The notes under the pieces: generated by a model
The model's input: only the letters and a program-made list of their open reading frames with translations
The model's database searches: none
What the model was told of the DNA's origin: nothing
Translations under genes and position numbers: made by a program
NCBI GenBank assembly: GCA_964505155.1
Contig: CAZDGL010000005.1
Span: forward strand, 1 to 59,311
DNA length: 59,311 bases
Reading direction: 5' to 3'
From: an uncultured Candidatus Saccharibacteria bacterium
GTDB lineage: Bacteria; Patescibacteriota; Minisyncoccia; Phycocordibacterales; UBA9973
Part shown: positions 1 to 59,311 of the stretch, piece by piece
Layout of the letters: each line of letters begins with the position of its first letter
Numbering within the stretch: the stretch's first letter is position 1

Positions 1-40
1 CCCCAGTACAGGGGGATTATTTATTTTTTATAAAGTAAGA

Positions 41-466
41 CTAATCAACAATATCGATACCAGCGCTTCGAGCAGATCCAGCGACGATCTTCATCGCAGC
101 TTCTACATCATTAGCATTTAGGTCAGGCATCTTGCGCTCTGCTATTTGCTTGAGCTGTGCCTTTGTTATCTTGCCAGCCTTTGAAGTGCGAGGCTTTCCA
201 GAGCCTTTCTGGATACCAGCCGCTTTGAATAGTAAGTCAGCTTCTGGTGGAGTAGTCACTACGAAGTCGTATGAACGATCCTCATAAACAGTGATCTTTA
301 CTCCCAGCTTTTCACCTTTTTGGTCTTGGGTAGCAGCGTTAAACTTCTGAACGAAATCAGAGATATTTACCCCCGCTTGTCCAAGAGCCGGCCCTAGTGG
401 CGGAGCTGGTGTAGCTGCACCTCCCATAGCCTGAACCTTTATTTTTTTAGTTATATTTTTAGCCAT
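41..466 (-). CDS. rplK: 50S ribosomal protein L11
   Basis: GGAATPAPPLGPALGQAG and ERKMPDLNANDVEAAMK motifs; follows nusG. Confidence 0.98.
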   Translation of the reverse strand: MAKNITKKIKVQAMGGAATPAPPLGPALGQAGVNISDFVQKFNAATQDQKGEKLGVKITVYEDRSYDFVVTTPPEADLLFKAAGIQKGSGKPRTSKAGKITKAQLKQIAERKMPDLNANDVEAAMKIVAGSARSAGIDIVD

Positions 467-542
467 ATTTTAAGAGTGTTATTACTAAAGTAGAAGCAAT
501 AGCGTAACGAAAGCATTCTACCAGAAACTAGATATTTGTAAA

Positions 543-1091
543 TTAAAGCTTTTTGACTTGGAGGAAGTCTAGTTCTACCGGTGTTTCTCGTCCGAAGAGC
601 GATACCATGACCTTGACTTTACCGCGCTCTTGATCAACTTCACTGACTGTTCCTTCGAGTTCTTTGAACGGTCCATCGTTGATAATGATAGTTTCGCCCA
701 AAGCGAGGTCGATGTTGTGTTTAGCAACATTTTCATCATTCATTTGTCCGAGTAGGTAGTCTATTTCTTTTTGAGTAAGAGGTACTGGGGTAACACCTGC
801 GCCAACAAAACCTGTAACACGAGGAGTGTTGCGCACTACATACCATGAGTCATCATCCACTATCATATCCACGAGTACGTACCCAGGGTAAACTTTTTCT
901 TCTACTTCTACACGCTTACCACCTTTGACCTTTATCTTCTTTTCTGTTGGGACAACTACGTTAAAGATTTTGTCTCCAATACCCAAGCTTTCAATACGTT
1001 GCTTGAGATTACGAAGCACTGCATTTTCATAACCTGAATAAGTGTGTATAGCGTACCAGTGACGAGTACCTGTTTGTTCTTGTTTTGACAT
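543..1091 (-). CDS. nusG: Transcription termination/antitermination factor NusG
   Basis: WYAIHTYSGYE NGN start, YPGYVLV, RNTPRVTGFVG, C-terminal KOW (DGPF..FGRETPVELDF). Confidence 0.98.
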   Translation of the reverse strand: MSKQEQTGTRHWYAIHTYSGYENAVLRNLKQRIESLGIGDKIFNVVVPTEKKIKVKGGKRVEVEEKVYPGYVLVDMIVDDDSWYVVRNTPRVTGFVGAGVTPVPLTQKEIDYLLGQMNDENVAKHNIDLALGETIIINDGPFKELEGTVSEVDQERGKVKVMVSLFGRETPVELDFLQVKKL

Positions 1092-1093
1092 AA

Positions 1094-1273
1094 TTATTGA
1101 ATAAGACTTCGAAGACCTGCTTGGAAAAGAGTATCAAATGCTCCAAGAAGGTAGCCGAGGGCTAATGAAAAAATAATAACGACCAAAGTATAGATTACTA
1201 AGCGTCGGCGACTTGGCCAAGACACTTGTTTCATTTCTACTTTTGTTTCTTTTAAAAATTGTGTGATTTTCAT
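1094..1273 (-). CDS. secE: Preprotein translocase subunit SecE
   Basis: FLKETKVEMKQVSWPS motif plus one TM helix; secE-nusG-rplK synteny; start reset to ATG at 1273. Confidence 0.93.
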   Translation of the reverse strand: MKITQFLKETKVEMKQVSWPSRRRLVIYTLVVIIFSLALGYLLGAFDTLFQAGLRSLIQ

Positions 1274-1376
1274 GGTGATAAAAACTCGGTTATTAAAAAA
1301 CGCCCCGCAAGGCATTACTTTTACATAATACCCTACCAGGCGTTTTTAGTCAACCACGTCAGGCGTGGCCAAACTA

Positions 1377-2165
1377 CTATCTTATTTCGTAAACAATAGT
1401 TACGTTTGATGTTACTTTTTGTTCCCCTACTGGGATTTGTGGAGTACTCTGAGCCATATCCATAGCTACACCTCCGAGCTCTGCCTTAGCATACATCGGC
1501 ATAGGGTATCCTCCACCATTTTCTGAGAAAGAAACAATGCGCACCAGTCTCACACCGAGACTTTTAGCAAGCTTTTCTGCCTCCCCCTTAGCATCAGCAA
1601 TAGCCAAATCGCGTGCTTCGAGAGAAACCATCTTGTCATCTTCAAAGCCAAAGTTAGGACCACTCATATCTGAGACATTGTTTGTTGCAAGTATACCTAA
1701 GACGGACTCTACTTTTTCTAAATCCTTAACATTGATGGTGATAGCGTGGCTAACTTCATAACCTCGAAGTGTTGGTGTAGAAGGTGGGCAGTAAGCACTA
1801 TAACAACGAGCTTGGTTGTAGTCGTACTGCGGATAAGAAGTATAACTATCAGTCTTGATGTATTTTTCTTCTAGCCCCTTAGCTATCAAATCCGCTTTGA
1901 TCTTGCCAATCTTGGTACTGACTTCATCTTGCGCTTCCTTTAGTACCTTTTTTTCAGCACGCACTGAAAAACTAACCTTGGCTGTATCAGGAGATTTGTT
2001 GACCTCTCCTTTTCCAGAAACCATGATGGTGTTTGTGGCGTTTAGTCCAGAGCCGACTAGCTTGCTCTCACGCAAGGTCTTGATAGTGCTAGCGAGCAAA
2101 AATAATCCGAGTAAAATACTGATAACGAGAACAAGTTTTTGGTTTTTTTCTATGAATGTTTGCAT
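1377..2165 (-). CDS. SIMPL (DUF541) domain exported protein
   Basis: N-terminal TM, TIMVSGKGEV..PD.A, ARDLAIADAKGEAEKLAK.LGV.L, C-terminal VTIVYEI; ATG at 2165 lies 6 nt after TATAAT. Confidence 0.88.
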   Translation of the reverse strand: MQTFIEKNQKLVLVISILLGLFLLASTIKTLRESKLVGSGLNATNTIMVSGKGEVNKSPDTAKVSFSVRAEKKVLKEAQDEVSTKIGKIKADLIAKGLEEKYIKTDSYTSYPQYDYNQARCYSAYCPPSTPTLRGYEVSHAITINVKDLEKVESVLGILATNNVSDMSGPNFGFEDDKMVSLEARDLAIADAKGEAEKLAKSLGVRLVRIVSFSENGGGYPMPMYAKAELGGVAMDMAQSTPQIPVGEQKVTSNVTIVYEIR

Positions 2166-2247
2166 GGGTATATTATACCCTATGTTAAAAAAGCAAGCTT
2201 TTTTAACTTTATATTTTTTTAATGTCAAACTAAGAAAAGCGAAAAAT

Positions 2248-2276
2248 AAAATCCGCGACGGCTTATCGCGGATTTT
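2248..2276. terminator. Hairpin AAAATCCGCGA-N7-TCGCGGATTTT, possible terminator or REP-like palindrome
   Basis: 11-bp arms with A/T tracts on both sides. Confidence 0.6.
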
Positions 2277-2287
2277 TTATATAAATA

Positions 2288-2611
2288 TTAACTTTGAGAT
2301 TCTATTTCTTTCATCAAATCCTTCATTTGTTGAAGTAGATTTTCTTGTTTAAAATTGCTAGCTTTATCCACAGAATCATTCAAAACATTCCAAGCTTCTT
2401 CGAAAAGCCCTGCTTCTTTTAAGAGGGTTGCATACTCTATGTCAAACAAAATACTAGCCTCCCCTGATTCCTCTGGAGAAACAATTGCTTCTACCTTTTC
2501 AAGGTTTTGCTGGTACCAAGCTTTTAGTAATTCTAAATTTTCTGGATTTTCCTTCAAGGTCTTAACTACTTCTTCTTTTTCTATATTTGGTTTTGGTGCT
2601 TGTTCATACAT
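2288..2611 (-). CDS. Hypothetical acidic helical protein
   Basis: 107-aa ATG-initiated ORF collinear with neighbours; no family recognised. Confidence 0.7.
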   Translation of the reverse strand: MYEQAPKPNIEKEEVVKTLKENPENLELLKAWYQQNLEKVEAIVSPEESGEASILFDIEYATLLKEAGLFEEAWNVLNDSVDKASNFKQENLLQQMKDLMKEIESQS

Positions 2612-2623
2612 ATGATTGTAAAT

Positions 2624-3301
2624 TTATTTATTCATCTCATCACTTACCACCTTGCCATCACGAAGTTCGATGATACGGTGAGCAAGCGCTGAGTATTCTG
2701 GTTCGTGAGTCACCATAACAATGGTTTGACCTTCACGGTTTAACTCAAGAAAGGCATCAAGTACAGTCTTGGAAGTTTCGGAGTCGAGGTTGGCAGTTGG
2801 TTCATCGGCAAAAATAATCTTTGGATCATGCCCGATCGCGCGTGCGATAGAGACACGCTGTTGTTGACCACCAGAGAGCTGGCTCGGCAAGTTGTTCATT
2901 CTATCGGCAAGTCCGACACGAGTGAGAGCTCTGATAGACTTTTCTTTGGCATCACGCTCTTCTAGCCCTTGCATAAGTAGAGGCACCATGACATTTTCAA
3001 GAGCTGTTAGAGACGGCAAGATAGCATAGTCTTGGAAGATATATCCAAGAGCATGAAGTCGCATGCGAGTTTGATCGTTATCAGAAAGCTCAGTGGCATT
3101 TAAGTTGTCGATAAATATCTCGCCGTGTGTGGGCCTATCGAGAAGTCCAAGCTGATACAAAAGTGTACTCTTACCACTTCCCGATCTTCCAGTGATAGCG
3201 ACAAACTGTCCTTCGGGTATAGAAAAAGAAACATCGTCCACTGCGCGTATTTCTGCGTCACCACTTTTAAATATTTTTGATAAGTTATTTATTTTAATCA
3301 T
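2624..3301 (-). CDS. ABC transporter ATP-binding protein (LolD/MacB-like)
   Basis: Walker [10 protein letters not shown], signature LSGGQQQRV, Walker B/D-loop [12 protein letters not shown]-loop VTH; start set at ATG 3301. Confidence 0.95.
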
Positions 3302-3305
3302 AAGT

Positions 3306-4586
3306 TTATCTACCCAAAATAGCACTAAGGGTGTTTTGCTTTATAACAATTCTAGCAGGGATATAACCAGCGATGACAGTCGCCAAGAGAAGTATCGCCA
3401 CCCGAACACTAGTACCGCTGACTGTGGCGACCAGTATGCCATCAGAAAATGGAAAGTTTATCGGGTTAGCGTCAAAGAAAGGTTTGAGAAATGCAAAAAC
3501 AAGTATTGAGCCAACTATAGCGCCGATAAGTGCGTAAAGTAATGATTGTAAAATATAAGAAACGACAATAGCTCTCGGAGCAATACCGATACCTTTCAAA
3601 ATACCGATATAGCGCCTACGAGTGATAGCGTTAACAAAGATAACGATAAATATAGTGATGGCCGCTACCACTAGTCCGATAGCTGAGATGGCGTTACCCA
3701 AAAGACTAAAAGTGGTTTTGATTTGATCCAAAAACTGAGGGATAGCTTCTTCTGAAGTTTGTACCCGACCATTTTCATCTACCCCCGAGGCAACAAGAGC
3801 AGACTTGGCGACCTTGGCATCTGTTCCTGGCAAAAGAGCTATGGCTATTTGGTTGAGGTTGTAATCACTGCGCCCAGCGAGCTTTCGAAATTCACTATCG
3901 AGGATAAACATTCCCCCATCAACTTCGTTGACCTTTGATTTCAAAATACCTTTGAGGGTATATTCTTTGCTTTGCCCGTTGATAGTAAGAAGTAGCCTTG
4001 AGCCCAGACCAACATCTTCACTAAAGGTTGTGAGTCCTGGAAATTCATTTTTGTTGTACTTACGAAACCAAAAGCTTCCAACAACAATACTTTCTGTATC
4101 GGTCGGCTCCAAATAAGAGCCTTCAACTATCAAACTTGATAAGTTGGTAACTCCGTCTTCTTTTATCGGATCAATGCCAGAGACTTGCCCAGCCACAGAG
4201 TTGGGCTTTTCATCTTTGAGCAAAACATCACGGTAACCAGCCTGAAGCGATCCACCAGCAGTGTAGCGAGCACTATATGCCCGAAGCCCCGGCAAGTTCT
4301 CGACTATCTTTATTACTTCTTGACTGTTGTCTATCTTGTCTCTGTTTAAAAACGAAGACACTATCACGTCCCCTGAGCTAAACTTTTTGTTTTGGTCAAG
4401 GGAACCTTGAATAAGTCCAACCAAAATACCACTAACTACCACAAGGTTTAGAAAAGTTAAAAGCATAACAAAAACTATTAGGCTTGTGGTCCATTTGTTG
4501 GCTCTTTGAAGCTCTCTCTTGGCCAAGAAAAATCCAACTCGCAAATCTATTTTTAACTTTTCAAAAATTCCTTGCTTTTTTGGCAT
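3306..4586 (-). CDS. ABC transporter permease (FtsX/MacB-like)
   Basis: One TM, large extracytoplasmic domain, then three TMs; RRRYIGILKGIG motif. Confidence 0.9.
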   Translation of the reverse strand: MPKKQGIFEKLKIDLRVGFFLAKRELQRANKWTTSLIVFVMLLTFLNLVVVSGILVGLIQGSLDQNKKFSSGDVIVSSFLNRDKIDNSQEVIKIVENLPGLRAYSARYTAGGSLQAGYRDVLLKDEKPNSVAGQVSGIDPIKEDGVTNLSSLIVEGSYLEPTDTESIVVGSFWFRKYNKNEFPGLTTFSEDVGLGSRLLLTINGQSKEYTLKGILKSKVNEVDGGMFILDSEFRKLAGRSDYNLNQIAIALLPGTDAKVAKSALVASGVDENGRVQTSEEAIPQFLDQIKTTFSLLGNAISAIGLVVAAITIFIVIFVNAITRRRYIGILKGIGIAPRAIVVSYILQSLLYALIGAIVGSILVFAFLKPFFDANPINFPFSDGILVATVSGTSVRVAILLLATVIAGYIPARIVIKQNTLSAILGR

Positions 4587-4588
4587 AG

Positions 4589-6145
4589 TTATTTTGTCGC
4601 AGGAGTCCAGAGTACTCTGTCTCCTTCTTTTAATCCGCTTTTGATCTCTATGATATCTCCGTCACCTTTTACTCCGGTAGTAACAGAAACTTTTTGAGTT
4701 TTGTATTTACCTCTTTTTTCTTTTGTTATGAGGTTTACAAATTGTCCTTCTGGTGTTTTCTCTACAGTTCTTGCTGGAACAACCAATACATCAGGAATCT
4801 CGGCTGTCACAATAGACATATTGGCTGTCATGCCAGGGCGAATGTTTTCTATATCAGTTATCAGAGTTTTGATTTTATAATTTATAACCGTACCAGACTC
4901 TGTTGCAGATGGATCAATAGAAGAAACAGTGGAAGTGAAGCTTTGGTTTGGAAGAGCGTCATAAGAGACCGAGACGTTTTGACCAAGAGCAATGGTTGTG
5001 ATGTTGCCTTCGCCAATGTTGGCTTCAAGATAAAGATTTTCGACGTCTTCAAGTACTATGACTTCCTTTTGTGGGGTACTGACCTCGCCTATCTTTATAT
5101 CTACTTTTGTAATAGTTCCATCAGCTGGAGCACGCAGGATTTTCTTTTCTAGTCTAGCGCTTGCACTCTCTACTCCAGCTTGAGCAGTGATCACATCAGC
5201 GAGTGCGCTATCGATATCTGGCTGGCGAGCAGTAGCACGCTTGAGATTGAGCTCAGCTTCTCTTTGGGCAACCAAAGCCTCAGCAGTTGAGATAGCACTT
5301 TCTTTGGTATCGAGTGCTTGGTTGTAGGCGTTTAGATTGGCCACGTAGTTTGCTCCACTAGTGTTTGGTATTTTAACTTCCCAAGATCCCATTTGACCAG
5401 AGAGAGAGCCTGAAGGAAAAACAATAGAGAGGCCCTTGGTACCAAAAGTTTGGGCTGAAGTAGTACTAAACTTGGCAGCGCCACTTTCAACTCCAGAGAA
5501 GTTTACATAGTCACCACCTCCAGAGGAAATATTAACTATATAGGAGCCTTCTGTCCCAACATATGTACCAGATATGGTTGGAGTGTTTGATAAATAAGAA
5601 GAGTTAACCGGTGTTGCTATAAGGTTGTCGGAGAGGAGTTTTCTATATGCATTTTTTACCAAAGTTTCTTGTGTCTTTTTTGTAGTTTCCAAATCCTTTT
5701 TGGCATTGTCTAGATTTACTTGAGCAAGCGCTATCTCTTCGTTACTTGAACCGTCGAGAACCTTTTTGTATCTTGCTTCAGCGCTAAGGAGCGAACCTCG
5801 AGCACTACTAAGTGCGGCTCTCTCTTCACCACTATTTAGAGTCGCGATGATTCTACCTTTTTTGACCTTATCTCCTACTTGTACTTCTATAGAGCGCACG
5901 GTATCTGCCACTTCAAATCCTAAAGACAAGTCAGTAGAGCTCACCACCTTACCACTGGCAACAACAGTGCGAGTGAGGGTCTGCTTTTTGACTATTTCAA
6001 CCACAGAACCATCAGAGGCCTTACCTTTAAGAACAATCAACAAAATTATAACCAATATCACTATAGAAAATATCTTTCTGCGTAGTGACCAAGCTTTCCA
6101 TTTATTCCAAGAGTTTTTTAGCGCATTTTTAATCTTTTCTTTCAT
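4589..6145 (-). CDS. Efflux periplasmic adaptor (HlyD/MacA-like membrane fusion protein)
   Basis: Lipoyl-like halves (VQVGDKVKKG; LRAPADGTIT), long coiled coil, IRPGMTANM; in an operon with the ABC genes. Confidence 0.9.
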   Translation of the reverse strand: MKEKIKNALKNSWNKWKAWSLRRKIFSIVILVIILLIVLKGKASDGSVVEIVKKQTLTRTVVASGKVVSSTDLSLGFEVADTVRSIEVQVGDKVKKGRIIATLNSGEERAALSSARGSLLSAEARYKKVLDGSSNEEIALAQVNLDNAKKDLETTKKTQETLVKNAYRKLLSDNLIATPVNSSYLSNTPTISGTYVGTEGSYIVNISSGGGDYVNFSGVESGAAKFSTTSAQTFGTKGLSIVFPSGSLSGQMGSWEVKIPNTSGANYVANLNAYNQALDTKESAISTAEALVAQREAELNLKRATARQPDIDSALADVITAQAGVESASARLEKKILRAPADGTITKVDIKIGEVSTPQKEVIVLEDVENLYLEANIGEGNITTIALGQNVSVSYDALPNQSFTSTVSSIDPSATESGTVINYKIKTLITDIENIRPGMTANMSIVTAEIPDVLVVPARTVEKTPEGQFVNLITKEKRGKYKTQKVSVTTGVKGDGDIIEIKSGLKEGDRVLWTPATK

Positions 6146-6165
6146 AGTTATCTATTTATAACATA

Positions 6166-6200
6166 AAACAGCGTTTTTGCCGAAGGCAAAAACGCTGTTT
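6166..6200. terminator. Perfect 16-bp-arm hairpin
   Basis: AAACAGCGTTTTTGCC-GAA-GGCAAAAACGCTGTTT just downstream of the FKBP gene. Confidence 0.65.
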
Positions 6201-6213
6201 CCAAAAAAATTAT

Positions 6214-6720
6214 TTATTTTATTCCCAAAAGTTCTACTTCAAAAACAAGAGTAGCATTTGGTGGTATCACCCCTCCTGCTCCACGTTCACCATATCCAAG
6301 ATCGCTTGGGATAGTCAGTATTCTTTTTTCTCCGACTTTCATACCGAGCACTCCGAGATCCCAACCCTTGATAACCATACCAGCGCCAAGCGGAAATTCA
6401 AATGGAGTACCACGGTCCACACTACTATCAAACTTTGTTCCATCAGTGAGCTTACCAGTGTAATGCACTACTGCTGTTTGACCATTTTTTATCTCTACTC
6501 CCGCTCCCTCTTTTGTTGTTTCTATTTTCATACCTTGTATTGTTGTTACTTTGTTAATCTTCTCTTCTTTTTTTGGCTCGGTTGGTTCTACCGGCTTTTC
6601 TTCGTTTACTTGTTCATTAGTGACAGGAACTAACTGCTCTTGTTTTGGGGCCTTTTTGACCCAAAACCCAACAACAAGCCCGATAAAAATAATAACTATT
6701 GCAATTGATACGTATTTCAT
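6214..6720 (-). CDS. Membrane-anchored FKBP-type peptidyl-prolyl isomerase
   Basis: VHYTGKLTDGTKFDSS, VIKGWDLG, IPSDLGYG, IPPNATLVFEVELL. Confidence 0.96.
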   Translation of the reverse strand: MKYVSIAIVIIFIGLVVGFWVKKAPKQEQLVPVTNEQVNEEKPVEPTEPKKEEKINKVTTIQGMKIETTKEGAGVEIKNGQTAVVHYTGKLTDGTKFDSSVDRGTPFEFPLGAGMVIKGWDLGVLGMKVGEKRILTIPSDLGYGERGAGGVIPPNATLVFEVELLGIK

Positions 6721-6758
6721 GAAAAAGATTATACCGCTTTCTATGCTAAACTCAAGCT

Positions 6759-7199
6759 ATGTTAGAAGAAAATACAATCGCGCCAAACTTTACTCTCAAA
6801 AACCAAGACGGGAAAGACGTTTCTTTGTCAGACTATGCTGGTAAATGGACTCTTATCTACTTTTATCCTAAGGACGATACTCCTGGTTGCACCAAGGAAG
6901 CTTGCGCTCTCAGAGACAACTTCCCTTTCTATGAAGATACTGGCATAGAGATCCTAGGTATCAGCAAAGACTCTCCGGCAAGTCATACAAAATTTATCCA
7001 AAAATACTCTCTACCTTTTACGCTCCTTTCAGACTCTGAAGGCTCAGTCGCCAAGACATATGGGGCTGACGGCATGCTCGGCACCAAGCGTATCTCCTAC
7101 CTAGTATCTCCCAACGGTACTATCGCCAAAGCGTATCCAAAAGTTTCCCCGGCAACCCACGCACAAGAAGTGTTGGAAGATTTGAAGAAACTAAAATAA
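6759..7199 (+). CDS. bcp: Peroxiredoxin Bcp/PrxQ
   Basis: YFYPKDDTPGCTKEAC motif. Confidence 0.95.
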   Translation: MLEENTIAPNFTLKNQDGKDVSLSDYAGKWTLIYFYPKDDTPGCTKEACALRDNFPFYEDTGIEILGISKDSPASHTKFIQKYSLPFTLLSDSEGSVAKTYGADGMLGTKRISYLVSPNGTIAKAYPKVSPATHAQEVLEDLKKLK

Positions 7200-7223
7200 A
7201 AAAGCTATCACAATAGTAATAGC

Positions 7224-7667
7224 TTAGTAAGGTAATTCAAATGCCCATTTAATTTGTGAATCCCAAACCATTTGATCTGGAAGAGCAAAGGAAGCAGAAA
7301 GTCTTTTGTTCCAGTGAGTAAAAACCATAGGGTCACCATCGGTTAGCCTTATCGGTTCCATGCCTGACATGATACGATCATCAATTTTTATTCCAGAACA
7401 GCCAAGAATAAGCGAGCTTTCAGCGGTAATTATTTTCATACCAGAAGATAACGCTTTCTTGTAAATATCAGTGTTTAAACCTTTATCTACAAAACCTAAT
7501 TCTCTACCAGAAATAATCTTTATTCTTTTACTCTCTGAAATATCATCTATATGAACTTTTTGGATTAAATCCTCTGCCCACCAAGAAATCTCTATCCCTT
7601 GGCTTTGATGTGCTTCACAAATATCAGCAATTGAACTAAACGTACGAGTAATTATCTCTACAATCAT
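7224..7667 (-). CDS. Hypothetical protein
   Basis: 147-aa ORF filling the gap between bcp and ddl; no function assigned. Confidence 0.65.
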   Translation of the reverse strand: MIVEIITRTFSSIADICEAHQSQGIEISWWAEDLIQKVHIDDISESKRIKIISGRELGFVDKGLNTDIYKKALSSGMKIITAESSLILGCSGIKIDDRIMSGMEPIRLTDGDPMVFTHWNKRLSASFALPDQMVWDSQIKWAFELPY

Positions 7668-7736
7668 ATAGTTTTTTCGTTACTCTACCTGTCTAAGCTA
7701 TTAAAGTCAAAGTTCTAAATCTGATATTATATACAC

Positions 7737-8597
7737 ATGAAAATAGCCATTATTACAGGTGGAGAAACTGGTGAAAGGGATGTATCTATTAAATCAGCTC
7801 AAAATGTAGCTAATTTGATAGATTTTGCGGAAACTGAGACTTTTGTATTTCCAGAAGAAAAAGATCTTTTCTTAAACTCGACTAAGAGTTTTGATGTTGC
7901 AATCCCTATGATTCACGGAGCCGGTGGAGAAGACGGGACACTACAAAAACTTTTAGAGAGTCTAAATATCCCTTATATCTTCTCTAGAATAGAAACTCAT
8001 AAAATAGGGATAGATAAAATCAAAACAAAAGAAATAGTTAGTACTATAGGCATAACCTCTCCAAAAGAAACTTCTGACTTCCCTACTTTTGTGAAGCCAC
8101 GGTTTGGCGGATCTTCTGTTGCCTCTAAACTCTGTGCCTCACAAGAAGAACTTGATAATCTTATAAAAGAGAATCCTAAAATTGAACTTATAAGAGAGGA
8201 ACCTATAAAAGGTCGTGAGTTTACTGTTGGTATTGTTGAACGAGATGGAAAAACATTCCCGCTTCCTGTTGTTGAGATTATTCCCAAAGGAGCATTTTTT
8301 GATTTTGAAAATAAATATAATCCTGAAAAACTAGCTACAGAAATATGCCCTGCTAAAATCACTGAAGATCTTACAAAAGAACTACAGCGACAAGCACTTG
8401 AAGTTCACAAACTTTTAAAAGCACGCCACGTATCTCGATCCGACCTTATTGTCACCCAAGAAGAAAAAATATACTTCCTCGAGATTAACACTATCCCAGG
8501 TATGACAGATACCTCCTTAATACCGAAAATGATGAGGCAAGAAAATATTTTATTTAGAGATCTCTTAAAGACATGGTGTTCGTATTTTAAAAAATAA
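7737..8597 (+). CDS. ddl: D-alanine--D-alanine ligase
   Basis: GGETGERDVS, HGAGGEDG, VKPRFGGSSV, LEINTIPGMT. Confidence 0.93.
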   Translation: MKIAIITGGETGERDVSIKSAQNVANLIDFAETETFVFPEEKDLFLNSTKSFDVAIPMIHGAGGEDGTLQKLLESLNIPYIFSRIETHKIGIDKIKTKEIVSTIGITSPKETSDFPTFVKPRFGGSSVASKLCASQEELDNLIKENPKIELIREEPIKGREFTVGIVERDGKTFPLPVVEIIPKGAFFDFENKYNPEKLATEICPAKITEDLTKELQRQALEVHKLLKARHVSRSDLIVTQEEKIYFLEINTIPGMTDTSLIPKMMRQENILFRDLLKTWCSYFKK

Positions 8598-8626
8598 AAA
8601 GAGTTAGCCAGTACCGCTAACTCTTT
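8598..8626. terminator. Bidirectional terminator-like hairpin
   Basis: AAAGAGTTAGC-N7-GCTAACTCTTT between convergent genes. Confidence 0.7.
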
Positions 8627-8628
8627 GA

Positions 8629-8865
8629 TCATAAAAAATCTAATTCTTCAATGGTTTTACAATTGTATTTCTCTGCTTTATCACGAAACGTTATAAAACC
8701 AAAAACAAGAGTATGTCCCACAACCCTGCTTTCCAAAAATTGTTTTAAAATAAAAGGCATATCTGTACCAGAAATAATATATTCTTCTACTTCTTTTTGA
8801 GTAACCTTTTCTCGGATATAATCAGGGAGGACAATGTAAAGAGATTCTACTTTTTTCGAGGGCAT
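8629..8865 (-). CDS. Small hypothetical protein
   Basis: 78-aa ATG ORF downstream of pheT, ending at a terminator. Confidence 0.55.
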   Translation of the reverse strand: MPSKKVESLYIVLPDYIREKVTQKEVEEYIISGTDMPFILKQFLESRVVGHTLVFGFITFRDKAEKYNCKTIEELDFL

Positions 8866-8916
8866 ATTTTTTTATTTAGAATAACACGTACAAAACACAG
8901 CAACAAATCCTGCTTT

Positions 8917-10698
8917 TTAACGTATCTCAAACCCTTTCTTGTCTTTTATTTTATTTACCAATTCACCAAACCACTTTTCTACCTCCTCTTCTGTAAGAGT
9001 CTTTTCATATGACTGAAATACAAATCTATAAGCTACAGATGTTCTGCCGTCTTTTTCAAATCTATCAAAGAGTACCGGCTCTCGCACACAATACTGACTT
9101 GCAAAAGCACTCACTATTTCTTCTAGCTTTGCCTGACTTTCAGGACTATCGCACCATACCGCTATGTCGCGAGTGACAAATGGATACAGAGACCACATCT
9201 TGAAAGGGTTGATAGAAAGTAGAGGGTAGTTAGTAGAAGCAACAGCAAGATCTACTTTGTATTTTTCTATAAAATCTTTAAGTGATAGTTCTTCAAAGGT
9301 TCCCTTATCACAAGTAGCAACATTTATTTGTTCGCTATCTTTACCAAAGACGGTACCTATCTCAAATATTCTTATACTATCGAGTCCGAGAAGTGGGGCA
9401 TTCAATCTATTTTTTTCATAACTTTCTTTTAGAGCCTCCGAAAGATTGCTTCGAAGAGCACTCTTGTCTTTGGAGCCATAAGATATATAAACTTCTCCTT
9501 TTTTTACAAAACTATAATTTTGCACTTCTCGAAAACCATTTTGTGCCAGCCAATACTTCACTCTTGTGATGTTGTGATATTCACTTTCTTTGTTCACCGT
9601 AGGGGTAAAAGGTAAAGGTGAAGTCGGAATTATGTCGTAACCAACAAGTCTACCTATATCTTCAGCGATATCGTGAGCGCCAGTTAGATCAAGACGATCT
9701 GTGGGTACAGTGATGTTGTATTTATTTCCATCTTTTTTGGAAACAATGTTATATCGACTGATCCACATATCGATTTGCGCTTCATTTATAGTTTTTCCAA
9801 GAAGCTTAGTGATGTCAGAGAGTTCAAAAGATATACTACGAGCCTCTACCGGCTTTGGATAATAGTCATATACTCCGACGACTTCCCCACCAGATATGTC
9901 TTTGATAACTGCTACTACATGCTCTGCTGAAGATTTAACCAACTCGGGAGTGACTTCATTTTCAAATCTTTTTGATGCGTCAGTGATAAGAGAGAGCCTA
10001 CGAGAAGTTTTGCGTACAGAGACCGGATCAAAGTTTCCTATTTCGATAATAATATTTGTTGTCTCATTTGCTATCTCTGCGCTTTTGCCCCCCTTCACTC
10101 CGGCAATAGCTAGTGGCCCCAAATAGTCGGCAATCACAAGATCGCTTGTTTTGAGCTCTTTTGTTTCATCAGATAGTGTTGTGATATTTTCTCCCTCATG
10201 AGCCATGCGTACTACTATCCCACCGTCTATTTTGTCTTTATCAAATGCGTGTACTGGTTGCCCATCATCGAGAAGTACTAGATTTGTCGCGTCCACAATG
10301 TTGTTGATAGATCGAGCGCCTACACTCTCCAGGGCATCAACCAACCACTTCGGCGAAGGTCCAACTTTTACACCTGTCATTTCTATCGCCATATATCGAA
10401 GTACTAAATCACTTTGGATTTCTACTTTTGTATCAAGCGGAGTATTTGGTAGGTCAGGTAGAGAAAATGTTTTCAAAGTTAAACCAAGCAACCCTGCTAT
10501 TTCCTTGGTAATACCTCTGTGGCTGAGACAATCATGTGCTCTGTCAGGCAAAACCTTGATATCAAAGATGGTGTCATCACCCTTTTTTTCTTTAGATTCG
10601 ACTTCAAATGCATGAAAAATAATAGTCTCTTTTAAGGACTCCGGAGCCGGAAGCTTTTCTTCTATATGATTTTGTAACCAGTTGTAACTTATTTTCAT
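8917..10698 (-). CDS. pheT: Phenylalanine--tRNA ligase beta subunit (short form)
   Basis: MKISYNWL, PDRAHDCLSH, SINNIVDATN, GQPVHAFD, C-terminal RDIA..S.AYRFVFQS..KTLT; appears to lack the B2 OB domain. Confidence 0.95.
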   Translation of the reverse strand: MKISYNWLQNHIEEKLPAPESLKETIIFHAFEVESKEKKGDDTIFDIKVLPDRAHDCLSHRGITKEIAGLLGLTLKTFSLPDLPNTPLDTKVEIQSDLVLRYMAIEMTGVKVGPSPKWLVDALESVGARSINNIVDATNLVLLDDGQPVHAFDKDKIDGGIVVRMAHEGENITTLSDETKELKTSDLVIADYLGPLAIAGVKGGKSAEIANETTNIIIEIGNFDPVSVRKTSRRLSLITDASKRFENEVTPELVKSSAEHVVAVIKDISGGEVVGVYDYYPKPVEARSISFELSDITKLLGKTINEAQIDMWISRYNIVSKKDGNKYNITVPTDRLDLTGAHDIAEDIGRLVGYDIIPTSPLPFTPTVNKESEYHNITRVKYWLAQNGFREVQNYSFVKKGEVYISYGSKDKSALRSNLSEALKESYEKNRLNAPLLGLDSIRIFEIGTVFGKDSEQINVATCDKGTFEELSLKDFIEKYKVDLAVASTNYPLLSINPFKMWSLYPFVTRDIAVWCDSPESQAKLEEIVSAFASQYCVREPVLFDRFEKDGRTSVAYRFVFQSYEKTLTEEEVEKWFGELVNKIKDKKGFEIR

Positions 10699-10946
10699 AT
10701 TGCGGAGTTCTTATAAGTAAGGTTCTTTTCTTTTAAAATTGTATCTATTTCTCTTTTTCCAATAGCAGTAAGTCCTGGAATATTTATTGGCGTAAAGAAA
10801 TTTTCTTCTTTTTCTACTATCTGGCCAAGAGTTTTAATATTACTATTTTTCAAAGCAATATAGAGCCGGACGCTAATCTCAAGTTCATCAATTGATAAAA
10901 GTGTTGGGTCTTTTTTTATTTCATTATTAAAATATTTTTCAGTCAT
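10695..10946 (-). CDS. Stand-alone RNA polymerase alpha C-terminal domain-like protein
   Basis: LSIDELEISVRLYIALKNSNIKTLGQIV...IPGLTAIGKREIDTIL resembles the RpoA CTD pattern; ATGA overlap with pheT. Confidence 0.75.
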   Translation of the reverse strand: MTEKYFNNEIKKDPTLLSIDELEISVRLYIALKNSNIKTLGQIVEKEENFFTPINIPGLTAIGKREIDTILKEKNLTYKNSAI

Positions 10947-10950
10947 ATAT

Positions 10951-11688
10951 TTAAAATTGATTGAATCGCAAATCTCCTTGATATGCGAGGCGGATATCAG
11001 GGAAACCGAACTTTACATTTGCCAAACGATCGAGACCCATACCAAAAGCAAAGCCGGTGACTTTTTCACTATCATAACCAACGGATTTGAAAACATTTGG
11101 ATGCACCATACCAGCACCACAGACTTCAAGCCACTTCTCTCCTACTTTCACATCGACTTCAAAACCCGGTTCAACGAATGGAAAGAAGCTTGGGCGAAGA
11201 CGTATTTCAGTTTCTGTTCCAAATAATTCTTTGAAGAATCCTAAAAGTGTTCCTTTTAAATGCTCTACTGTTATACCTTCTCCCACCACAAGACCTTCTA
11301 TTTGATGAAATTGCATTTCATGTGTTGCGTCTGTTGATTCATTTCTGAAAACTTTTCCTGGCACAATGATTGCAAATGGCGCAGTGTGGTTTTCCATATA
11401 TCGTATCTGTACAGGAGAAGTGTGAGTGCGTAGGACAAAACCAGGACGGTCCTTGATGAAAAATGTATCTTGCATGTCTCGAGCTGGGTGATCCTTGGGC
11501 ACATTCAAAGCATCAAAGTTGTGATACTCATCCTCAAGCTCTGGACCTGTCGCCACCGAAAAACCTTGTTTTTCGAAAATACCCACAATCTCGCTTGTGA
11601 CCAAGGTAAGAGGGTGAAGAGTGCCTGCCAGCCCTCGCGAGTATTGCTCGGGAGCAGGCTGGCCTTTTTGAATACTAGATGATTCCAT
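10951..11688 (-). CDS. pheS: Phenylalanine--tRNA ligase alpha subunit (N-terminally short)
   Basis: [58 protein letters not shown]; ATG at 11688. Confidence 0.97.
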
Positions 11689-11725
11689 TAACAAACTATA
11701 GCGAAAATATGAGTTTTTTACAATT

Positions 11726-12697
11726 TTAGAAAATGCTCTTTATTTTATTCCAAATCTTTCCTATCAGAGACTTGTGTTCTCTTTTACAACCCTTCACACA
11801 ATGAGTATGACCTCTCTTTTCTGTCTGCTTTTTCTCACAAGCATCACAAAGTATGAACTGTCCATTGCAACCAAACTCTCTGCAGTCAACAATGTTTTCT
11901 GATGGAGCATCGCAAGAGGTACACTTACCTATGATTTTGTGTTTTGGATCATCAGTATAGAATCCCATCGCTACTCTCCCATCAAAGACATAGAGCTTGC
12001 CTTCGAAATCTTCATTCGGATATTTCTCCATGTATGAGACGATACCGCCATCGAGTTGATACACATCTTTGAAACCTTGGGTGATAAGATAGCCTGATGC
12101 TTTTTCACAACGCACACCACCAGTACATACAGTAAGAACTGTTTTGTCTTTCAGATGCGCTATAGTTTTCAAAAGTTTTGGAAGATCACGGAAATTTTCC
12201 ATGGGAGGGCATATTGATCCGGCAAACTTTCCAATCATATGCTCATAAGCATTGCGCATGTCGACTATGTAGAACTCACGCCCTTCTGCAATCCATTGAT
12301 GAAGTTCTTCTGGTTTTAGGTGTATACCAGTAGTAACATTTGGATCAACATCGCAAGTGCCAAGGTGAAGAGAAACTATTTCTGGACGTACCTTTACTGA
12401 GAGCTTTGGGAAAGCATTGCCTGTTCCCTCACTACGCTTCATATGAATATTTAGAAAACGAGAGTCCTTCTCCATTTCTTTGATAAAATCCTCTGTATCT
12501 TGTGTCTTGCCTTCAAGAGTAATATTTAGCCCTTCTGTTGCAACAATCAGTCGTCCTTTCAGTCCAAACTTTTGGCATAGTTCACGAAGCCAATCCCTAA
12601 CCTCTTCTGGGTTTGAGATGTGGACGTATTTGTAGAAAAGTAGAATTTGATAATCTTTCATATTTTTTAGATTAGCAGAAAAATTGGGATTGGTCAC
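11726..12697 (-). CDS. trhO: Rhodanese-domain tRNA uridine(34) hydroxylase, TrhO/YceA family
   Basis: [56 protein letters not shown]. Confidence 0.88.
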
Positions 12698-12702
12698 GGT
12701 AT

Positions 12703-12902
12703 TATCGGGACCGCTACGCTTATCTCCCTCGACTCAAAGCTTTTCAGTCAAAAGCTTTGGTCTGGGCACCAGCTCAGCCATTTTGTCTGATGACAAAATA
12801 TGCTTCCGCTGTTCGATTCCCGAACGCGAGACAAGCAGTTGTCTCGCTTAGTCCCCCAATATAAAAAACCTGGAATTCCAGGTTTTTTATATTGGGGGAC
12901 TA
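12703..12902 (-). mobile_element. tRNA-associated hairpin-rich element, copy at tRNA-His (includes a 54-bp perfect palindrome at 12849-12902)
   Basis: Core aligns with 22417-22522 in reverse complement; ends match the tRNA-His 3' end. Confidence 0.8.
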
Positions 12903-12967
12903 TCGGGAATCGAACCCGAATCGAAGGTTCCACAAACCTCAGTGTTAACCGTTACACCATAATCCCC
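12895..12967 (-). tRNA. tRNA-His (GUG)
   Basis: Cloverleaf with G-1:C73, anticodon arm GAGGT-TTGTGGA-ACCTT, T-loop GGTTCGATTCC. Confidence 0.95.
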
Positions 12968-13036
12968 ATGCTTGCCCCGCGAAACCTTAGTGAAGTGGGG
13001 TGTGCACCTTGTTATACCAGAAAATCTTTATGAAAT

Positions 13037-14026
13037 CTAGAGCACAGAGCTCTCTGTTTCAGAATTAAACTTTTTTGTAACTACTCTTTCAAAAATTTGT
13101 GAACCAATGATAACAAAGGCTAGGAGGGTTAGATAAGCCCAAAGAGATGTTTGGAAATCAAGATTTATCTTGCGAAGCGAGCCAAGCAAAAATGCCAAAT
13201 ACCAAGAAGTAAGCGACACACCTCCGAGAGCAAAAGCGAGTCTTCGGAAACGGCGCGCCGGCACAGTTCCTTCAAAAGAGAGCCGGCGCATATACGGAGC
13301 GACAAACATATTTAAAAGTATGCCGTTTATTATAATAACGCCAACCACAAAGACTTTGAGTAAGAACTTTGCTGAAGCCAAAAGTCTAGCTTGCTCTGGT
13401 ACAAAAAGAGCAAAGCCTGTGACAACTAGTATAGCTAGTGCTATCCAGATGACATTGGTAAGAGTATCCATAGTTTGCTTTTCTTCCAAAGAGATAACTT
13501 TGTCTTTCAAAAATCTAAAGAAAAATATATCAGTAATAGTCGCAGACCCTACTCCGAGGATAAATCCAAGGTTGTGCAATATCACCCAAAAGACTTTTTG
13601 TTTTGCCAAGATTGGTGCAAAGATCTCTGTAGGGATACTTATAAGGCTGATGATGAGAAGGATGTTGGTAAAAGCTATTGCCAAACACCATGCGCACCAA
13701 CTCTTGATAACGAAGGCTTGAAGCCCCAAAAGGTAGAGAGAAAATAGTCCACCTAAAATCATAAGGAAAAACATGGCATATAAAACCATTGAAGGAGCGA
13801 ACCCGAGTAGAGGGAGAAAGATTAGGACGAGCATAAAGCCAAAATAAACTATTCCCAAAAGTTCGTTCGGCAAACCAAAGGTCTTGGCAAACTTGCTATG
13901 AAGTACAGTATCGCAAGGATGCTCCCTTGGACAAGCAAGTTTTTTGTGAGAAATTTTTCTAAAGAGCATAAAAGCCGAGAGAAAAATCCCGACAAGAGAC
14001 AGGGCTATAGGTATAAAAGTTTGCAT
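13037..14026 (-). CDS. Vitamin K epoxide reductase (VKOR) family protein fused to an extra multi-TM domain
   Basis: LAC.....CDTVL.S loop cysteines, FGLPNELLG, CAWC redox motif; extra hydrophobic C-terminal half. Confidence 0.88.
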   Translation of the reverse strand: MQTFIPIALSLVGIFLSAFMLFRKISHKKLACPREHPCDTVLHSKFAKTFGLPNELLGIVYFGFMLVLIFLPLLGFAPSMVLYAMFFLMILGGLFSLYLLGLQAFVIKSWCAWCLAIAFTNILLIISLISIPTEIFAPILAKQKVFWVILHNLGFILGVGSATITDIFFFRFLKDKVISLEEKQTMDTLTNVIWIALAILVVTGFALFVPEQARLLASAKFLLKVFVVGVIIINGILLNMFVAPYMRRLSFEGTVPARRFRRLAFALGGVSLTSWYLAFLLGSLRKINLDFQTSLWAYLTLLAFVIIGSQIFERVVTKKFNSETESSVL

Positions 14027-14051
14027 GGAAATATTATAACAGAATCTCTTG

Positions 14052-14373
14052 GTGACTGAGAGGGCTTTCCTTCGCCTATCGCTTTTAAAAACTTGGTTAC
14101 TCGGTTACAAAGACTTGTAGTTACGCTGCTATTCCACAAAGAACGGTACAAACTTGGATAGAAAATGACGAGACTCTTCGCTTGAAAATCAACTCTTGGC
14201 AAAATGAGATCAATCGCATAGCGAGACAAAATTTAATAAAGGTTATTAAAAGTGGTAAACCAGAAGCCTACCAAGTCTCTTTATTTTGGCTTAAGACACG
14301 TGAAAGAGAAGATTTTGGATATACCACTCTTACAGCGAAATATAATTGCCTTCCAAGACAAGTAAGAACGTGA
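14052..14373 (+). pseudogene. Degraded phage-like HTH / terminase small subunit-like gene
   Basis: Frame of ORF 14182 stays open upstream to 14089 (KLGYSVTKTCSYAAIPQRTVQTWIEND...ARQNL...FWLKTREREDFG) with no ATG and is cut by TAA at 14086. Confidence 0.5.
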
Positions 14374-14447
14374 GGCTGACAAGATAGAGGCAGAGAGAAA
14401 TAGAATTTATAAAAAAGAGTTATACGATATCATAAAAAGGCAAGGCT

Positions 14448-15161
14448 CTATTTAAAACTAAGCGGGTTAAAGTTGGTCCCAACGTCAAAAGTATCTAAAC
14501 CTTCTTTTGCTTTTAAAGTTCTTATTACTTTACGAGTTATCGGTAACGCTAATACCTCCCAAGTTGTACAGAAAATCACGGTACTAATGATCAGTGGGAT
14601 CACTTGCTCAGCGGTAAACCAGCCAGCAAATAAAAATATACCAGTAATAGCGATGGAGTTATCAACTATTTGACCAAAAAGTGTAGATAGAACGAGTCTA
14701 AAATTTAGATATTTTCCAGTCGTAAATATTTTCATTTTTGCTACCACAAAAGAATTGGTTAACTCACCACAGAAAAATGCAAGTATTACAAAGAAAGCAA
14801 CAAGTGGAGATGACTGGAAAATCAAATTGTATGCTTGGCTATCAGCAAAGTTTGGGCTTGGCACAAGAGTATAAACATAGGCTATTATTGAAGATAAAGC
14901 CATGCAAAAGAAGCCGGTCCAAACAATCTTTCTCGTTACCCTATATCCGTACACTTCAGTAAAAATATCAGCAAAAATGTAAACAAATGGATAGGTCAAT
15001 ATTACGACTGCAAAAACAAAGCCACCAATTTCAAAAGTTTTTAGTGCTGTAAAAAGATTGATTATTAGAAAAGTCACCCATAACATACCCAATATGCCTA
15101 GATACTTATGATTAGCACGTGCAGACAATTTTGGATCAGTAATAAGTTGTGTATTTTGCAT
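14448..15161 (-). CDS. Queuosine precursor transporter (VUT/YhhQ family)
   Basis: YPFVYIFADIFTEVYG, GELTNSFVVAKMK, RLVLSTLFGQIVD, DTFDVGTNFNP. Confidence 0.92.
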   Translation of the reverse strand: MQNTQLITDPKLSARANHKYLGILGMLWVTFLIINLFTALKTFEIGGFVFAVVILTYPFVYIFADIFTEVYGYRVTRKIVWTGFFCMALSSIIAYVYTLVPSPNFADSQAYNLIFQSSPLVAFFVILAFFCGELTNSFVVAKMKIFTTGKYLNFRLVLSTLFGQIVDNSIAITGIFLFAGWFTAEQVIPLIISTVIFCTTWEVLALPITRKVIRTLKAKEGLDTFDVGTNFNPLSFK

Positions 15162-15284
15162 ATACTCAATTATACCTTTTTCACAAAAAACATAACACTT
15201 TGTACACCAGTTTCTCCAAAAAACGTAGTAACTGCAAGACTACAACCGTTGTTTGAAACTTTTCACTGGAAAAGTCTTTACTAG

Positions 15285-15368
15285 TGCGCGAGAGAGGACT
15301 TGAACCTCCATCCCATTGCTGGGGCTACCACCTCAAGGTAGTGCGTCTACCAGTTTCGCCACCCGCGC
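15285..15368 (-). tRNA. tRNA-Leu (GAG)
   Basis: GCGCGGGTGGCGAAACTGGTAGACGC; anticodon arm CTACC-TTGAGGT-GGTAG; long variable arm. Confidence 0.95.
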
Positions 15369-15421
15369 AAATATGTTTTTTAAAGCACGTAGCAACTATA
15401 AACAAAATTTTCTGTATAAGC

Positions 15422-15449
15422 AAGAAAATCCGCATTGGCGGATTTTCTT
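15422..15449. terminator. Hairpin after rplS
   Basis: AAGAAAATCCGC-ATTG-GCGGATTTTCTT. Confidence 0.7.
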
Positions 15450-15454
15450 TTGTA

Positions 15455-15880
15455 TTATTCGTTTGAACTTTCTTCTTGTGTCTCCTCTTCTACTTGAGCT
15501 TTTCCTGTTAGGATTTGCTTCATTTTGCGTCTTATCTCTTTTACCGCTTTGTCTCTGATGTAGTAGAGCTTACTTCGGCGAGTTTTTGTTTTCTTTGTGA
15601 CTTCAATCTTATCGATCATTGGAGAAAATAGAGGAAAAACACGCTCTACTCCTACGCCATTACTTACCTTACGCACAGTGAAAGTTGCAGTTGGACTAGT
15701 GCCGTGTTTACGCGCCAAAACAATACCTTCAAAGGCCTGGAGACGGTATTTACCTTTATCTTCAATCTTTGACCAAACGCGAATATTGTCTCCTGAAGAG
15801 AAATCAAGCTTTTTTCTTGCTTCTACATCAACTGGAGTAAATGAGAATACTTCTTGTGTGGCTGTTGTTGCTTCTTCCAT
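15455..15880 (-). CDS. rplS: 50S ribosomal protein L19
   Basis: GDNIRVW, RLQAFEGIVLA, TFTVRKVSNGVGVERVFP, RRSKLYYIRD; ATG at 15880. Confidence 0.97.
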   Translation of the reverse strand: MEEATTATQEVFSFTPVDVEARKKLDFSSGDNIRVWSKIEDKGKYRLQAFEGIVLARKHGTSPTATFTVRKVSNGVGVERVFPLFSPMIDKIEVTKKTKTRRSKLYYIRDKAVKEIRRKMKQILTGKAQVEEETQEESSNE

Positions 15881-15896
15881 ATAGGACGAAACTTTA

Positions 15897-16628
15897 TCAT
15901 AAAATGCCGTACTTCGCAACTGCCCTGGCAAAATCAGACGGATATGGAGCTACAGCTTCTACCTTGTGCCCTTCTAGGTCCAAAAAGCTTATTTTCCTAG
16001 CATGAAGAGCTACCCTTGAAAAACCAAGTGCGTCTTGCTTACTGGGCGCATAAAGACTGTCAGAAACTATCGGTCTTTGGATAAATTTCATATGAACACG
16101 CAATTGGTGTGTTCGGCCAGTTTTGGGAAAAAGCCTAACAAAAGAAAACTTTTGATCATTTTCGTCTACAAACTCGCTTTCTACTTGCCACTTTGTGATG
16201 GCCTCTTTGGTTTCACCTCGCAAACCTCGTCCAGCATGTCTGCGACGAAAATCGTTTTTGTTGCGCCCGATAGGTTCGTTAATGATCCCCTCTTTTTCTT
16301 TAAAATGATCCCAGAGAAATGCGTGGTATTCCTTTTCTATGATTCTATCCATAAATTGCTTTTTAAAATGAGCAAAAGCTTCTTTGGTCTTGGTGACGAT
16401 CAAAACCCCAGAAGTCTCTTCGTCGAGTCTATGAACTATACCAGGGCGATCTATCTCTTCATCATTAAAAGTAACACTTTCTCCTACTCCTTTCATTTCT
16501 GGATACTTTGAAATAATCCAATCTGTAAGAGTCGGGACATCTTTTTTGCCATCTGGATGAACCATTAAGCCAGAGGGTTTGTTGAGGACCAAAAAGTCTT
16601 TTGTTTCGAGCAATACTACAGGCTCCAT
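15897..16628 (-). CDS. RluA-family RNA pseudouridine synthase
   Basis: NKPSGLMVH, PGIVHRLDEETSG, PKTGRTHQLRVH, ALHA. Confidence 0.95.
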   Translation of the reverse strand: MEPVVLLETKDFLVLNKPSGLMVHPDGKKDVPTLTDWIISKYPEMKGVGESVTFNDEEIDRPGIVHRLDEETSGVLIVTKTKEAFAHFKKQFMDRIIEKEYHAFLWDHFKEKEGIINEPIGRNKNDFRRRHAGRGLRGETKEAITKWQVESEFVDENDQKFSFVRLFPKTGRTHQLRVHMKFIQRPIVSDSLYAPSKQDALGFSRVALHARKISFLDLEGHKVEAVAPYPSDFARAVAKYGIL

Positions 16629-16642
16629 AATAAAAACATACT

Positions 16643-16678
16643 AACATAAAAACACCAATTGCTTGGTGTTTTTATGTT
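16643..16678. terminator. 14-bp-arm hairpin downstream of tRNA-Val with an AATTGCTT loop
   Basis: AACATAAAAACACC-AATTGCTT-GGTGTTTTTATGTT. Confidence 0.7.
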
Positions 16679-16681
16679 TTG

Positions 16682-16753
16682 TGCGCCCTGAGGGATTTGA
16701 ACCCCCGACCTTCGCTGTGTAAAAGCGCTGCTCTACCACTGAGCTAAGAGCGC
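16682..16753 (-). tRNA. tRNA-Val (UAC)
   Basis: GCGCTCTTAGCTCAGTGGTAGAGC; loop TTTACAC; GGTTCAAATCC. Confidence 0.95.
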
Positions 16754-16836
16754 ATAAAGCACTAAGGAGAGCATAACAAAAAATAGACATTTTGCAAATT
16801 TGAAGTATTAATATAAGATAAAAATACTTAGACATT

Positions 16837-16908
16837 GCCCTTGTAGTTAAATGGATATAACTGCGGACTTCTAAGCCGTTATTCTAGGTTCGATTCCTAG
16901 CGAGGGCA
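16837..16908 (+). tRNA. tRNA-Arg (UCU)
   Basis: GCCCTTGTAGTTAAATGGATATAAC; loop CTTCTAA; GGTTCGATTCC. Confidence 0.95.
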
Positions 16909-16918
16909 CAAATTTAAA

Positions 16919-17185
16919 CTATTTTGTTCTTGTATTTATAGCTCCTTCTATAGAGTCTATGAGCTTTTCTAGTTTATTTATTTGAAGACTATTTGTGTCT
17001 AGTTTTGGAACAACCTGCTCATCTAGCTTTTTGGTTGAAACAGTAAAAAAGTAGGTAAAATATACAATCTCTAGGGTCAAAATGATTATAAAAATAGTTA
17101 TCAAAATAAGCCAAAAACGATGAGGGTTTATTGTGCCATCTTTTTTATATCTTATTGATTTTTGTTTTTTGAAATTTATTTTCAT
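16919..17185 (-). CDS. Small single-TM protein at the end of the pilMNO-like operon
   Basis: One TM helix plus a coiled tail; co-oriented with the pilM operon. Confidence 0.7.
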   Translation of the reverse strand: MKINFKKQKSIRYKKDGTINPHRFWLILITIFIIILTLEIVYFTYFFTVSTKKLDEQVVPKLDTNSLQINKLEKLIDSIEGAINTRTK

Positions 17186-17188
17186 ATA

Positions 17189-17776
17189 TTATTCGACACT
17201 CAATATCTCAATTGTAACAACCGCCTGCCATTTTGGCTCTTTGGGTGGCTGGGTGGTTTTTTTGACAGAAGAGGGTGCTTTAAAATCCTGAGAGTCACCA
17301 GAGCTAGTTTGCTCAGAAAATAAATAGATATTTTTTATATTCACCAAAAAGCTTTGGTGTCTTAATAAGTCTAAAAAGGTTAAAATTTCTTTGTAGGTAG
17401 CAATAGATTTTGTCTCAACAACAAGTTTGGCAACTTCTTCATCCTTTATATTTTGAACACTTGTAATCTCAAAAGAGATATTGTTTTGTTGGGCCAAAGT
17501 CTCTAGGCTAGATAAAAGCTCAGGAACTGATTCTTGTTTGATAATGTTTTTCTGAAGACTAGCTACTCTGGATTCTAAATCTTTGATCTTTTGAGCCTCT
17601 TCGTTAAAAGCTTTTTTGTTTATTTGATAAGAAACCAACCTCTCCTTTAATCCCAATACACTGTTTGTTTTTTTGTTTATTTTTGAAAGAGTAATAACAA
17701 TAATAAAAATTATAACTAGACACAAGATTATCGAGATAAATATGGCTACAATATGTTTTGCAAATGTCTTTTTCAT
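17189..17776 (-). CDS. PilO-like type IV pilus assembly protein
   Basis: N-terminal TM, coiled coil, PELLSSLETLAQQNNI, ferredoxin-like C-terminus; third gene after pilM. Confidence 0.65.
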   Translation of the reverse strand: MKKTFAKHIVAIFISIILCLVIIFIIVITLSKINKKTNSVLGLKERLVSYQINKKAFNEEAQKIKDLESRVASLQKNIIKQESVPELLSSLETLAQQNNISFEITSVQNIKDEEVAKLVVETKSIATYKEILTFLDLLRHQSFLVNIKNIYLFSEQTSSGDSQDFKAPSSVKKTTQPPKEPKWQAVVTIEILSVE

Positions 17777-17780
17777 ATAT

Positions 17781-18302
17781 TTATTTTATCGATATTATAA
17801 GCTTAAAAGTTCCATTTTTACTCTTGATAAAGTTTGAAACAGGGCTATCTACCATTGAGAACTCAGGCTGACTAGTTAGTGTAGCTATAAAACTCTTCAG
17901 AGACTCCCTTTTATCAAAAGATCCAAAAACCTCTAGTATTTTTGGGTCTTCAGAAGAAAATCTTTCTATTTTTATACCAAAAGGTGTTTGTTTCTCTACT
18001 AAAGAAATAGTGTCTATGATAGAGGCATCATTTTGTGCTACTAAAAGAGGTTTTATTTTTTGTGCTTTTTCATACAAAAAAACAAGGTTAATATCGCTTG
18101 ATATCATTCCTTTTTTTTCTAAAGAGATTATTTCTTCCGAATAAATGTTAAAACGAGAATTTACAGTAAAAACTGTGGGTAGTATAAGTAGGAGCAGAGA
18201 AGTTATTAAAAAGAACACTGCACCGATAATAGAGTTCAACACTCTTAAAAGTCGAATCTTACCTATGATCTTTTTTTCTTTGTATGGCAAAAGGTTAATC
18301 AT
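17781..18302 (-). CDS. PilN-like type IV pilus assembly protein
   Basis: Hallmark MINLLP start plus TM, directly after pilM. Confidence 0.8.
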   Translation of the reverse strand: MINLLPYKEKKIIGKIRLLRVLNSIIGAVFFLITSLLLLILPTVFTVNSRFNIYSEEIISLEKKGMISSDINLVFLYEKAQKIKPLLVAQNDASIIDTISLVEKQTPFGIKIERFSSEDPKILEVFGSFDKRESLKSFIATLTSQPEFSMVDSPVSNFIKSKNGTFKLIISIK

Positions 18303-19368
18303 ATATATAATCAGCTAAAGCAAGACCTATGGCCGTAACATAGCTCATAGAGGCTTCTTTGTTTATCTCTGGGATAAAGTTTTCTGTCGAGAAACAGTTT
18401 TTCCACGGGTTTACTTGTACTACTTTTAACTTAAGAGCACTGCTTAGATAATCGTCTAGCCCCAAAAGGTTGCTATGTCCCCCGCAGAGATAGATAGTGT
18501 CTATTGTTGGGAAGGTTCCGAGTTGATTTTTCTTTTCATACCAATAAGTATAACGGCGATTGATTTCGTCTTTTAGTACAGAGATACTGTTTACCAAAAC
18601 AGAAAAAGTATCTTTATCAGAATTGTTTTTTATCAAGCCATTTTCTCTTTTTATTTTTTCTGCTTCTTCTATAGAAATAGAAAACTCCTTGGCAAGGTTT
18701 TGGGTCAACAACTTACCACCAAAGTCGAGTGTGGCAGTAATCATAGCTGTTTTGTTGGTAACGATAGTGATACCAGTTCTGTTGGCTCCAAAATCAACAA
18801 TCATACAAGATCCTTTATCACTTGGATCAAGAACCGCTCTTGCTATAGCTTGACCCTCCAGCTCAAAACTTACAGGTATTATATCTGCTGAAAAAAAGGC
18901 GTTAAAATAGTTGGTTGTTACAGTTTCAGAGAGAGCCACAACTTGCACTATTATCCCAGACTCACTTACACCCAAAACATGGTAGTCAAATACAGTCTCT
19001 ATAGCCTTTAGAGGGATATTGTCTTCTATCAAAAGCTCGATAGCTGAACGAATATCTCCGCTAGCGCTCGGATCCAGAGATAAGGTGAAAGAATAAACCT
19101 GAGACTCTGGAATAGAAACTCGAACGTATTTGAGTTTGTATTTTTTTTGGACTTCTTTTAGAAAAGAAATAAACTTTTCATTATCAACTATTCTACCTCC
19201 TTTCATACAACCTTCTGGGATGCTCATCTCAGCAAATCTCTTGGGCACCAAACCGTCCACTGTGATACCAAGAGCAACAAAACGCATAGTAGCGTCAGAA
19301 AAATCCAAGCCTACTGTTGGAATAGCAACAAATGATGGTGTTGGAAATAATCTATTAAAAAGATTCAT
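18295..19368 (-). CDS. pilM: Type IV pilus assembly protein PilM
   Basis: VGLDFSD, MIVDFGA..T, IYLCGG.SNL.GL..YL, NPW, AIGLAL actin-like motifs. Confidence 0.9.
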   Translation of the reverse strand: MNLFNRLFPTPSFVAIPTVGLDFSDATMRFVALGITVDGLVPKRFAEMSIPEGCMKGGRIVDNEKFISFLKEVQKKYKLKYVRVSIPESQVYSFTLSLDPSASGDIRSAIELLIEDNIPLKAIETVFDYHVLGVSESGIIVQVVALSETVTTNYFNAFFSADIIPVSFELEGQAIARAVLDPSDKGSCMIVDFGANRTGITIVTNKTAMITATLDFGGKLLTQNLAKEFSISIEEAEKIKRENGLIKNNSDKDTFSVLVNSISVLKDEINRRYTYWYEKKNQLGTFPTIDTIYLCGGHSNLLGLDDYLSSALKLKVVQVNPWKNCFSTENFIPEINKEASMSYVTAIGLALADYIYD

Positions 19369-19477
19369 CCCGCTTAGAAACAGGTCGCGGTCACCGCAGA
19401 CACTGTTAAGTTTATTTGTTTAATACTTTTTTCAACCATTTTTTTAATTCCCTCCGCGATCGCGGTTTCTAACGGGA
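19369..19477 (-). mobile_element. 109-bp MITE, copy 1, flanked by a duplicated ATGAA (pilM start codon)
   Basis: TIRs TCCCGTTAGAAAC / GTTTCTAAGCGGG; homologous to 42355-42464. Confidence 0.85.
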
Positions 19478-19515
19478 TTCATCCTAAATATTATACGAGA
19501 TTGTGAGAGATATTA

Positions 19516-19848
19516 CTATCTAACTTTTGCGCCCGGTGCAACTGCTTTTTCTGGAACCAAAAAAACTGGCTCACCATCTAGTCCGTCCACTGCCATAAGC
19601 ATACCTTGAGACTCTAGTCCCATCATCTCTCTTGGTGCTAGATTGATTACAAAAAGCATTTTTTTTCCCACCAAAGTACTTGGTTCATACCAAGCCTTGA
19701 TGCCCGAGAGTATTTGCCTAGGCTTTTCTTCTCCAAAATCAAGCATAAGCTTGATGAGCTTGTCTGATCCTGGTACCTCTTCAGCAGAAATAACCTCTCC
19801 GATACGGGCTTCTAGTTTTTTAAATTCGTCTATTGTTAAATATTCCAT
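19516..19848 (-). CDS. Stand-alone tRNA-binding OB-fold protein (Trbp111/CsaA/MetRS C-terminal-like)
   Basis: TIDEFKKLEARIGEV, SDKLIKL..DFG, RQILSGI, NLAPR.MMGLESQGML. Confidence 0.9.
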   Translation of the reverse strand: MEYLTIDEFKKLEARIGEVISAEEVPGSDKLIKLMLDFGEEKPRQILSGIKAWYEPSTLVGKKMLFVINLAPREMMGLESQGMLMAVDGLDGEPVFLVPEKAVAPGAKVR

Positions 19849-19883
19849 CCTATTATTCTACTTTATAAAAAATAAAATAAAAA

Positions 19884-19909
19884 CTGCTCCCGTTTATTGG
19901 CGGGAGCAG
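19884..19909 (-). terminator. Intrinsic terminator
   Basis: CTGCTCCCG-N8-CGGGAGCAG followed by a long U-tract on the minus strand. Confidence 0.8.
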
Positions 19910-20150
19910 AGTTAGTTTGTTGCGATTAAGAATTATACAAAGAACTAAAAGAAATAAAAGGTTTCTTAATCAGGAGGCCAGTTTACAACAAACAGCTAAA
20001 GCAATAAGGGCGTGTCTGGATGATTTCCTCAGCCACCATAGCTAAGTTACACCTACAAGCTCGTGCCTTTTGCGTAATCGCCTATTTACTATTTTCCAAC
20101 AGTTTAGACGCGAAACTTTGAATGAAAGGCCATTCAAAAATCATCTTATA

Positions 20151-20531
20151 CTATTTCCTATTTTTATCAAGAAATCTCTGAAGTATTATTGCGGCGGCAC
20201 TATCATCCCTATCCCCTCTGTCTGTTTGATATCTATGTGCCTCTACTGAAGAAAATCCTTCTCTTTCAAAAAAGACCTCTAAACAGGTTTGTTCTTTGAG
20301 TTTTTCAGCAAAAGCTTTTGAGGCTTCTAAGATAATATTGCTCTCCCCACTATTTGCCAGCGACTCTCCTATGACAATAGCACTGATGTTTTCTTCTTTA
20401 GCTAAAACCTTAATGAAATCTAAGGCTTCCCCTAAAGGAACTATTTTTTTTGGAAAGGCAAAAGAAGCTTCTTCATCAGAAATAGCAATCCCTACCTTTT
20501 TTGTTCCAAAATCTACCCCTAGATATCTCAT
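20151..20531 (-). CDS. ruvX: YqgF/RuvX family nuclease
   Basis: MRYLGVDFGTKKVGIAISD, DDSAAAIILQRFLD; ATG at 20531. Confidence 0.93.
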   Translation of the reverse strand: MRYLGVDFGTKKVGIAISDEEASFAFPKKIVPLGEALDFIKVLAKEENISAIVIGESLANSGESNIILEASKAFAEKLKEQTCLEVFFEREGFSSVEAHRYQTDRGDRDDSAAAIILQRFLDKNRK

Positions 20532-20608
20532 AGAGATTAGATTATCACAAAGATTGAAAAAAAGCGCTTGTTGTGGTAAATTCATGCTGTTCCAACAAAC
20601 ACATACAC

Positions 20609-20693
20609 GGAGGTGTCGCATAGTGGTTTAGTGCACCTGTCTTGAAAACAGGAGTACCGCAAGGTACCGGGAGTTCGAATCCCCCCACCTCCG
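20609..20693 (+). tRNA. tRNA-Ser (UGA)
   Basis: GGAGGTG acceptor; CCTGT-CTTGAAA-ACAGG; long variable arm GTACCGCAAGGTAC. Confidence 0.96.
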
Positions 20694-20754
20694 CTAGTAA
20701 TTTTATAAATTAAACAAAAAATTGTTTAGGTGCTAAAAAGAAATTCAGACTTAT

Positions 20755-21360
20755 ATGATTTTATTAAAAGGATTATTACTTGGATTTCTAATCGCTGCTC
20801 CTATTGGTCCAATCGGGGTTCTTTGTATTCAGCGTACTTTAAATAAGGGAAGGTTTTCAGGTTTTGTATCTGGTTTGGGTGCCGCAACCGCAGATGCATT
20901 TTACGGAGCAGTAGCTGCTTTTGGATTATCTATAATTTCTAATTTTCTTATTGAGCAACAACTTATTCTTCGCCTCGTTGGTGGAGCATTTTTGTTATAT
21001 TTTGGCGTTAAATCTTTTTACTCAAAAACAAAAGAGTTTAATATAAACATGAATACTAACACAAAATTAGCTAGTGATTATCTTTCTACTGTTTTTCTAA
21101 CAATGACAAATCCTATGACTATTATTTCTTTTATTGCCGTGTTTACAGGAACTGGCTTTTTAACAGGGAGCCTTAGATCAGCATCTCTTTTGGTGGTCGG
21201 AGTCTTTTTAGGCTCAGCTCTATGGTGGCTAACTTTAAGTTTAGGTGTTGGATGGATCAAATCAAAAATAAATAATTTCTCTCTAAATACATTAAATAAG
21301 GTTTCGGGAATAGTTATTATTATCTTTGCTTTGTTAATTTTATTTGAGATATTCAAATAA
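20755..21360 (+). CDS. LysE family translocator
   Basis: APIGPIGVLCIQRTL, GLGAATADAFY, TMTNPMTIISF. Confidence 0.92.
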   Translation: MILLKGLLLGFLIAAPIGPIGVLCIQRTLNKGRFSGFVSGLGAATADAFYGAVAAFGLSIISNFLIEQQLILRLVGGAFLLYFGVKSFYSKTKEFNINMNTNTKLASDYLSTVFLTMTNPMTIISFIAVFTGTGFLTGSLRSASLLVVGVFLGSALWWLTLSLGVGWIKSKINNFSLNTLNKVSGIVIIIFALLILFEIFK

Positions 21361-21444
21361 TCATACATAAACCTTCAGATAAATTCGACCAATTATAATT
21401 AACTTTGCTATACTAAAACCATAATAATAATTAATTTTGTATTT

Positions 21445-21756
21445 ATGAATCAGAAATTGAAGGGTTTTATGGATTTTATTAGAGAACAAGGCGTAGTCGG
21501 GCTTGCTGTTGGTTTCATCCTTGGAGGTGCAGTTGCCAAGATAGTTTCTTCTTTGGTAGAGAACGTCATCAACCCTCTAGTGGGCCTTGCTCTTGGCAAG
21601 GTTGATCTCGCTGACAAAGCTGTAACTATGGGTGGCACAACACTTAAGTATGGCGCCTTTATCTCTACTCTTGTGGACTTTGTAATCATCGCAGCTGTTG
21701 TTTATTTTGGGGTCAAAGCTCTCGGACTAGACAAGCTTGATAAAAAATCAGAATAA
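21445..21756 (+). CDS. mscL: Large-conductance mechanosensitive channel
   Basis: GFMDFIREQGVVGLAVGFILGGA..KIVSSLV..VINP, YGAFIS..VDF. Confidence 0.93.
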   Translation: MNQKLKGFMDFIREQGVVGLAVGFILGGAVAKIVSSLVENVINPLVGLALGKVDLADKAVTMGGTTLKYGAFISTLVDFVIIAAVVYFGVKALGLDKLDKKSE

Positions 21757-21764
21757 CTTTTGAT

Positions 21765-21793
21765 AAAAGCCTCGCGTCAAATGCGAGGCTTTT
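21765..21793 (+). terminator. Terminator after mscL
   Basis: AAAAGCCTCGC-N7-GCGAGGCTTTT. Confidence 0.75.
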
Positions 21794-21809
21794 ATGTTAC
21801 AATTTAAAA

Positions 21810-22265
21810 ATGAAACCAGTATCTTGGAAAACGCTAGAATTTCAAAAAAAGAACAGGCATCCTGATTGGGTTTGGGGAGTAGGACTCATATCTGCCCTAT
21901 CTGCTATAGTCTCGTTTTTCTATGGCAACATTTTCTTTGGTATTTTTCTAATAGTTGCAGGTGTAGTGACTATTATCTATGCCTTCAAAGATCCAAAAGA
22001 GTTAGAAATAACTATCTCCGAAAAAGGCATCTCTATCAATGGTGAAGACATAGAATACAAAAACATAAATGCTTTTTGGCTTGACGAAACTGGGAAAGAA
22101 GCTAAGCTATTACTGCTCGTCAAAGGATCTTTTCTCCCAACTCTTTCCTTTCCTCTCTTTGGGGTCAGTGCTACTGAGGTTCGGGAAGCTTTGGCGCCAA
22201 ATGTAAAAGAGCAAGAAATGCGTGAATCAAGGAGCATAGCACTGTTTGACCGCCTCGGATTCTAA
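21810..22265 (+). CDS. Hypothetical 2-TM membrane protein with a PH-like soluble domain
   Basis: W..LEF, two TM helices, ITISEKGISING..I.Y; TACAAT 6 nt before the ATG. Confidence 0.8.
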   Translation: MKPVSWKTLEFQKKNRHPDWVWGVGLISALSAIVSFFYGNIFFGIFLIVAGVVTIIYAFKDPKELEITISEKGISINGEDIEYKNINAFWLDETGKEAKLLLLVKGSFLPTLSFPLFGVSATEVREALAPNVKEQEMRESRSIALFDRLGF

Positions 22266-22270
22266 ATATT

Positions 22271-22342
22271 CCTCTCGTCGTTCAATGGATAGGACGCAAC
22301 TTTGCGGAAGTTGTGATGTAGGTTCGATTCCTACCGAGAGGA
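22271..22342 (+). tRNA. tRNA-Arg (GCG)
   Basis: CCTCTCG/CGAGAGG acceptor; CAACT-TTGCGGA-AGTTG; GGTTCGATTCC. Confidence 0.93.
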
Positions 22343-22536
22343 CAATGTAAATGGCCCCCACTTGGGGGCTTTTTACATTGTCCTCGAGAATGAGCAAACT
22401 GCTTTGCTCATGTGTAGGAATCGAACGACGGAGTCATATTTTCTCATCAGAGAAAATAGACGAGTCGGTGCCCAGACCTTTTGCGAGAGCAAAAGAGTCG
22501 AGGGAGATAAACGAAGTGGTCCTACCGAGAGGACAA
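22343..22536 (+). mobile_element. tRNA-associated hairpin-rich element, copy at tRNA-Arg(GCG)
   Basis: Core shared with the His copy; inverted copy of the tRNA 3' end, and a 17-bp direct repeat TCCTACCGAGAGGACAA (22329-22345 = 22520-22536). Confidence 0.85.
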
Positions 22537-22595
22537 GTGAGTCTCAAAGAAAGCTTGCTTTCGTTTGAGCGAACGCGGACTCTCGAAAAACTCTA

Positions 22596-23123
22596 CTAAG
22601 ATGCTTCGTATAAATCTACCGAATAAGACCCGCACCAATTCAAAGAATTGTTGAAATAAAAGGTATAATTCTTAACCCCGCAAGACAATGGGTTGTTTGA
22701 TGCTTCAAACTTTGTTGTTAGATCGTATTGTGAAGGATAAACATAGCGCCCAACATTACCATAAGTATAAGTAAATTCATTTACTGTCCAAGGGTGTGTC
22801 CCTACATTTTTTGGATCAATAGGAAGAGATGCTATATAAGGACTGAGGTAAGATGCAAAGGTTGTTGACCACTCGGGTGTATTGCTTGAGAAGTATCCAT
22901 TACAATCATAACCACAAGGTCCTGGAGGATAATAACCATTTTCACTATAGTAAAGTTCGAGTGCGATTCTTATTTGATGTAAAGCATTAATTCTCTGTGA
23001 ATCTCTAGCCTTTGCTCGAGAAGTATTGATCGAGACCAAAACAACACTAGCAATGAGACCGATTATTGCGAAGACGGTTAGTAACTCAAGTAGCGTAAAC
23101 CCTTTAGAGAGATTTTTTTTCAT
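22596..23123 (-). CDS. Type IV pilin / GspG-like prepilin
   Basis: KGFTLLELLTVFAIIGLIA class III signal, ARDSQR, ALELYY, LPIDP; ATG at 23123. Confidence 0.92.
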   Translation of the reverse strand: MKKNLSKGFTLLELLTVFAIIGLIASVVLVSINTSRAKARDSQRINALHQIRIALELYYSENGYYPPGPCGYDCNGYFSSNTPEWSTTFASYLSPYIASLPIDPKNVGTHPWTVNEFTYTYGNVGRYVYPSQYDLTTKFEASNNPLSCGVKNYTFYFNNSLNWCGSYSVDLYEAS

Positions 23124-23187
23124 AGTAATCACTTCAAGTATTATAACCCCTTTTTTATGCCGTACACAACAAAAAATTTGAGTATTG

Positions 23188-23472
23188 CTACAGTTCGACA
23201 CCTTTGGCAAACTCAGGGCAAGCCCACTCCTTCAGTTCCTGATATTTGACTTCCCCACAAAGCCATTTCTTGGTCTCGGTATCATAGTAAAAAGGTAGGC
23301 CCCCACAAGCATCGTCTGTGTCCCACTCTTTAACCATCGCCATATTGTCTTTGTTATGCCAAACTTCTTTGCGAATGATTTTGACATTGGGAAACTCCTT
23401 CATTAGTTTTTCAGTGAGCTTGAGCATCTTTTGACAATGCGGACACTCTTCTCCATAAAATTCGTATAACAT
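23188..23472 (-). CDS. Thioredoxin/glutaredoxin-fold protein
   Basis: FYGEECPHC motif, GGLPF. Confidence 0.85.
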   Translation of the reverse strand: MLYEFYGEECPHCQKMLKLTEKLMKEFPNVKIIRKEVWHNKDNMAMVKEWDTDDACGGLPFYYDTETKKWLCGEVKYQELKEWACPEFAKGVEL

Positions 23473-23510
23473 AAGTGGGTTTTAGTTTATAGTTGCTAGT
23501 TTGTAGATTA

Positions 23511-23545
23511 TAACAGAAAAACACCTCACGGTGTTTTTCTGTTAT
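23511..23545. terminator. Terminator-like hairpin
   Basis: TAACAGAAAAAACACC-TCAC-GGTGTTTTTCTGTTA. Confidence 0.65.
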
Positions 23546-23574
23546 TTCTAAGCGAGGGGGGTCGTAATATTGTT

Positions 23575-23721
23575 TTTGCACCGAGAACTCGATTTTTCAA
23601 AAGCGAGTACAAAAATACTACAATATAAAATCTGTGTTTCGCAGGGCGACTGGCCCGAGAAGCAGCAATCCGCCACCAGGCGGATATGCGACAGATTTTA
23701 TATTGTAGTATTTTTTACGAG
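23575..23721. repeat. Long inverted-repeat element after rpsT
   Basis: Perfect 25-bp arms 23611-23635 / 23691-23715 around a GC-rich core containing ATCCGCC-ACCA-GGCGGAT. Confidence 0.7.
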
Positions 23722-23724
23722 CGA

Positions 23725-23985
23725 CTATTTCTCTTTCGCTGTCTTAGACAATAGCGCCTTCTTGCGAGCAGCGGTGTTTTTCTTTATAACACCCTTTTTG
23801 ACGGCCTTATCGATAGCACTATAACCTTCAGAGATAGAAGCTTTAGCATCTTTCCATTTTTTGGCTACTGCAAGCTTTTGAGTGTTTTTGATAGCTTCTT
23901 TAAAGTTCTTTTTGACACGGTCGTTTACCGCTTTCTTTTTAAGCGAACTTCTTAGGGCTTTTTTTGCATTTCTGGTGATTGGCAT
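23725..23985 (-). CDS. rpsT: 30S ribosomal protein S20
   Basis: MPITRNAKKALR, AIDKAVKKGVIKKNTAARKK. Confidence 0.97.
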   Translation of the reverse strand: MPITRNAKKALRSSLKKKAVNDRVKKNFKEAIKNTQKLAVAKKWKDAKASISEGYSAIDKAVKKGVIKKNTAARKKALLSKTAKEK

Positions 23986-24070
23986 ATGTGACGAAGACTA
24001 TATCAACAAAACGCCAAAATAGCAATAGTTGCTACCCCAAAGCCCCCTTGTTTGGTATTATGTCAGTATA

Positions 24071-24619
24071 ATGATCGCTCAAATCTCTGGAAAAATCATA
24101 GAACAGAAAGATAAGGAAATAGTCCTCGATGTTGGAGGTATTGGTTACTGTGTTTTTACAAACTATACAAATCTTGATACTAGTGAAAAAATCACTCTTT
24201 ACACACACCTTGTTATCAAAGATGATGCTCACGAACTTTATGGATTTCAAAACAAAGAAGAGCGAGATTTGTTTCGAGTACTCATAAGTGTAAGTGGTGT
24301 CGGACCCAAGACTGCTCTCCAAATGCTCACTTTATACTCTCTCCCCGACTTGGTGCGCATCATAAAAAGCGGAGATGCCAAAGCAATCGCTCTTGTACCT
24401 GGTATCGGCAAAAAAACCTCTGAAAAGGTGGTTATAGATCTTAAAGACAAAGTAGATGCTTTTTCAAGCTCAAGCGCAAAAGCAAGTACTGACCTTGTCG
24501 AAGCGCTCCTGTCTCTTGGCTACAAAGATATTCAAATAAGAAACGTGCTTCCTTTAGTGGATGAAAAACTAGCCATAGAAAAACAAATAACTGAAGCACT
24601 TAGATTGATCCAAAAGTAA
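24071..24619 (+). CDS. ruvA: Holliday junction branch migration protein RuvA
   Basis: DVGGIGY, LYGF...EERDLF..L.SVSGVGPK, PGIGKKTSEK, ALLSLGY; ATG at 24071. Confidence 0.96.
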   Translation: MIAQISGKIIEQKDKEIVLDVGGIGYCVFTNYTNLDTSEKITLYTHLVIKDDAHELYGFQNKEERDLFRVLISVSGVGPKTALQMLTLYSLPDLVRIIKSGDAKAIALVPGIGKKTSEKVVIDLKDKVDAFSSSSAKASTDLVEALLSLGYKDIQIRNVLPLVDEKLAIEKQITEALRLIQK

Positions 24620-24620
24620 T

Positions 24621-25544
24621 ATGCCTGAACTTCCTGAAGTCCAAACAACAGTCAACGGAATCAACCAAAAAGCCAAAAATCAAAGGATTGTTGATGTTTG
24701 GACTGATTTGGCCGTACCTAACCCTATAAAACAATTCATTGGAACAATAAAAGATGAGGGTTTCTTTAAATCTTTTAAAAAGATTGTTAAAAATACAAAA
24801 ATACTAAAAGCTGAGAGAAGGGCAAAAAATATACTCATTCATTTAAATAATGGTTACACAATACTAGTCCACATGAAAATGACCGGGCATATGATGTATG
24901 GGAGATATGATTTTGATAAAAATCAAAAAAAATGGGCACCTCACAAAGGCGAAAAAAATGAGGCTCTTCGAGATCCCTACAATAGATTCATTCACTTTGT
25001 TTTGTCTTTTGAAAATGATAAAAACTTAGTCTTATCTGACGTTAGAAAATTTGCCAAAGTAGCCTTGATAAAAACTCCAGAGGTTTTTGACTCTATCCAC
25101 CTAAAACACCATGGACCTGAGCCCTTAAGTGAAAATTTTAGCCTGGAAGATTTCCAAAAAAGAATTTCCAAAAAACCAAATGGCTTTATCAAGCAAGTCT
25201 TACTTGATCCCAAAATAGTCTCAGGTATAGGCAATATATACGGCGATGAACTTCTTTGGGAAGCAGGAGTTCATCCGCTACGCAAAGTAAAAGATGTAAA
25301 TAAAAAGGAATTTGCCTTGATGTACAAAGCTATGAAAAATGTACTTCAAAAAGGTATAGATTTTGGTGGAGACTCTATGAGTGACTACCGAGATATAGAC
25401 GGCAAAAGAGGGGCCTTTCAAAATGACCACAACGCTTATAGGCTCACAGGAAAACCTTGTAAAAAAAGAGGTTGTAAAGGAAAAATAGAAAGAATCTTGG
25501 TAGGTGCTCGCAGTGCGCACTTTTGTAGTATTCATCAGAAATAA
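24621..25544 (+). CDS. mutM: Formamidopyrimidine-DNA glycosylase
   Basis: MPELPEV, HMKMTG, D.RKF, GIGNIY.DE, C-terminal zinc finger. Confidence 0.96.
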   Translation: MPELPEVQTTVNGINQKAKNQRIVDVWTDLAVPNPIKQFIGTIKDEGFFKSFKKIVKNTKILKAERRAKNILIHLNNGYTILVHMKMTGHMMYGRYDFDKNQKKWAPHKGEKNEALRDPYNRFIHFVLSFENDKNLVLSDVRKFAKVALIKTPEVFDSIHLKHHGPEPLSENFSLEDFQKRISKKPNGFIKQVLLDPKIVSGIGNIYGDELLWEAGVHPLRKVKDVNKKEFALMYKAMKNVLQKGIDFGGDSMSDYRDIDGKRGAFQNDHNAYRLTGKPCKKRGCKGKIERILVGARSAHFCSIHQK

Positions 25545-25675
25545 CTAAGAAAACACAGTGCATACAAAAATATAACTTGCGCAGGCTGACTGAGCCGAGC
25601 AGGAACAAAAATCTACCAAGATTTTATGTGTTTATATTTTTGTATGCACTGTGTTTTCGGTGTTACAATATAATC

Positions 25676-25843
25676 ATGGATGAACTAAAATGGTTTTTAT
25701 ATGCTTTCTTTGGTCTTTGGATTTTATGGCTAATAACTGGCGGACCAGGCCGTTTTGAAAACAGAAACAGAGAGCTCCTCGAGCAACCTTCCCCTATTGA
25801 AGGCGGTAGACCTTACACAATAAAAGAACTACGAAATAAGTAA
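25676..25843 (+). CDS. Small single-TM protein (55 aa)
   Basis: MDELKWFLYAFFGLWILWLITGGP; TACAAT 6 nt before ATG 25676. Confidence 0.65.
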   Translation: MDELKWFLYAFFGLWILWLITGGPGRFENRNRELLEQPSPIEGGRPYTIKELRNK

Positions 25844-25847
25844 GTTT

Positions 25848-26324
25848 TTATTTATTTAATATCCTAAACATAGCTACAGGACCTGCAACAGAAACATTTA
25901 GTGATTCTTTTTCTCCAGCCATTGGTATTTCTACGACAACATCTACGTTTTCCAAAACTTCTTTTGATAAACCTTCTACTTCATTACCTAAAACAAAAGC
26001 TGTTTTTTGTGAAGCTGAAAAACTTTTATAATCAACAGAATTTTCAGATTGTTCAATAGCAACAATCTGGTATCCTTGCAATTTCAATGTTTCAAAAAGA
26101 TCAAATATATCTTGATATTGCTCCCAGGGTATATTTTTTTCAGCCCCAAGAGCTGTCTTGGCGATATCGCTCCTATCTCTACCAAATCTATCAAGAGGAG
26201 CAGGAGTGATAGCGCTCAAAAATATCTTGGAAATCCCAAGAGCATCACAGGAACGAAAAAGAGAGCCTACGTTTTGGGCACTTCTAATATTGTGAAGTAT
26301 TAGAATATAAGGGATTGCTTGCAT
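25848..26324 (-). CDS. SpoU/TrmH family RNA methyltransferase
   Basis: HNIRSAQNVGSLFR, VLGNEVEG, EIPM.G.KESLNVSVA. Confidence 0.93.
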   Translation of the reverse strand: MQAIPYILILHNIRSAQNVGSLFRSCDALGISKIFLSAITPAPLDRFGRDRSDIAKTALGAEKNIPWEQYQDIFDLFETLKLQGYQIVAIEQSENSVDYKSFSASQKTAFVLGNEVEGLSKEVLENVDVVVEIPMAGEKESLNVSVAGPVAMFRILNK

Positions 26325-26438
26325 ATGCCCTTCATGGTATAGTTTTTTTGCATTTTTGCAATTATGCGCTTTTAGCTAAGCTGTAGCGGCTCCACGTGCA
26401 ACAAACCATATACAGCAAAAATGATTGAAATAAAATAT

Positions 26439-26511
26439 GCGCTTATAGCTCAGCTGGTAGAGCAGCTCCCTTTTAAGGAGACGGTCGCAGGTTCGAATCC
26501 TGCTAAGCGCA
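26439..26511 (+). tRNA. tRNA-Lys (UUU)
   Basis: GCGCTTATAGCTCAGCTGGTAGAGC; loop CTTTTAA; GGTTCGAATCC. Confidence 0.96.
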
Positions 26512-26708
26512 CAAAATACAAAAGACACCAACTGCTTGGTGTCTTTTGTATTTTGTGCGAGCCGGAACGATGCTTTTGTTTTTGCGAAGCAAAAGGCAAA
26601 AGCCGTGAGGCGGGGTCGCAAGTACTTATGAGCCTGAGTTTATCGAAGGCGAATTAGTAACTTGTGACCTAATCCTGCCTTTACTTGTGACCACAAGGGG
26701 CGCTTAGC
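26508..26708 (+). mobile_element. tRNA-associated hairpin array, divergent relative of the His/Arg elements
   Basis: 22-bp-arm palindrome 26508-26559 with an AACTGCTT loop; distal AATCCTGC repeat of the T-arm and GCGCTTAGC inverted acceptor. Confidence 0.55.
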
Positions 26709-26737
26709 TAAAATGAAATATGTTATAATTTACACAT

Positions 26738-27106
26738 ATGAATAAATTTTTTCCTTGGATAGTTGGATTATTGGTTTTGGGCGGACTTACTGCTCTTTTG
26801 GTAGTACAAGCAAATAAGCCTGGAAAATATGACAATTTAGCACAATGTATCAACAACAGTGGTGCCAAGTTTTATGGCGCATTCTGGTGTCCTCACTGCC
26901 AAGCAACAAAGGCAATGTTTGGTAAATCAGCTAAGCTCCTTCCTTACGTTGAATGTTCTACTCCTGACGGAAAAGGTCAGCTCTCTATTTGTACAGAAAA
27001 AGATATCAAAGGATACCCTACCTGGATATTTAGTGATGGATCCCAACTTCAAGGAGAACAAACAATACAAGTATTAGCAGATAAGACATCTTGTCCTCTT
27101 AACTAA
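26738..27106 (+). CDS. Exported thioredoxin-fold (DsbA-like / VKOR-partner) oxidoreductase
   Basis: N-terminal TM, FYGAFWCPHC, YVEC, GYPTW. Confidence 0.88.
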   Translation: MNKFFPWIVGLLVLGGLTALLVVQANKPGKYDNLAQCINNSGAKFYGAFWCPHCQATKAMFGKSAKLLPYVECSTPDGKGQLSICTEKDIKGYPTWIFSDGSQLQGEQTIQVLADKTSCPLN

Positions 27107-27110
27107 CCTT

Positions 27111-27632
27111 ATGTTCTCTACCATAGTTGCCCTTGGTATTATTGCTTTACAGATTGGAATCGTTATTTTTATCGCTCTTTGGATTAGTAAATCAAACCTG
27201 CTTTTAAAAATCCAAGAAAAATCACACATCATCCTGGCGACAACTTTTATTGGTTCAGCTCTTGGAAGTCTTTTATATGAATACTCTCTTGGTTTTGAAC
27301 CGTGTTTGCTTTGTTGGTATCAAAGAATAGCTATATTTGGTATTGCAATTCTTTCCCTAACTGCCGATATAAGGAAAAGTGACACTCTCAAAAAACAAGT
27401 TTTTCTATTTTCTATCCTTGGCTTAGGTGTAGCAATTCTTCATAACTATATAGACCTAGTACCAAGCGGTCTTGATATTTGTGGTGCTGGACCAAGTTGT
27501 CTCAAACGCTATGTTTCTGAATTTGGTTATATCACTATACCAATGATGAGCTTTACTGTTTTATTGTCAGGAGCACTTCTCTCTGGGTCACTTTTGAAAA
27601 AACAAAAAGTAGATTCTACCCTTCCAAGATAA
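27111..27632 (+). CDS. dsbB: Disulfide bond formation protein DsbB/BdbC family
   Basis: FEPCLLCWYQRI, second Cys pair C.AGPSC, FGYITIP.MS; four TMs. Confidence 0.9.
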   Translation: MFSTIVALGIIALQIGIVIFIALWISKSNLLLKIQEKSHIILATTFIGSALGSLLYEYSLGFEPCLLCWYQRIAIFGIAILSLTADIRKSDTLKKQVFLFSILGLGVAILHNYIDLVPSGLDICGAGPSCLKRYVSEFGYITIPMMSFTVLLSGALLSGSLLKKQKVDSTLPR

Positions 27633-28239
27633 CCTTCTCTATAGCCAAATCTAGTGGTAACCCCTTTTGCCAAGAGTCTTTGTGTGCTGTCATAAAAGCC
27701 ATATAAAGCTTCTTAAAGCTCTCTTTTTCAGAAGTATTTTTATCAATAAGCTGTCTAAGCTTCCAGTACAAAATACCGATCAAAGCTTCGGCTGAATGCT
27801 CTTCTCTAGAAGATTGATATGCCAACCAACGATCTTTTTTGTTTTGAGCAGTTAAGGCATTTGTAACATTAAATATAGTACTTGGCTTAGCAGGCTTTTT
27901 TTCTTCTTTCTGGCTCACGACAAGAGCACCTTCTTTTTCTAAGGCTTTGATAACAGGCTTTGGTAGAGATATTTCTTCAAAAATAAAAAGTGTTGGGCTC
28001 GCGATCAAGTTTTTCAAAATTTCAGTGTTTATCTCTCTTTGATATTCTTCCAACAAATACGAACAATAAACACTTGGTGTTCCGATAGAAAAAAGCGATG
28101 GAAAAGCGTATTGTTTCAGATCCAAAAGAGATGAACTTGTATCATCGAGATATATCACCTCTCCTTTATTTCCTTTCAAAAGTAGTTTTCCTTGATCTAC
28201 CCTCCACTGTTTATTTGCACCAACAATAACCTGTATCAT
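27616..28239 (-). CDS. Putative reduced DNA polymerase III delta subunit (HolA-like)
   Basis: FPSLF motif, IFNVTNAL, LIGILYWKL helical collar; weak similarity only. Confidence 0.5.
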   Translation of the reverse strand: MIQVIVGANKQWRVDQGKLLLKGNKGEVIYLDDTSSSLLDLKQYAFPSLFSIGTPSVYCSYLLEEYQREINTEILKNLIASPTLFIFEEISLPKPVIKALEKEGALVVSQKEEKKPAKPSTIFNVTNALTAQNKKDRWLAYQSSREEHSAEALIGILYWKLRQLIDKNTSEKESFKKLYMAFMTAHKDSWQKGLPLDLAIEKVILEG

Positions 28240-28697
28240 AAAACTTTCTTGACTGATTCTTTATATTTTTTGTACACATCTCCGTATTTAGTCTCAAGGA
28301 TAGACTCGTGTTTCCTAAAAAATACATTTGAAACTATATAAGCAAGTCCTGCGGTCAAAAACAACATGGCAGTACCAGAAGCAAAAGCATAACCCAAAAC
28401 CAAGATAACTAGACCAAGCTGGGTTGGGTTTCTCAGATATCTATAAGGGCCTTTGTTGAAGCATAGTTGTCCTGTTTGCTGTTTTACTTTTTCAAAAATA
28501 TGAGAAGTTATTTGTGCCCAAACCATAAGCAAAGGACCTGCAACAAAACAAAAAACACCAAAAGTGCTTGCGTTTGGCACTGAAAACTTTATCGGGAAAA
28601 AGATACTCAAACAAAGCCCAAAAGAGCATAGTAAAAAATAAGTTAGATATGATGTGGCCAAAACTCTATGTACTGATTGTGTTTTAGTGTTTTCCAT
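28236..28697 (-). CDS. Isoprenylcysteine carboxyl methyltransferase / PEMT-like membrane protein
   Basis: GPYRYLRNP.QLG, ESIL..KYGD.Y..YK..V; ATG at 28697. Confidence 0.85.
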   Translation of the reverse strand: MENTKTQSVHRVLATSYLTYFLLCSFGLCLSIFFPIKFSVPNASTFGVFCFVAGPLLMVWAQITSHIFEKVKQQTGQLCFNKGPYRYLRNPTQLGLVILVLGYAFASGTAMLFLTAGLAYIVSNVFFRKHESILETKYGDVYKKYKESVKKVL

Positions 28698-28714
28698 ATA
28701 AAAGTATTGTAGCA

Positions 28715-31069
28715 CTACTTTAGCTCGTCCAAAGATTTTGCGCCAGAGACCGAAGTAGCAAGTGGTACAGGGGTTATTTGGACTTTTATCGGGGAGTTTT
28801 CTATAGTAGAAATCATGGTTTTCATAACTATTTCTTTAGCGGATTCCAATACCTCATTTTTAACCTCATAAACAAGTTCATCGTGTATTTGCAAAACAAG
28901 TTTAACCTCTTTTTTAAGACCTAGTTTTTCCAAAATTTTATCTATTTGAACAATAGCAATCTTGATAATATCAGCCGCTGTACCCTGAAGCGGAGCATTG
29001 ACTGCCATACGTTCGGCAAAAGATCTGATGAAAGGAATGTTTGAGTTTATGGTTGGGAAATATCTTCTTCTACCAAATGCGGTTTCAGTATAACCATGTT
29101 CTCTAGCAAACTCTCTAGTACTATCAAAATAGCCTTTGATAGTTGGAAACGCACCAAAGTATTCATCATAAAACTTTTGCGCTTGGTCTTTGGTTGTTCC
29201 AAGATTTTTTTGCAAAGCAGTTACACCCATACCATAAATAATCCCAAAGTTAATAACCTTGGCACTACGACGCATTTCAGAAGTGACTTCCTTTTGCGGT
29301 ACACCAAAAACAAGAGAAGCGACACTGGCATGTATATCTTCCCCTTTTTCAAAAGACTCCACCAAGCGCGCGTCTCCTGAGAGCATCGCCAGAACTCTAA
29401 GCTCGATCTGAGAGTAGTCACAAGATAAAAAAGTGTACCCGCTTGGAGCTATAAATCCTTTTTTGACTTCTTTGCCCCAAGAAGCGCTCGCTGGTAAAGT
29501 CTGCATATTTGGATCTGAAGAAGAAAATCTACCTGTCGTAGTTCCGTGTTGGAAAAACTTGGCATGTATCCTACCGTCCTTAGAAATATGAGTCAAAATG
29601 CTTTCAACATAAGAAGATAATATCTTTTGTATTTCTCTATGCTCAAGTATCAAAGGAACTATCGGATGGTTATCTTTTAAAGACTCAAGTGTTTCAGCGT
29701 TGGTTGTAAAAGCGCCACTTTCTTTTCTCTTACCTTTTGTTTTAAGTCCAAGCTTATCAAACAATAGAGCTGACAGTTGTTTTGGAGAGTTTAGATTTAT
29801 CTCTTCTCCAGAGAGCTCCTTAACAGAAACTTCTATTTCTCTAAGCCTCTTTTCTATTTTTGTTTTCAGACTCAAGAAGTGATCTTTGTCGACTAAAATA
29901 CCTGTATTTTCCATCTCTTTAACTATCGGAATGAGAGGTTCTTCTATTTTTTCAAAGACATCCAAAAGGTTCCTTTTGCTGAGCTCTTCACGAGTAACAG
30001 TCCAGGCATCTTTCAAAGAAGAGGTTTTAGTTTTTTGAAGTATGCTTTGATAGTCTGCATTTGTGTTTTCTGAATACAAAACCCATAGAGCAATAGCTGT
30101 CTTGTTGAGTAATTCTTCGTCTATGTTTTCTTCTTTTACCAACTCTTCTTCTATAGAAAATAGGTTTTTGATTCTATGAATCAAACTTCTAAACTCATAT
30201 TTTGAAAGAGCTTCCATTATTTTGTTGGCATCTACCCCTTCTAGATATGGAGCACTTGGTAAAGAATACTCAACTGGAGCATCTATTCTGATAGTTGCCA
30301 AAGTCTTCGAGAAAAATGCATCTTCTTTGTGCTCTTCCAAGATACCGACCATTCTCTCTGACACACCAGAAGCTACTACCTTCTTTTTATCTTTTTCTAT
30401 TGCTTTATACAAACCCTCAATACTGCCAAAATGGCTTATGATAATTGTCGCTGTTTTTTCCCCTATACCTGGTACACCTATGATATTGTCAGAAGCATCA
30501 CCTCGAAGCCCTTTATAGTCCACAAGCTGTTTCGGATCAAAACCAAACCTATTTCTAACGGCTTCTTCATCATACAAAATAGTATCGTTTAGCCCTTTTT
30601 TTAAAGTGAAAACTTTTACCTTAGTACCCTCTACAAGTTGCATAGTGTCCATATCTCCTGAGGCAATGATTATTTCTAGACTAGGAACCTTTTTAAATCT
30701 CTCTACTAAAGTACCGATCACATCATCAGCTTCAAACCCTTCGGCGTCCAAGACCGGGATACTAAAAGAATCAAAGAGTTCTCTGGCTGACTGTAGTTGG
30801 GACACAAGGGCATCTTCTGCTTTGGCTCTTCCAGCTTTATAAGCATCGTAAGCATGATGACGAAATGTAGGCTTTGGCAAATCAAAAGCCGCCACAATAT
30901 AATCTGGCTTAAATGTTTCTATGATTTTGAGTGTCATAGTAGTCACACCATAAAGAGCCCCTGTTGGCTCTCCAGCGCTGTTAGAAAAAGCAGGAAGTGC
31001 ATGATAAGCGCGATGAATGATTGCATGCGCATCTAAAATAACAAGAGTTTTTTTATTTTGCTTTTTCAT
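28715..31069 (-). CDS. polA: DNA polymerase I (5'-3' exonuclease plus polymerase; 3'-5' exonuclease region reduced)
   Basis: HRAYHA, GFEADDVIGT, DYSQIELRVLA, AKVINFGIIYG, LQIHDELV. Confidence 0.97.
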   Translation of the reverse strand: MKKQNKKTLVILDAHAIIHRAYHALPAFSNSAGEPTGALYGVTTMTLKIIETFKPDYIVAAFDLPKPTFRHHAYDAYKAGRAKAEDALVSQLQSARELFDSFSIPVLDAEGFEADDVIGTLVERFKKVPSLEIIIASGDMDTMQLVEGTKVKVFTLKKGLNDTILYDEEAVRNRFGFDPKQLVDYKGLRGDASDNIIGVPGIGEKTATIIISHFGSIEGLYKAIEKDKKKVVASGVSERMVGILEEHKEDAFFSKTLATIRIDAPVEYSLPSAPYLEGVDANKIMEALSKYEFRSLIHRIKNLFSIEEELVKEENIDEELLNKTAIALWVLYSENTNADYQSILQKTKTSSLKDAWTVTREELSKRNLLDVFEKIEEPLIPIVKEMENTGILVDKDHFLSLKTKIEKRLREIEVSVKELSGEEINLNSPKQLSALLFDKLGLKTKGKRKESGAFTTNAETLESLKDNHPIVPLILEHREIQKILSSYVESILTHISKDGRIHAKFFQHGTTTGRFSSSDPNMQTLPASASWGKEVKKGFIAPSGYTFLSCDYSQIELRVLAMLSGDARLVESFEKGEDIHASVASLVFGVPQKEVTSEMRRSAKVINFGIIYGMGVTALQKNLGTTKDQAQKFYDEYFGAFPTIKGYFDSTREFAREHGYTETAFGRRRYFPTINSNIPFIRSFAERMAVNAPLQGTAADIIKIAIVQIDKILEKLGLKKEVKLVLQIHDELVYEVKNEVLESAKEIVMKTMISTIENSPIKVQITPVPLATSVSGAKSLDELK

Positions 31070-31505
31070 ATGGCAGTGGACCTTCTATAACCCTGATCTC
31101 TCCATCGTGGTGAAGTGTGAAGGTTTGAGTATTTAGTTCAGACAAAATCTTAGGCAACCTCTCTGGCCACTCTATGATAACTAGAGCTTTTGGTTCTCTG
31201 AGTAACCCCGAAAATCCTAATGTAGAGAGTTCTTCTTCCTTTTCTATCCTATAAGCATCGATATGTACCAAAGTATAAAAATCACTATGATTTGTTCTAT
31301 ACCACTTGGCAATAACAAAAGTCGGACTGGTGATGATTTCTTCCACCCCAAGCTCTTTGGCTATCGACTGAACCAGTGTTGTCTTACCAGCACCAAGCTC
31401 TCCATAAAAGGCTACTACAGTAGCACTGTGCTCTGAAACCTTTAGATTTGAAAGCACTTCCTTGGCGACATCTTGCAATTGGTCTTGGGAGTAAGATCTT
31501 TTCAT
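31053..31505 (-). CDS. tsaE: tRNA threonylcarbamoyladenosine biosynthesis ATPase TsaE
   Basis: GELGAGKTT, ITSPTFVI, HIDAYR, IEWPE. Confidence 0.96.
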   Translation of the reverse strand: MKRSYSQDQLQDVAKEVLSNLKVSEHSATVVAFYGELGAGKTTLVQSIAKELGVEEIITSPTFVIAKWYRTNHSDFYTLVHIDAYRIEKEEELSTLGFSGLLREPKALVIIEWPERLPKILSELNTQTFTLHHDGEIRVIEGPLPYEKAK

Positions 31506-31523
31506 ATATTATGGATTTTAGCA

Positions 31524-31558
31524 CAAAAAACCGCCCCTAAAGTGAGGGCGGTTTTTTG
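31524..31558 (-). terminator. Terminator of the DUF11 surface protein gene
   Basis: CAAAAAACCGCCC-N9-GGGCGGTTTTTTG. Confidence 0.8.
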
Positions 31559-31575
31559 TTTTAGAGAAGAAGATT

Positions 31576-33501
31576 TTATTCTTTCTTTCTAGCTATTTGT
31601 CTTCCGATAACTATAAGAGCGAGAATGACCAAGATGAGAAGTAGCCATCCAAGAAGTGTAGAAGGGAAAAATGATGAGAGTCCAAAGGCACTAGCGCCAA
31701 GATTGTTGTTTGTAGGACAATCATTACTTACTGTGATCAAAGAGTATGCAATAGCATCTTCTTGAGCACGAGTTGTAGTGTTGGTATAAACAACAGTTGC
31801 TGTTGTAACTGCAAGGTTACCAATAACAGCACTAGAGTTTACACGAGCACTGACTTGCACTGTTCCTGTTCCGCCCACTGGAATATCTCCAAGAGCGATA
31901 GTTACAGTTCGGTCTACCACTTCATAGTCTCCTCGAGAACTGTTGATAAATGTAAGCTCTTTTGGATGCGCGATACGAAGAACTGCATTTTGAAGAGTTC
32001 TGTTAGAAACATTTCTATAAGTTACTGTGTAGTTCATGTCTCCACCAATACACATTCGGTCATAGATATTTTCTACACGTAGCTCAAGGAGTGATGGAGC
32101 ACTGTTAGCTACCACTACATCTCTTTGAGTTACAACTTGAGTTACAACTCTTGGAGGATTGTTGATTATCACTGTAGTTCTTTGTGCTTGGAATCTTACA
32201 GGTTCACCATAAGCAGTACCGTTTTGGTTTTGCACAACTGTTCTGTAGTAATAAACAGTACCAGCGTTAAGACCAGAAATAGTATCACTGATGTATGTAC
32301 TTGTATTTGTTGTAACATTTTGGCTAGAAGTTCTATTGCCAAAAGATCCACTTGTTCCCCATTCAAACCATGCAGTTGTTGGGTAAGTTGTATTTGGTAC
32401 AGCAAGACCATTTAGTCGAGCTGTAGTTTGTCCAACACTTGAAGCGTTAGTTGTGATGGCTTGTGGAGCAGTGTTACTAATGACTTGATTGTACTCACTT
32501 TCATCAGTATATGATGAACAGCCTGGATCTGATGGGTAGTCTCGTAGACCATCTCCATCGTTATCATAACCATCGTTACATTGGTAAGTAGTATTTTGGA
32601 TTTGATTAACACTTACATAAGCGGTTTGTGTTCTAACTTGTCCGTTACCTGTAGCTCGTATCTCGTAAGAGCGAGAGCTATAAAGTGGTCCAAAAGACCC
32701 TGATCCATCAACAGGATATGTTACCCCATCAATAAGAACATTGTCACAGCCAGTAGTAGCCCAATATAGTGTTGTGTAACTACCAGAGACTACGTTCGTA
32801 GGAGAAGCGTAGAAACTGTCGATATAACACTGACCTGTGTTTGTTGTATTGTATTCATCATTATCTGTTAGTGATGAACAACCTGGATCGTTTGGATAGT
32901 CCACACGACCATCTCCATCGTTATCGATGTTGTCATTACATTGATAAACAGTGTTTACAATTGTGTTTGAAATCTTGAAGCGCGCTACAAGCTTTCCATA
33001 GTCACCAGCTTGTACTGTTCCAACATTGAAACCAGAACCAAACAAAGCACTAGAATCAACAGCAGTTCCAGAACTATAAGCTCCTGGATACCATTTAGCA
33101 TCTACAAAAGTTACTGTTTGTGAACTTGTAATACTTACTGTTGCACTTCCAGAAACTGTTGGTGCATTTGTTGCGGAAACACTTCCACTAAAAGAAGCAT
33201 TTGTAGTAGGCCCTTGAACTTGTGGGCTTATACGAATAGCTGTTCCTTGAGCTGCACTATTTCCTGTATTGTGATAAAAGATGTGCACACCAATAGTACC
33301 ATCGGCACTGCCTGTAGCTGTTGGTTGCCAACATCCATTTATCTGGACTTGCTGACATGTACCTGTAGAAACAGTTACGGTCGGCATTTCGCCCGGATTG
33401 TTAAACTCTGCGCCAGCAAAAGCCGGAGTAGTCATAAGAGCTACACCAAATATTGCTGAGAGAGCTGTATAAATAAAGTTTTTCATAATTTTTCTCATCA
33501 T
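31576..33501 (-). CDS. Cell-surface protein: signal peptide, two CxDxxDNDGDG repeats, FnIII-like and DUF11-like domains, C-terminal TM
   Basis: Thr/Ser/Asn-rich beta-type sequence; YQCND..DNDGDG..DYP.DPGCSS twice; C-terminal hydrophobic helix plus basic tail. Confidence 0.8.
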   Translation of the reverse strand: MMRKIMKNFIYTALSAIFGVALMTTPAFAGAEFNNPGEMPTVTVSTGTCQQVQINGCWQPTATGSADGTIGVHIFYHNTGNSAAQGTAIRISPQVQGPTTNASFSGSVSATNAPTVSGSATVSITSSQTVTFVDAKWYPGAYSSGTAVDSSALFGSGFNVGTVQAGDYGKLVARFKISNTIVNTVYQCNDNIDNDGDGRVDYPNDPGCSSLTDNDEYNTTNTGQCYIDSFYASPTNVVSGSYTTLYWATTGCDNVLIDGVTYPVDGSGSFGPLYSSRSYEIRATGNGQVRTQTAYVSVNQIQNTTYQCNDGYDNDGDGLRDYPSDPGCSSYTDESEYNQVISNTAPQAITTNASSVGQTTARLNGLAVPNTTYPTTAWFEWGTSGSFGNRTSSQNVTTNTSTYISDTISGLNAGTVYYYRTVVQNQNGTAYGEPVRFQAQRTTVIINNPPRVVTQVVTQRDVVVANSAPSLLELRVENIYDRMCIGGDMNYTVTYRNVSNRTLQNAVLRIAHPKELTFINSSRGDYEVVDRTVTIALGDIPVGGTGTVQVSARVNSSAVIGNLAVTTATVVYTNTTTRAQEDAIAYSLITVSNDCPTNNNLGASAFGLSSFFPSTLLGWLLLILVILALIVIGRQIARKKE

Positions 33502-33526
33502 TTCCTTTCTAATTTTCGACTCTGGT

Positions 33527-33555
33527 ATTATAGCAAATTATGAGCATTTTGTCAA
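33527..33555 (-). promoter_or_regulatory. Perfect sigma70 promoter TTGACA-N17-TATAAT
   Basis: Plus strand TGTCAA 33550-33555 and ATTATA 33527-33532; AGAAAGGA SD-like motif before the ATG. Confidence 0.8.
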
Positions 33556-33573
33556 TGCCACAGCAATAATAAA

Positions 33574-33595
33574 AACCCTGACCGAAATCAGGGTT
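33574..33595 (-). terminator. Terminator after the 33628 gene
   Basis: AACCCTGA-N6-TCAGGGTT. Confidence 0.65.
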
Positions 33596-33627
33596 CTTGA
33601 CTTACATTTTGAGGCGAAAAATCGGTC

Positions 33628-34104
33628 TCACCATGTTTTTTTAGCCGGCTGTGTAGCCGGTGCATCGATTTGGTCTTTTTTAACCGGTTCCACAGATAAC
33701 TGAATGAGTTCAGTGTTAAAAATGCGAAACGTGTTATATCGGTTTATTGCAAAACCAACACGCTGGCTTGTTTCTTCCAGTTGGGATTTTGTAAAAATCG
33801 TAAACGGATCAATTCCCGGCCCATCCATTTTTACTTCCCTTCCAGGGATAGACCTCAGTGGTAAGAAGCTTGATACTGAATCATATACCGACTTTTTGTC
33901 TGTAATGAGCAGACACTTCTGGTCCAGTGAAAAGAAAAGGTAGTAGTCCGCTTTATCTTTTCCTTTAAGGATTACCTCGTCGGGATGACGAGTGAGCACC
34001 ACCTCTTTGCCTGGTACTTCTTTTTTTGGTTTCTTTTTAAAGATCTGTGCGTTTGTGCTGATAACCATCAACAGAAGCACAAAAAATAAAGCTATTTTTT
34101 TCAT
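33628..34104 (-). CDS. Secreted orphan protein
   Basis: Signal peptide MKKIALFFVLLLMVISTNA-Q; ATG at 34104. Confidence 0.75.
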   Translation of the reverse strand: MKKIALFFVLLLMVISTNAQIFKKKPKKEVPGKEVVLTRHPDEVILKGKDKADYYLFFSLDQKCLLITDKKSVYDSVSSFLPLRSIPGREVKMDGPGIDPFTIFTKSQLEETSQRVGFAINRYNTFRIFNTELIQLSVEPVKKDQIDAPATQPAKKTW

Positions 34105-34130
34105 TGTTAAACTGTTTTTTGTTTGTCTAT

Positions 34131-34158
34131 ATATTACATGAATTATATATTTTGTCAA
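34131..34158 (-). promoter_or_regulatory. sigma70-like promoter TTGACA-N16-TAATAT
   Basis: Plus strand TGTCAA 34153-34158, ATATTA 34131-34136. Confidence 0.6.
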
Positions 34159-34167
34159 GTATAGAAA

Positions 34168-34192
34168 AAGCGGCGGAATAAATCCGCCGCTT
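34168..34192 (-). terminator. Terminator after the 34210 gene
   Basis: AAGCGGCGGA-N5-TCCGCCGCTT. Confidence 0.7.
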
Positions 34193-34209
34193 AGATACAT
34201 AGTTAAAGC

Positions 34210-35259
34210 CTAGTTAAGTGGTCCCTGTGTCAAAACCATCGGAGTATTTCCGAAAGGCGTAAACGGTCCCTGAGTGTATATTTGACCAGGTTGGTCAATA
34301 GAGTTTCCACCATCACCAAATATCCACCTCCCCAAGAAATACCCTCCAACCGCTGCGACTGCATGTGAAAAAATTCTACCACCCGCTGTGTTAAAGAATT
34401 TCTTTTTATGTTTCTGAGGAAGTTCATCATAATGCTTATCGCAAATACGACGACTGTCACAGAGACATGAAGGTTGGCGATTTTGGTCATTATTACACTG
34501 ACGTACATCCTGCTGATGGTTGCATTGTTGTTGATGATTGCAACCACCGACATTTTGCTGATACGAAGCTTGCTGAACTTCCAGAGTATAACTTTGGGTG
34601 TTAAGCTTGGTAAAGTTGTTTTTTTCTACTTCTTTATAAGTAGTAAACCTCTCTATCAAGGTATCAGGTCCATGCTCAATCACCTTTTTTGATCCAGGAA
34701 TATAAACATATTCCGGTTCTTTTTCGGCAGGCTTTTCAACCTTAGGAGCAACAACCTTCCCTTTTCCGGGATAACCAAAGTTCCAACAGGAAACGAACAT
34801 AAAAGGCTCATCCCAACCGGGATAAAACAGTCCAGACTCAATTTTGCCATTAGAAAGTTTTTTAGGCTTTCTGTAGTAGTTTCCCCATTTTTTTGTTTCC
34901 AGGTCATATCGCGAAACGCAGTACAACTTGTTTGGGTCCAAATCTTCTACATAGAGTTTAGGAACAATTTCATCATTGATGACATCGTCTGTTACCTCCG
35001 CAAAGCTTTGATACTTGTTATTGAATGCAATAACCCTGTTTTTAAATTCCTTGTTAAAGGAACCCATCGACATTGTTATCTTAGAAGTATCAGGATTTGG
35101 ATCCTGAAGCCATGCAACAGTGCTGGCTTCATTTTCGGTTCCCTGGTACTTCAGAGTTGCGTCCAAGGTAGTTACTTTGGGCTCTTCTTTTTTTTGTGCT
35201 TCAACTATTTGTGCGCCTGAAAGCGCAATTACAACGAACAAAAGCATGATTTTTTTCAT
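34210..35259 (-). CDS. Secreted orphan protein with a Gln/Cys-rich segment and a C-terminal Gly-rich hydrophobic helix
   Basis: Signal-like N-terminus ending VEA-Q; CNHQQ repeated; AVAAVGGYFLG. Confidence 0.75.
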   Translation of the reverse strand: MKKIMLLFVVIALSGAQIVEAQKKEEPKVTTLDATLKYQGTENEASTVAWLQDPNPDTSKITMSMGSFNKEFKNRVIAFNNKYQSFAEVTDDVINDEIVPKLYVEDLDPNKLYCVSRYDLETKKWGNYYRKPKKLSNGKIESGLFYPGWDEPFMFVSCWNFGYPGKGKVVAPKVEKPAEKEPEYVYIPGSKKVIEHGPDTLIERFTTYKEVEKNNFTKLNTQSYTLEVQQASYQQNVGGCNHQQQCNHQQDVRQCNNDQNRQPSCLCDSRRICDKHYDELPQKHKKKFFNTAGGRIFSHAVAAVGGYFLGRWIFGDGGNSIDQPGQIYTQGPFTPFGNTPMVLTQGPLN

Positions 35260-35307
35260 TTATCAGAGTTTTTACGGTATTGAAAAATATTTTTTGATTT
35301 CTAATAT

Positions 35308-35336
35308 ATCATAGCATATCTAGACTTATTTGTCAA
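35308..35336 (-). promoter_or_regulatory. sigma70 promoter TTGACA-N17-TATGAT
   Basis: Plus strand TGTCAA 35331-35336, ATCATA 35308-35313. Confidence 0.7.
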
Positions 35337-35410
35337 ATGCCAATTCTCCCCCTGTTTTGGAGGCCAAAATAGGCGATAAAATAAGACATTTAAGTTATAC
35401 TATCTATACA

Positions 35411-37129
35411 ATGGTTCAATTTGATGAAAACGAACAACAAAAAAGGTTAGGCGAGCTTCGTGACCAAGAAGAAGAAAGTTTGGTTGCTATGCTAGCGCAA
35501 AATAAATACCAAATCCCTTTTATTGATCTCTCAGCCCAAGCGATAGACAACGATGCCATCCGACTTTTAACAGAAGAAGAAGCCAAGGCTTATGATGTCG
35601 GACCCTACAAACTCGTTGGCAAAAAGCTTTTCTTGGCAGTGCGCTCCCCTGTAGCAGATGGTGCTCTAAAGGCCAAAGAAGTGCTTGAGGCTAAGGGCTT
35701 TGTCGTAACTATGGTCATGGCCTCAGAAAAAAGTATCAAAAAGGTTTGGAGCCATTACCAGGATCTATCTTTTGCTACTACTTCTCGCCGAGGTGGACTC
35801 GATGTTGCACCTGATGTTTTGGCAGACCTTAGTCAAAAGATTTCTAAGACTGAAGACGCAGTTAGAGAAATAGAGCTCGCAATAAATCAAAAAGATGCCA
35901 AGCAACACATCTCAAGAATCTTGGAAATTATTTTGGGCTCTGGTATAGGACTCGGTGCTTCTGATGTCCATGTAGAGCCGATGGAAGACAAAGTGGAGCT
36001 ACGTTTTCGCCTCGATGGAGTCTTGCGAGTCATTACTCACTTTGACTATGAAACATACAAACAGATAAACACTCGTATCAAACTCCTCTCGGGGATGAAA
36101 CTCACTATCGCAAGCAATCCTCAAGATGGACGCTTCAGCGCCTTTTTACCAGAGAGCGGAACCGAAAAAGAAATAGAAATCTCTTTCCGTACTTCTATGA
36201 TCCCTGGTGCATATGGCGAAAGTATCGTACTTCGTATACTCAACCCAAAGTCTATACAAGTAAAGCTTGATGAGCTTGGTATTAGCGCCCCACTTTTCAA
36301 ACTCTTCACTGAAGAAATCCAAAAACCAAACGGCATGATACTTCTCACCGGTCCGACAGGCTCTGGTAAGACCACTACTTTGTATGCCTTCCTCCAACAA
36401 ATATATTCTCCTGAGAAAAAAATCATCACTATCGAAGACCCGATCGAGTATCACCTCGCTGGTATCACCCAAACCCAAACCGATCACAAAAAAAACTACA
36501 CCTTCCTTGAAGGACTCCGATCAGCACTGCGACAAGACCCTGACGTTATCATGGTCGGTGAGATTCGAGACCCAGAGACTGCTAAGATCGCTGTTGAGTC
36601 AGCACTAACGGGTCACATGGTTTTCTCTACTCTTCACACCAACAACGCTGAAGGTGTTATTCCTCGACTTATAGATCTCGATGTAAATCCCAAGATTTTG
36701 GTTTCAGCACTCACCCTCTCTATCGCTCAGCGACTAGTGAGAAAACTTTGTAATGACTGTAAAGAAGAGCAAGACATCACGAGTGAAGAACGCTCTCATA
36801 TAGATAGGATTTGGCAACAAGCTATAGCTGAAGGCAAAGACATAGCGAGTTTTGGAGTATCAAAAGACATTACGAAGCTATACCGAGCAAAAGGTTGCGC
36901 GCTTTGCAACAACACTGGCTACAAAGGACGTATTGGGATATTTGAAGTTATTAAAACTGATGAAAATATAGAAAAGGTCATCACTCAAAATCTAAGTGAG
37001 CGAGAAATCAAAAAAATATCTGAGAAGCAAGGTTATCTAGATATGAAAGAAGATGGACTTATAAAAATCTTGCAAGGTGTGACTGATTTTGCAGAAGTTG
37101 AAAGCGTGGTGGATTTGGTTGAAGACTAA
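35411..37129 (+). CDS. Type IV pilus / type II secretion assembly ATPase (PilB/GspE family)
   Basis: ASDVHVEP, PQDGRF, GPTGSGKTTTLY, TIEDPIEY, LRQDPDVIMVGEIRD, CxxC..CxxC, GYKGRIG; ATG at 35411. Confidence 0.95.
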   Translation: MVQFDENEQQKRLGELRDQEEESLVAMLAQNKYQIPFIDLSAQAIDNDAIRLLTEEEAKAYDVGPYKLVGKKLFLAVRSPVADGALKAKEVLEAKGFVVTMVMASEKSIKKVWSHYQDLSFATTSRRGGLDVAPDVLADLSQKISKTEDAVREIELAINQKDAKQHISRILEIILGSGIGLGASDVHVEPMEDKVELRFRLDGVLRVITHFDYETYKQINTRIKLLSGMKLTIASNPQDGRFSAFLPESGTEKEIEISFRTSMIPGAYGESIVLRILNPKSIQVKLDELGISAPLFKLFTEEIQKPNGMILLTGPTGSGKTTTLYAFLQQIYSPEKKIITIEDPIEYHLAGITQTQTDHKKNYTFLEGLRSALRQDPDVIMVGEIRDPETAKIAVESALTGHMVFSTLHTNNAEGVIPRLIDLDVNPKILVSALTLSIAQRLVRKLCNDCKEEQDITSEERSHIDRIWQQAIAEGKDIASFGVSKDITKLYRAKGCALCNNTGYKGRIGIFEVIKTDENIEKVITQNLSEREIKKISEKQGYLDMKEDGLIKILQGVTDFAEVESVVDLVED

Positions 37130-37141
37130 GGGGGCGCTCGA

Positions 37142-37213
37142 AGGTAGGTGTATCACTTTTTTACTGCGGGGCGCCTACGCGTAGTCCTCGTCGCAAAAGT
37201 GATACGCCTACCT
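37142..37213. repeat. Inverted-repeat element A
   Basis: 19-bp arms (one mismatch) around a 34-nt GC-rich core. Confidence 0.75.
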
Positions 37214-37240
37214 CCTCGCTTTAAATAATAAATTACAGAA

Positions 37241-37321
37241 AGTAAAAAGGGTTACATTATTTGAGCAGTGAGGACTCTGCGTAGGCATCCGCAACAAGCA
37301 AATGATGTAACCCTTTTTACT
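37241..37321. repeat. Inverted-repeat element B
   Basis: 23-bp arms (one mismatch) around a core homologous to the reverse complement of core A. Confidence 0.75.
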
Positions 37322-37330
37322 AAAAACAAA

Positions 37331-37349
37331 AGAAGGTTTTAAGCCTTCT
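37331..37349 (-). terminator. Terminator directly after the Cys-rich small ORF
   Basis: AGAAGG-N7-CCTTCT followed by TTTGTTTTT on the minus strand. Confidence 0.6.
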
Positions 37350-37355
37350 CAAAAA

Positions 37356-37481
37356 TTAACACCAACCCTTACAACTTCCTGCCTCCGTACACGCAACGTA
37401 ACCTACGTCACACTTAAAACAAGACTGTTTGGGGTTTTTGTTTCTAAAAAGAAACTTTGTAAAGAATCTCAGGATTGCCAT
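37356..37481 (-). CDS. Unannotated 41-aa Cys-rich peptide MAILRFFTKFLFRNKNPKQSCFKCDVGYVACTEAGSCKGWC
   Basis: Hand translated; below the ORF track cutoff; upstream TATAAT (37523-37528) and downstream terminator. Confidence 0.5.
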   Translation of the reverse strand: MAILRFFTKFLFRNKNPKQSCFKCDVGYVACTEAGSCKGWC

Positions 37482-37546
37482 TGTTGTTTTTTAAATAAAA
37501 TAAATAGATCGTTTCTTATAAAATTATAAGATAAAAAAACAAAAAA

Positions 37547-37680
37547 ACATAAATCTCTAAACAGTCCGTATGAGGACAAGCCAGCATACGTAAAGCATGA
37601 TTGTAGGATAGCTCCAGTCGAAACCAAGGCGTCCTGCGCCTACACTTAGAACCGGAGGCTGACTGCTTAGAGATTTATGT
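37547..37680. ncRNA. Structured ncRNA candidate (6S-RNA-like long irregular hairpin)
   Basis: Perfect 14-bp closing stem plus CAGTC/GACTG; internal helices CGTATG/CATACG and TGTAGG/CCTACA; GC-rich within an AT-rich spacer; strand uncertain. Confidence 0.5.
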
Positions 37681-37742
37681 CTTCTTGATGTAAAATACTC
37701 TTGTATTTATTTCCAAGAACAATATAGCATATACTAAATATT

Positions 37743-38732
37743 ATGTCAATAGACGATACAACCTCCAATTTTTCTCCTGCTGAAGACCAGTTTTCGGACA
37801 ATGTTTTGCGTCCACAATCTTTTGATGACTATATCGGACAAGAACACATCAAAAAAAATCTAAGTGTGCTCATTGGCGCTGCTAAAGAACGCGGTCACAA
37901 CCCTGAGCACATACTTTTTTATGGGCCACCAGGCTTAGGAAAGACTACTTTGGCACACGTTATCGCTCGTGAAGTTGGAGCGAATATAAAAATCACATCT
38001 GGTCCATCTATCGAACGTGTTGGCGACCTTGCTGCTATCCTTACCAACCTCCAGCCCGGTGACATGCTCTTTATAGATGAGATACATCGCCTCAACAAAA
38101 ACATAGAGGAGGTGCTCTACCCTGTCATGGAAACAGGCAAGCTCGATATCATGATCGGCAAAGGCCCGAGTGCTCGCACTGTTCAACTCGACTTACCACC
38201 TTTTACTTTGCTTGGCGCTACTACTCGCTTTGGGATGATTAGCGCGCCACTACGCAGTCGTTTCTCTGGTGGAGCATTTCGTCTAGAGTTTTATACTCCA
38301 AGTGAAATAGGTACTATTTTAAATCGCTCAGCCAATATCCTAAACATCTCTCTACCAGAGAGTGCCAAAGAAAATATCGCCAAAAGAAGCCGCCAAACTC
38401 CCCGTATCGCCAACTACCTACTTCGCCGAGTACGAGACTATGCACAAATGAATCGTAGCAACCTCGATGAAAGTTCTGTAAAAAAGGCCTTCGAAATGCT
38501 TGGGCTCGATGAACATGGTCTTGGCAATCAAGATCTCGTCTTTATGAAAACTATACTGGAGAAATTTGGTGGTGGGCCTGTCGGAGTCAAAAACATCGCT
38601 ACTGCTATGGGTGAAGATGAGGGTACCATCGAAGATGTAGTGGAGCCATACCTCATCCAGCTCGGATTCCTCGAACGCACTCCCCGTGGCCGAATCATTA
38701 CCGAAAAAGGAAAAGAGTATTTGAAAAAATAA
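37743..38732 (+). CDS. ruvB: Holliday junction branch migration DNA helicase RuvB
   Basis: LRPQSFDDYIGQ, GPPGLGKTT, LFIDEIHRL, ERTPRGR. Confidence 0.98.
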   Translation: MSIDDTTSNFSPAEDQFSDNVLRPQSFDDYIGQEHIKKNLSVLIGAAKERGHNPEHILFYGPPGLGKTTLAHVIAREVGANIKITSGPSIERVGDLAAILTNLQPGDMLFIDEIHRLNKNIEEVLYPVMETGKLDIMIGKGPSARTVQLDLPPFTLLGATTRFGMISAPLRSRFSGGAFRLEFYTPSEIGTILNRSANILNISLPESAKENIAKRSRQTPRIANYLLRRVRDYAQMNRSNLDESSVKKAFEMLGLDEHGLGNQDLVFMKTILEKFGGGPVGVKNIATAMGEDEGTIEDVVEPYLIQLGFLERTPRGRIITEKGKEYLKK

Positions 38733-39247
38733 TGTTAAATCAAAAACAAAAAGTTATCGCTATAGATCCAGGATACGATCGCTGTGGAGTTGCAGTTTTG
38801 GAACAGGCTGCAGGAAAACCTGAGGTCATATTTTCTACTTGTATCACCAGCACCAAAACAGATGAGCAGTATTTGCGTTTGGCTTCTATATTTAAAGAGC
38901 TTGAAAAAGTAATCCGAGAATACTATCCGACCCATATGGCGATAGAGACGCTATTTTTCTCAGTCAACAAAAAGACTGCTATCAAGGTGGCGGAAGCAAG
39001 AGGCGCAATTCTTGCCCTAGCTGGCACGCAAGGGCTCAGTGTGCTGGAGCTCTCTCCTCAAGCAGTCAAAATATCTATGACAGGCACAGGAAACGCTACA
39101 AAAGAGCAAATAGAAAAGATGGTAAAACTGACAGTAAAACTCCCAGAAAAGAACAAACTTGATGATGAGATAGACGCTATCGCGCTCGGAGTAGCGAGCC
39201 TACAAATACTACACCTTGAAAATATAAAAAAGGGTATTGCCAAATAA
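38732..39247 (+). CDS. ruvC: Crossover junction endodeoxyribonuclease RuvC
   Basis: AIDPGYDRCG, MAIETLFF, VAEARG, DDEIDAIAL. Confidence 0.96.
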   Translation: MLNQKQKVIAIDPGYDRCGVAVLEQAAGKPEVIFSTCITSTKTDEQYLRLASIFKELEKVIREYYPTHMAIETLFFSVNKKTAIKVAEARGAILALAGTQGLSVLELSPQAVKISMTGTGNATKEQIEKMVKLTVKLPEKNKLDDEIDAIALGVASLQILHLENIKKGIAK

Positions 39248-39305
39248 AACGGTATTTGATACAACTTATAGCATTAAAAGCTGATAAAAATATATTTCGT
39301 AAAAT

Positions 39306-39545
39306 ATGGATTTAGATACAGGTAACACAGTAAACGAAGATGAATTAAATGATCTTGGTATAAAGAAAAAAAATGACGCCGATATAGACGTTGACCCAGA
39401 CGCTTTACTCGACCCAGAAGAAGTAGTAGACCCTCTCTCAGAAGAAGAGGGTAAGGAAGAGGAAGACAGAGGTATGTTTGGCGAAGATGCAGAACTCGAA
39501 AGATACGTACTAGATCCCTACGAAGACAATAAAGAATATAACTAA
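39306..39545 (+). CDS. Small, highly acidic protein
   Basis: 79 aa, 30 of them Asp/Glu; followed by a terminator. Confidence 0.75.
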   Translation: MDLDTGNTVNEDELNDLGIKKKNDADIDVDPDALLDPEEVVDPLSEEEGKEEEDRGMFGEDAELERYVLDPYEDNKEYN

Positions 39546-39580
39546 ACAATAAAACCACCAAAAGGGTGGTTTTATTGTTT
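39544..39580. terminator. Bidirectional terminator
   Basis: AAACAATAAAACCACC-N5-GGTGGTTTTATTGTTT between convergent genes. Confidence 0.8.
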
Positions 39581-39587
39581 TAAAAAA

Positions 39588-39983
39588 CTATTCTCCTTCT
39601 TCAAAATCTAATGAACAAGAGTTGATGCAGTAATGCTTACCCGTAGAAGTCTCTTCGTCATCAAAAAGATGTCCGAGGTGGGCGGCACAGTTAGCGCAGA
39701 GTACTTCTGTCCTCTTGTAACCAAGTTTTATGTCATCCTTAAACACAACCGAGCCAGGCACAGCATTTTCAAATGCCGGCCAACCACGAAGCCCGAGCGG
39801 TCCCTCAACAGAATTTAGTTTGGTATCTGAAGCAAAGAGTAAAGCTCCGCAAACCTTGCATCTGTATTCGCCTTTTTGATCATTATCCCAGTATTTGTTG
39901 TCAAAAGGTTTTTCAGTGCCCCCATGTTGGGTAACTATTATTTCTTCCTGTGAAAGAGTTTTTAACTTTTGTTCTTTATCCAT
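39588..39983 (-). CDS. msrB: Peptide-methionine (R)-S-oxide reductase
   Basis: GTEKPF, CKVCG..LF, GWPAF, RTEVLC.NC..HLGHLFDD, HYCINS. Confidence 0.96.
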   Translation of the reverse strand: MDKEQKLKTLSQEEIIVTQHGGTEKPFDNKYWDNDQKGEYRCKVCGALLFASDTKLNSVEGPLGLRGWPAFENAVPGSVVFKDDIKLGYKRTEVLCANCAAHLGHLFDDEETSTGKHYCINSCSLDFEEGE

Positions 39984-40001
39984 GAGATAAGTATACTCTC
40001 C

Positions 40002-40463
40002 TTATTTTCTAGAGCACTTCTCACAAGCACAACCCTTTGGTTTGATGTGTTCATCAAAGTATTCTTTGCCGTAGTCATAGTTGAGCTCTTCTCCTACTGC
40101 GATAGCGCGCTTAGCATATACAAAGACTCTTCCTCTAACAATATCTACTTCACAGTTAGGCTTACACGAGTGGTTGATATAGCGAGCGATGTTGGTGCGC
40201 GCAGTACCGTCTATATGCCTGTTTTTAGAAGTTTGAAATAGATAGCGACCCCCCCTGCGATTTGCTTCAGCGTCGTTTATGATTTCTCCGACGTATTCAA
40301 TAATGCAATCACCTTTTTTCATGGGCACCTTGGCAAAGAGTCCGAGGCCATTGACCCCACGCTTGGTGGCTAAGTCTTGTGGGTATTTATATATAGGGAC
40401 ATTTTTTGGGAATCCGCCAGCTGGCGGATTTTTCTTTGTTTTCTTAACAGTTTTCTTTTTCAT
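40002..40463 (-). CDS. SET-domain protein-lysine methyltransferase
   Basis: GLGLFA, IIEYVGE, NIARYINHSCKPN, GEELNYDYG, post-SET CACEKC. Confidence 0.93.
   Translation of the reverse strand: MKKKTVKKTKKNPPAGGFPKNVPIYKYPQDLATKRGVNGLGLFAKVPMKKGDCIIEYVGEIINDAEANRRGGRYLFQTSKNRHIDGTARTNIARYINHSCKPNCEVDIVRGRVFVYAKRAIAVGEELNYDYGKEYFDEHIKPKGCACEKCSRK
40411..40430. repeat. Perfect 20-bp palindrome inside the SET coding sequence
   Basis: AATCCGCCAG-CTGGCGGATT, read in frame as NPPAGG. Confidence 0.75.
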
Positions 40464-40483
40464 AAAGCTCAATTGTATCACAG

Positions 40484-41344
40484 TTATTTAGACCACTTTG
40501 CGTAAATACCTGTTGTAAGTACACGATCGGTATTTTTTTGCTCTATGCCGATGTCACCATAGGAAATATTTCCGTTAGGTAGTGCCTGTGCAAGCAGTTC
40601 GGCAAAGGTTCGGGCTGAGTATTCAGCTGCATAGCCGTTTAGGATGACTAGGCGAGCCTTTAGAGAAAGTATTTGGGGTATCAAAGAGAGTAGCTCAGAA
40701 AGAGAGTCTTGTATCTTCCACACCTCCCCTTTTGGTCCACGACCAAAAGCCGGCGGGTCCATAACTATAACTTCAAACTGCTCACCTCTTTGAATGAGCC
40801 TTTTTACATATCTCAAAGTATCTTCACAAACAACTCTAATACTGTCGTTTGGTAGCCCAGAGAGGCGCATGTTTTCTTTGACAGTAGCGATGGTGGTCTT
40901 GGAAGCGTCTATGTGTGTCACCTCCATACCTGCGAGCGCTCCAGCTACACTAGCAGCTCCTGTATAACCAAAAAGGTTGAGCATTCTGAGCCCTTTGTTT
41001 TTGGTCCCTAGAGCAATTATTTCATCCCAATGATGAGAGTGTTCTGGAAAAACACCAACATGCTTGAAACCCTTACATGAGAGTTCTAGAGTAATGTCTT
41101 TGTAAGAAAAGTTCCAAACCTCTGCCAACCCTTTATCGAGTTTCCACCTCTCACCTTTTTGTGCCCAGACAAACTGCGCATTTGAAGTGGTCCAAATCTT
41201 TGGATCAGACTTTTTCCAAAGGACTTGTGGATCAGGTCTGTCTGTCACTACAGTACCAAACCTTTCAAGTTTTCTACCCTCTCCAGAATCTAGGAGCTCA
41301 TAATCAGTCCAAGTCGAAATAGTGATGTCTTCTCTTTTAATCAT
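40484..41344 (-). CDS. Class I SAM-dependent methyltransferase (RlmI/RlmK-like)
   Basis: LLDSG.G.KLERFG, HVGVFPE, LNLFGYTGAAS, IVMDPPAFGRG. Confidence 0.9.
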   Translation of the reverse strand: MIKREDITISTWTDYELLDSGEGRKLERFGTVVTDRPDPQVLWKKSDPKIWTTSNAQFVWAQKGERWKLDKGLAEVWNFSYKDITLELSCKGFKHVGVFPEHSHHWDEIIALGTKNKGLRMLNLFGYTGAASVAGALAGMEVTHIDASKTTIATVKENMRLSGLPNDSIRVVCEDTLRYVKRLIQRGEQFEVIVMDPPAFGRGPKGEVWKIQDSLSELLSLIPQILSLKARLVILNGYAAEYSARTFAELLAQALPNGNISYGDIGIEQKNTDRVLTTGIYAKWSK

Positions 41345-42242
41345 TGTTTTTGTAGATTTGATTTAATGCTCCCAAAAGATCTGGGTATTTAAAAACAAAA
41401 CCTTTGTCCATAAGTTTCTTTGGAGAGACTTTTTGGTTTTTGGTTATTTCTTCAAAAAACTTTCCAAACATTTTCTTGGCTATAAATTTAGGCACACTTC
41501 CTAGAAGCTTTCTTCCAATAGTGCGAGCTAAGGTTTTCATAAAGTCACTGTGTTTTATAGGGTTGGGAGAAGAAGCGTTAAACTGTCCTTGTAAGGTGGT
41601 GGTCTCTAGTGCAAAAAGATAAGTATTTACTATATCTTCCTCATGAATCCACGACATCCAAAAATCTTGTTTTTTGAGTTTCAACAAAAAGCCAAACTTG
41701 GCTGTCTTAGTCATTTGTGAGAGAAATCCTCCGTGCCCTAAAACCGGAGCAGTTCTAACAGAGACGGTTCGGACGCCTAAACTGGTCGCTTCTTTAGTTA
41801 TCGCTTCCCATGAGTCTACAACTTCTGCCAAAAACCCCTCACCACGAGGACAAGACTCATCGCAAGTATCGTCTTTTGTATCTCCATAATATCCGATAGC
41901 TGAAGCGCAGATGAAACAAAGTGGTTTATTTTTGGTATTTTTTATTGTTTCAATGATGTGTTTAGTACTTTCTATACGACTAGAGTATATAGCTTTCATG
42001 CTATTTGGTGTCCACTTGGTAGCTATGTTTACACCGGCAAGATTTATAACAGCATCGGTTTGTTCAAGAACATCATAAGGAAGAGGGCTAGTAGAAATAT
42101 CACAGCGGATAAAGAAAAGTTCTGGGTGAATAATGCTTGGAGACTTGATGTCTATAACTACCACTCTATGCCCAAGAGAAAGAAGTCTTTGGGATAAAAG
42201 CGATCCGATATAACCACTTCCCCCTGCAATAACTATTGTCAT
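41337..42242 (-). CDS. TIGR01777-like NAD-dependent epimerase (YfcH family)
   Basis: IAGGSGYIG, AVINLAG, SRIESTK, SAIGYYG, SWIHEED, P.KLMDKGFVFKYP. Confidence 0.92.
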   Translation of the reverse strand: MTIVIAGGSGYIGSLLSQRLLSLGHRVVVIDIKSPSIIHPELFFIRCDISTSPLPYDVLEQTDAVINLAGVNIATKWTPNSMKAIYSSRIESTKHIIETIKNTKNKPLCFICASAIGYYGDTKDDTCDESCPRGEGFLAEVVDSWEAITKEATSLGVRTVSVRTAPVLGHGGFLSQMTKTAKFGFLLKLKKQDFWMSWIHEEDIVNTYLFALETTTLQGQFNASSPNPIKHSDFMKTLARTIGRKLLGSVPKFIAKKMFGKFFEEITKNQKVSPKKLMDKGFVFKYPDLLGALNQIYKNND

Positions 42243-42311
42243 ATACACCATTTTAACACGAGCAAGTATCATAAGAGCAAATGACAACATTTATAACGTT
42301 TGTCATCTTTA

Positions 42312-42339
42312 TTGCAAAAAATACAAACTAAGGTAGTAT
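42312..42339 (+). promoter_or_regulatory. Promoter TTGCAA-N16-TAGTAT upstream of MITE copy 2
   Basis: Near-consensus boxes ending 10 nt before the duplicated ATG at 42350. Confidence 0.5.
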
Positions 42340-42354
42340 CAGCCTTATAATGGA

Positions 42355-42464
42355 TCCCGTTAGAAACCGCGGTCGCGGTAGGGGTTAAAAAATATGGTTG
42401 AAAAAAATATTAAACAAATAAGACTAACTGTGTTTGCGGTGACCGCGACCTGTTTCTAATCGGG
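42355..42464 (+). mobile_element. 110-bp MITE, copy 2, flanked by a duplicated ATGGA
   Basis: TIRs TCCCGTTAGAAAC / GTTTCTAATCGGG; homologous to 19369-19477. Confidence 0.85.
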
Positions 42465-42611
42465 ATGGAAGCCATAGAAAAAACAGCTATTTTTATACTC
42501 CGATTTTTAGGATTTGTTGTCCTATCTATTTTCTTTTTACCCTCTTTTTTGATAGTTACTTATCTGCAAGACTCTTGGAGTAAAATGCTTGCGGACATAT
42601 TTAAGGTTTAG
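42465..42611 (+). CDS. Unannotated 48-aa single-TM protein MEAIEKTAIFILRFLGFVVLSIFFLPSFLIVTYLQDSWSKMLADIFKV
   Basis: Hand translated; the ATG is the right-hand target duplication; stop overlaps the tyrS stop. Confidence 0.6.
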   Translation: MEAIEKTAIFILRFLGFVVLSIFFLPSFLIVTYLQDSWSKMLADIFKV

Positions 42612-43786
42612 ACGATTTTTATAAAACGATTTTTACCTATCTTGTATGTTCCTTTTTCTGGAACTTTTTTTATTTCTTCAAAAGAGAGTGTTTGGTCTTT
42701 TTCTAAGTGCGAGATAGCACCTGCTTCTGCAAGTCTTCTTGCTTCGCCTTTTGAGGAAACAATTTTTTGTTCCACCAAGATATCTTGAAGTTCTAGGCTT
42801 TGGTTTTTTATCTCTTTTATATCTATTGGTATTTCCTTTTTTTGAAAAGTATTTACAAAATGCTCTTGTGCAAACATTGCACTCTTTTCTCCATGAACAC
42901 TTTTGGTTATTTCCAAAGCCAGTTTCATTTTGGCATCTCTTGGGTTACCTAGTATTATTTTGTCTAATTCTTCTTTTGAAACATCTGTACAAAGTTCAAA
43001 ACCAACACCCATCATAGAGTCAGACCAACTCATAACCTTGCCATAGATATCTTCTGGTTTATCCACAAGAGCAATCATATTACCCTCAGATTTACTCATC
43101 TTTTTACCATTTTGATCTGCCAAAAGCTTCATGGTTATGACAAATTTTTCTTTGTTTTTGAGTTGTTTAAGTAGTGTCCTACCAGCGAGCATGTTAAAGA
43201 GTTGGTCATTCCCACCAACTTCACCATCGACATTCATTGCCACACTGTCGTAGCCCTGCATAAGTGGGTATAGAAATTCGTGAATATAAACAGGCTTACC
43301 CTCCTCATGCCTTTTGACAAACATGTCTCGCTTTTGCATTTGCTCTACAGTCATCTGTGAAGCTAAAAAAAGCACATCGGCAAATTTCATTTTTCCCAAC
43401 CAGTCGTTGTTGAACTTCACCAAGGCTTTGTTTCTTCCAGAAAAAGAAATAAAAGAGCTTGCTTGTTTTTTGTAAAGCTTGAGGTTTGTTTTTATTTCTT
43501 TTTCGGTCAAAAGTTTTCTAACCACCGACTTATCAGTTGGATCTCCTGCTCGAGCAGTAAAATCTCCTATCAAAAATATTATTTGGTGGCCAAGATCTTG
43601 AAATTGTTTGAGTTTTCTGAGGGTTATAGCGTGGCCAATATGAAGAGTTGGGGCTGTCGGATCAAATCCACAATAGATAGTGAGTCTTTTATCAGAATTG
43701 AGCTCTTTTTTAAGGAATTCTACATTTGGGAGTATTTGCTCTACTCCTTTTGTAAGAAGTGTTTGTATTTGTTCGTCTCTAGTCAT
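42608..43786 (-). CDS. tyrS: Tyrosine--tRNA ligase
   Basis: YCGFDPTAPTLHIGH, YPLMQGYDS, GGNDQLFN, KMSKS, C-terminal S4 domain. Confidence 0.98.
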   Translation of the reverse strand: MTRDEQIQTLLTKGVEQILPNVEFLKKELNSDKRLTIYCGFDPTAPTLHIGHAITLRKLKQFQDLGHQIIFLIGDFTARAGDPTDKSVVRKLLTEKEIKTNLKLYKKQASSFISFSGRNKALVKFNNDWLGKMKFADVLFLASQMTVEQMQKRDMFVKRHEEGKPVYIHEFLYPLMQGYDSVAMNVDGEVGGNDQLFNMLAGRTLLKQLKNKEKFVITMKLLADQNGKKMSKSEGNMIALVDKPEDIYGKVMSWSDSMMGVGFELCTDVSKEELDKIILGNPRDAKMKLALEITKSVHGEKSAMFAQEHFVNTFQKKEIPIDIKEIKNQSLELQDILVEQKIVSSKGEARRLAEAGAISHLEKDQTLSFEEIKKVPEKGTYKIGKNRFIKIV

Positions 43787-43849
43787 ATATAGATGCATTC
43801 TAGCACTATTTTGTTGGTTTTTTAACCATTTATAGCTATTATTAACAGT

Positions 43850-46279
43850 ATGAAGAAACTTACAAACAAAAAGATAGTTCTCGGGCTTTTGGCCTTGTTT
43901 TTCCTTTTTTTAGGAAGCACTTTGGTTTGGGCTTCGCTTATTAGACTCCCTGACCTCTCAAACTTTGAGGCTCGTAAAATAGCCAACTCTTCCAAAATCG
44001 TAGATAGGACAGGAGAGGTTGTGCTTTATGATATAAACCAAGGTGTTCGTAGAACAGAAATACCCCTTTCAGAAATGGGTGAAAATATAAAAAACGCCAC
44101 TATCGCCATAGAGGATGAGCATTTTTATGATCATGGAGGTATAAGACCAACATCAATATTGCGAGCGACACTTGTTAACCTAAGTAGTGGTAGTCTTTCT
44201 CAAGGAGGCTCAACTATAACCCAGCAAATTATCAAAAACACCCTTCTAAATACCAAAAAGACAATTCCGAGAAAAATCAAAGAAGTTGTTTTGGCTATCA
44301 AACTAGAGAAATATTTTTCAAAAGAGCAGATATTGACTATCTACCTAAACGACAACCCTTATGGTGGGACTATCTATGGTGCAGAGGAAGCATCCCAAGC
44401 ATTTTTTAATAAACACGCAAAAGACCTAACTATAGCTGAGTCTGCCTATTTGGCGGCAATACCAAAAGCCCCGACATATTACTCCCCTTTTGGTAAAAAC
44501 AAAGAAAAGCTCGATGCTAGAAAAAACACTGTTTTGAAAAAAATGTTTGACCTTGGATATATAAACCAAGATGATTACGATAAGGCCAAAAAAGAGGTGG
44601 TTGTATTTAACACTCAGGCACAAAACAGTATAAAAGCACCCCATTTTGTATTTTATATACTTGACTATCTACAACAAAAATACGGTGAAGATGTTATGGA
44701 GGTTGGTGGTTATACCATAACAACAACCTTAGACTATGAGCTACAAAAAAAGGCAGAAGAAATAGTAAAAGAAAAAAGTTTGGAAAATGAAAAAGCTTAT
44801 AAGGCCTCAAACAGCGCACTCCTTGCTGTTGATGCAACAAATGGACAAATACTTTCTATGGTTGGATCAAGGGATTATTTTGATAAGACAATAGATGGCG
44901 CCTATAACGTAGTAACAGCAAAACGCCAACCAGGTTCTTCTTTTAAGCCTATTGTGTATGCCACAGGTTTTCAAAAAGGTTATACTCCGGAAACAGTTTT
45001 GTTTGATGTAGCGACTGAATTTTCTACTACTTGTAAAAGTGATCCTAAGACATGTTATAACCCAAACAATTTTGATGGTTTGTTTAAAGGTCCAATAAGT
45101 GTCCGAAACGCTCTTATAGAGTCTAGAAACGTTCCAGCGGTAAAAATGCTGTATTTGGTTGGTATCGACAGCGCTCTTGATATGGCAAAAAATCTTGGTA
45201 TTACTGGTTTGGGAGATAAGTCCAAATATGGTCTTTCTTTGGTTCTTGGAGGTGGAGAAGTGTCTCTATTTGATATGACAACAGCTTATAGTGTTTTTGC
45301 TAATAGTGGAACCAAAAACCAAACTACCGGCATTTTGGAAGTAAAAGATAGAAAAGGAAATATTGTTGAAAAATTCCAAAGTCTACCAAGTAATGTTTTG
45401 GATAAAAATATTGCTCTACAAATATCCGATGTTTTATCAGGGACAACATATGCCCTACCAGGAACAGCGGCAAAAACAGGAACAACAGATGATAATAGAG
45501 ATGCTTGGGTTATTGGATATACACCAAGTGTTGTTGTTGGTGTTTGGTCAGGAAACAACGACAACAAATCTATGACGAAAGGTTCTACTATTTCTGTTCC
45601 TACATGGAAAGGTTTTATGTCTGAAGTTTTAAAGAAGTATCCACCACAGACTTTTGAAAAACCGCTCCAAGACCCAAACTATAACTCTCTAAAACCAGTA
45701 CTTAGGGGTGTTTGGCTTGGTAATAAAACAGTATGGATAGATAAAATAACAGGAAAGCTGGCAACAGAAAATACTCCAGTAGGCGCAAGAGAAGAAAGAG
45801 TGGTCACAGATGTTAAGGATATTTTATACTGGGTTGATAAATCAAACCCAAGGGGGCCAAACCCTACAAACCCAGCAAGCGACCCTCAGTTTAATCTTTG
45901 GAATGAGGCTGTTCAAAAGTGGTGGGAAGAAAATAAATCAAAATACAACATAACTACAGAATTTGATTTGCCTACCGAATATGAAAATATTCATAACGCT
46001 CAAACAAAACCTGTTATAGATATAGTCGGCCTACCAAATATAATAAGGGTGGACAATAGTGCTATGGTTAGTTTTTACAACACCAACAACACTGTGGCGC
46101 TAGCCTCTATAGATGTTTTTATCAATGATGGTTATATAACAACACTGAGCGCACCTTTTAGATTTACATTTAAACCAAAAGATTATGGTCTTACACCAGG
46201 GTCTTATAATTTAAAGGCGGTAGGACAAGATGTTTTATATTCTACAGGAGAAAAGGAAATATCTTTTATAGTTAATTAA
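43850..46279 (+). CDS. Class A penicillin-binding protein (PBP1A family)
   Basis: EDEHFYDH, GGSTITQQ, RKIKE transglycosylase motifs; SSFK, SRN, KTGT transpeptidase motifs. Confidence 0.95.
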   Translation: MKKLTNKKIVLGLLALFFLFLGSTLVWASLIRLPDLSNFEARKIANSSKIVDRTGEVVLYDINQGVRRTEIPLSEMGENIKNATIAIEDEHFYDHGGIRPTSILRATLVNLSSGSLSQGGSTITQQIIKNTLLNTKKTIPRKIKEVVLAIKLEKYFSKEQILTIYLNDNPYGGTIYGAEEASQAFFNKHAKDLTIAESAYLAAIPKAPTYYSPFGKNKEKLDARKNTVLKKMFDLGYINQDDYDKAKKEVVVFNTQAQNSIKAPHFVFYILDYLQQKYGEDVMEVGGYTITTTLDYELQKKAEEIVKEKSLENEKAYKASNSALLAVDATNGQILSMVGSRDYFDKTIDGAYNVVTAKRQPGSSFKPIVYATGFQKGYTPETVLFDVATEFSTTCKSDPKTCYNPNNFDGLFKGPISVRNALIESRNVPAVKMLYLVGIDSALDMAKNLGITGLGDKSKYGLSLVLGGGEVSLFDMTTAYSVFANSGTKNQTTGILEVKDRKGNIVEKFQSLPSNVLDKNIALQISDVLSGTTYALPGTAAKTGTTDDNRDAWVIGYTPSVVVGVWSGNNDNKSMTKGSTISVPTWKGFMSEVLKKYPPQTFEKPLQDPNYNSLKPVLRGVWLGNKTVWIDKITGKLATENTPVGAREERVVTDVKDILYWVDKSNPRGPNPTNPASDPQFNLWNEAVQKWWEENKSKYNITTEFDLPTEYENIHNAQTKPVIDIVGLPNIIRVDNSAMVSFYNTNNTVALASIDVFINDGYITTLSAPFRFTFKPKDYGLTPGSYNLKAVGQDVLYSTGEKEISFIVN

Positions 46280-46517
46280 TATTTTTAACACCGAAACTGG
46301 ATAGGTCTTTTATTATTTTATCTTTTTTAAAAACAACAGCGCTTTTAAGTGTTGGTGATGCGCTTAAAAAAAGCACACCGTTTTTTATAGAAAAATCATC
46401 ACTTTTTATTTGAACCCCTAAGTCTTTTGATAAAATCAAGGCAATATCTTCTTTAAAAGATTCTTTTTTTATCAAAGAGTTTGTTAGGTTTTTTAAAAGA
46501 TCGTTAAAAAGTGTCAT
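46272..46517 (-). CDS. Small protein downstream of dnaN, possibly DciA/DUF721-like
   Basis: SIKNGVLFLSASPTLKS..KKDKII pattern and its position after dnaN. Confidence 0.45.
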   Translation of the reverse strand: MTLFNDLLKNLTNSLIKKESFKEDIALILSKDLGVQIKSDDFSIKNGVLFLSASPTLKSAVVFKKDKIIKDLSSFGVKNIN

Positions 46518-46521
46518 GTAG

Positions 46522-47619
46522 CTATCTATTTGTTGGCATTAATAAGTAAATAAAACTATTGTCGTTTATACCTTTTATAATGATGGGTTTGTTTGGTGCT
46601 GTAAAAGAAATACTTATACTATCAGAAGATATGGTTTGAAAAACATCCAAGAAATACTTTAAGTTGAAAGAAACTTCTATATCGGCACCTTCTAGAACAG
46701 CTTCTATGGAAGAGGTTGATGAGCCTACGTCGTTGTTTTTTGATTGAATAATAATTGATTTTGTGGACTTAGATACATTAAAGATTATTTGAAAAAATTT
46801 ATCTGCAAATACTGTTGATAATCTAAGTGTTGATAATAATTCATTTCTCATTAGAACAACCTTTGTTTTCTCTTCTTTTGGTATTATAAGTCTATAATCA
46901 GGAAATGCTCCATCTATAAGTCTTGAAGTGAAATAAATACCATCACCTGAAATAGAAATTTGGTTTTTACTAAAAGAAACAAATACTTCTCCTTGGAGTA
47001 GATCTAAAACCCTTAAAAAATCAGCTATGTTTTTATAAGGGATCAATATTTTAGAAACTTCTGGTATACCTTTTATTTTTATTTTCTTTTCTGAAAGTCT
47101 AAAAGAATCAGTAGCAACAAAAACTAAATTTTCCTGTTCTGTATATATAAAAATACTTGATATCTCTGGTTTTATCTCTGTTGTAGCACAACAAAAATAA
47201 ACACTTCTTATACCTTCTTGCATAAGCTCACTTTTTATTTTAAATGTCTCACCTTCAACACTAGGAAGTGTAGGAAAATCTTCTTGTGGTAGACATTTGA
47301 TAACAGTTTTTGATGTTTCGCTTTCTATCAACAAATTCTCACCCTCGAGAGATAGGTTTATCTCTATTGAATTTGACATATTTGAGACAACATTAGATAA
47401 AATATCCCCTTTTATCAAAACTATTCCTTCTTTGGAAATATTGGCCTGTACTTCTATTTCAACACCTACAGTTAGGTTTGTTGCTCTTATTTTTAAAGAA
47501 TTTCCTGAGGCGACAAGAAGTATTGCTTGGAGCGTAGGAAGGGCCAAGTTTTTTCCCGACATTTTTTCAGCTAAAGTAACCGCTCTTTTTAATTTTTCTG
47601 TTTTACACTTTATTTTCAT
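46522..47619 (-). CDS. dnaN: DNA polymerase III beta clamp
   Basis: ATNL..G, EDFP.LP, VATDSFRL, LIDGAFPDY, FNLKYFLD, LLMP. Confidence 0.97.
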   Translation of the reverse strand: MKIKCKTEKLKRAVTLAEKMSGKNLALPTLQAILLVASGNSLKIRATNLTVGVEIEVQANISKEGIVLIKGDILSNVVSNMSNSIEINLSLEGENLLIESETSKTVIKCLPQEDFPTLPSVEGETFKIKSELMQEGIRSVYFCCATTEIKPEISSIFIYTEQENLVFVATDSFRLSEKKIKIKGIPEVSKILIPYKNIADFLRVLDLLQGEVFVSFSKNQISISGDGIYFTSRLIDGAFPDYRLIIPKEEKTKVVLMRNELLSTLRLSTVFADKFFQIIFNVSKSTKSIIIQSKNNDVGSSTSSIEAVLEGADIEVSFNLKYFLDVFQTISSDSISISFTAPNKPIIIKGINDNSFIYLLMPTNR

Positions 47620-47806
47620 ATTTTATAAAGAATAGTCTAATAAGTTTATAATAGGTGTGGATTGTTAAAAACTATTTTTTATCTTTATGTATTAAGGATA
47701 AAAATAAAACCCTCAGTGTTGATAATTTGTTTATTGATTTTGTTGATATATTTCATATATAAAACTTTTTGATATTTATTAGATTATTTTCACACCTTAT
47801 TAACAT
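47620..47806. promoter_or_regulatory. Putative oriC segment between dnaA and dnaN
   Basis: Very AT-rich; degenerate DnaA boxes TGTGGATTG 47656, TGTTGATAA 47717, TGTTGATAT 47741, TTATTAACA 47797. Confidence 0.6.
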
Positions 47807-49156
47807 CTATTTAAACAAAATTCTAATATCTTCTAGTTCTTTCATTAATTCAGAATCATTTTTCAATTCTTGTTTTATTTTTTCATATGAGTGTATGACA
47901 GTTGTATGGTCTTTTCCACCTAACTTAGAACCTATAGATGGATAAGACTCATTAAAATCCTCTCTCAATATAAACATAATCATTTGTCTAGCTTTTACTA
48001 TCTCTTTTCTTCTTGTTTTTTCATAAACAACACCTTCGTCTAGGTTGTAGTAATCAGATATTTGTTTCACTACACTCTCAAAAGAAACAACCTTTTTTGG
48101 TTTAACACTATTTCTAACCAAAAGCTTAACCTCAGATAAAGATATTGGTTTTTGCTTCATTTCAGAATGCATATTTATAAGGTTGATTATACCCTCGAGC
48201 TCCCTTATACTCCCTGTCACTGAAGATGCTATATAAGAGAGAACTTCAGATTCTATAATGTTTCCAGACAACTGAACTTTTTCTTTTATAATAGCCATTC
48301 TACTCTCAAGATCTGGTTCCTGGATATCTATTGTCATACCAGCATTAAAACGAGTTTTTAACCTATCCTCTAGTCCAATAATGTGGTTAGGGTGTTTATC
48401 AGAAGAAAAGATAATACTTTTTTCTTGCTCGTATAAAAGGTTAAATAAATGAAATAATTCACTTTGAGTACCATCTTTACCAGAGATAAACTGAATATCG
48501 TCAATAATTAAAACATCAAGTTTTCTATATTTTTCCCTAAAAGGAACCCCTCTACTGTTTTGAACAGATGTAACATAATCGTTCAAAAACCTTTCAAGTG
48601 TTGTATAGAGAACCTTTTTTTCAGGAAAGTTCTTTTTTATTTCATTTCCTATGGCTTGTATAAGGTGTGTTTTTCCTAAACCACTTGATCCGTATATAAA
48701 AAGAGGGTTGTAGACTCTACCTGGCTTTTTGATAACAGCCTGAGATGCTGCATAAGCTAGTTCATTGAAAGGCCCAACAATAAAAGTATCAAAAGTATAC
48801 CTTGGATTTAGGTTATCATCTCTGTTGGTATAAATATCAGATATAGGGAGCTCCGGTTTTCTTTGGTGATCAGTAGTGTTTTCTATTTTATTTTCATTTT
48901 GAGTTATTTTACTTATTATAAACTCAACTCCCCTTATATGGTCTGCGTGAGTAACTAAGTTTTTTAAGACCATCTTTTGGTATTTTGTTACCATCCACTC
49001 TTTTATAAAATCATTCGGTACACCTATAAAAACAATACCCTCCTCTTCTTTTATTGCTTTTGTATTTTTAAACCAAGTATTGAAATGGCCAGTAGAAACC
49101 TCTTTTTGGATCTCAAGTAAACATTTATCCCAAAGTGTAGATGTGTCCATTGTCAT
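47807..49156 (-). CDS. dnaA: Chromosomal replication initiator DnaA
   Basis: LNPRYTFDTF, NPLFIYGSSGLGKTHL, LIIDDIQF, RELEG, KDHTTVIH; start at ATG 49156 or 49150. Confidence 0.98.
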   Translation of the reverse strand: MTMDTSTLWDKCLLEIQKEVSTGHFNTWFKNTKAIKEEEGIVFIGVPNDFIKEWMVTKYQKMVLKNLVTHADHIRGVEFIISKITQNENKIENTTDHQRKPELPISDIYTNRDDNLNPRYTFDTFIVGPFNELAYAASQAVIKKPGRVYNPLFIYGSSGLGKTHLIQAIGNEIKKNFPEKKVLYTTLERFLNDYVTSVQNSRGVPFREKYRKLDVLIIDDIQFISGKDGTQSELFHLFNLLYEQEKSIIFSSDKHPNHIIGLEDRLKTRFNAGMTIDIQEPDLESRMAIIKEKVQLSGNIIESEVLSYIASSVTGSIRELEGIINLINMHSEMKQKPISLSEVKLLVRNSVKPKKVVSFESVVKQISDYYNLDEGVVYEKTRRKEIVKARQMIMFILREDFNESYPSIGSKLGGKDHTTVIHSYEKIKQELKNDSELMKELEDIRILFK

Positions 49157-49196
49157 ATAGTAGTAATAATACGTCTTTATTGGTTTAATCAAAAAC

Positions 49197-49225
49197 TGTT
49201 AATAATCTGTGGATAGTGTTGATTA
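49197..49225. promoter_or_regulatory. Three tandem degenerate DnaA boxes upstream of dnaA
   Basis: TGTTAATAA 49197, TGTGGATAG 49208, TGTTGATTA 49217. Confidence 0.6.
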
Positions 49226-49302
49226 TAGCAGAATATAAAAAATGGGGTTATTTAGTAAAAACTTGATTTATATATAGATTTTGTGTATAGTTGCAATATT
49301 AT

Positions 49303-49437
49303 ATGTCTCAAACATACCAACCAAAAAAGAGAAAAAGAGCAAAAACACACGGTTTTTTAGTCAGAAGCTCTTCTGCAACAGGCCGAAAGGTTATTACTGC
49401 AAGACGCCGAAAGGGTCGAGCTAAGATAGCCCTCTAA
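49303..49437 (+). CDS. rpmH: 50S ribosomal protein L34 (missed by the ORF track)
   Basis: [44 protein letters not shown]. Confidence 0.97.
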
Positions 49438-49441
49438 TGAT

Positions 49442-49777
49442 ATGTTGCCGTCAAAAAAACGGCTAGATAGAACTTTGTTTAAACACTTCTTGTCTTTAGA
49501 AGGTAAAAAGACTGTTTTTAATTCTTTAGGAACCCTTAAGTACCAAAACAGCACAGAAGACACTCGTTTTTCGGTGGTTATATCTTCTAAGGTAGAAAAA
49601 AGAGCCACCTATAGAAACCTTTTAAAAAGAAGGTTGTACTCGATCTTGGGGGATTTTTTGAAAACAAATAACATAAAAATACAGGGAGTTTTCTACCTAT
49701 CAAAGAACTCGATAAAGTTTTCTTTTGAAGAATTTAAAAAAAATACCGATGAACTTCTTAAAAAGGCTACCAAATAA
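49442..49777 (+). CDS. rnpA: Ribonuclease P protein component
   Basis: MLPSKKRL, RFSVVIS.KV.K.A..RN..KRR; rpmH-rnpA synteny. Confidence 0.92.
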   Translation: MLPSKKRLDRTLFKHFLSLEGKKTVFNSLGTLKYQNSTEDTRFSVVISSKVEKRATYRNLLKRRLYSILGDFLKTNNIKIQGVFYLSKNSIKFSFEEFKKNTDELLKKATK

Positions 49778-50006
49778 AATATTTATTCTTCTAGTTAGGT
49801 TTTACCGCCTCACACTATCCCCTTCTGTAGGGTTTTTGAGATTTATACCGTTTTACCCTAAGCCTAGCTGTATATTTTATCCAACATGTTCACAGTACGC
49901 GATACTTTGTTTTGAAAAATATAACTTTTGGACAGCATTTAAAAAAACAAGCCACAGAATATCAAAATGCCACCCTTTTGGCGAGCCGGGCGTGGATTTA
50001 CCATAA
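49749..50006 (+). CDS. yidD: Membrane protein insertion efficiency factor YidD
   Basis: FYRLTLSP, CIFYPTCSQYA, RISKCHPF..PGVD. Confidence 0.93.
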   Translation: MNFLKRLPNKIFILLVRFYRLTLSPSVGFLRFIPFYPKPSCIFYPTCSQYAILCFEKYNFWTAFKKTSHRISKCHPFGEPGVDLP

Positions 50007-50024
50007 GATGCTATAATCTAATCC

Positions 50025-50729
50025 ATGAATACAATCTGGAATACTTTTATATATGAACCTATTTATAACACCCTTGTTTTTGTTGCTAGTAATTTAGCCC
50101 TAAAAGATGTAGGTATAGCTGTATTGATTGTTACTATACTTATCAGGTTTATTTTGATGCCTTTATCAAAAAAGAGCATTATTAGTCAATACAAAATGAG
50201 GCTTCTCCAGCCTAAACTAGATGAAATAAAATCAAGAGGTCTTTCTAAAGAAGAGGAGTCAAAAGTCCAGTTTGCTCTTTATAAAACAGAGGGCATCAAT
50301 CCTTTTTCAGGATGTCTTTATTTGTTGATACAACTCCCTATCTTGTTTGCGCTCTATTTTGCTTTTATAAAAGGGATAAATCAGCCAGAGCACCTTTATT
50401 CGTTTTTGAGTACCGAAGGTCTTAAAAACACATTTTTAGGCCTCATAGATATAACCAAACCATTCCTACCTTTTGCTATTTTGGCTGGTATAACTCAGGC
50501 AATCCAGGCCTTTATTGCCCCAAAACCACCAACTCCCCAAGGAGAGGGTTTTCAGGCTCAGTTTACAAAGAGTCTCTCTATGCAAACCAAATACGTTCTA
50601 CCAATAATAATAATTTTTATAGCAGCAAAACTAGCCGCCGCTGTTTCTTTGTATTGGATAGTCACAAACCTGTTTTCTATCGGACAAGAACTCTACTTTA
50701 GAAAAACCCTAAAACTTAAAACCACCTAA
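50025..50729 (+). CDS. yidC: YidC/Oxa1 membrane insertase (short form)
   Basis: TILIRFIL.PL, LQPKL.EI, GINPFSGCL..LIQLPIL, SLYW. Confidence 0.95.
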   Translation: MNTIWNTFIYEPIYNTLVFVASNLALKDVGIAVLIVTILIRFILMPLSKKSIISQYKMRLLQPKLDEIKSRGLSKEEESKVQFALYKTEGINPFSGCLYLLIQLPILFALYFAFIKGINQPEHLYSFLSTEGLKNTFLGLIDITKPFLPFAILAGITQAIQAFIAPKPPTPQGEGFQAQFTKSLSMQTKYVLPIIIIFIAAKLAAAVSLYWIVTNLFSIGQELYFRKTLKLKTT

Positions 50730-51964
50730 AGACTAAACTGCCACAAAATACCATCCTTTTTGTTGATAAAGTAGAGGATATTTTTGTTCTCATCTACCTG
50801 TAAGTTTGTAATATCAAAAGCCCTATCTCCTGTGTTTAGAACATCAAAAGTGTTGCTTTGGGTGTATATTCTAAATATCTGATCTTGAAAACTGACTAAT
50901 CCTGCATACCAAGAGTCTGGATAGGTCGCTATCTCTGGTGATGCACTACCAGCACAAATCAAGTCTTCGTTTTTAAGCCATACACATTTCTCTGGCAATA
51001 TAGATAACCCTAAACTCTTTGTGGAAAGTGTTTTTGTGTTGAAAAGCTTAGTCGAAAAACCATCTTCTGTGCTTTCTGAAAAAATGACAAGGTTGCCACT
51101 TGGGCTAACTGAGGTTGTTAAACCCTTTATACCACCCAAGATCTTTCTAGGTCTTTTTTCTTTCAGGTCTATCTTGTAAAGAAAACCACCAACAATACTT
51201 GCTGGTTTTGTTTGGATGTAGACGCTATCACTTTTAGGCCAAGAAACCCACCATTCTTTTAAAGGAGATCTGAAGAGTTCCCTTTTTTTCTTATTCAAAG
51301 AGTCTGCTATAGAAAATGTTCCCTGGTTTGTGTCGCTAACTAAAAAAACAAACTCTTTTTCTAGTGGTGAGACTGATATAGAGGAGATATTGTCCAAAAG
51401 AAAACTACCCTCTTTTTGTGTTCTTGTGCCATCTGGATTTTCTTCTGGTATCGGAACAGTGTAAGAGCCTATAGTCCTACCGTCCTCCTTTAAAAATCTT
51501 AAGATAACTGACTTTTTATCATCAAGGAAATAAGCCTCATATATAGCAGGGATAAAAATATTGCTTATTTGAAGTGGTGTTAGGTCGTTTTTTATCTCAT
51601 AAACATATCCACTTTGACGAGAAACATATCTTATATAGTTATCTATCACTGTTTCTTTGGTTTTATTCTCTTTTACTATGGTGTTGGTTCTAGAAAAAAT
51701 ACTATAGCCGGCTATAGGGTTTCTACTTATTTGTTTAAATGGAGATGTTTCTCTAGGAGTTTCATTTTCTGGGTTGTTTATATTGTCACCATCTGTACCC
51801 CCATCAGTATCAACTGAACCTTTGTTTCCAAGAGGAAAAAATGATTTGAATGTTGTGGAAACACCAGATGAGCCACTATTGGTATCTTTGTTTCTAAAAC
51901 CAAAATACCAAATTGCACACCCAACCAATCCTAGAAGTATTAATATACTAAATATTCGACGCAT
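50726..51964 (-). CDS. Membrane-anchored exported protein, possibly a beta-propeller
   Basis: N-terminal TM, low-complexity linker, repeated SVSP/WPK blade-like motifs. Confidence 0.7.
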   Translation of the reverse strand: MRRIFSILILLGLVGCAIWYFGFRNKDTNSGSSGVSTTFKSFFPLGNKGSVDTDGGTDGDNINNPENETPRETSPFKQISRNPIAGYSIFSRTNTIVKENKTKETVIDNYIRYVSRQSGYVYEIKNDLTPLQISNIFIPAIYEAYFLDDKKSVILRFLKEDGRTIGSYTVPIPEENPDGTRTQKEGSFLLDNISSISVSPLEKEFVFLVSDTNQGTFSIADSLNKKKRELFRSPLKEWWVSWPKSDSVYIQTKPASIVGGFLYKIDLKEKRPRKILGGIKGLTTSVSPSGNLVIFSESTEDGFSTKLFNTKTLSTKSLGLSILPEKCVWLKNEDLICAGSASPEIATYPDSWYAGLVSFQDQIFRIYTQSNTFDVLNTGDRAFDITNLQVDENKNILYFINKKDGILWQFSL

Positions 51965-51994
51965 GTTCTTATATTGTACAACAATTTCTTGTTT

Positions 51995-53686
51995 TTAAGG
52001 TGTGATTCTTCTTAAATACTCCAGCTGTCCACCATAGTATGAAAACGATTTTTCGCCCTGCACGGAATTTCCTGTTTCTCCCAGTATAGGTTTTTTGGTG
52101 ACATATCCTCCGACTTGAGACTCTCGGAATTTACCTCCCCCTACATAAATAACAACGTGTCCCTTGCTACCATTTCTCCACCCCAGGAGATCTCCTGGTT
52201 GTAGTTCTTTACCTTTTATAAAAATTTTTCCAGGGCTTTCAATAACTTCGGATTTAGAAAATTTCTCTGAGCCAGCTTTTCCCTCAAACATTGCCTGTGT
52301 CGTTGCATAGGTTGCTGGCTGTATTCCTGCACATAATAAAACAGTTGTTACATATGAACTACAATCTAAGTATTGAGTTCCGTTTGGCCCCGGTGTTCCG
52401 CGTTTTATTTGGCTATATGTTGCCTTTCCTTGCCAACTTGCTGCTATTTCTCGTATTTTTGCCTTACCACCAGATTTTGGACAAATAACCCCGTTTGGGA
52501 AGACTGCTTTGTCAAAATTATAACCAGCAACACCTGTGCCCTGTATTTGAGTATAGTTTGCGGGAACATAGGCATCATTATCACCAGGATATTCTTCCAC
52601 ATCAAACTCCGCCACTCCAATACTAAAATCATTATTCACCAACCTAGGGTTTATGGTATTTAGTATCACATAAGATGCTAAGGCAAATATCAGTCCAAGC
52701 AAAGCATCTCTAAATCCACCTTTAAGTTTTGCTTTAACAAAAGGTACATCGGTTAGCATATAGCCATAACCAGTTATGATTATCCTCACCACCAAAATAA
52801 CTGCCGCTATACCTATAATGAGCTTCAAAATGAAGTTCAAAAAAGCATTGATATCACATATCTCCCCTGGATTTGATTGCTGTCTTAGTTTACAAAGCTC
52901 AGGATCAAGCAGCGCAGTCATCCCTGGAATCGGTGCCAAAAGCCTATAGCTGTTACTATCATAAAAATTATCAGCCTCTTTACCTGTTTCTGGGATAACT
53001 CCCTTTTTTATATTAAAATCATAGCTCTTTGTGGTCGACACACCCTTATCACTTTCAAATGTTAGGTTTGCCAGATACCAACCATTTGGATCAAAAGAAT
53101 TGTTAATCACTAAAAAGCGGTATTCACCTTTTTCATCAACAGTTACAGGATTCCCTAATCCCATGATTTTCTCACCTGTCTTTTTAGTGGTTATATCGCC
53201 AGAGACTTTGATAGAAGAGTACGGAACAAGGCTGTTTTCTGCATGCTTTTTTATATCTATATTCCCATAAAATCCATATGTACCAGTGTTTTGTTTTTCA
53301 AGATTAAAATTCCCCAGAGAGATAGTCGAATACTCAGTATTTATCTTGATATTTTCAGTCAAGAAGACCTTTGAAGAAGTATCAAAAATTCTAACATAAT
53401 AAACAATTGCCGGGTCTAAAGTCTTCTTTGTTTGCCAAGATGTTTTTTGTGATAGTCCTGAGAGCTTTGGTTCTAGTCCAGGTGCTATTACTAGGCTTGG
53501 CGGTATTGCAGATATCTCTTTGTCTGAAATCATCGGTTGAACAACCGCTGAATTTGTCGAGGTATATGAAATACTTATATTCTCACCCACCGCAAAAGCT
53601 TCTAGGCTAGATGTTTGAGCAAGAGTTTCTCTATGAACCCCAAAGAGTACCAAGAAAACAACGATAGCTGAAAATATTTTCCTCAT
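51995..53686 (-). CDS. Exported protein with a pilin-like 2-TM module and a C-terminal NlpC/P60 peptidase
   Basis: AAVILVVRIII.GY.YM...GLIFALASYVILNTINP.L; YSQ..RG, LDCSSYV, GDLLGW, GHVVIYVG. Confidence 0.85.
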   Translation of the reverse strand: MRKIFSAIVVFLVLFGVHRETLAQTSSLEAFAVGENISISYTSTNSAVVQPMISDKEISAIPPSLVIAPGLEPKLSGLSQKTSWQTKKTLDPAIVYYVRIFDTSSKVFLTENIKINTEYSTISLGNFNLEKQNTGTYGFYGNIDIKKHAENSLVPYSSIKVSGDITTKKTGEKIMGLGNPVTVDEKGEYRFLVINNSFDPNGWYLANLTFESDKGVSTTKSYDFNIKKGVIPETGKEADNFYDSNSYRLLAPIPGMTALLDPELCKLRQQSNPGEICDINAFLNFILKLIIGIAAVILVVRIIITGYGYMLTDVPFVKAKLKGGFRDALLGLIFALASYVILNTINPRLVNNDFSIGVAEFDVEEYPGDNDAYVPANYTQIQGTGVAGYNFDKAVFPNGVICPKSGGKAKIREIAASWQGKATYSQIKRGTPGPNGTQYLDCSSYVTTVLLCAGIQPATYATTQAMFEGKAGSEKFSKSEVIESPGKIFIKGKELQPGDLLGWRNGSKGHVVIYVGGGKFRESQVGGYVTKKPILGETGNSVQGEKSFSYYGGQLEYLRRITP

Positions 53687-53736
53687 TATTACTTTATTGT
53701 ACTATGATTAAAAAGAAAGAGTGAATGATTTTTTGA
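52602..53736. repeat. 1135-bp direct repeat, copy A
   Basis: Offset 1785 from copy B; only one mismatch found by eye (52616 vs 54401). Confidence 0.95.
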
Positions 53737-53758
53737 GAAGTTGTTATCTACACACCAA

Positions 53759-55471
53759 TTACATCATTTTGTATATATCTGAAAGCTTGGTTCTTGGTGT
53801 GATTTTTAAGCCCACACTTTCAAAATATCCCATAATTGTCGACATATAAGATGTATTATGTCTAGCCCCTGTAGAGTATATAGCAAGATATTGGCAAATA
53901 CTTCCGTCGTATATAAAGTTTAAAGGAGGATATCTTTTGTTGTCGTCTCCTATCCCTCCAGGAGTTTTAACGACACGACCAATTTTATAATTTTTGTCAC
54001 CCTGTAAATCTGCCTGTGCTTTTATCCCTGCATCTAGTGTAGGAAAACATCGTATTCCAGCACTGCTACAAGTCCAGTTTTTTGGTGCTATATCAGTATT
54101 ACCTATATTCCCCGGGTTGTTGGTTTTAAACGATTTTGTGGTTGGGTAAAAACCTTCCACCATTGTCTGAACAGTCATAAGTGCCTTTGTTCCTTTTGGT
54201 ATATTTGGAAGCGCTCTGTCTTGCGCAGGTATATAGTCAGATTTTATATATTTATAAGCTTTTCCAGAAAAATTTATTTTTGCAGGCTTTATATTTTCGT
54301 CACATGAAGCACCTTCCGGACCAATTTTTTCAAAAGAAACCTCGTTGTTTCCATAGTTAATACCAAGCTCTTTAAATGCTGTTGCCTCAAACTCCGCCAC
54401 CCCAATACTAAAATCATTATTCACCAACCTAGGGTTTATGGTATTTAGTATCACATAAGATGCTAAGGCAAATATCAGTCCAAGCAAAGCATCTCTAAAT
54501 CCACCTTTAAGTTTTGCTTTAACAAAAGGTACATCGGTTAGCATATAGCCATAACCAGTTATGATTATCCTCACCACCAAAATAACTGCCGCTATACCTA
54601 TAATGAGCTTCAAAATGAAGTTCAAAAAAGCATTGATATCACATATCTCCCCTGGATTTGATTGCTGTCTTAGTTTACAAAGCTCAGGATCAAGCAGCGC
54701 AGTCATCCCTGGAATCGGTGCCAAAAGCCTATAGCTGTTACTATCATAAAAATTATCAGCCTCTTTACCTGTTTCTGGGATAACTCCCTTTTTTATATTA
54801 AAATCATAGCTCTTTGTGGTCGACACACCCTTATCACTTTCAAATGTTAGGTTTGCCAGATACCAACCATTTGGATCAAAAGAATTGTTAATCACTAAAA
54901 AGCGGTATTCACCTTTTTCATCAACAGTTACAGGATTCCCTAATCCCATGATTTTCTCACCTGTCTTTTTAGTGGTTATATCGCCAGAGACTTTGATAGA
55001 AGAGTACGGAACAAGGCTGTTTTCTGCATGCTTTTTTATATCTATATTCCCATAAAATCCATATGTACCAGTGTTTTGTTTTTCAAGATTAAAATTCCCC
55101 AGAGAGATAGTCGAATACTCAGTATTTATCTTGATATTTTCAGTCAAGAAGACCTTTGAAGAAGTATCAAAAATTCTAACATAATAAACAATTGCCGGGT
55201 CTAAAGTCTTCTTTGTTTGCCAAGATGTTTTTTGTGATAGTCCTGAGAGCTTTGGTTCTAGTCCAGGTGCTATTACTAGGCTTGGCGGTATTGCAGATAT
55301 CTCTTTGTCTGAAATCATCGGTTGAACAACCGCTGAATTTGTCGAGGTATATGAAATACTTATATTCTCACCCACCGCAAAAGCTTCTAGGCTAGATGTT
55401 TGAGCAAGAGTTTCTCTATGAACCCCAAAGAGTACCAAGAAAACAACGATAGCTGAAAATATTTTCCTCAT
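53759..55471 (-). CDS. Paralog with identical first ~361 aa and a different, lysozyme-like C-terminal domain
   Basis: Same N-terminus to GVAEF; then VEGFY...TNNPGNI motif; hydrolase activity is inferred. Confidence 0.75.
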   Translation of the reverse strand: MRKIFSAIVVFLVLFGVHRETLAQTSSLEAFAVGENISISYTSTNSAVVQPMISDKEISAIPPSLVIAPGLEPKLSGLSQKTSWQTKKTLDPAIVYYVRIFDTSSKVFLTENIKINTEYSTISLGNFNLEKQNTGTYGFYGNIDIKKHAENSLVPYSSIKVSGDITTKKTGEKIMGLGNPVTVDEKGEYRFLVINNSFDPNGWYLANLTFESDKGVSTTKSYDFNIKKGVIPETGKEADNFYDSNSYRLLAPIPGMTALLDPELCKLRQQSNPGEICDINAFLNFILKLIIGIAAVILVVRIIITGYGYMLTDVPFVKAKLKGGFRDALLGLIFALASYVILNTINPRLVNNDFSIGVAEFEATAFKELGINYGNNEVSFEKIGPEGASCDENIKPAKINFSGKAYKYIKSDYIPAQDRALPNIPKGTKALMTVQTMVEGFYPTTKSFKTNNPGNIGNTDIAPKNWTCSSAGIRCFPTLDAGIKAQADLQGDKNYKIGRVVKTPGGIGDDNKRYPPLNFIYDGSICQYLAIYSTGARHNTSYMSTIMGYFESVGLKITPRTKLSDIYKMM

Positions 55472-55521
55472 TATTACTTTATTGTACTATGATTAAAAAG
55501 AAAGAGTGAATGATTTTTTGA
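54387..55521. repeat. 1135-bp direct repeat, copy B
   Basis: Includes the last 29 bp of the upstream 55493 gene. Confidence 0.95.
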
Positions 55522-56434
55522 TGGTTTGAAGCTTTTCTTTTATGGAAGACACAGATATTTCAAGAGAGCTTTGACCTGAATTGTCTGGTTTTGCTATTGG
55601 GAGTTCTTGGGGTAATATTTCGCCCTCAAAGATTTGTCCTTCAATATTAAACTTTATATCTAAACTCTCTAGGATACTTTTGTTTACGTTTATGTTGTAG
55701 GGCTCAGCTCTTAGAGTTATTCCTTCTGTATTTAGGGGTATTAAGCTAGAGAAACCGTTTGCGTAGTCTATAAAACCGTTGCTTTTTGGATATAAGACAA
55801 CGTCTGGATACCTAAGTGTGAGTGAGACACTGTTTTCTCCTTCAAAAGTTCCACCACTTACATTGGCTGAGAAAGATTCGTTGCCACTAAGAGCATCGGT
55901 TTTTATTGTTATAGAGTCTTTGTTTGTACCAGAGAGGCCCTTTAGTACAGTACCGTTGTGACTCCATGAATATGAAAGATTTTTGAGCCCCCCAACACTA
56001 GGCATAGCCACTGCTTTTATTTTTGATCCAACTGAAGCTAGAGACTTACCTTTATAAAAAGGATGAGTATAGGAATCTACCGCTTCCCAAATAACATCAA
56101 GCTCAGAAGAGCTAATAACAATACTTGTTTCTGAGTTTATACTCCCTCCAAAAATCCTAACCAAAAGAGGTAGTTTTTGACCAAAGCCAGGAGAAGTGAT
56201 CTTAACCTCTGTTTTTCCTGTGCCAGAGGCTATGAGTTTGTCGCCGTAATACCAAGAAATACTTGTTCGACTGAGGTCAACCCCGAAACTTTCAACTGTT
56301 GCTGAGACTATTTGTCCAGGTTTTGGATTGTTTGGATACAGTGAAATACTTATATCTTCAGGCAGTATCTGAGCAAAAGAGGTTTCTGTTATAAAAAGTA
56401 GGCTAAAAAATAAAGTTATAAATATTTTTTTCAT
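55493..56434 (-). CDS. Secreted beta-rich (Ig-like) protein of the VirB4 locus
   Basis: Signal peptide, PNNPKPGQ.V.A.V, Y.GK.LA, YSW..NG. Confidence 0.75.
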   Translation of the reverse strand: MKKIFITLFFSLLFITETSFAQILPEDISISLYPNNPKPGQIVSATVESFGVDLSRTSISWYYGDKLIASGTGKTEVKITSPGFGQKLPLLVRIFGGSINSETSIVISSSELDVIWEAVDSYTHPFYKGKSLASVGSKIKAVAMPSVGGLKNLSYSWSHNGTVLKGLSGTNKDSITIKTDALSGNESFSANVSGGTFEGENSVSLTLRYPDVVLYPKSNGFIDYANGFSSLIPLNTEGITLRAEPYNINVNKSILESLDIKFNIEGQIFEGEILPQELPIAKPDNSGQSSLEISVSSIKEKLQTIKKSFTLSF

Positions 56435-56466
56435 TACGTAGTTAATTATACCATCAAGGCTTCTGT

Positions 56467-58305
56467 TTAAAGAGATCCCTGGCTTTCACGAAACTCCTGC
56501 TTGGCTCTTTTGATAGAGAGGACTTGGGATGGGTCAGAAGTTATGATTTGATCTTCAGTATAAGAGGCTATGATTTTGATAGCGACATGTTTGAGTCCAG
56601 CAAAAAATATCCCTTCACCGACACCACTTTCTAGGAGTAGGTACTTTTCTTCATCTGTTAGATTGAAGGTCTTTTGGAGGACATCTATAGTACTTGGAGA
56701 TTGTTTGAGTAAAAGCTGAATAGAAGAGTTGGTGACGATAGGCACTCCATAGGGGCTTTTCATAAAGTCCCCCACGTCTTGGGTGATAGTACAAAGACCC
56801 AAGAAGTATTTTCGACCTCTTTTGGCGATAGAGTACAAGAAAGAAGCAGTGTCATCACTTTTCATCATCCACCAAGCCTCATCCACCACCAACAGCCTTT
56901 TTTTGAGTTCTTTACGAATAGCATTCCAGATGAAGTGCGTAACGATATACATCGCTGCTGGTTTAAGGTCATCCTCCATATCTCGTACTGAGAAAACTAC
57001 AAACTTTTTGTTGATATCGACGTTAGTTGGTTGGTTGATGAAACTTGCCCAAGAACCTTTGGTGTATTTAGAAAGTCTTTGGAGGATAGATTCGCTCCCT
57101 TCCATACCACCGAGTACCATTTCAAAGTCTGAAAGAAGTGGTGGTTCGATAGTTGCAAAATCAGAGTCGATATTTATGTCTTTGAGTGAATAGGTCTCGG
57201 TGATAGCTCTATCGATGATCGAGTCTTCCTCTGGTGTAAGGCCACCAAGCATGATTCTAAAAAGTCCAACTAGGTTTATGATATTGCTTCGCAAAACGTC
57301 AGCTGGTGCCTCGTCTTCTCGTGGTTTTGGTAGGTCAAAAGGATTGATGTGGTGATCAGAAGAAAGAGAGATGTTGAAGTACCTTCCCCCTACTGCTTCA
57401 GCAAGGTATTCATATTCTCTCTCTGGATCGATAACTATGACATCAGTATCAAACATAAGTGTTCTGATGATCTCGAGTTTGGTAGCGTAGCTTTTACCAG
57501 CTCCACTTTTTGCAAAGATGATAGAGTTGTAATTCTCAAGTGAAAACCTATCAAAGATAACCAAAGAAGAGTTGTGTCTGTTGACCCCGTATAAAATACC
57601 TGTCTCTGAGGTTAGGTCAAAAGAAACAAAAGGAAACAAACTAGAAAGGGGCTCGGAGTTTAGTTTTTGGGTAACATTGATAGTGTCTTTACCTAGCGGA
57701 GAAACACTTTTGAAGCCGTCTTCTTGTTGAAAGAGTGTTGGCTTCAAATAGATAAGCTTTGATTCTAAGATTGAACGTATTTCGCTTTCGGCTCTGAAAA
57801 GTTCGGTGTCATTTTCTCCGTAAATACTGATATAAAGCCCGACAGAAAACATTTTCTCTTGGGCTTGGGTTAGATTGTCACGGAGTTCTTCTAGGTCTTG
57901 AAAGGCAGTATCAAGCATCGGATCTCGCACCAATCCTTTTTGTTGTCTGACCATAATCTGGCTTTCTACCTCAGCTATCTTTTTTTGGAATTGTTTTAGG
58001 AGCTCTGAGGTTTCTATCGGAGTTATATAAATAGCCACATCAAATATTTTGTCGAGATTGATGATGGGTGTAAACCAGTTGTCGTTGAGATATCTAGGAT
58101 AAGAAATAACAAAAAATGTTCTAACGATTTTGTCGCCTATGTGTATAGATTTGGAGGTTATTTCTATAGCTGAAGGGGCGATATTGTCAGAGAGCTCCAT
58201 TGTAGCCCAAGAATAAGCCTCTTCTGGAAGAACGGGAAGGTTTTTTGCGCCACCAATAAAGCTAGTTGGGGTTTGTGTTTTTTTGCCTGAGCCAAATAGT
58301 CCCAT
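56467..58305 (-). CDS. VirB4/TraC-like ATPase
   Basis: AKSGAGKSY Walker A, IDPEREY, INPFD, LVVDEAW, KRGRKY, ITQD. Confidence 0.92.
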   Translation of the reverse strand: MGLFGSGKKTQTPTSFIGGAKNLPVLPEEAYSWATMELSDNIAPSAIEITSKSIHIGDKIVRTFFVISYPRYLNDNWFTPIINLDKIFDVAIYITPIETSELLKQFQKKIAEVESQIMVRQQKGLVRDPMLDTAFQDLEELRDNLTQAQEKMFSVGLYISIYGENDTELFRAESEIRSILESKLIYLKPTLFQQEDGFKSVSPLGKDTINVTQKLNSEPLSSLFPFVSFDLTSETGILYGVNRHNSSLVIFDRFSLENYNSIIFAKSGAGKSYATKLEIIRTLMFDTDVIVIDPEREYEYLAEAVGGRYFNISLSSDHHINPFDLPKPREDEAPADVLRSNIINLVGLFRIMLGGLTPEEDSIIDRAITETYSLKDINIDSDFATIEPPLLSDFEMVLGGMEGSESILQRLSKYTKGSWASFINQPTNVDINKKFVVFSVRDMEDDLKPAAMYIVTHFIWNAIRKELKKRLLVVDEAWWMMKSDDTASFLYSIAKRGRKYFLGLCTITQDVGDFMKSPYGVPIVTNSSIQLLLKQSPSTIDVLQKTFNLTDEEKYLLLESGVGEGIFFAGLKHVAIKIIASYTEDQIITSDPSQVLSIKRAKQEFRESQGSL

Positions 58306-58370
58306 GTTACCTTTTATTATACTACAAGGAGACCGTAAAGTTGAAAGTTACAAAGCCAAAACTTAAACAA

Positions 58371-59006
58371 TTATTTTTCTTGAGCGTGTGAAGTAGTCTC
58401 TCCAGGGTTAAATGTTTTGTACAGAAGCTCAATAACTTCTTGTGTTCCAAGCTGTGCTACTCGCAAACCAAGTCTTGATAGACCTTGCTCTATGACACCT
58501 ACACGCTCTTCGAGCTGAGTGCGCTCCTCTTCAAAATCAGCAGTTTGTTCACTCTGGTTTTCTTTTTTACCAAAGAAAGAAAATATCTTACTTAGTCCCC
58601 CGCCTTGACTTAAAACCGGTGGAATATAAGGAATAACCACAAAGAAACTCTTGCGCATTACATTTACTTGTTCTGTAAAACTTCGGATGAATTCTATGTA
58701 CTCTTGAGTCTGGACTCGCAAGAGTGGCTCTGTTTGAGCTTGAACTCTTTTTTCTAGGGTTAGTATATAAGGGCGGACATCATATCTACGAGACTGGATG
58801 ACTATTTGTATAGGGAAATCTAGCGTATTTAGGAAGCTTTGAAACTGAGAAAGTGTCGCCCTTTGTTCATCGTAGGATTTGAGGGAAAGGTTGATAGATG
58901 AGACCAGTACCACTGTCGCTAGGGTACCATCTTTAAGAACCACGACACCATCGCGGACTTCTTTTACAGGAACGAATTGTTGGGTTGGGCTACTTGATGG
59001 GGCCAT
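58371..59006 (-). CDS. Conserved protein between PrgI and VirB4, resembling a split N-terminal part of a VirB4/TraE module
   Basis: TQQFVP..EVRDGVV.LKDG, SSINL.LKS.DEQ, QIVIQSR; position in the locus. Confidence 0.75.
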   Translation of the reverse strand: MAPSSSPTQQFVPVKEVRDGVVVLKDGTLATVVLVSSINLSLKSYDEQRATLSQFQSFLNTLDFPIQIVIQSRRYDVRPYILTLEKRVQAQTEPLLRVQTQEYIEFIRSFTEQVNVMRKSFFVVIPYIPPVLSQGGGLSKIFSFFGKKENQSEQTADFEEERTQLEERVGVIEQGLSRLGLRVAQLGTQEVIELLYKTFNPGETTSHAQEK

Positions 59007-59008
59007 GG

Positions 59009-59311
59009 TTATTTTTTAGGATCAATGACGTCGAGACTCCAAGACAGTGTCTTGAGCTTACTCTCAGAAAGTGTAGCACGAAGTGGAGACTCTGTTTTTG
59101 ATTGCTCAGGGCTTGAGACTTTGTTTTTTTGTTTTTTCCAAAGATAAAGTCGTGACTTTAGATAATACCTAACAAAAGCTTCCAAGATATGAGCAAAAGG
59201 TTTTTGATTTACTTTTACAAAAGCCAAAGAAAGCGCTAGTCCAGCGAGTGCTGGCACCAAAAACAAAGAAACAAAACCAGGTAAAAGCTTGATAGAGATA
59301 TAACAAAGCCC
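59009..59311 (-). CDS. PrgI family membrane protein (5' end outside the window)
   Basis: Frame open to the window edge; TM helices then FVKVNQKPF....AFV.Y....RLYLWKK. Confidence 0.75.
   Translation of the reverse strand, partial: GLCYISIKLLPGFVSLFLVPALAGLALSLAFVKVNQKPFAHILEAFVRYYLKSRLYLWKKQKNKVSSPEQSKTESPLRATLSESKLKTLSWSLDVIDPKK

Follow-up and report, generated by a model that had tools for sequence, protein, structure and literature searches.

A superfamily of non-coding cassettes with tRNA-matched arms and an RNA-like core behind tRNA genes of Patescibacteria

Cassettes behind tRNA-His, tRNA-Arg and tRNA-Lys

In the window, the whole stretch of 59,311 nt analyzed here, non-coding cassettes follow the genes for tRNA-His(GTG), tRNA-Arg(GCG) and tRNA-Lys, while four of the seven tRNAs lack one. 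Such cassettes are about 150–200 nt long and lie on the 3′ flank of tRNA or tmRNA genes in Patescibacteria, on the same strand as the tRNA. The order is S (tRNA positions 54–76, the 3′ half of the tRNA), a palindromic terminator, S′ (the complement of S and the trailer, split by a hairpin, Hx, whose insert is 25 nt in most family members), a conserved multi-helix core of ~95 nt, and S again. This distal copy extends from T-loop position 57/59 to the discriminator and about 3 nt further. The orientation tracks the tRNA (His minus, Arg and Lys plus) and not the replication direction that GC skew suggests.

The tRNA-His gene is located on the minus strand (12894..12966; ARAGORN; Rfam tRNA, 60.1 bits), and its positions 54–76 are copied by the cassette. 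The trailer, the terminator hairpin (stem CCTGG/CCAGG, with an A-tract preceding and a T-tract following) and the mirrored trailer occupy 12858..12893 (sequence and palindrome test). Then follow the acceptor part of the antisense arm, S′Acc (GGGGGACTA; 12849..12857), which is the exact complement of the last 9 nt of tRNA-His, Hx (GCGAGAC / AACTGCTT / GTCTCGC; 12825..12848), inserted at the acceptor/T-stem junction, and S′T (TCGGGAATCGAA; 12812..12823), which is complementary to tRNA positions 54–65 and covers the T-loop and the 3′ strand of the T-stem. The type A core (12723..12811; model R1, 115.9 bits, E 3.8e-31; covariation) consists of P1, a GGA/GA internal loop, P1b, the P2 hairpin, GUG, P4 (CCC.GAC / GUC..GGG) around the P3 hairpin, and a terminal GGGAGA. 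The distal end (12698..12722; sequence and arm comparison) begins with a T copied from T-loop position 59 and the mini-hairpin AAGCGTAGCGG, continues with the 8-nt sense copy TCCCGATA given in the earlier note and ends in a decayed acceptor part, the degenerate ATACC.

On the plus strand, tRNA-Arg(GCG) (22271..22343; ARAGORN; Rfam), with S from 22323 to 22345, is followed by its trailer, a terminator hairpin (GGCCCCCA/TGGGGGC with a T-tract) and the mirrored trailer (22346..22377; terminator scan and palindrome test). S′Acc (TTGTCCTC; 22378..22385) is the complement of GAGGACAA, which corresponds to tRNA positions 69–73 and the trailer CAA. Next come Hx with the same loop as in the His copy (ATGAGCA / AACTGCTT / TGCTCAT, then GT; 22390..22413; sequence and palindrome test), S′T (GTAGGAATCGAA; 22414..22425), again complementary to positions 54–65, and the type A core (22426..22507; model R1, 105 bits, E 4.9e-28). 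The distal end (22508..22536) holds the T from T-loop position 59, the mini-hairpin AAACGAAGTGG and the 17-nt sense copy TCCTACCGAGAGGACAA.

The earlier note, made from the sequence of this stretch, was correct in each detail checked. The antisense T-arm copies it reported were re-measured as TCGGGAATCGAAC for His and GTAGGAATCGAAC for Arg, and both distal sense copies and the common hairpin loop were found as it described. Behind GGAATCGAAC, the two cores are identical at 41 of 52 nt, and GAGTCGAGGGAGATAA occurs exactly twice in the window, with a chance expectation of 0.25 matches even if three mismatches are allowed. The compensatory change is a G/C to C/G swap (ATTTTGTC..GACAAAAT versus ATTTTCTC..GAGAAAAT).

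Two further observations had gone unremarked. A single palindrome spans the tRNA 3′ end, the terminator and the antisense acceptor copy; it is perfect over 54 nt at tRNA-His (12849-12902) and symmetric at 42 of 48 positions at tRNA-Arg. Behind tRNA-Lys (26439-26512) lies a third cassette with a different core (26513..26679, plus strand; recognized by sequence and by an R1 match to the P1–P2 domain, E 0.17). It comprises a palindromic terminator with the loop AACTGCTT (26513-26554), the S′Acc GTGCG (26555-26559), a type D core with a type A-like P1–P2 domain followed by GGGGUCGC..GUAACUUGUGACC (26560-26669), and the partial sense copy TAATCCTGCC (26670-26679). This cassette is 89% identical to the type D cassette at tRNA-Leu of L118.

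The window also contains two remnants on the minus strand. At 14051..14076, the 3′ end of a type A variant (GGCGAAGGAAAG) is joined to a copy of the 3′ half of tRNA-Leu, also decayed, and is now parted from tRNA-Leu (15284-15368) by an insert of 1.2 kb; its ortholog is intact in L010. Between the His cassette and the start codon of trhO (12661), an older remnant, GTGACC AATCCCAAT, occupies 12683..12697; it resembles the 3′ end of type D.

Extent of the family, core fold and arms

A pattern scan of genomes yielded at least 117 loci, nearly all in Patescibacteria/CPR. The covariance model R1 gave 130 matches at E ≤ 0.001 in 708 kb. For 86 of these, a tRNA lies on the same strand within 130 nt upstream, with 20 tRNA identities represented, including one call with a stop anticodon. 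Eight further matches are located behind apparent 3′ ends of tmRNAs or group-I-intron tRNAs (seven confirmed by ARAGORN or Rfam, L094 by sequence similarity only), and another 11 are second units in tandem or composite arrays; some copies have no recognizable tRNA upstream. At least four other core types show the same architecture, among them the one behind tRNA-Lys in the window, and about 29 type D relatives were found. Searches beyond the window, as the earlier note had proposed, showed the pattern again at over 100 independent tRNA loci, each with arms that fit the local tRNA, a recurrence far beyond chance. That note's view of a single family, its core shared and its ends specific to each tRNA, is supported: the His and Arg stretches are members of one large superfamily of non-coding cassettes that is uncatalogued, with no matching family in Rfam.

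Covariation gives strong support to the predicted core fold. In a MAFFT alignment analyzed with RNAalifold, 21 of 27 pairs show double changes; in the model alignment all 27 pairs covary, and 95.7% of the cells are paired versus 65.7% when shuffled and at most 47% when slid. G-U exceeds A-C (58 versus 18) and G-A exceeds C-U (77 versus 13), which points to the tRNA-sense strand as the folding strand. The multi-helix junction, tandem G-A pairs and a conserved G-U, of which type D has one, are RNA-like traits, and the loops AGCA, GACG and CUGC are conserved. Saccharibacteria and Paceibacteria share an invariant core, and its junction nucleotides do not vary across CPR classes.

The ends are specific to the adjoining tRNA, as the earlier note had stated: agreement of the distal 13-mer is 11.6/13 with its own tRNA and 5.7/13 with other tRNAs, and 41 of 72 distal 13-mers are perfect. 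The same comparison excludes that the arms are fixed sequences merely coinciding with conserved tRNA parts. S′T mirrors unusual T-loops as well (TCCGA, TTCAAAT, TGCAAAT), and the antisense arm stops at position 54 even where the T-loop is non-palindromic (TGCAAAT, TTCAAAT). Among 169 tRNAs, no S′ was found without a core. Past the tRNA end, the antisense copy is complementary to the gene's untranscribed or processed trailer (CAA...), not to CCA, and was therefore copied from DNA or a primary transcript. The proximal copy stays intact while displaced copies decay; in 12 loci, the acceptor part of the distal arm is decayed and the palindrome is still perfect. Many type D copies have an antisense arm of only 5 nt and no antisense T-arm. 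Arm tracking could also stem from tRNA-specific lineages with cores homogenized by gene conversion.

Orthologous sites and genomic neighborhood

Comparing alleles in close relatives, a check suggested in the earlier note, revealed both occupied and empty states at tRNA-His. L121 and L134 have no cassette at the tRNA-His/trhO site. In L118 this site holds a different type A variant (flanks 95–97% identical, with the same decayed distal copy), in L010 a type D cassette and a type A remnant, and in L133 a decayed remnant only. Between the empty and the occupied sites the difference is not confined to the cassette, as older remnants intervene. Truncated tandem units were found in L113, L117, L109 and L023. 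The tRNA-Arg(GCG) cassette is kept in an ortholog with flanks about 75% identical, its stems rewritten and still paired.

Within a locus, cores at different tRNAs have an identity of 0.70 (up to 0.89), compared with 0.65 for cores elsewhere that share the anticodon and a background of 0.61; in one genome, cores behind different tRNAs resemble each other more than they do same-tRNA cores elsewhere. Cassettes exchanged between near-identical genomes are mosaics in which terminator and core differ and S′Acc-Hx is identical, a sequence pattern that looks like homologous exchange rather than clean insertion. In one recent move of a type D cassette, between tRNA-Lys and tRNA-Leu, the only arm carried along was 5 nt that both tRNAs happen to have in common. 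The earlier proposal of a non-autonomous element whose insertion templates its own ends is supported in its first part, by the empty and occupied orthologous sites, swapped cores, tandems and remnants; its second part, templating by the insertion itself, is no more than possible. At the loci examined, neither a circular form nor a junction of a fresh insertion against an empty site was observed.

No transposase, integrase or reverse transcriptase is encoded among the 40 ORFs of the window, in line with the earlier report of no transposase, or found as a recurrent neighbor. Co-occurrence with recombinase genes had also been suggested as a check, and no recombinase was detected near the cassettes. 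Viral contigs and phage genomes yielded no cassette copy. Between the tRNA and the antisense arm lies a terminator-like GC hairpin with a T-tract, called by a simple terminator scan on both strands and in the Arg copy only. A search for sigma-70-like promoters of the cassette found none; with the terminator upstream, its transcription is therefore putative. The cassette-less tRNAs of these genomes have long palindromic terminators that nearly touch the tRNA end.

Known systems and the nature of the cassettes

Islands and prophages inserted in tDNA by tyrosine integrases (Islander database, PMC4383910) resemble the cassettes in their tRNA and tmRNA targets, in keeping the gene intact, in a displaced 3′ copy from the T-loop to the 3′ end that marks the far end of the insert, and in site re-use that leaves tandem and decayed units. 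In contrast to these, the cassette insert is about 170–190 nt, non-coding and without integrase, holds an inverted copy of the same tRNA segment next to a covarying structured core, and belongs to one family using about 20 tRNA identities. We agree with the earlier note that the inverted copy goes beyond a simple att duplication. MITEs and other non-autonomous transposons are likewise short, non-coding and multi-copy, with insertion polymorphism, inverted-repeat ends and no enzyme gene; however, the inverted repeats of the cassettes differ from copy to copy and equal the neighboring tRNA, there is a strict single target class, a single orientation and strand-specific RNA-like covariation, and an autonomous parent was not found.

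In integron attC sites and the attP(+) of CTX phage used by XerCD, one strand folds and an inverted repeat rebuilds the duplex recombination site, with strand-specific structure, side branches and an enzyme supplied in trans. The strand-specific folded inverted repeat of the cassettes may be analogous, but they lack R/L boxes and dif-like sequences, and their core, a three-way junction with 27 covarying pairs, is far more elaborate; a link to a recombinase would be by analogy only. The primer-binding site of retroviruses and LTR retrotransposons is an 18–23-nt antisense copy of a tRNA 3′ end inside a mobile element; in retroviruses it is re-copied from the tRNA every cycle and hence tracks the tRNA used. 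The cassettes share an antisense copy that tracks a tRNA; theirs, however, runs into the trailer complement rather than CCA and adjoins the tRNA gene, without reverse transcriptase or LTR. Class C group II introns are structured RNAs that insert directly downstream of intrinsic terminators in a specific orientation, as the cassettes are placed, but are 600 nt or more versus about 190 nt; the cassettes match no group II domains in Rfam and have no intron-encoded protein. With tmRNA and tRNA-like RNAs (viral TLS, YrlA, mascRNA) they share a 12-bp acceptor/T-stem stack joined to a foreign domain. Here, however, the 5′ strand complements the 3′ strand perfectly, the core takes the place of the T-loop, and both discriminator and trailer are paired; the cassette goes unrecognized by ARAGORN and by the Rfam tRNA/tmRNA models.

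Our best explanation, held tentatively and at slightly less than an even chance, is a non-autonomous integrative cassette with an RNA-like fold, directed to tRNA 3′ ends. The cassettes would be aimed at the segment from the T-loop to the 3′ end of tRNA-like genes, and the direct repeat would represent what tRNA-targeting integrases leave behind, a regenerated target and a displaced fragment. tDNA integration is characterized by tRNA and tmRNA genes serving as common targets and by a displaced 3′ fragment (PMC4383910). Through the inverted copy, a single strand of tRNA sense, either RNA or ssDNA, may fold so that the tRNA segment becomes a duplex clamp beside the core; putative trans-acting machinery could recognize this clamp, or the clamp could pair with the target upon insertion. 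Correction of heteroduplexes against the chosen tRNA might then keep the arms local, and gene conversion between cores might keep these shared. Against this stands that one integrase cannot easily serve 20 tRNA identities, and that a cassette bringing its own S would yield a dead chimeric tRNA at a new target.

Core invariance and retention at tRNA-Arg(GCG) fit a host-useful RNA as well. A family of non-coding RNA genes tied to tRNA genes, which we regard as possible though rather unlikely, would carry a 5′ arm antisense to the 3′ half of the neighboring tRNA and a 3′ arm masking it; it could sequester the tRNA or pre-tRNA, target it for RNase III, sense 3′ fragments, or mimic the tRNA top half for a tRNA-binding factor. 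The RNA-like fold with its conserved loops, the invariant junction nucleotides, the orientation and the intact proximal copy argue for it, as do the rewritten but paired stems at tRNA-Arg. However, single tRNAs do without a cassette (four of seven in the window, and tRNA-His in L121 and L134), different core types replace each other at one site, the distal acceptor part decays in 12 loci, and a terminator but no detected promoter lies upstream; 20-nt arms at 20 tRNA identities would still need templated copying. The earlier note had alternatively proposed a pre-tRNA 3′ trailer switch, in which the antisense segment of a read-through transcript pairs with either the tRNA 3′ half or the distal decoy. 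The sense-antisense-sense order permits two exclusive pairings and the His palindrome is perfect, but the hairpin and T-tract ahead of the antisense arm (called by the scan in the Arg copy only, on both strands) should end most transcripts before the switch is made. Type D copies without an antisense T-arm, decayed decoys beside persisting palindromes and copies lacking an upstream tRNA also count against this proposal, which is not supported and has a slim chance at best.

Slightly less probable still are scars of ordinary integrase islands or prophages, with attL and attR left after cargo deletion. The direct repeat from the T-loop and the use of both tRNA and tmRNA (PMC4383910) would agree with this, as would the 1.2-kb foreign insert at tRNA-Leu, but over 100 independent deletions cannot all have spared one covarying 95-nt core within identical boundaries, an inverted copy is not an att feature, and neither integrase remnants nearby nor matches in viral contigs and phage genomes were found. 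We give the lowest weight to a functionless, immobile by-product of replication template switching at palindromic terminators, by fold-back and return through the T-loop TTCGAA. This sequence is self-complementary, a double switch yields the sense-antisense-sense triplication, and cassette-less tRNAs also bear long palindromic terminators close by; yet this would not create a conserved core, the arm ends at position 54 even at non-palindromic T-loops, and coreless structures were absent among the 169 tRNAs. Returning to the integrative cassette, its presence in some close relatives and absence from others make it look mobile, and the family appears to be a novel type of RNA-like mobile element directed to tRNAs.

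Structure of the cassettes and their tRNA-copied arms

The tRNA-His gene (12894-12966, minus strand) and the tRNA-Arg(GCG) gene (22271-22343, plus strand), both called by ARAGORN and Rfam, are each followed by a non-coding cassette of about 190 nt. When both flanks were read, aligned and re-measured, we recovered the architecture described in the earlier note: the two cassettes are identical at 41 of 52 nt after GGAATCGAAC, both carry hairpins with AACTGCTT and 13-nt antisense copies of the T-arm, sense copies stand at the distal ends (17 nt for Arg, 8 nt for His), and a compensatory G/C swap is present in a core hairpin. The sequence GAGTCGAGGGAGATAA, common to both, occurs exactly twice in the window, the chance value being 0.25 even with three mismatches allowed. 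A point absent from that note is a single palindrome that spans the tRNA 3′ end, the terminator hairpin and the antisense copy of the acceptor; in the His cassette it is perfect over 54 nt, and in the Arg cassette 42 of 48 positions are symmetric. A simple terminator scan scored the Arg hairpin in both directions and left the His hairpin uncalled; no sigma-70-like promoter was predicted at the cassettes on either strand.

From its sequence, a third cassette that the earlier note leaves out was identified at 26513-26691 on the plus strand, after tRNA-Lys (26439-26512). Its core belongs to another type (type D) than the type A cores of the His and Arg cassettes, its palindromic terminator bears the AACTGCTT loop, and its antisense arm is the 5-nt GTGCG. 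On its 3′ side follow a partial sense copy, TAATCCTGCC, and then a second CTTGTGACC remnant.

Read on the tRNA-sense strand, the cassette arrangement starts from S (tRNA positions 54-76) and a short trailer. A GC hairpin, preceded by an A-tract and trailed by a T-tract, separates this trailer from its mirrored counterpart. Next come the antisense copy of the acceptor end (S′Acc), a hairpin (Hx), the antisense copy of the T-arm (S′T), the core and finally the distal end. S′Acc complements the terminal 8-12 nt of the tRNA and directly adjoins the trailer complement, which argues that it was copied from DNA or the primary transcript and not from a CCA-tailed tRNA. Templating from mature tRNA is contradicted by this continuity and was also rejected because CCA occurs seven times in distal copies and five times in genes, without correlation. 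Hx, 25 nt long in the majority of copies, has a variable stem, and its loop is usually AACUGCUU. S′T complements tRNA positions 54-65, mirrors odd T-loops (TCCGA, TTCAAAT, TGCAAAT) and always ends at position 54. The distal end is composed of GGGA, GA plus the position-59 base, an insert that may be absent, 2 nt long or, as in the His and Arg copies, a mini-hairpin, and positions 60-76 plus about 3 nt.

The claim that the ends are specific to the adjacent tRNA holds in the wider sample: in the distal 13-mer, 11.6 of 13 positions agree with the adjacent tRNA, compared with 5.7 of 13 for tRNAs of other anticodons. This 13-mer is perfect in 41 of 72 loci, and the distal sense copy, which extends from the T-loop to 1-3 nt beyond the discriminator, reaches at least 11/13 identity in 54 of them. 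Decay of the acceptor part of the distal copy was seen in 12 loci, in which S′Acc still complements the tRNA end perfectly.

The tRNA genes of these genomes have no encoded CCA and mostly show CAA after the discriminator. Those free of cassettes, in the window (16641-16680, minus strand) and in related loci, have long, nearly perfect palindromic terminators of A-tract, hairpin and T-tract that start about 3 nt past the discriminator, and loops such as AAGCAATT resemble Hx loops.

Family extent, target genes and the fold of the core

Using two invariant blocks as the query, a pattern scan of species-representative genomes matched at least 117 loci. About ten of these, from GC-rich genomes outside the CPR, matched by chance; all others belong to Patescibacteria, with hosts in Saccharibacteria, Paceibacteria (e.g. 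Nomura-, Kaiser-, Yonath- and Zambryskibacteria), Moraniibacteriota and Minisyncoccia. No viral carrier was matched in IMG/VR or among the deposited phage genomes of INPHARED, and we rejected a phage origin on this basis. A covariance model built from 98 cores recovered the His and Arg cassettes (E about 1e-28 to 1e-31) and yielded 130 copies in 100 loci (708 kb). Of the 130, 86 lie behind a same-strand tRNA whose end is at most 130 nt away, representing 20 tRNA identities. In eight cases the upstream gene reads as a tmRNA or a group-I-intron tRNA missed by ARAGORN, 11 copies are second units in tandem or composite arrays, another 11 sit too near the locus edge for the upstream gene to be judged, and upstream of 14 there is no recognizable tRNA.

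Two tmRNA genes from other genomes have a cassette on their 3′ side (L016, 4141-4703; L110, 3886-4458), and in L016 the complement of the encoded CCA forms part of the antisense arm. Cassettes also lie 3′ of intron-interrupted tRNAs in several CPR genomes, with group I introns inside tRNA genes at L007 7319-7578, L022 4346-4591, L039 2169-2401, L042 4516-4765 and L104 1905-2156 (Rfam, 59-88 bits); the intron-tRNA assignment in L094 is by sequence similarity only. In two Saccharibacteria MAGs (L050 and L080), ARAGORN called a “tRNA-Stop” with the anticodon UUA upstream of cassettes, which may be a miscall or a stop-codon reassignment. A head-to-head cassette pair at L049 2504-2950 was discarded as an assembly artefact, the contig being perfectly palindromic around the terminator hairpin.

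Among 169 tRNAs of CPR loci with sufficient downstream sequence, 77 are followed by the exact type A pattern and 21 more by other cores bracketed by an inverted and a direct copy of the tRNA, each 9 nt or longer, fractions that are biased upward because the loci were picked for holding at least one cassette. Variants are also present at several tRNAs initially classed as “partial”, and an antisense copy lacking a core was seen at none of the 169. The type A variants covary in P4 (GCCUAGAG..CUCGAAGG). Type D (GGGGUCGCG...CGUGACC), with about 29 examples, has the P1-P2 domain in common with type A, types B and C are marked by ..GUAC..CUGUAAG.., and type E is a further core type; Rfam has no match to any of these other cores.

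From a plain MAFFT alignment, RNAalifold predicted 27 pairs, with double compensatory changes in 21. In the model-based alignment, 95.7% of cells are paired, compared with 65.7% after shuffling and at most 47% with partners slid, and two-sided changes are found at 27 of 27 pairs. The predicted fold is a three-element junction, in which the first element is a clamp helix formed by S′T and the distal copy of the T-stem. The second comprises P1, a GGA/GA loop, P1b and P2 with the loop AGCA, and the third P4 (CCC.GAC / GUC..GGG) and P3 with the loop GACG, often including tandem G-A pairs. On the tRNA-sense strand G-U pairs outnumber A-C (58 versus 18) and G-A pairs outnumber C-U (77 versus 13), and the type D core keeps a G-U pair at a fixed place. 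These biases point to the tRNA-sense strand as the folding strand, and a convergent antisense-strand gene for a tRNA-minihelix RNA was rejected on the same grounds. We also rejected a hammerhead reading of an antisense-strand CTGATGA, which is an unconserved hairpin loop, and a kissing interaction between the loops of Hx and P2, for which there was no covariation (p = 0.41).

Turnover at orthologous tRNA genes

The window is syntenic with a Nomurabacteria MAG (L010/L031) at 70-80% nucleotide identity and is 95-97% identical to the metagenome contig L118. Comparison of occupied and empty alleles in relatives showed the tRNA-His site empty in two loci and holding varied cassettes or remnants in others. 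The tRNA-His/trhO junction is empty in L121 (707-712) and L134 (1813-1825), where the trhO ATG lies 3 nt and 2 nt past tRNA-His, respectively, so that the two genes are probably co-transcribed there. In the window, the type A cassette is accompanied by an older type-D-like remnant (GTGACC..TAATCT) before the trhO-like gene, in the interval 12661-12697 on the minus strand. The cassette terminator now stands between tRNA-His and this gene, for which the remnant could be a putative replacement promoter. L118 has flanks identical to those of the window, the same decayed distal copy and an identical S′Acc-Hx segment; its terminator stem differs, and all core helices are rewritten with compensation. 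In L010 a type D cassette adjoins tRNA-His with a type A 3′ remnant beyond it, and only a decayed remnant is left in L133. On L119, a contig 96-97% identical to the window, tRNA-His and about 75 nt upstream of it are inverted and the cassette is absent (716-1479); a 600-nt novel segment with an ORF lies ahead of a 5′-truncated trhO.

At the tRNA-Leu(GAG) site, L010 carries an intact type A variant and L118 a type D cassette that is 89% identical to the tRNA-Lys cassette of the window. In this move of type D between tRNA-Lys and tRNA-Leu, the single one that is clearly recent, the arm is only GTGCG, which fits both tRNAs. In the window, the same site (14051-15283, minus strand) contains a 1.2-kb foreign insert followed by a GGCGAAGGAAAG remnant and a decayed S; the remnant is what decay has left of the 3′ end of a type A-variant cassette. 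The insert carries a Vut_1-family transporter gene (14448-15161) and, on the plus strand at about 14100-14380, an unannotated ORF remnant with no PHROGs match.

Truncated second units, consisting of S, the terminator, S′Acc and half of Hx, lie behind several cassettes. Cores from different tRNAs of the same locus share 0.70 identity (maximum 0.89; p = 0.004). Cores at tRNAs with a common anticodon in separate loci share 0.65, and the background value is 0.61. The within-locus similarity ends exactly where the tRNA-specific arms begin.

Comparison with known elements and interpretation

The 40 ORFs of the window are housekeeping genes (NusG, PheRS, RuvABC, PolA, DnaA/DnaN, pilus genes and others), and those beside the cassettes encode rhodanese/TrhO-like and pilin-like proteins and a SpoU methylase. 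As stated in the earlier note, no transposase is encoded in the window, and an integrase is likewise absent from the 40 ORFs. No integrase was a recurrent neighbour across 105 loci, and no autonomous transposase-encoding relative was found in the window or in 8-kb flanks. When the ORFs of the 105 loci were clustered, the largest protein cluster was present in 11 loci, which reflects mere synteny, and a conserved partner protein was rejected accordingly. The dnaN and dnaA genes lie on the minus strand (46522-49192); GC skew is negative throughout the window with no switch there, giving no origin signal and a weak argument on cassette orientation.

With Rfam 15 at gathering thresholds, searched against the window and 33 related loci, only tRNAs were detected within the window and no family at the cassettes. 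Nothing credible overlapped the His and Arg cassettes at E ≤ 10 or the cassettes of loci with core types B-D at E ≤ 0.5. The matches were tRNA, tmRNA, group I introns and one sub-threshold hammerhead, all outside the cassettes, and membership in a described Rfam family, a possibility allowed for earlier, was therefore rejected. ARAGORN on both strands and the Rfam models call the upstream genes and never the cassettes, which speaks against a tRNA or tmRNA identity. A canonical type III hammerhead ribozyme (CUGAUGAG...GAAAC) lies away from tRNAs on a Saccharibacteria contig (L009, 591-644, plus strand); its 42 bits are slightly below the Rfam gathering score.

Like tDNA-integrating islands, the cassettes keep the target gene intact and are marked by a direct repeat in the form of a displaced 3′ fragment, but islands have an end integrase and kilobases of cargo, whereas the cassette measures about 190 nt and has no integrase. 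Tyrosine integrases leave a regenerated target and a displaced fragment at tRNA and tmRNA genes (PMC4383910), paralleled here by the direct repeat and by the tRNA and tmRNA targets. The inverted copy (a point already made in the earlier note), the conserved core and the 20 tRNA identities are all unexplained by integrase action alone. The arm boundary, position 54, is the first base of the 7-nt T-loop, and in the T-loop class of tyrosine integrases the T-loop serves as the crossover segment. MITEs have inverted repeats conserved family-wide and a short, fixed target duplication, whereas the cassette arms vary per copy and equal the local tRNA, and the direct repeat spans 15-20 nt and at times exceeds 27 nt. 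Like class C group II introns, the cassettes are placed behind a terminator, but these introns have six domains including domain V, and the cassette is too small and matches no model. Retron msr-msd regions also have inverted arms, yet a reverse transcriptase gene neither adjoins the window cassettes nor recurs as a neighbour. The cassettes differ from IS110 bridge RNAs and IS200-IS605 omega RNAs in that no recombinase or TnpB/IscB gene lies beside the copies examined, and the Rfam families for these RNAs gave no match. No integron attC-like boxes were seen by eye in the cassettes. T-box riboswitches differ as well, with no Rfam T-box match and downstream genes that are unrelated or convergent (a trhO-like gene; a pilin-like gene on the opposite strand). 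On the features compared, the cassette agrees in full with no known family. We found no description of the element in the literature and know of no precedent for a sense-antisense-sense copy of a target 3′ half around interchangeable structured cores.

The cassette is strand-specific, covarying, non-coding and strictly tied to the 3′ end of tRNA-like genes; its arms copy the local gene, and its gain, replacement and decay are rapid. Our best reading, held tentatively and with slightly less than even confidence, is a non-autonomous integrative cassette of which a single strand folds the tRNA copies into a clamp beside a recognized core. In its single-stranded form, the sense and antisense tRNA copies would pair as the clamp adjoining the core, which some trans-acting machinery would recognize; the arms would stay local through heteroduplex correction against the selected tRNA, and the cores within a genome would stay similar through gene conversion. 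The main rival, a host-useful RNA family acting on the adjacent tRNA, appears rather improbable to us; the RNA-like fold, the deep conservation and the fact that the tRNA-proximal copy alone is kept intact speak for it. The pre-tRNA 3′ trailer switch proposed in the earlier note, in which the antisense segment pairs with either the tRNA or a distal decoy, fails on specific observations, as do plain island scars and pure template-switch by-products.

We consider it unlikely that the cassettes are retargetable nucleic-acid-guided integrative elements, whose tRNA-sense strand, as RNA or ssDNA, would clamp beside a catalytic or protein-recruiting core. Such a clamp would invade or mimic the segment of the tRNA gene from the T-loop to the 3′ end, and the arms would be rewritten from the target as insertion occurs; if so, one core could colonize any tRNA or tmRNA gene without an enzyme of its own.

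If the cassettes are mobile, they would join tRNA-gene targeting to target-copying arms, and site choice by base pairing without an element-encoded enzyme could then be a new principle of recombination or guiding. Should they instead be host RNAs, a sizeable fraction of the tRNA genes in these CPR genomes would have a private antisense or mimic RNA; among the loci sampled, all selected for cassette presence, roughly half or more of the tRNAs carry a cassette. The at least five new structured core types, with many sequences each, are available for covariance models and biochemistry, and the cassettes can be used as a marker of recombination and strain turnover. They bring the terminator of the tRNA along and, at tRNA-His, separate trhO from the tRNA transcript. 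Under either reading, they amount to a major feature of streamlined CPR genomes that annotation has missed.

Follow-up and report, generated by a model that had tools for sequence, protein, structure and literature searches.

The DNA analysed here, referred to as the window, is a 59,311-nt stretch from an uncultured Candidatus Saccharibacteria bacterium, of which only 3.8 kb is non-coding. Within it lie two copies, A and B, of a short inverted-repeat element (Table 1), which are about 88-90% identical to each other and stand in flanks that do not align. Copy A heads the pilM/N/O cluster, where the pilM product matches Pfam PilM_2 (E = 4.5e-34) and has orthologues of 357 aa, and copy B precedes a short ORF. 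The latter seems to be a genuine small gene, given that its reading frame is maintained in relatives whose TyrRS is 88% identical, and in strain L069 it is also predicted by gene callers. The last base of each copy is the first base of the ORF behind it: A 19368 for pilM (ATG at 19368-19366, minus strand) and A 42465 for the 48-aa ORF. A first-pass annotation, made from the sequence alone, had described two homologous inverted-repeat elements with site-specific duplications, and all of its sequence facts (ends, boxes, uORFs and unrelated flanks) were reproduced. At copy B, a TTGCAA also sits 17 nt upstream of the TAGTAT box. Neither a relaxed terminal-repeat search nor a covariance model found a third copy in the window; among Rfam covariance models, only tRNAs reach the gathering threshold there, with nothing meaningful at E <= 5 over 19300-20200.

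Table 1. Features at the two element insertions.
Feature	Position	Strand	Remarks
Copy A of the element, 110 nt	19368-19477	minus	TCCCGTTAGAAAC...GTTTCTAAGCGGGA; covariance model 90.4 bits
Left ATGAA beside copy A	19478-19482	minus	A 19482 began the original pilM start codon
Upstream TGAA duplicate, copy A	19481-19478	minus	4-bp target duplication; opens 12-codon uORF 19444-19482
Downstream TGAA duplicate, copy A	19364-19367	minus	covers TG of the pilM ATG and positions 1-2 of codon 2
TATAAT -10-like box	19490-19495	minus	7 nt upstream of the left ATG; conserved in empty alleles
pilM, 357 aa	18295-19368	minus	first gene of pilM/N/O cluster; start codon rebuilt by copy A
Copy B of the element, 111 nt	42355-42465	plus	covariance model 93.6 bits
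Left ATGGA beside copy B	42350-42354	plus	original A plus upstream TGGA duplicate; opens 12-codon uORF 42350-42388
Downstream TGGA duplicate, copy B	42466-42469	plus	4-bp duplication
TAGTAT -10-like box	42334-42339	plus	10 nt before the left ATG; conserved in empty alleles
48-aa hydrophobic ORF (MEAIEKTAIF...)	42465-42611	plus	ATG 42465-42467

The claim that these are real insertion events is borne out by empty alleles in close strains whose flanks are otherwise identical. Copy A is missing in the near-identical strains L070 and L073, where the pilM allele has a single ATGAA and reads ...TATAATatttaggATGAATCTTTTT. Copy B is present in L069 and missing in L065 (TyrRS 98% identical) and in L066-L068, where a single ATGGA is left in an allele reading ...cagccttataATGGAAGCC. 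Both copies are thus proven to be precise, recent and still-polymorphic insertions. A further insertion, at pilB in L025, likewise has empty alleles in five relatives. Elsewhere, one copy is nested within another with the duplication CCTA, and element density reaches up to 5 copies in 14 kb.

The wider family was sampled as 66 unique copies from assemblies of diverse Patescibacteria (the candidate phyla radiation). Elements are 64-130 bp long and consist of imperfect terminal inverted repeats of about 25 nt (TCCCGTTAGAAAC followed by CGCGRTCGC) around an AT-rich, hypervariable core. The arms, conserved across all 66 copies, pair into a 13-bp terminal helix and a 6-9-bp inner helix, the latter with GC to AU changes that compensate each other. 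Between the helices is a conserved 4-nt bulge (ACCT or ATCT); a single-nucleotide bulge and a terminal loop that varies complete the fold. Both window copies fold as long hairpins (z-scores -3.4 and -5.2). A perfect 4-bp duplication, preferentially TGNA, flanks 42 of the 66 copies, and several more match at three of four positions; the few non-start copies carry other duplications (CCTA, CGAG). The first-pass annotation had left open whether the duplication spans 5 or 4 bp. It spans 4 bp, with the terminal T and A belonging to the element, as four lines of evidence indicate: these bases are invariant in 21/21 aligned copies even though they lie outside the search pattern; an L009 copy has GTGGA on its left and ATGGA on its right; the nested CCTA copy follows the same pattern; and a C...G-ended variant between a left ATGAA and a right GTGAA rebuilds GTG. 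The rebuilt start codon therefore owes its first base to the element, and the repeat derives from the target. Since the element ends in ...GGGA, its terminal A and the TG of the duplication rebuild ATG, and when the target TG lies within a start codon, both this codon and the second codon of the gene remain intact. One subclass departs from this scheme: it has a constant ACTTG left flank, no duplication, and 4 nt not derived from the target.

Such an architecture could also suit a structure-specific recombinase (tyrosine, serine or HUH) acting on a folded single strand, in the manner of integron attC sites or IS200/IS605-type palindromes, rather than a DDE transposase, with the flanking repeat being a shared crossover or target sequence instead of a repair-generated duplication. 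The bulged two-helix fold with its variable loop, the strict orientation of insertion, the 4 extra nt brought by the ACTTG class, and sub-lineages that keep one flank (a TGGA cluster at three different genes, and a CGCGATCGC type at TGAA) all point this way, as does a negative search for a transposase. Some 640 kb of element-bearing loci and the window yielded neither a transposase nor a long element with such ends, and in the loci no pair of ends lay more than 145 bp apart; transposase domains were absent from the window ORFs tested and from the precomputed Pfam hits of L065, L070 and L071. We nevertheless consider a recombinase improbable, because closely related elements within one genome have different repeats that each fit their own target. 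Related cores lie at different genes not only in the window (TGAA at copy A, TGGA at copy B) but also in L010, where the recA copy has a TGAA and the ssb copy a TGTA duplication. Also against it, the element supplies the base that precedes the right repeat and the target supplies the repeat itself, the target sites have no arm-like sequence in common, core and flank show no guide-like complementarity, and the GTTAGAA / TTCTAAC boxes run in the reverse order of R''/R' in attC.

The family's most conspicuous feature is its location. In 61 of the 66 unique copies, a real gene has the last element base and the next two flank bases as its start codon, and the orientation relative to the gene is identical in every gene-start copy. 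About 40 different host genes are affected, including recA, ssb, gatC, tsaD, glyA and many for ribosomal proteins, and Pfam profiles of the downstream proteins begin at residues 1-5. Landing on start codons without breaking the gene, first proposed from two copies, thus extends to many Patescibacteria, and the other copies are non-random relative to start codons. All 39 copies with an ATGNA duplication are at starts; if ATGNA specificity were strict and coding DNA avoided, only 36% (all loci) to 75% (window) would be expected there, an excess that holds at P < 1e-3 even when only 25 independent events are counted. As a sign of sequence preference, the fifth base is A in 36/39 copies, compared with 49% of ATG starts generally (P about 1e-8). 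Furthermore, unrelated sub-lineages occupy the same gene starts: rpmE carries three different elements, and ssb carries elements with two different duplications. The covariance model detected no decayed relics away from starts.

Retention of these copies might instead reflect host selection of a cis-regulatory 5' leader (a structured RNA, an attenuator or a uORF device), spread by past mobility and now kept for function, such as the control of pilus or housekeeping genes. Orthologous copies persist in different species, their arms conserved, and conservation in orthologous sets is 86% for the 5 nt left of the element, compared with 49% for the next 10 nt upstream. The compensatory changes in the inner helix and the hairpin z-scores would fit as well, and both window copies have, in sense orientation just before the ATG, a small terminator-like hairpin with a T-run that could compete with the long hairpin. 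Several facts make this reading improbable, however: presence or absence varies among near-identical strains, the roughly 40 host genes are functionally unrelated, the core is hypervariable, the sense strand has no folding advantage over the antisense strand, and no Rfam family corresponds to the element. The local terminator hairpin is not conserved across the family, nor is the uORF. Both 12-codon uORFs reported for the window exist (MNPVRNRDRGGN and MDPVRNRGRGRG), but family-wide only the first 7-9 codons are shared, lengths range from 9 to 48 codons, and the ACTTG class and decayed copies have none. The uORF is thus an accident of the terminal repeat.

The first-pass annotation had further suggested that the element targets leaderless starts, perhaps melted promoter DNA. 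Indeed, -10 boxes are most frequent 6-7 nt ahead of the left ATG, with 13 hexamers matching TATAAT at at least 5/6 positions among 43 copies. In this genome generally, however, Shine-Dalgarno motifs are nearly absent (a similar motif precedes 1/73 ORFs) and -10 boxes just before the ATG are frequent, so that this setting is not specific to the targets. As a general rule the suggestion does not hold: 21 of 59 copies are operon-internal or tight behind an upstream gene. The preceding ORF on the same strand ends no more than 25 nt before them, and in most cases the copy overlaps this ORF or begins 1-7 nt past its stop codon (for example L16|L29, L14|L24, L4|L23 and L23|L2). In L025, the pilB copy likewise occupies the ATG, with the -10 box 11 nt further upstream (8-11 nt from ATG). 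These cases indicate that the landmark is the start codon and not the transcription start.

How, then, could one element come to reside on start codons? The family is short, has no coding capacity beyond variable, accidental uORFs, and shows terminal inverted repeats, a duplication of fixed length (the ACTTG class excepted) and mobility. We interpret it as a family of non-autonomous DNA transposons (MITEs), restricted to Patescibacteria as far as sampled. A transposase acting in trans would cut with a 4-bp stagger, preferring TGNA sites. Genes are packed very densely in Patescibacteria, and the spacers would contain promoters or terminators or span only a few nt; for this reason hardly any place other than a start codon may take up an insertion without harm, and one there would also be sheltered from imprecise deletion. 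Copies would accumulate and persist there, always in the tolerated orientation. Once inserted, the element would be co-transcribed, either as the whole 5' leader of a formerly leaderless or nearly leaderless mRNA or as an intercistronic hairpin, and expression would survive because these hosts do not depend on a Shine-Dalgarno sequence. In addition, the terminal stem of about 22 bp may be cut by a double-strand RNase of the RNase III type, leaving a short leader or none. Taken as a whole, MITE, trans-acting transposase and survivorship together, we judge the chances of this account to be about even.

The observed 39/39 against a predicted 36-75% means that either survivorship must be very strong or targeting is real. 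In the latter case, the machinery itself would select translation starts and new insertions would already be confined to them, whether by reading an extended A-TGNA site in AT-rich surroundings, by way of a host factor at the initiation region, or by way of melted leaderless promoters. Besides the 39/39 excess, active targeting would account for the single gene-relative orientation, for unrelated sub-lineages on the same starts (rpmE, ssb), and for the peak of -10 boxes. Both demonstrably recent window insertions are at starts and no relics were detected elsewhere, observations that favour targeting and run against survivorship. The ACTTG class, with 4 non-target nt and no duplication, and the 86% conservation of the left 5 nt, which is not expected of a neutral duplicate, also sit uneasily with the MITE account as a whole. 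Sense and antisense folding energies are equal, so that RNA stability does not explain the fixed orientation. On the other hand, the promoter-melting version fails for the 21/59 operon-internal or tight copies and for pilB, the non-start copies with CCTA and CGAG show that the enzyme is not strictly bound to sequence, the survivorship filter is very strong in compact genomes, and we know of no mechanism by which a DNA transposase could see a start codon. We therefore regard targeting as somewhat unlikely. Equally tentative is the notion of a family whose machinery homes to the start codons of promoter-proximal as well as operon-internal genes and donates the initial base of the new codon. If true, it would be the first start-codon-specific mobile element, one that turns leaderless genes into hairpin-led ones and might use an unrecognised recombinase conserved in Patescibacteria.

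If upheld, these results describe mobile DNA that occupies one narrowly defined site, the start codon, and mends this codon with the last base of its own sequence. The question for mobile-DNA biology becomes whether a transposition system finds starts or whether selection alone can give 90%+ residence at one codon in an ultra-compact genome. Hairpins of about 110 nt stand directly ahead of essential genes (ribosomal proteins, recA, ssb, tRNA modification, pilus), which evidently stay expressed; this placement constrains models of translation initiation in hosts nearly without Shine-Dalgarno sequences. For annotation, the second ATG and the short uORF are potential traps for gene callers; filled and empty alleles can serve as strain markers. 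Copy A is a natural polymorphism heading the operon for assembly of type IV pili, to which a role in the episymbiotic lifestyle is ascribed.

Several known systems resemble the element in part. Correia elements (CREE/NEMIS) of Neisseria are inverted repeats of about 100-150 bp, often beside the 5' ends of genes, which are co-transcribed into hairpins cleavable by RNase III; they have a TA duplication, promoter and IHF sites, and hundreds of copies per genome, and are not known outside Neisseria or to be tied to start codons. No autonomous partner is known for them. The present element is likewise a small inverted repeat near 5' ends with no known autonomous partner, and the analogy drawn in the first-pass annotation stands at this functional level. 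It does not extend to family membership: the element has a 4-bp TGNA duplication and TCCCGTTAGAAAC ends, which differ from the Correia terminal repeats, and unlike Correia elements it rebuilds the ATG. A 4-bp duplication and ends starting with CCC are apparent points of likeness to piggyBac and IS1380-type DDE transposons, the piggyBac end CCCTAGAAAG resembling CCCGTTAGAAAC here, a match short enough that it may be due to chance. The piggyBac mechanism takes 4-nt flanks along with the excised element, which could explain the ACTTG class and the sub-lineage-specific flanks; its target is TTAA instead of TGNA, and no such transposase was found.

Conserved ends, a variable centre, bulges that give polarity and strictly oriented insertion recall attC sites and IS200/IS605 elements. 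In the element the box order GTTAGAA...TTCTAAC is reversed relative to R''(RYYYAAC)...R'(GTTRRRY) of integron attC sites, its place is the 5' end of housekeeping genes and not the 3' end of cassettes, and neither an integrase nor TnpA was found near it in the loci. IS200/IS605-type elements insert without duplication, 3' of a fixed 4-5-nt target that the element dictates; kinship with them is likewise rejected, as the flanking repeat varies with the target (TGAA/TGGA, TGAA/TGTA) and has no guide-like match. The closest general likeness is to bacterial MITEs, which are also small, non-coding and dispersed, with terminal inverted repeats, target duplications, presence/absence polymorphism and nested insertions. 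The element differs from MITEs in general by residing almost exclusively at start codons in a single orientation, by donating the first base of the start codon and by having no known cognate transposase. We found no description of it in Rfam or the searched literature, and the terms 'start codon' and 'leaderless' are both absent from a 2024 review of prokaryotic MITEs. Rickettsia palindromic elements offer another parallel, as palindromic mobile sequences that survive at normally forbidden positions while the gene stays functional, which the present element also achieves in compact genomes. Rickettsia palindromic elements, however, lie in frame within coding sequence and lengthen the protein by a peptide segment, whereas the present element remains external to the protein and makes the start codon whole again.

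Both copies of the element lie where the first-pass annotation had placed them, and they align with each other at ~90% while their flanks do not align. The gene starting at the ATG downstream of copy A is pilM (Pfam PilM_2), and the ATG downstream of copy B opens a 48-aa ORF. TCCCGTTAGAAAC and GTTTCTAANCGGGA are end sequences of the element. Two 12-codon uORFs, one per copy, are present in the sequence as described earlier, and each copy folds into a long hairpin that is stabler than shuffled controls (z = -3.4 and -5.2). An Rfam search of the whole window at the gathering threshold returned tRNAs only, and a permissive search over 19300-20200 gave no meaningful match and no family for the element.

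That the flanking repeats record genuine insertion events, as the annotation had proposed, is borne out by alleles at orthologous sites in other genomes and metagenome contigs (L-numbers). The copy B site is empty in L065 (GCA_013565675.1; TyrRS 98% identical), which reads ...cagccttataATGGAAGCC... with a single ATGGA, and likewise in three contigs at 88% identity, among which the 48-aa reading frame is preserved; L069 is filled, like the window. The copy A site is empty in L070 and L073 (...TATAATatttaggATGAATCTTTTT...), with flanks identical to those of the window, and filled in L071, L072, L074 and L075, and pilM loci at greater distance are empty and begin with GTG. For both copies the filled allele is longer than the empty one by the element plus 4 bp; comparison of these alleles therefore shows that both insertions are precise, recent and polymorphic among strains to this day.

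Coordinates of the elements and neighboring features (numbers without a prefix refer to the window)
Feature	Location	Strand	Description
Copy A	19368-19477	minus	...TATAAT atttagg ATGAA, element TCCCGTTAGAAAC...GTTTCTAAGCGGGA, TGAATCTTT
Copy B	42355-42465	plus	...TAGTAT cagccttata ATGGA, element TCCCGTTAGAAAC...GTTTCTAATCGGGA, TGGAAGCC
286-nt segment	19849-20150		between ruvX and tRNA_bind gene
Tandem paralogues	51995-53686, 53759-55471		identical 32 nt upstream; long identical N-terminal halves, differing C-termini
TraG/VirB4-like P-loop ATPase	56467-58305		adjoins small membrane ORFs; window end
ACTTG class	L007:1899, L010:2550, L025:7560, L025:11543, L047:4090, L047:5561, L051:1517, L051:2606, L058:4777, L076:1435, L077:1394		A[CT]TTG directly left of TCCCG
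Elements at rpmE (L31) start	L035:1519, L048:8934, L036:2587		three different elements
Nested elements	L014:3044-3278, L027:9533-9767, L054:707-949		inside gene-proximal arm of another element; duplication CCTA
More distant relative	L007:4260-4349	minus	other arms, TCCCGTAGTGAAAATGA...TCATTTTCTACTACCGGGA, directly abutting ATG (ATGAGTCGC...)
Short gene behind element	L012:1485 onward		MKIRNIAIIAHPSGRA*, ends after 16 codons
Large serine recombinase	L062:10-1587		Resolvase, Recombinase, Zn_ribbon_recom; directly upstream of ruvX
Plain terminator	L058:10275		weak covariance-model match

One scan each of representative genomes and metagenome contigs, in which the two 12-nt ends alone served as the pattern, collected 18 and 40 loci, respectively. 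Every named host is labelled as Patescibacteria (Paceibacterota, Saccharibacteria, Zambryskiibacteriota, Nomurabacteria or Minisyncoccia), a viral-contig scan gave 0 matches, and phage and plasmid collections held no match to the element. Together with variant-end copies added by a relaxed search of the collected loci (..AGAAAT, ..AGAAGC, ..AGAGAC and CCCCG..), the family comprises 66 unique copies of 64-130 bp, with as many as five within 14 kb. Each arm is conserved only over its terminal 22-25 nt, with a hypervariable core between the arms. The arms pair in a terminal helix of 13 bp containing a 1-nt bulge, followed by a 4-nt bulge (ACCT or ATCT) located in the gene-proximal arm and an inner helix in which GC pairs have given way to AU through compensatory changes. 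Judged by the arms of the more distant relative in L007, the superfamily extends beyond what the search pattern captures. Nested elements occur in at least two different lineages, and the outer copy of each pair still abuts the ATG of greA or another gene.

The annotation had left the duplication at 5 bp or 4 bp, and the junctions settle on 4 bp with the terminal A belonging to the element. A perfect 4-bp duplication flanks 42 of the 66 copies (TGAA 21, TGGA 12, TGTA 3, TGAG 3, three others). The base preceding the right repeat remains A even when G (L009) or a different base (a nested copy) stands at this position on the left, and a C...G-ended variant with ATGAA on its left has GTGAA on its right, giving a GTG start. 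These three cases rule out a 5-bp duplication: the base is always the element's own, so that the start codon takes its first base from the element. At the fifth position of ATGNA, 36/39 copies have A, compared with 49% among the ATG starts of these loci (P ~1e-8), showing a real sequence preference over and above being a start codon.

The position at start codons, noted for the two window copies, extends to 61/66 family members. For 58 copies an ORF of at least 40 codons opens with the element's last base and two flanking bases, and the same holds for 3 further copies at a contig end or ahead of a broken gene; the exceptions are the inner nested copy (CCTA), one copy with CGAG and one copy without a duplication. 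About 40 different genes host the element, among them those for YchF, SSB, TsaD, EF-P, GatC, RecA, L29, L24, SHMT, AtpA, S7, GreA, RNase J, SMC, trigger factor, L31, L25, G6PD and L2. Pfam profiles of these proteins start at residues 1-5, so the ATG abutting the element is the true N-terminus. In L012 the short gene behind the element resembles a frameshifted translational GTPase start and looks like a pseudogene or an assembly error.

All gene-start copies point the same way with respect to their gene, and a covariance model gives the sense strand an advantage of 40-55 bits over the antisense strand. A terminator acting only in antisense was rejected as the cause, since the weak terminator-like hairpin is actually on the sense strand and only in the window's sub-lineage.

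What does the element recognize? The annotation had favored leaderless start sites, perhaps as melted promoter DNA, and -10-like boxes are indeed most frequent 6-7 nt upstream of the left ATG. A -10 box near the ATG is normal for this genome: many window ORFs have one 6-9 nt ahead of the ATG, a TATAAT-like box stands 4-9 nt upstream of the start codon in 17, and a Shine-Dalgarno-like motif precedes only 1/73. Translation in this organism appears to depend on leaderless starts or on initiation independent of Shine-Dalgarno motifs. Promoter targeting as a general rule is contradicted by the 21/59 copies that lie just behind a same-strand gene, several of them within ribosomal-protein operons (3-7-nt spacers) or on ATGA stop/start overlaps, and by pilB in L025, where insertion took place at the ATG and the -10 box is 8-11 nt distant in empty alleles. 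The landmark is therefore the start codon, and neither the transcription start nor an open promoter complex.

Residence at start codons could reflect active targeting, or sequence preference combined with survivorship. A null model in which specificity for ATG[AG]A is strict and every insertion touching coding DNA is lost expects 75% of surviving copies at starts in the window (21 start vs 7 non-coding sites) and, with the observed duplications as weights, 36% across all loci; it takes non-coding insertions as neutral, which may be untrue where non-coding DNA is ~6%. The observed figure is 39/39 for ATGNA-duplicated copies (P < 1e-3 under the generous version of the model, even if only 25 events are independent), and both proven recent insertions are located at starts. 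The covariance model detected no decayed relics off start codons, its two weak extra matches being the plain terminator and the ATG-abutting relative. On the side of survivorship, imprecise deletion could clear a copy from a spacer and not one wedged against an essential start codon. We place preference plus survivorship only slightly ahead of active targeting, and regard a mechanistic targeting of start codons as rather unlikely; were it real, the element would be considerably more remarkable.

Comparisons of folding, uORF, hairpin and core gave no indication of a host function. Folding energy does not differ between sense and antisense strands (P = 0.35), and neither the uORF nor the small terminator-like hairpin of both window copies is family-wide. 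Wobble pairs failed to distinguish an RNA from a DNA hairpin, the counts showing no difference and being confounded by two possible inner-helix registers. A guide role for the core, complementary or identical to the flanks, was likewise rejected, as own-flank matches equaled other-flank matches. The element can safely be taken to be co-transcribed, forming either a hairpin leader or a spacer between cistrons, and to be tolerated by these Shine-Dalgarno-less hosts even ahead of essential genes; the stem may be cleaved.

Other features of the window deserve mention. The 286-nt segment is shared with L071 and L072 and is missing from L070, in which 16 nt separate the two genes. A GC hairpin and T-run close it, followed by a TAGAAT box that stands 6 nt ahead of the next ATG. 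Rfam has no match to the segment, its fold z-score is -2.3, and it may represent a gene for a small RNA or else a further stretch of DNA that has moved or been deleted. The serine recombinase upstream of ruvX in L062 is not at that place in the window. The tandem paralogues, whose L065 counterpart has an NLPC_P60 domain, look like a recent tandem duplication, and the TraG/VirB4-like region may belong to a conjugation or type IV secretion-like cluster.

Several features are at odds with a simple transposon. The ACTTG class (nine to eleven copies, several end subtypes, right end usually TAATGGGA) has no duplication; five empty alleles of one such site place the insertion exactly before the ATG, CTTG not being target-derived, and lend no support to a decayed duplicate or a 2-bp TG or AT duplication. 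Within sets of orthologous copies, identity is 86% over the 5 nt bordering the element on its left and 49% over the 10 nt beyond. At rpmE, the L048 and L036 copies have an odd left flank, TATGA, in common, yet their end subtypes differ and their cores are unrelated, which suggests that one element took the place of another at this site. All copies of one sub-lineage sit at TGGA, and all of another at TGAA.

An element almost confined to start codons, in a single orientation, and donating the first base is absent from Rfam, and neither the searched literature (end sequences included) nor a 2024 review of prokaryotic MITEs describes one; a Halobacterium paper that matched in wording proved to be unrelated. 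A long pair of ends, which would mark an autonomous partner, did not occur in ~640 kb of element-bearing loci, and no transposase domain was found among the window ORFs tested or the Pfam hits of L065, L070 and L071. MITEs as such are a known kind of element. In piggyBac the excised element carries 4-nt flanks, and its end CCCTAGAAAG resembles that of the present element, perhaps by chance. Piggybac-like excision with 4-nt flanks would explain both the ACTTG class and the sub-lineage-fixed TGGA and TGAA.
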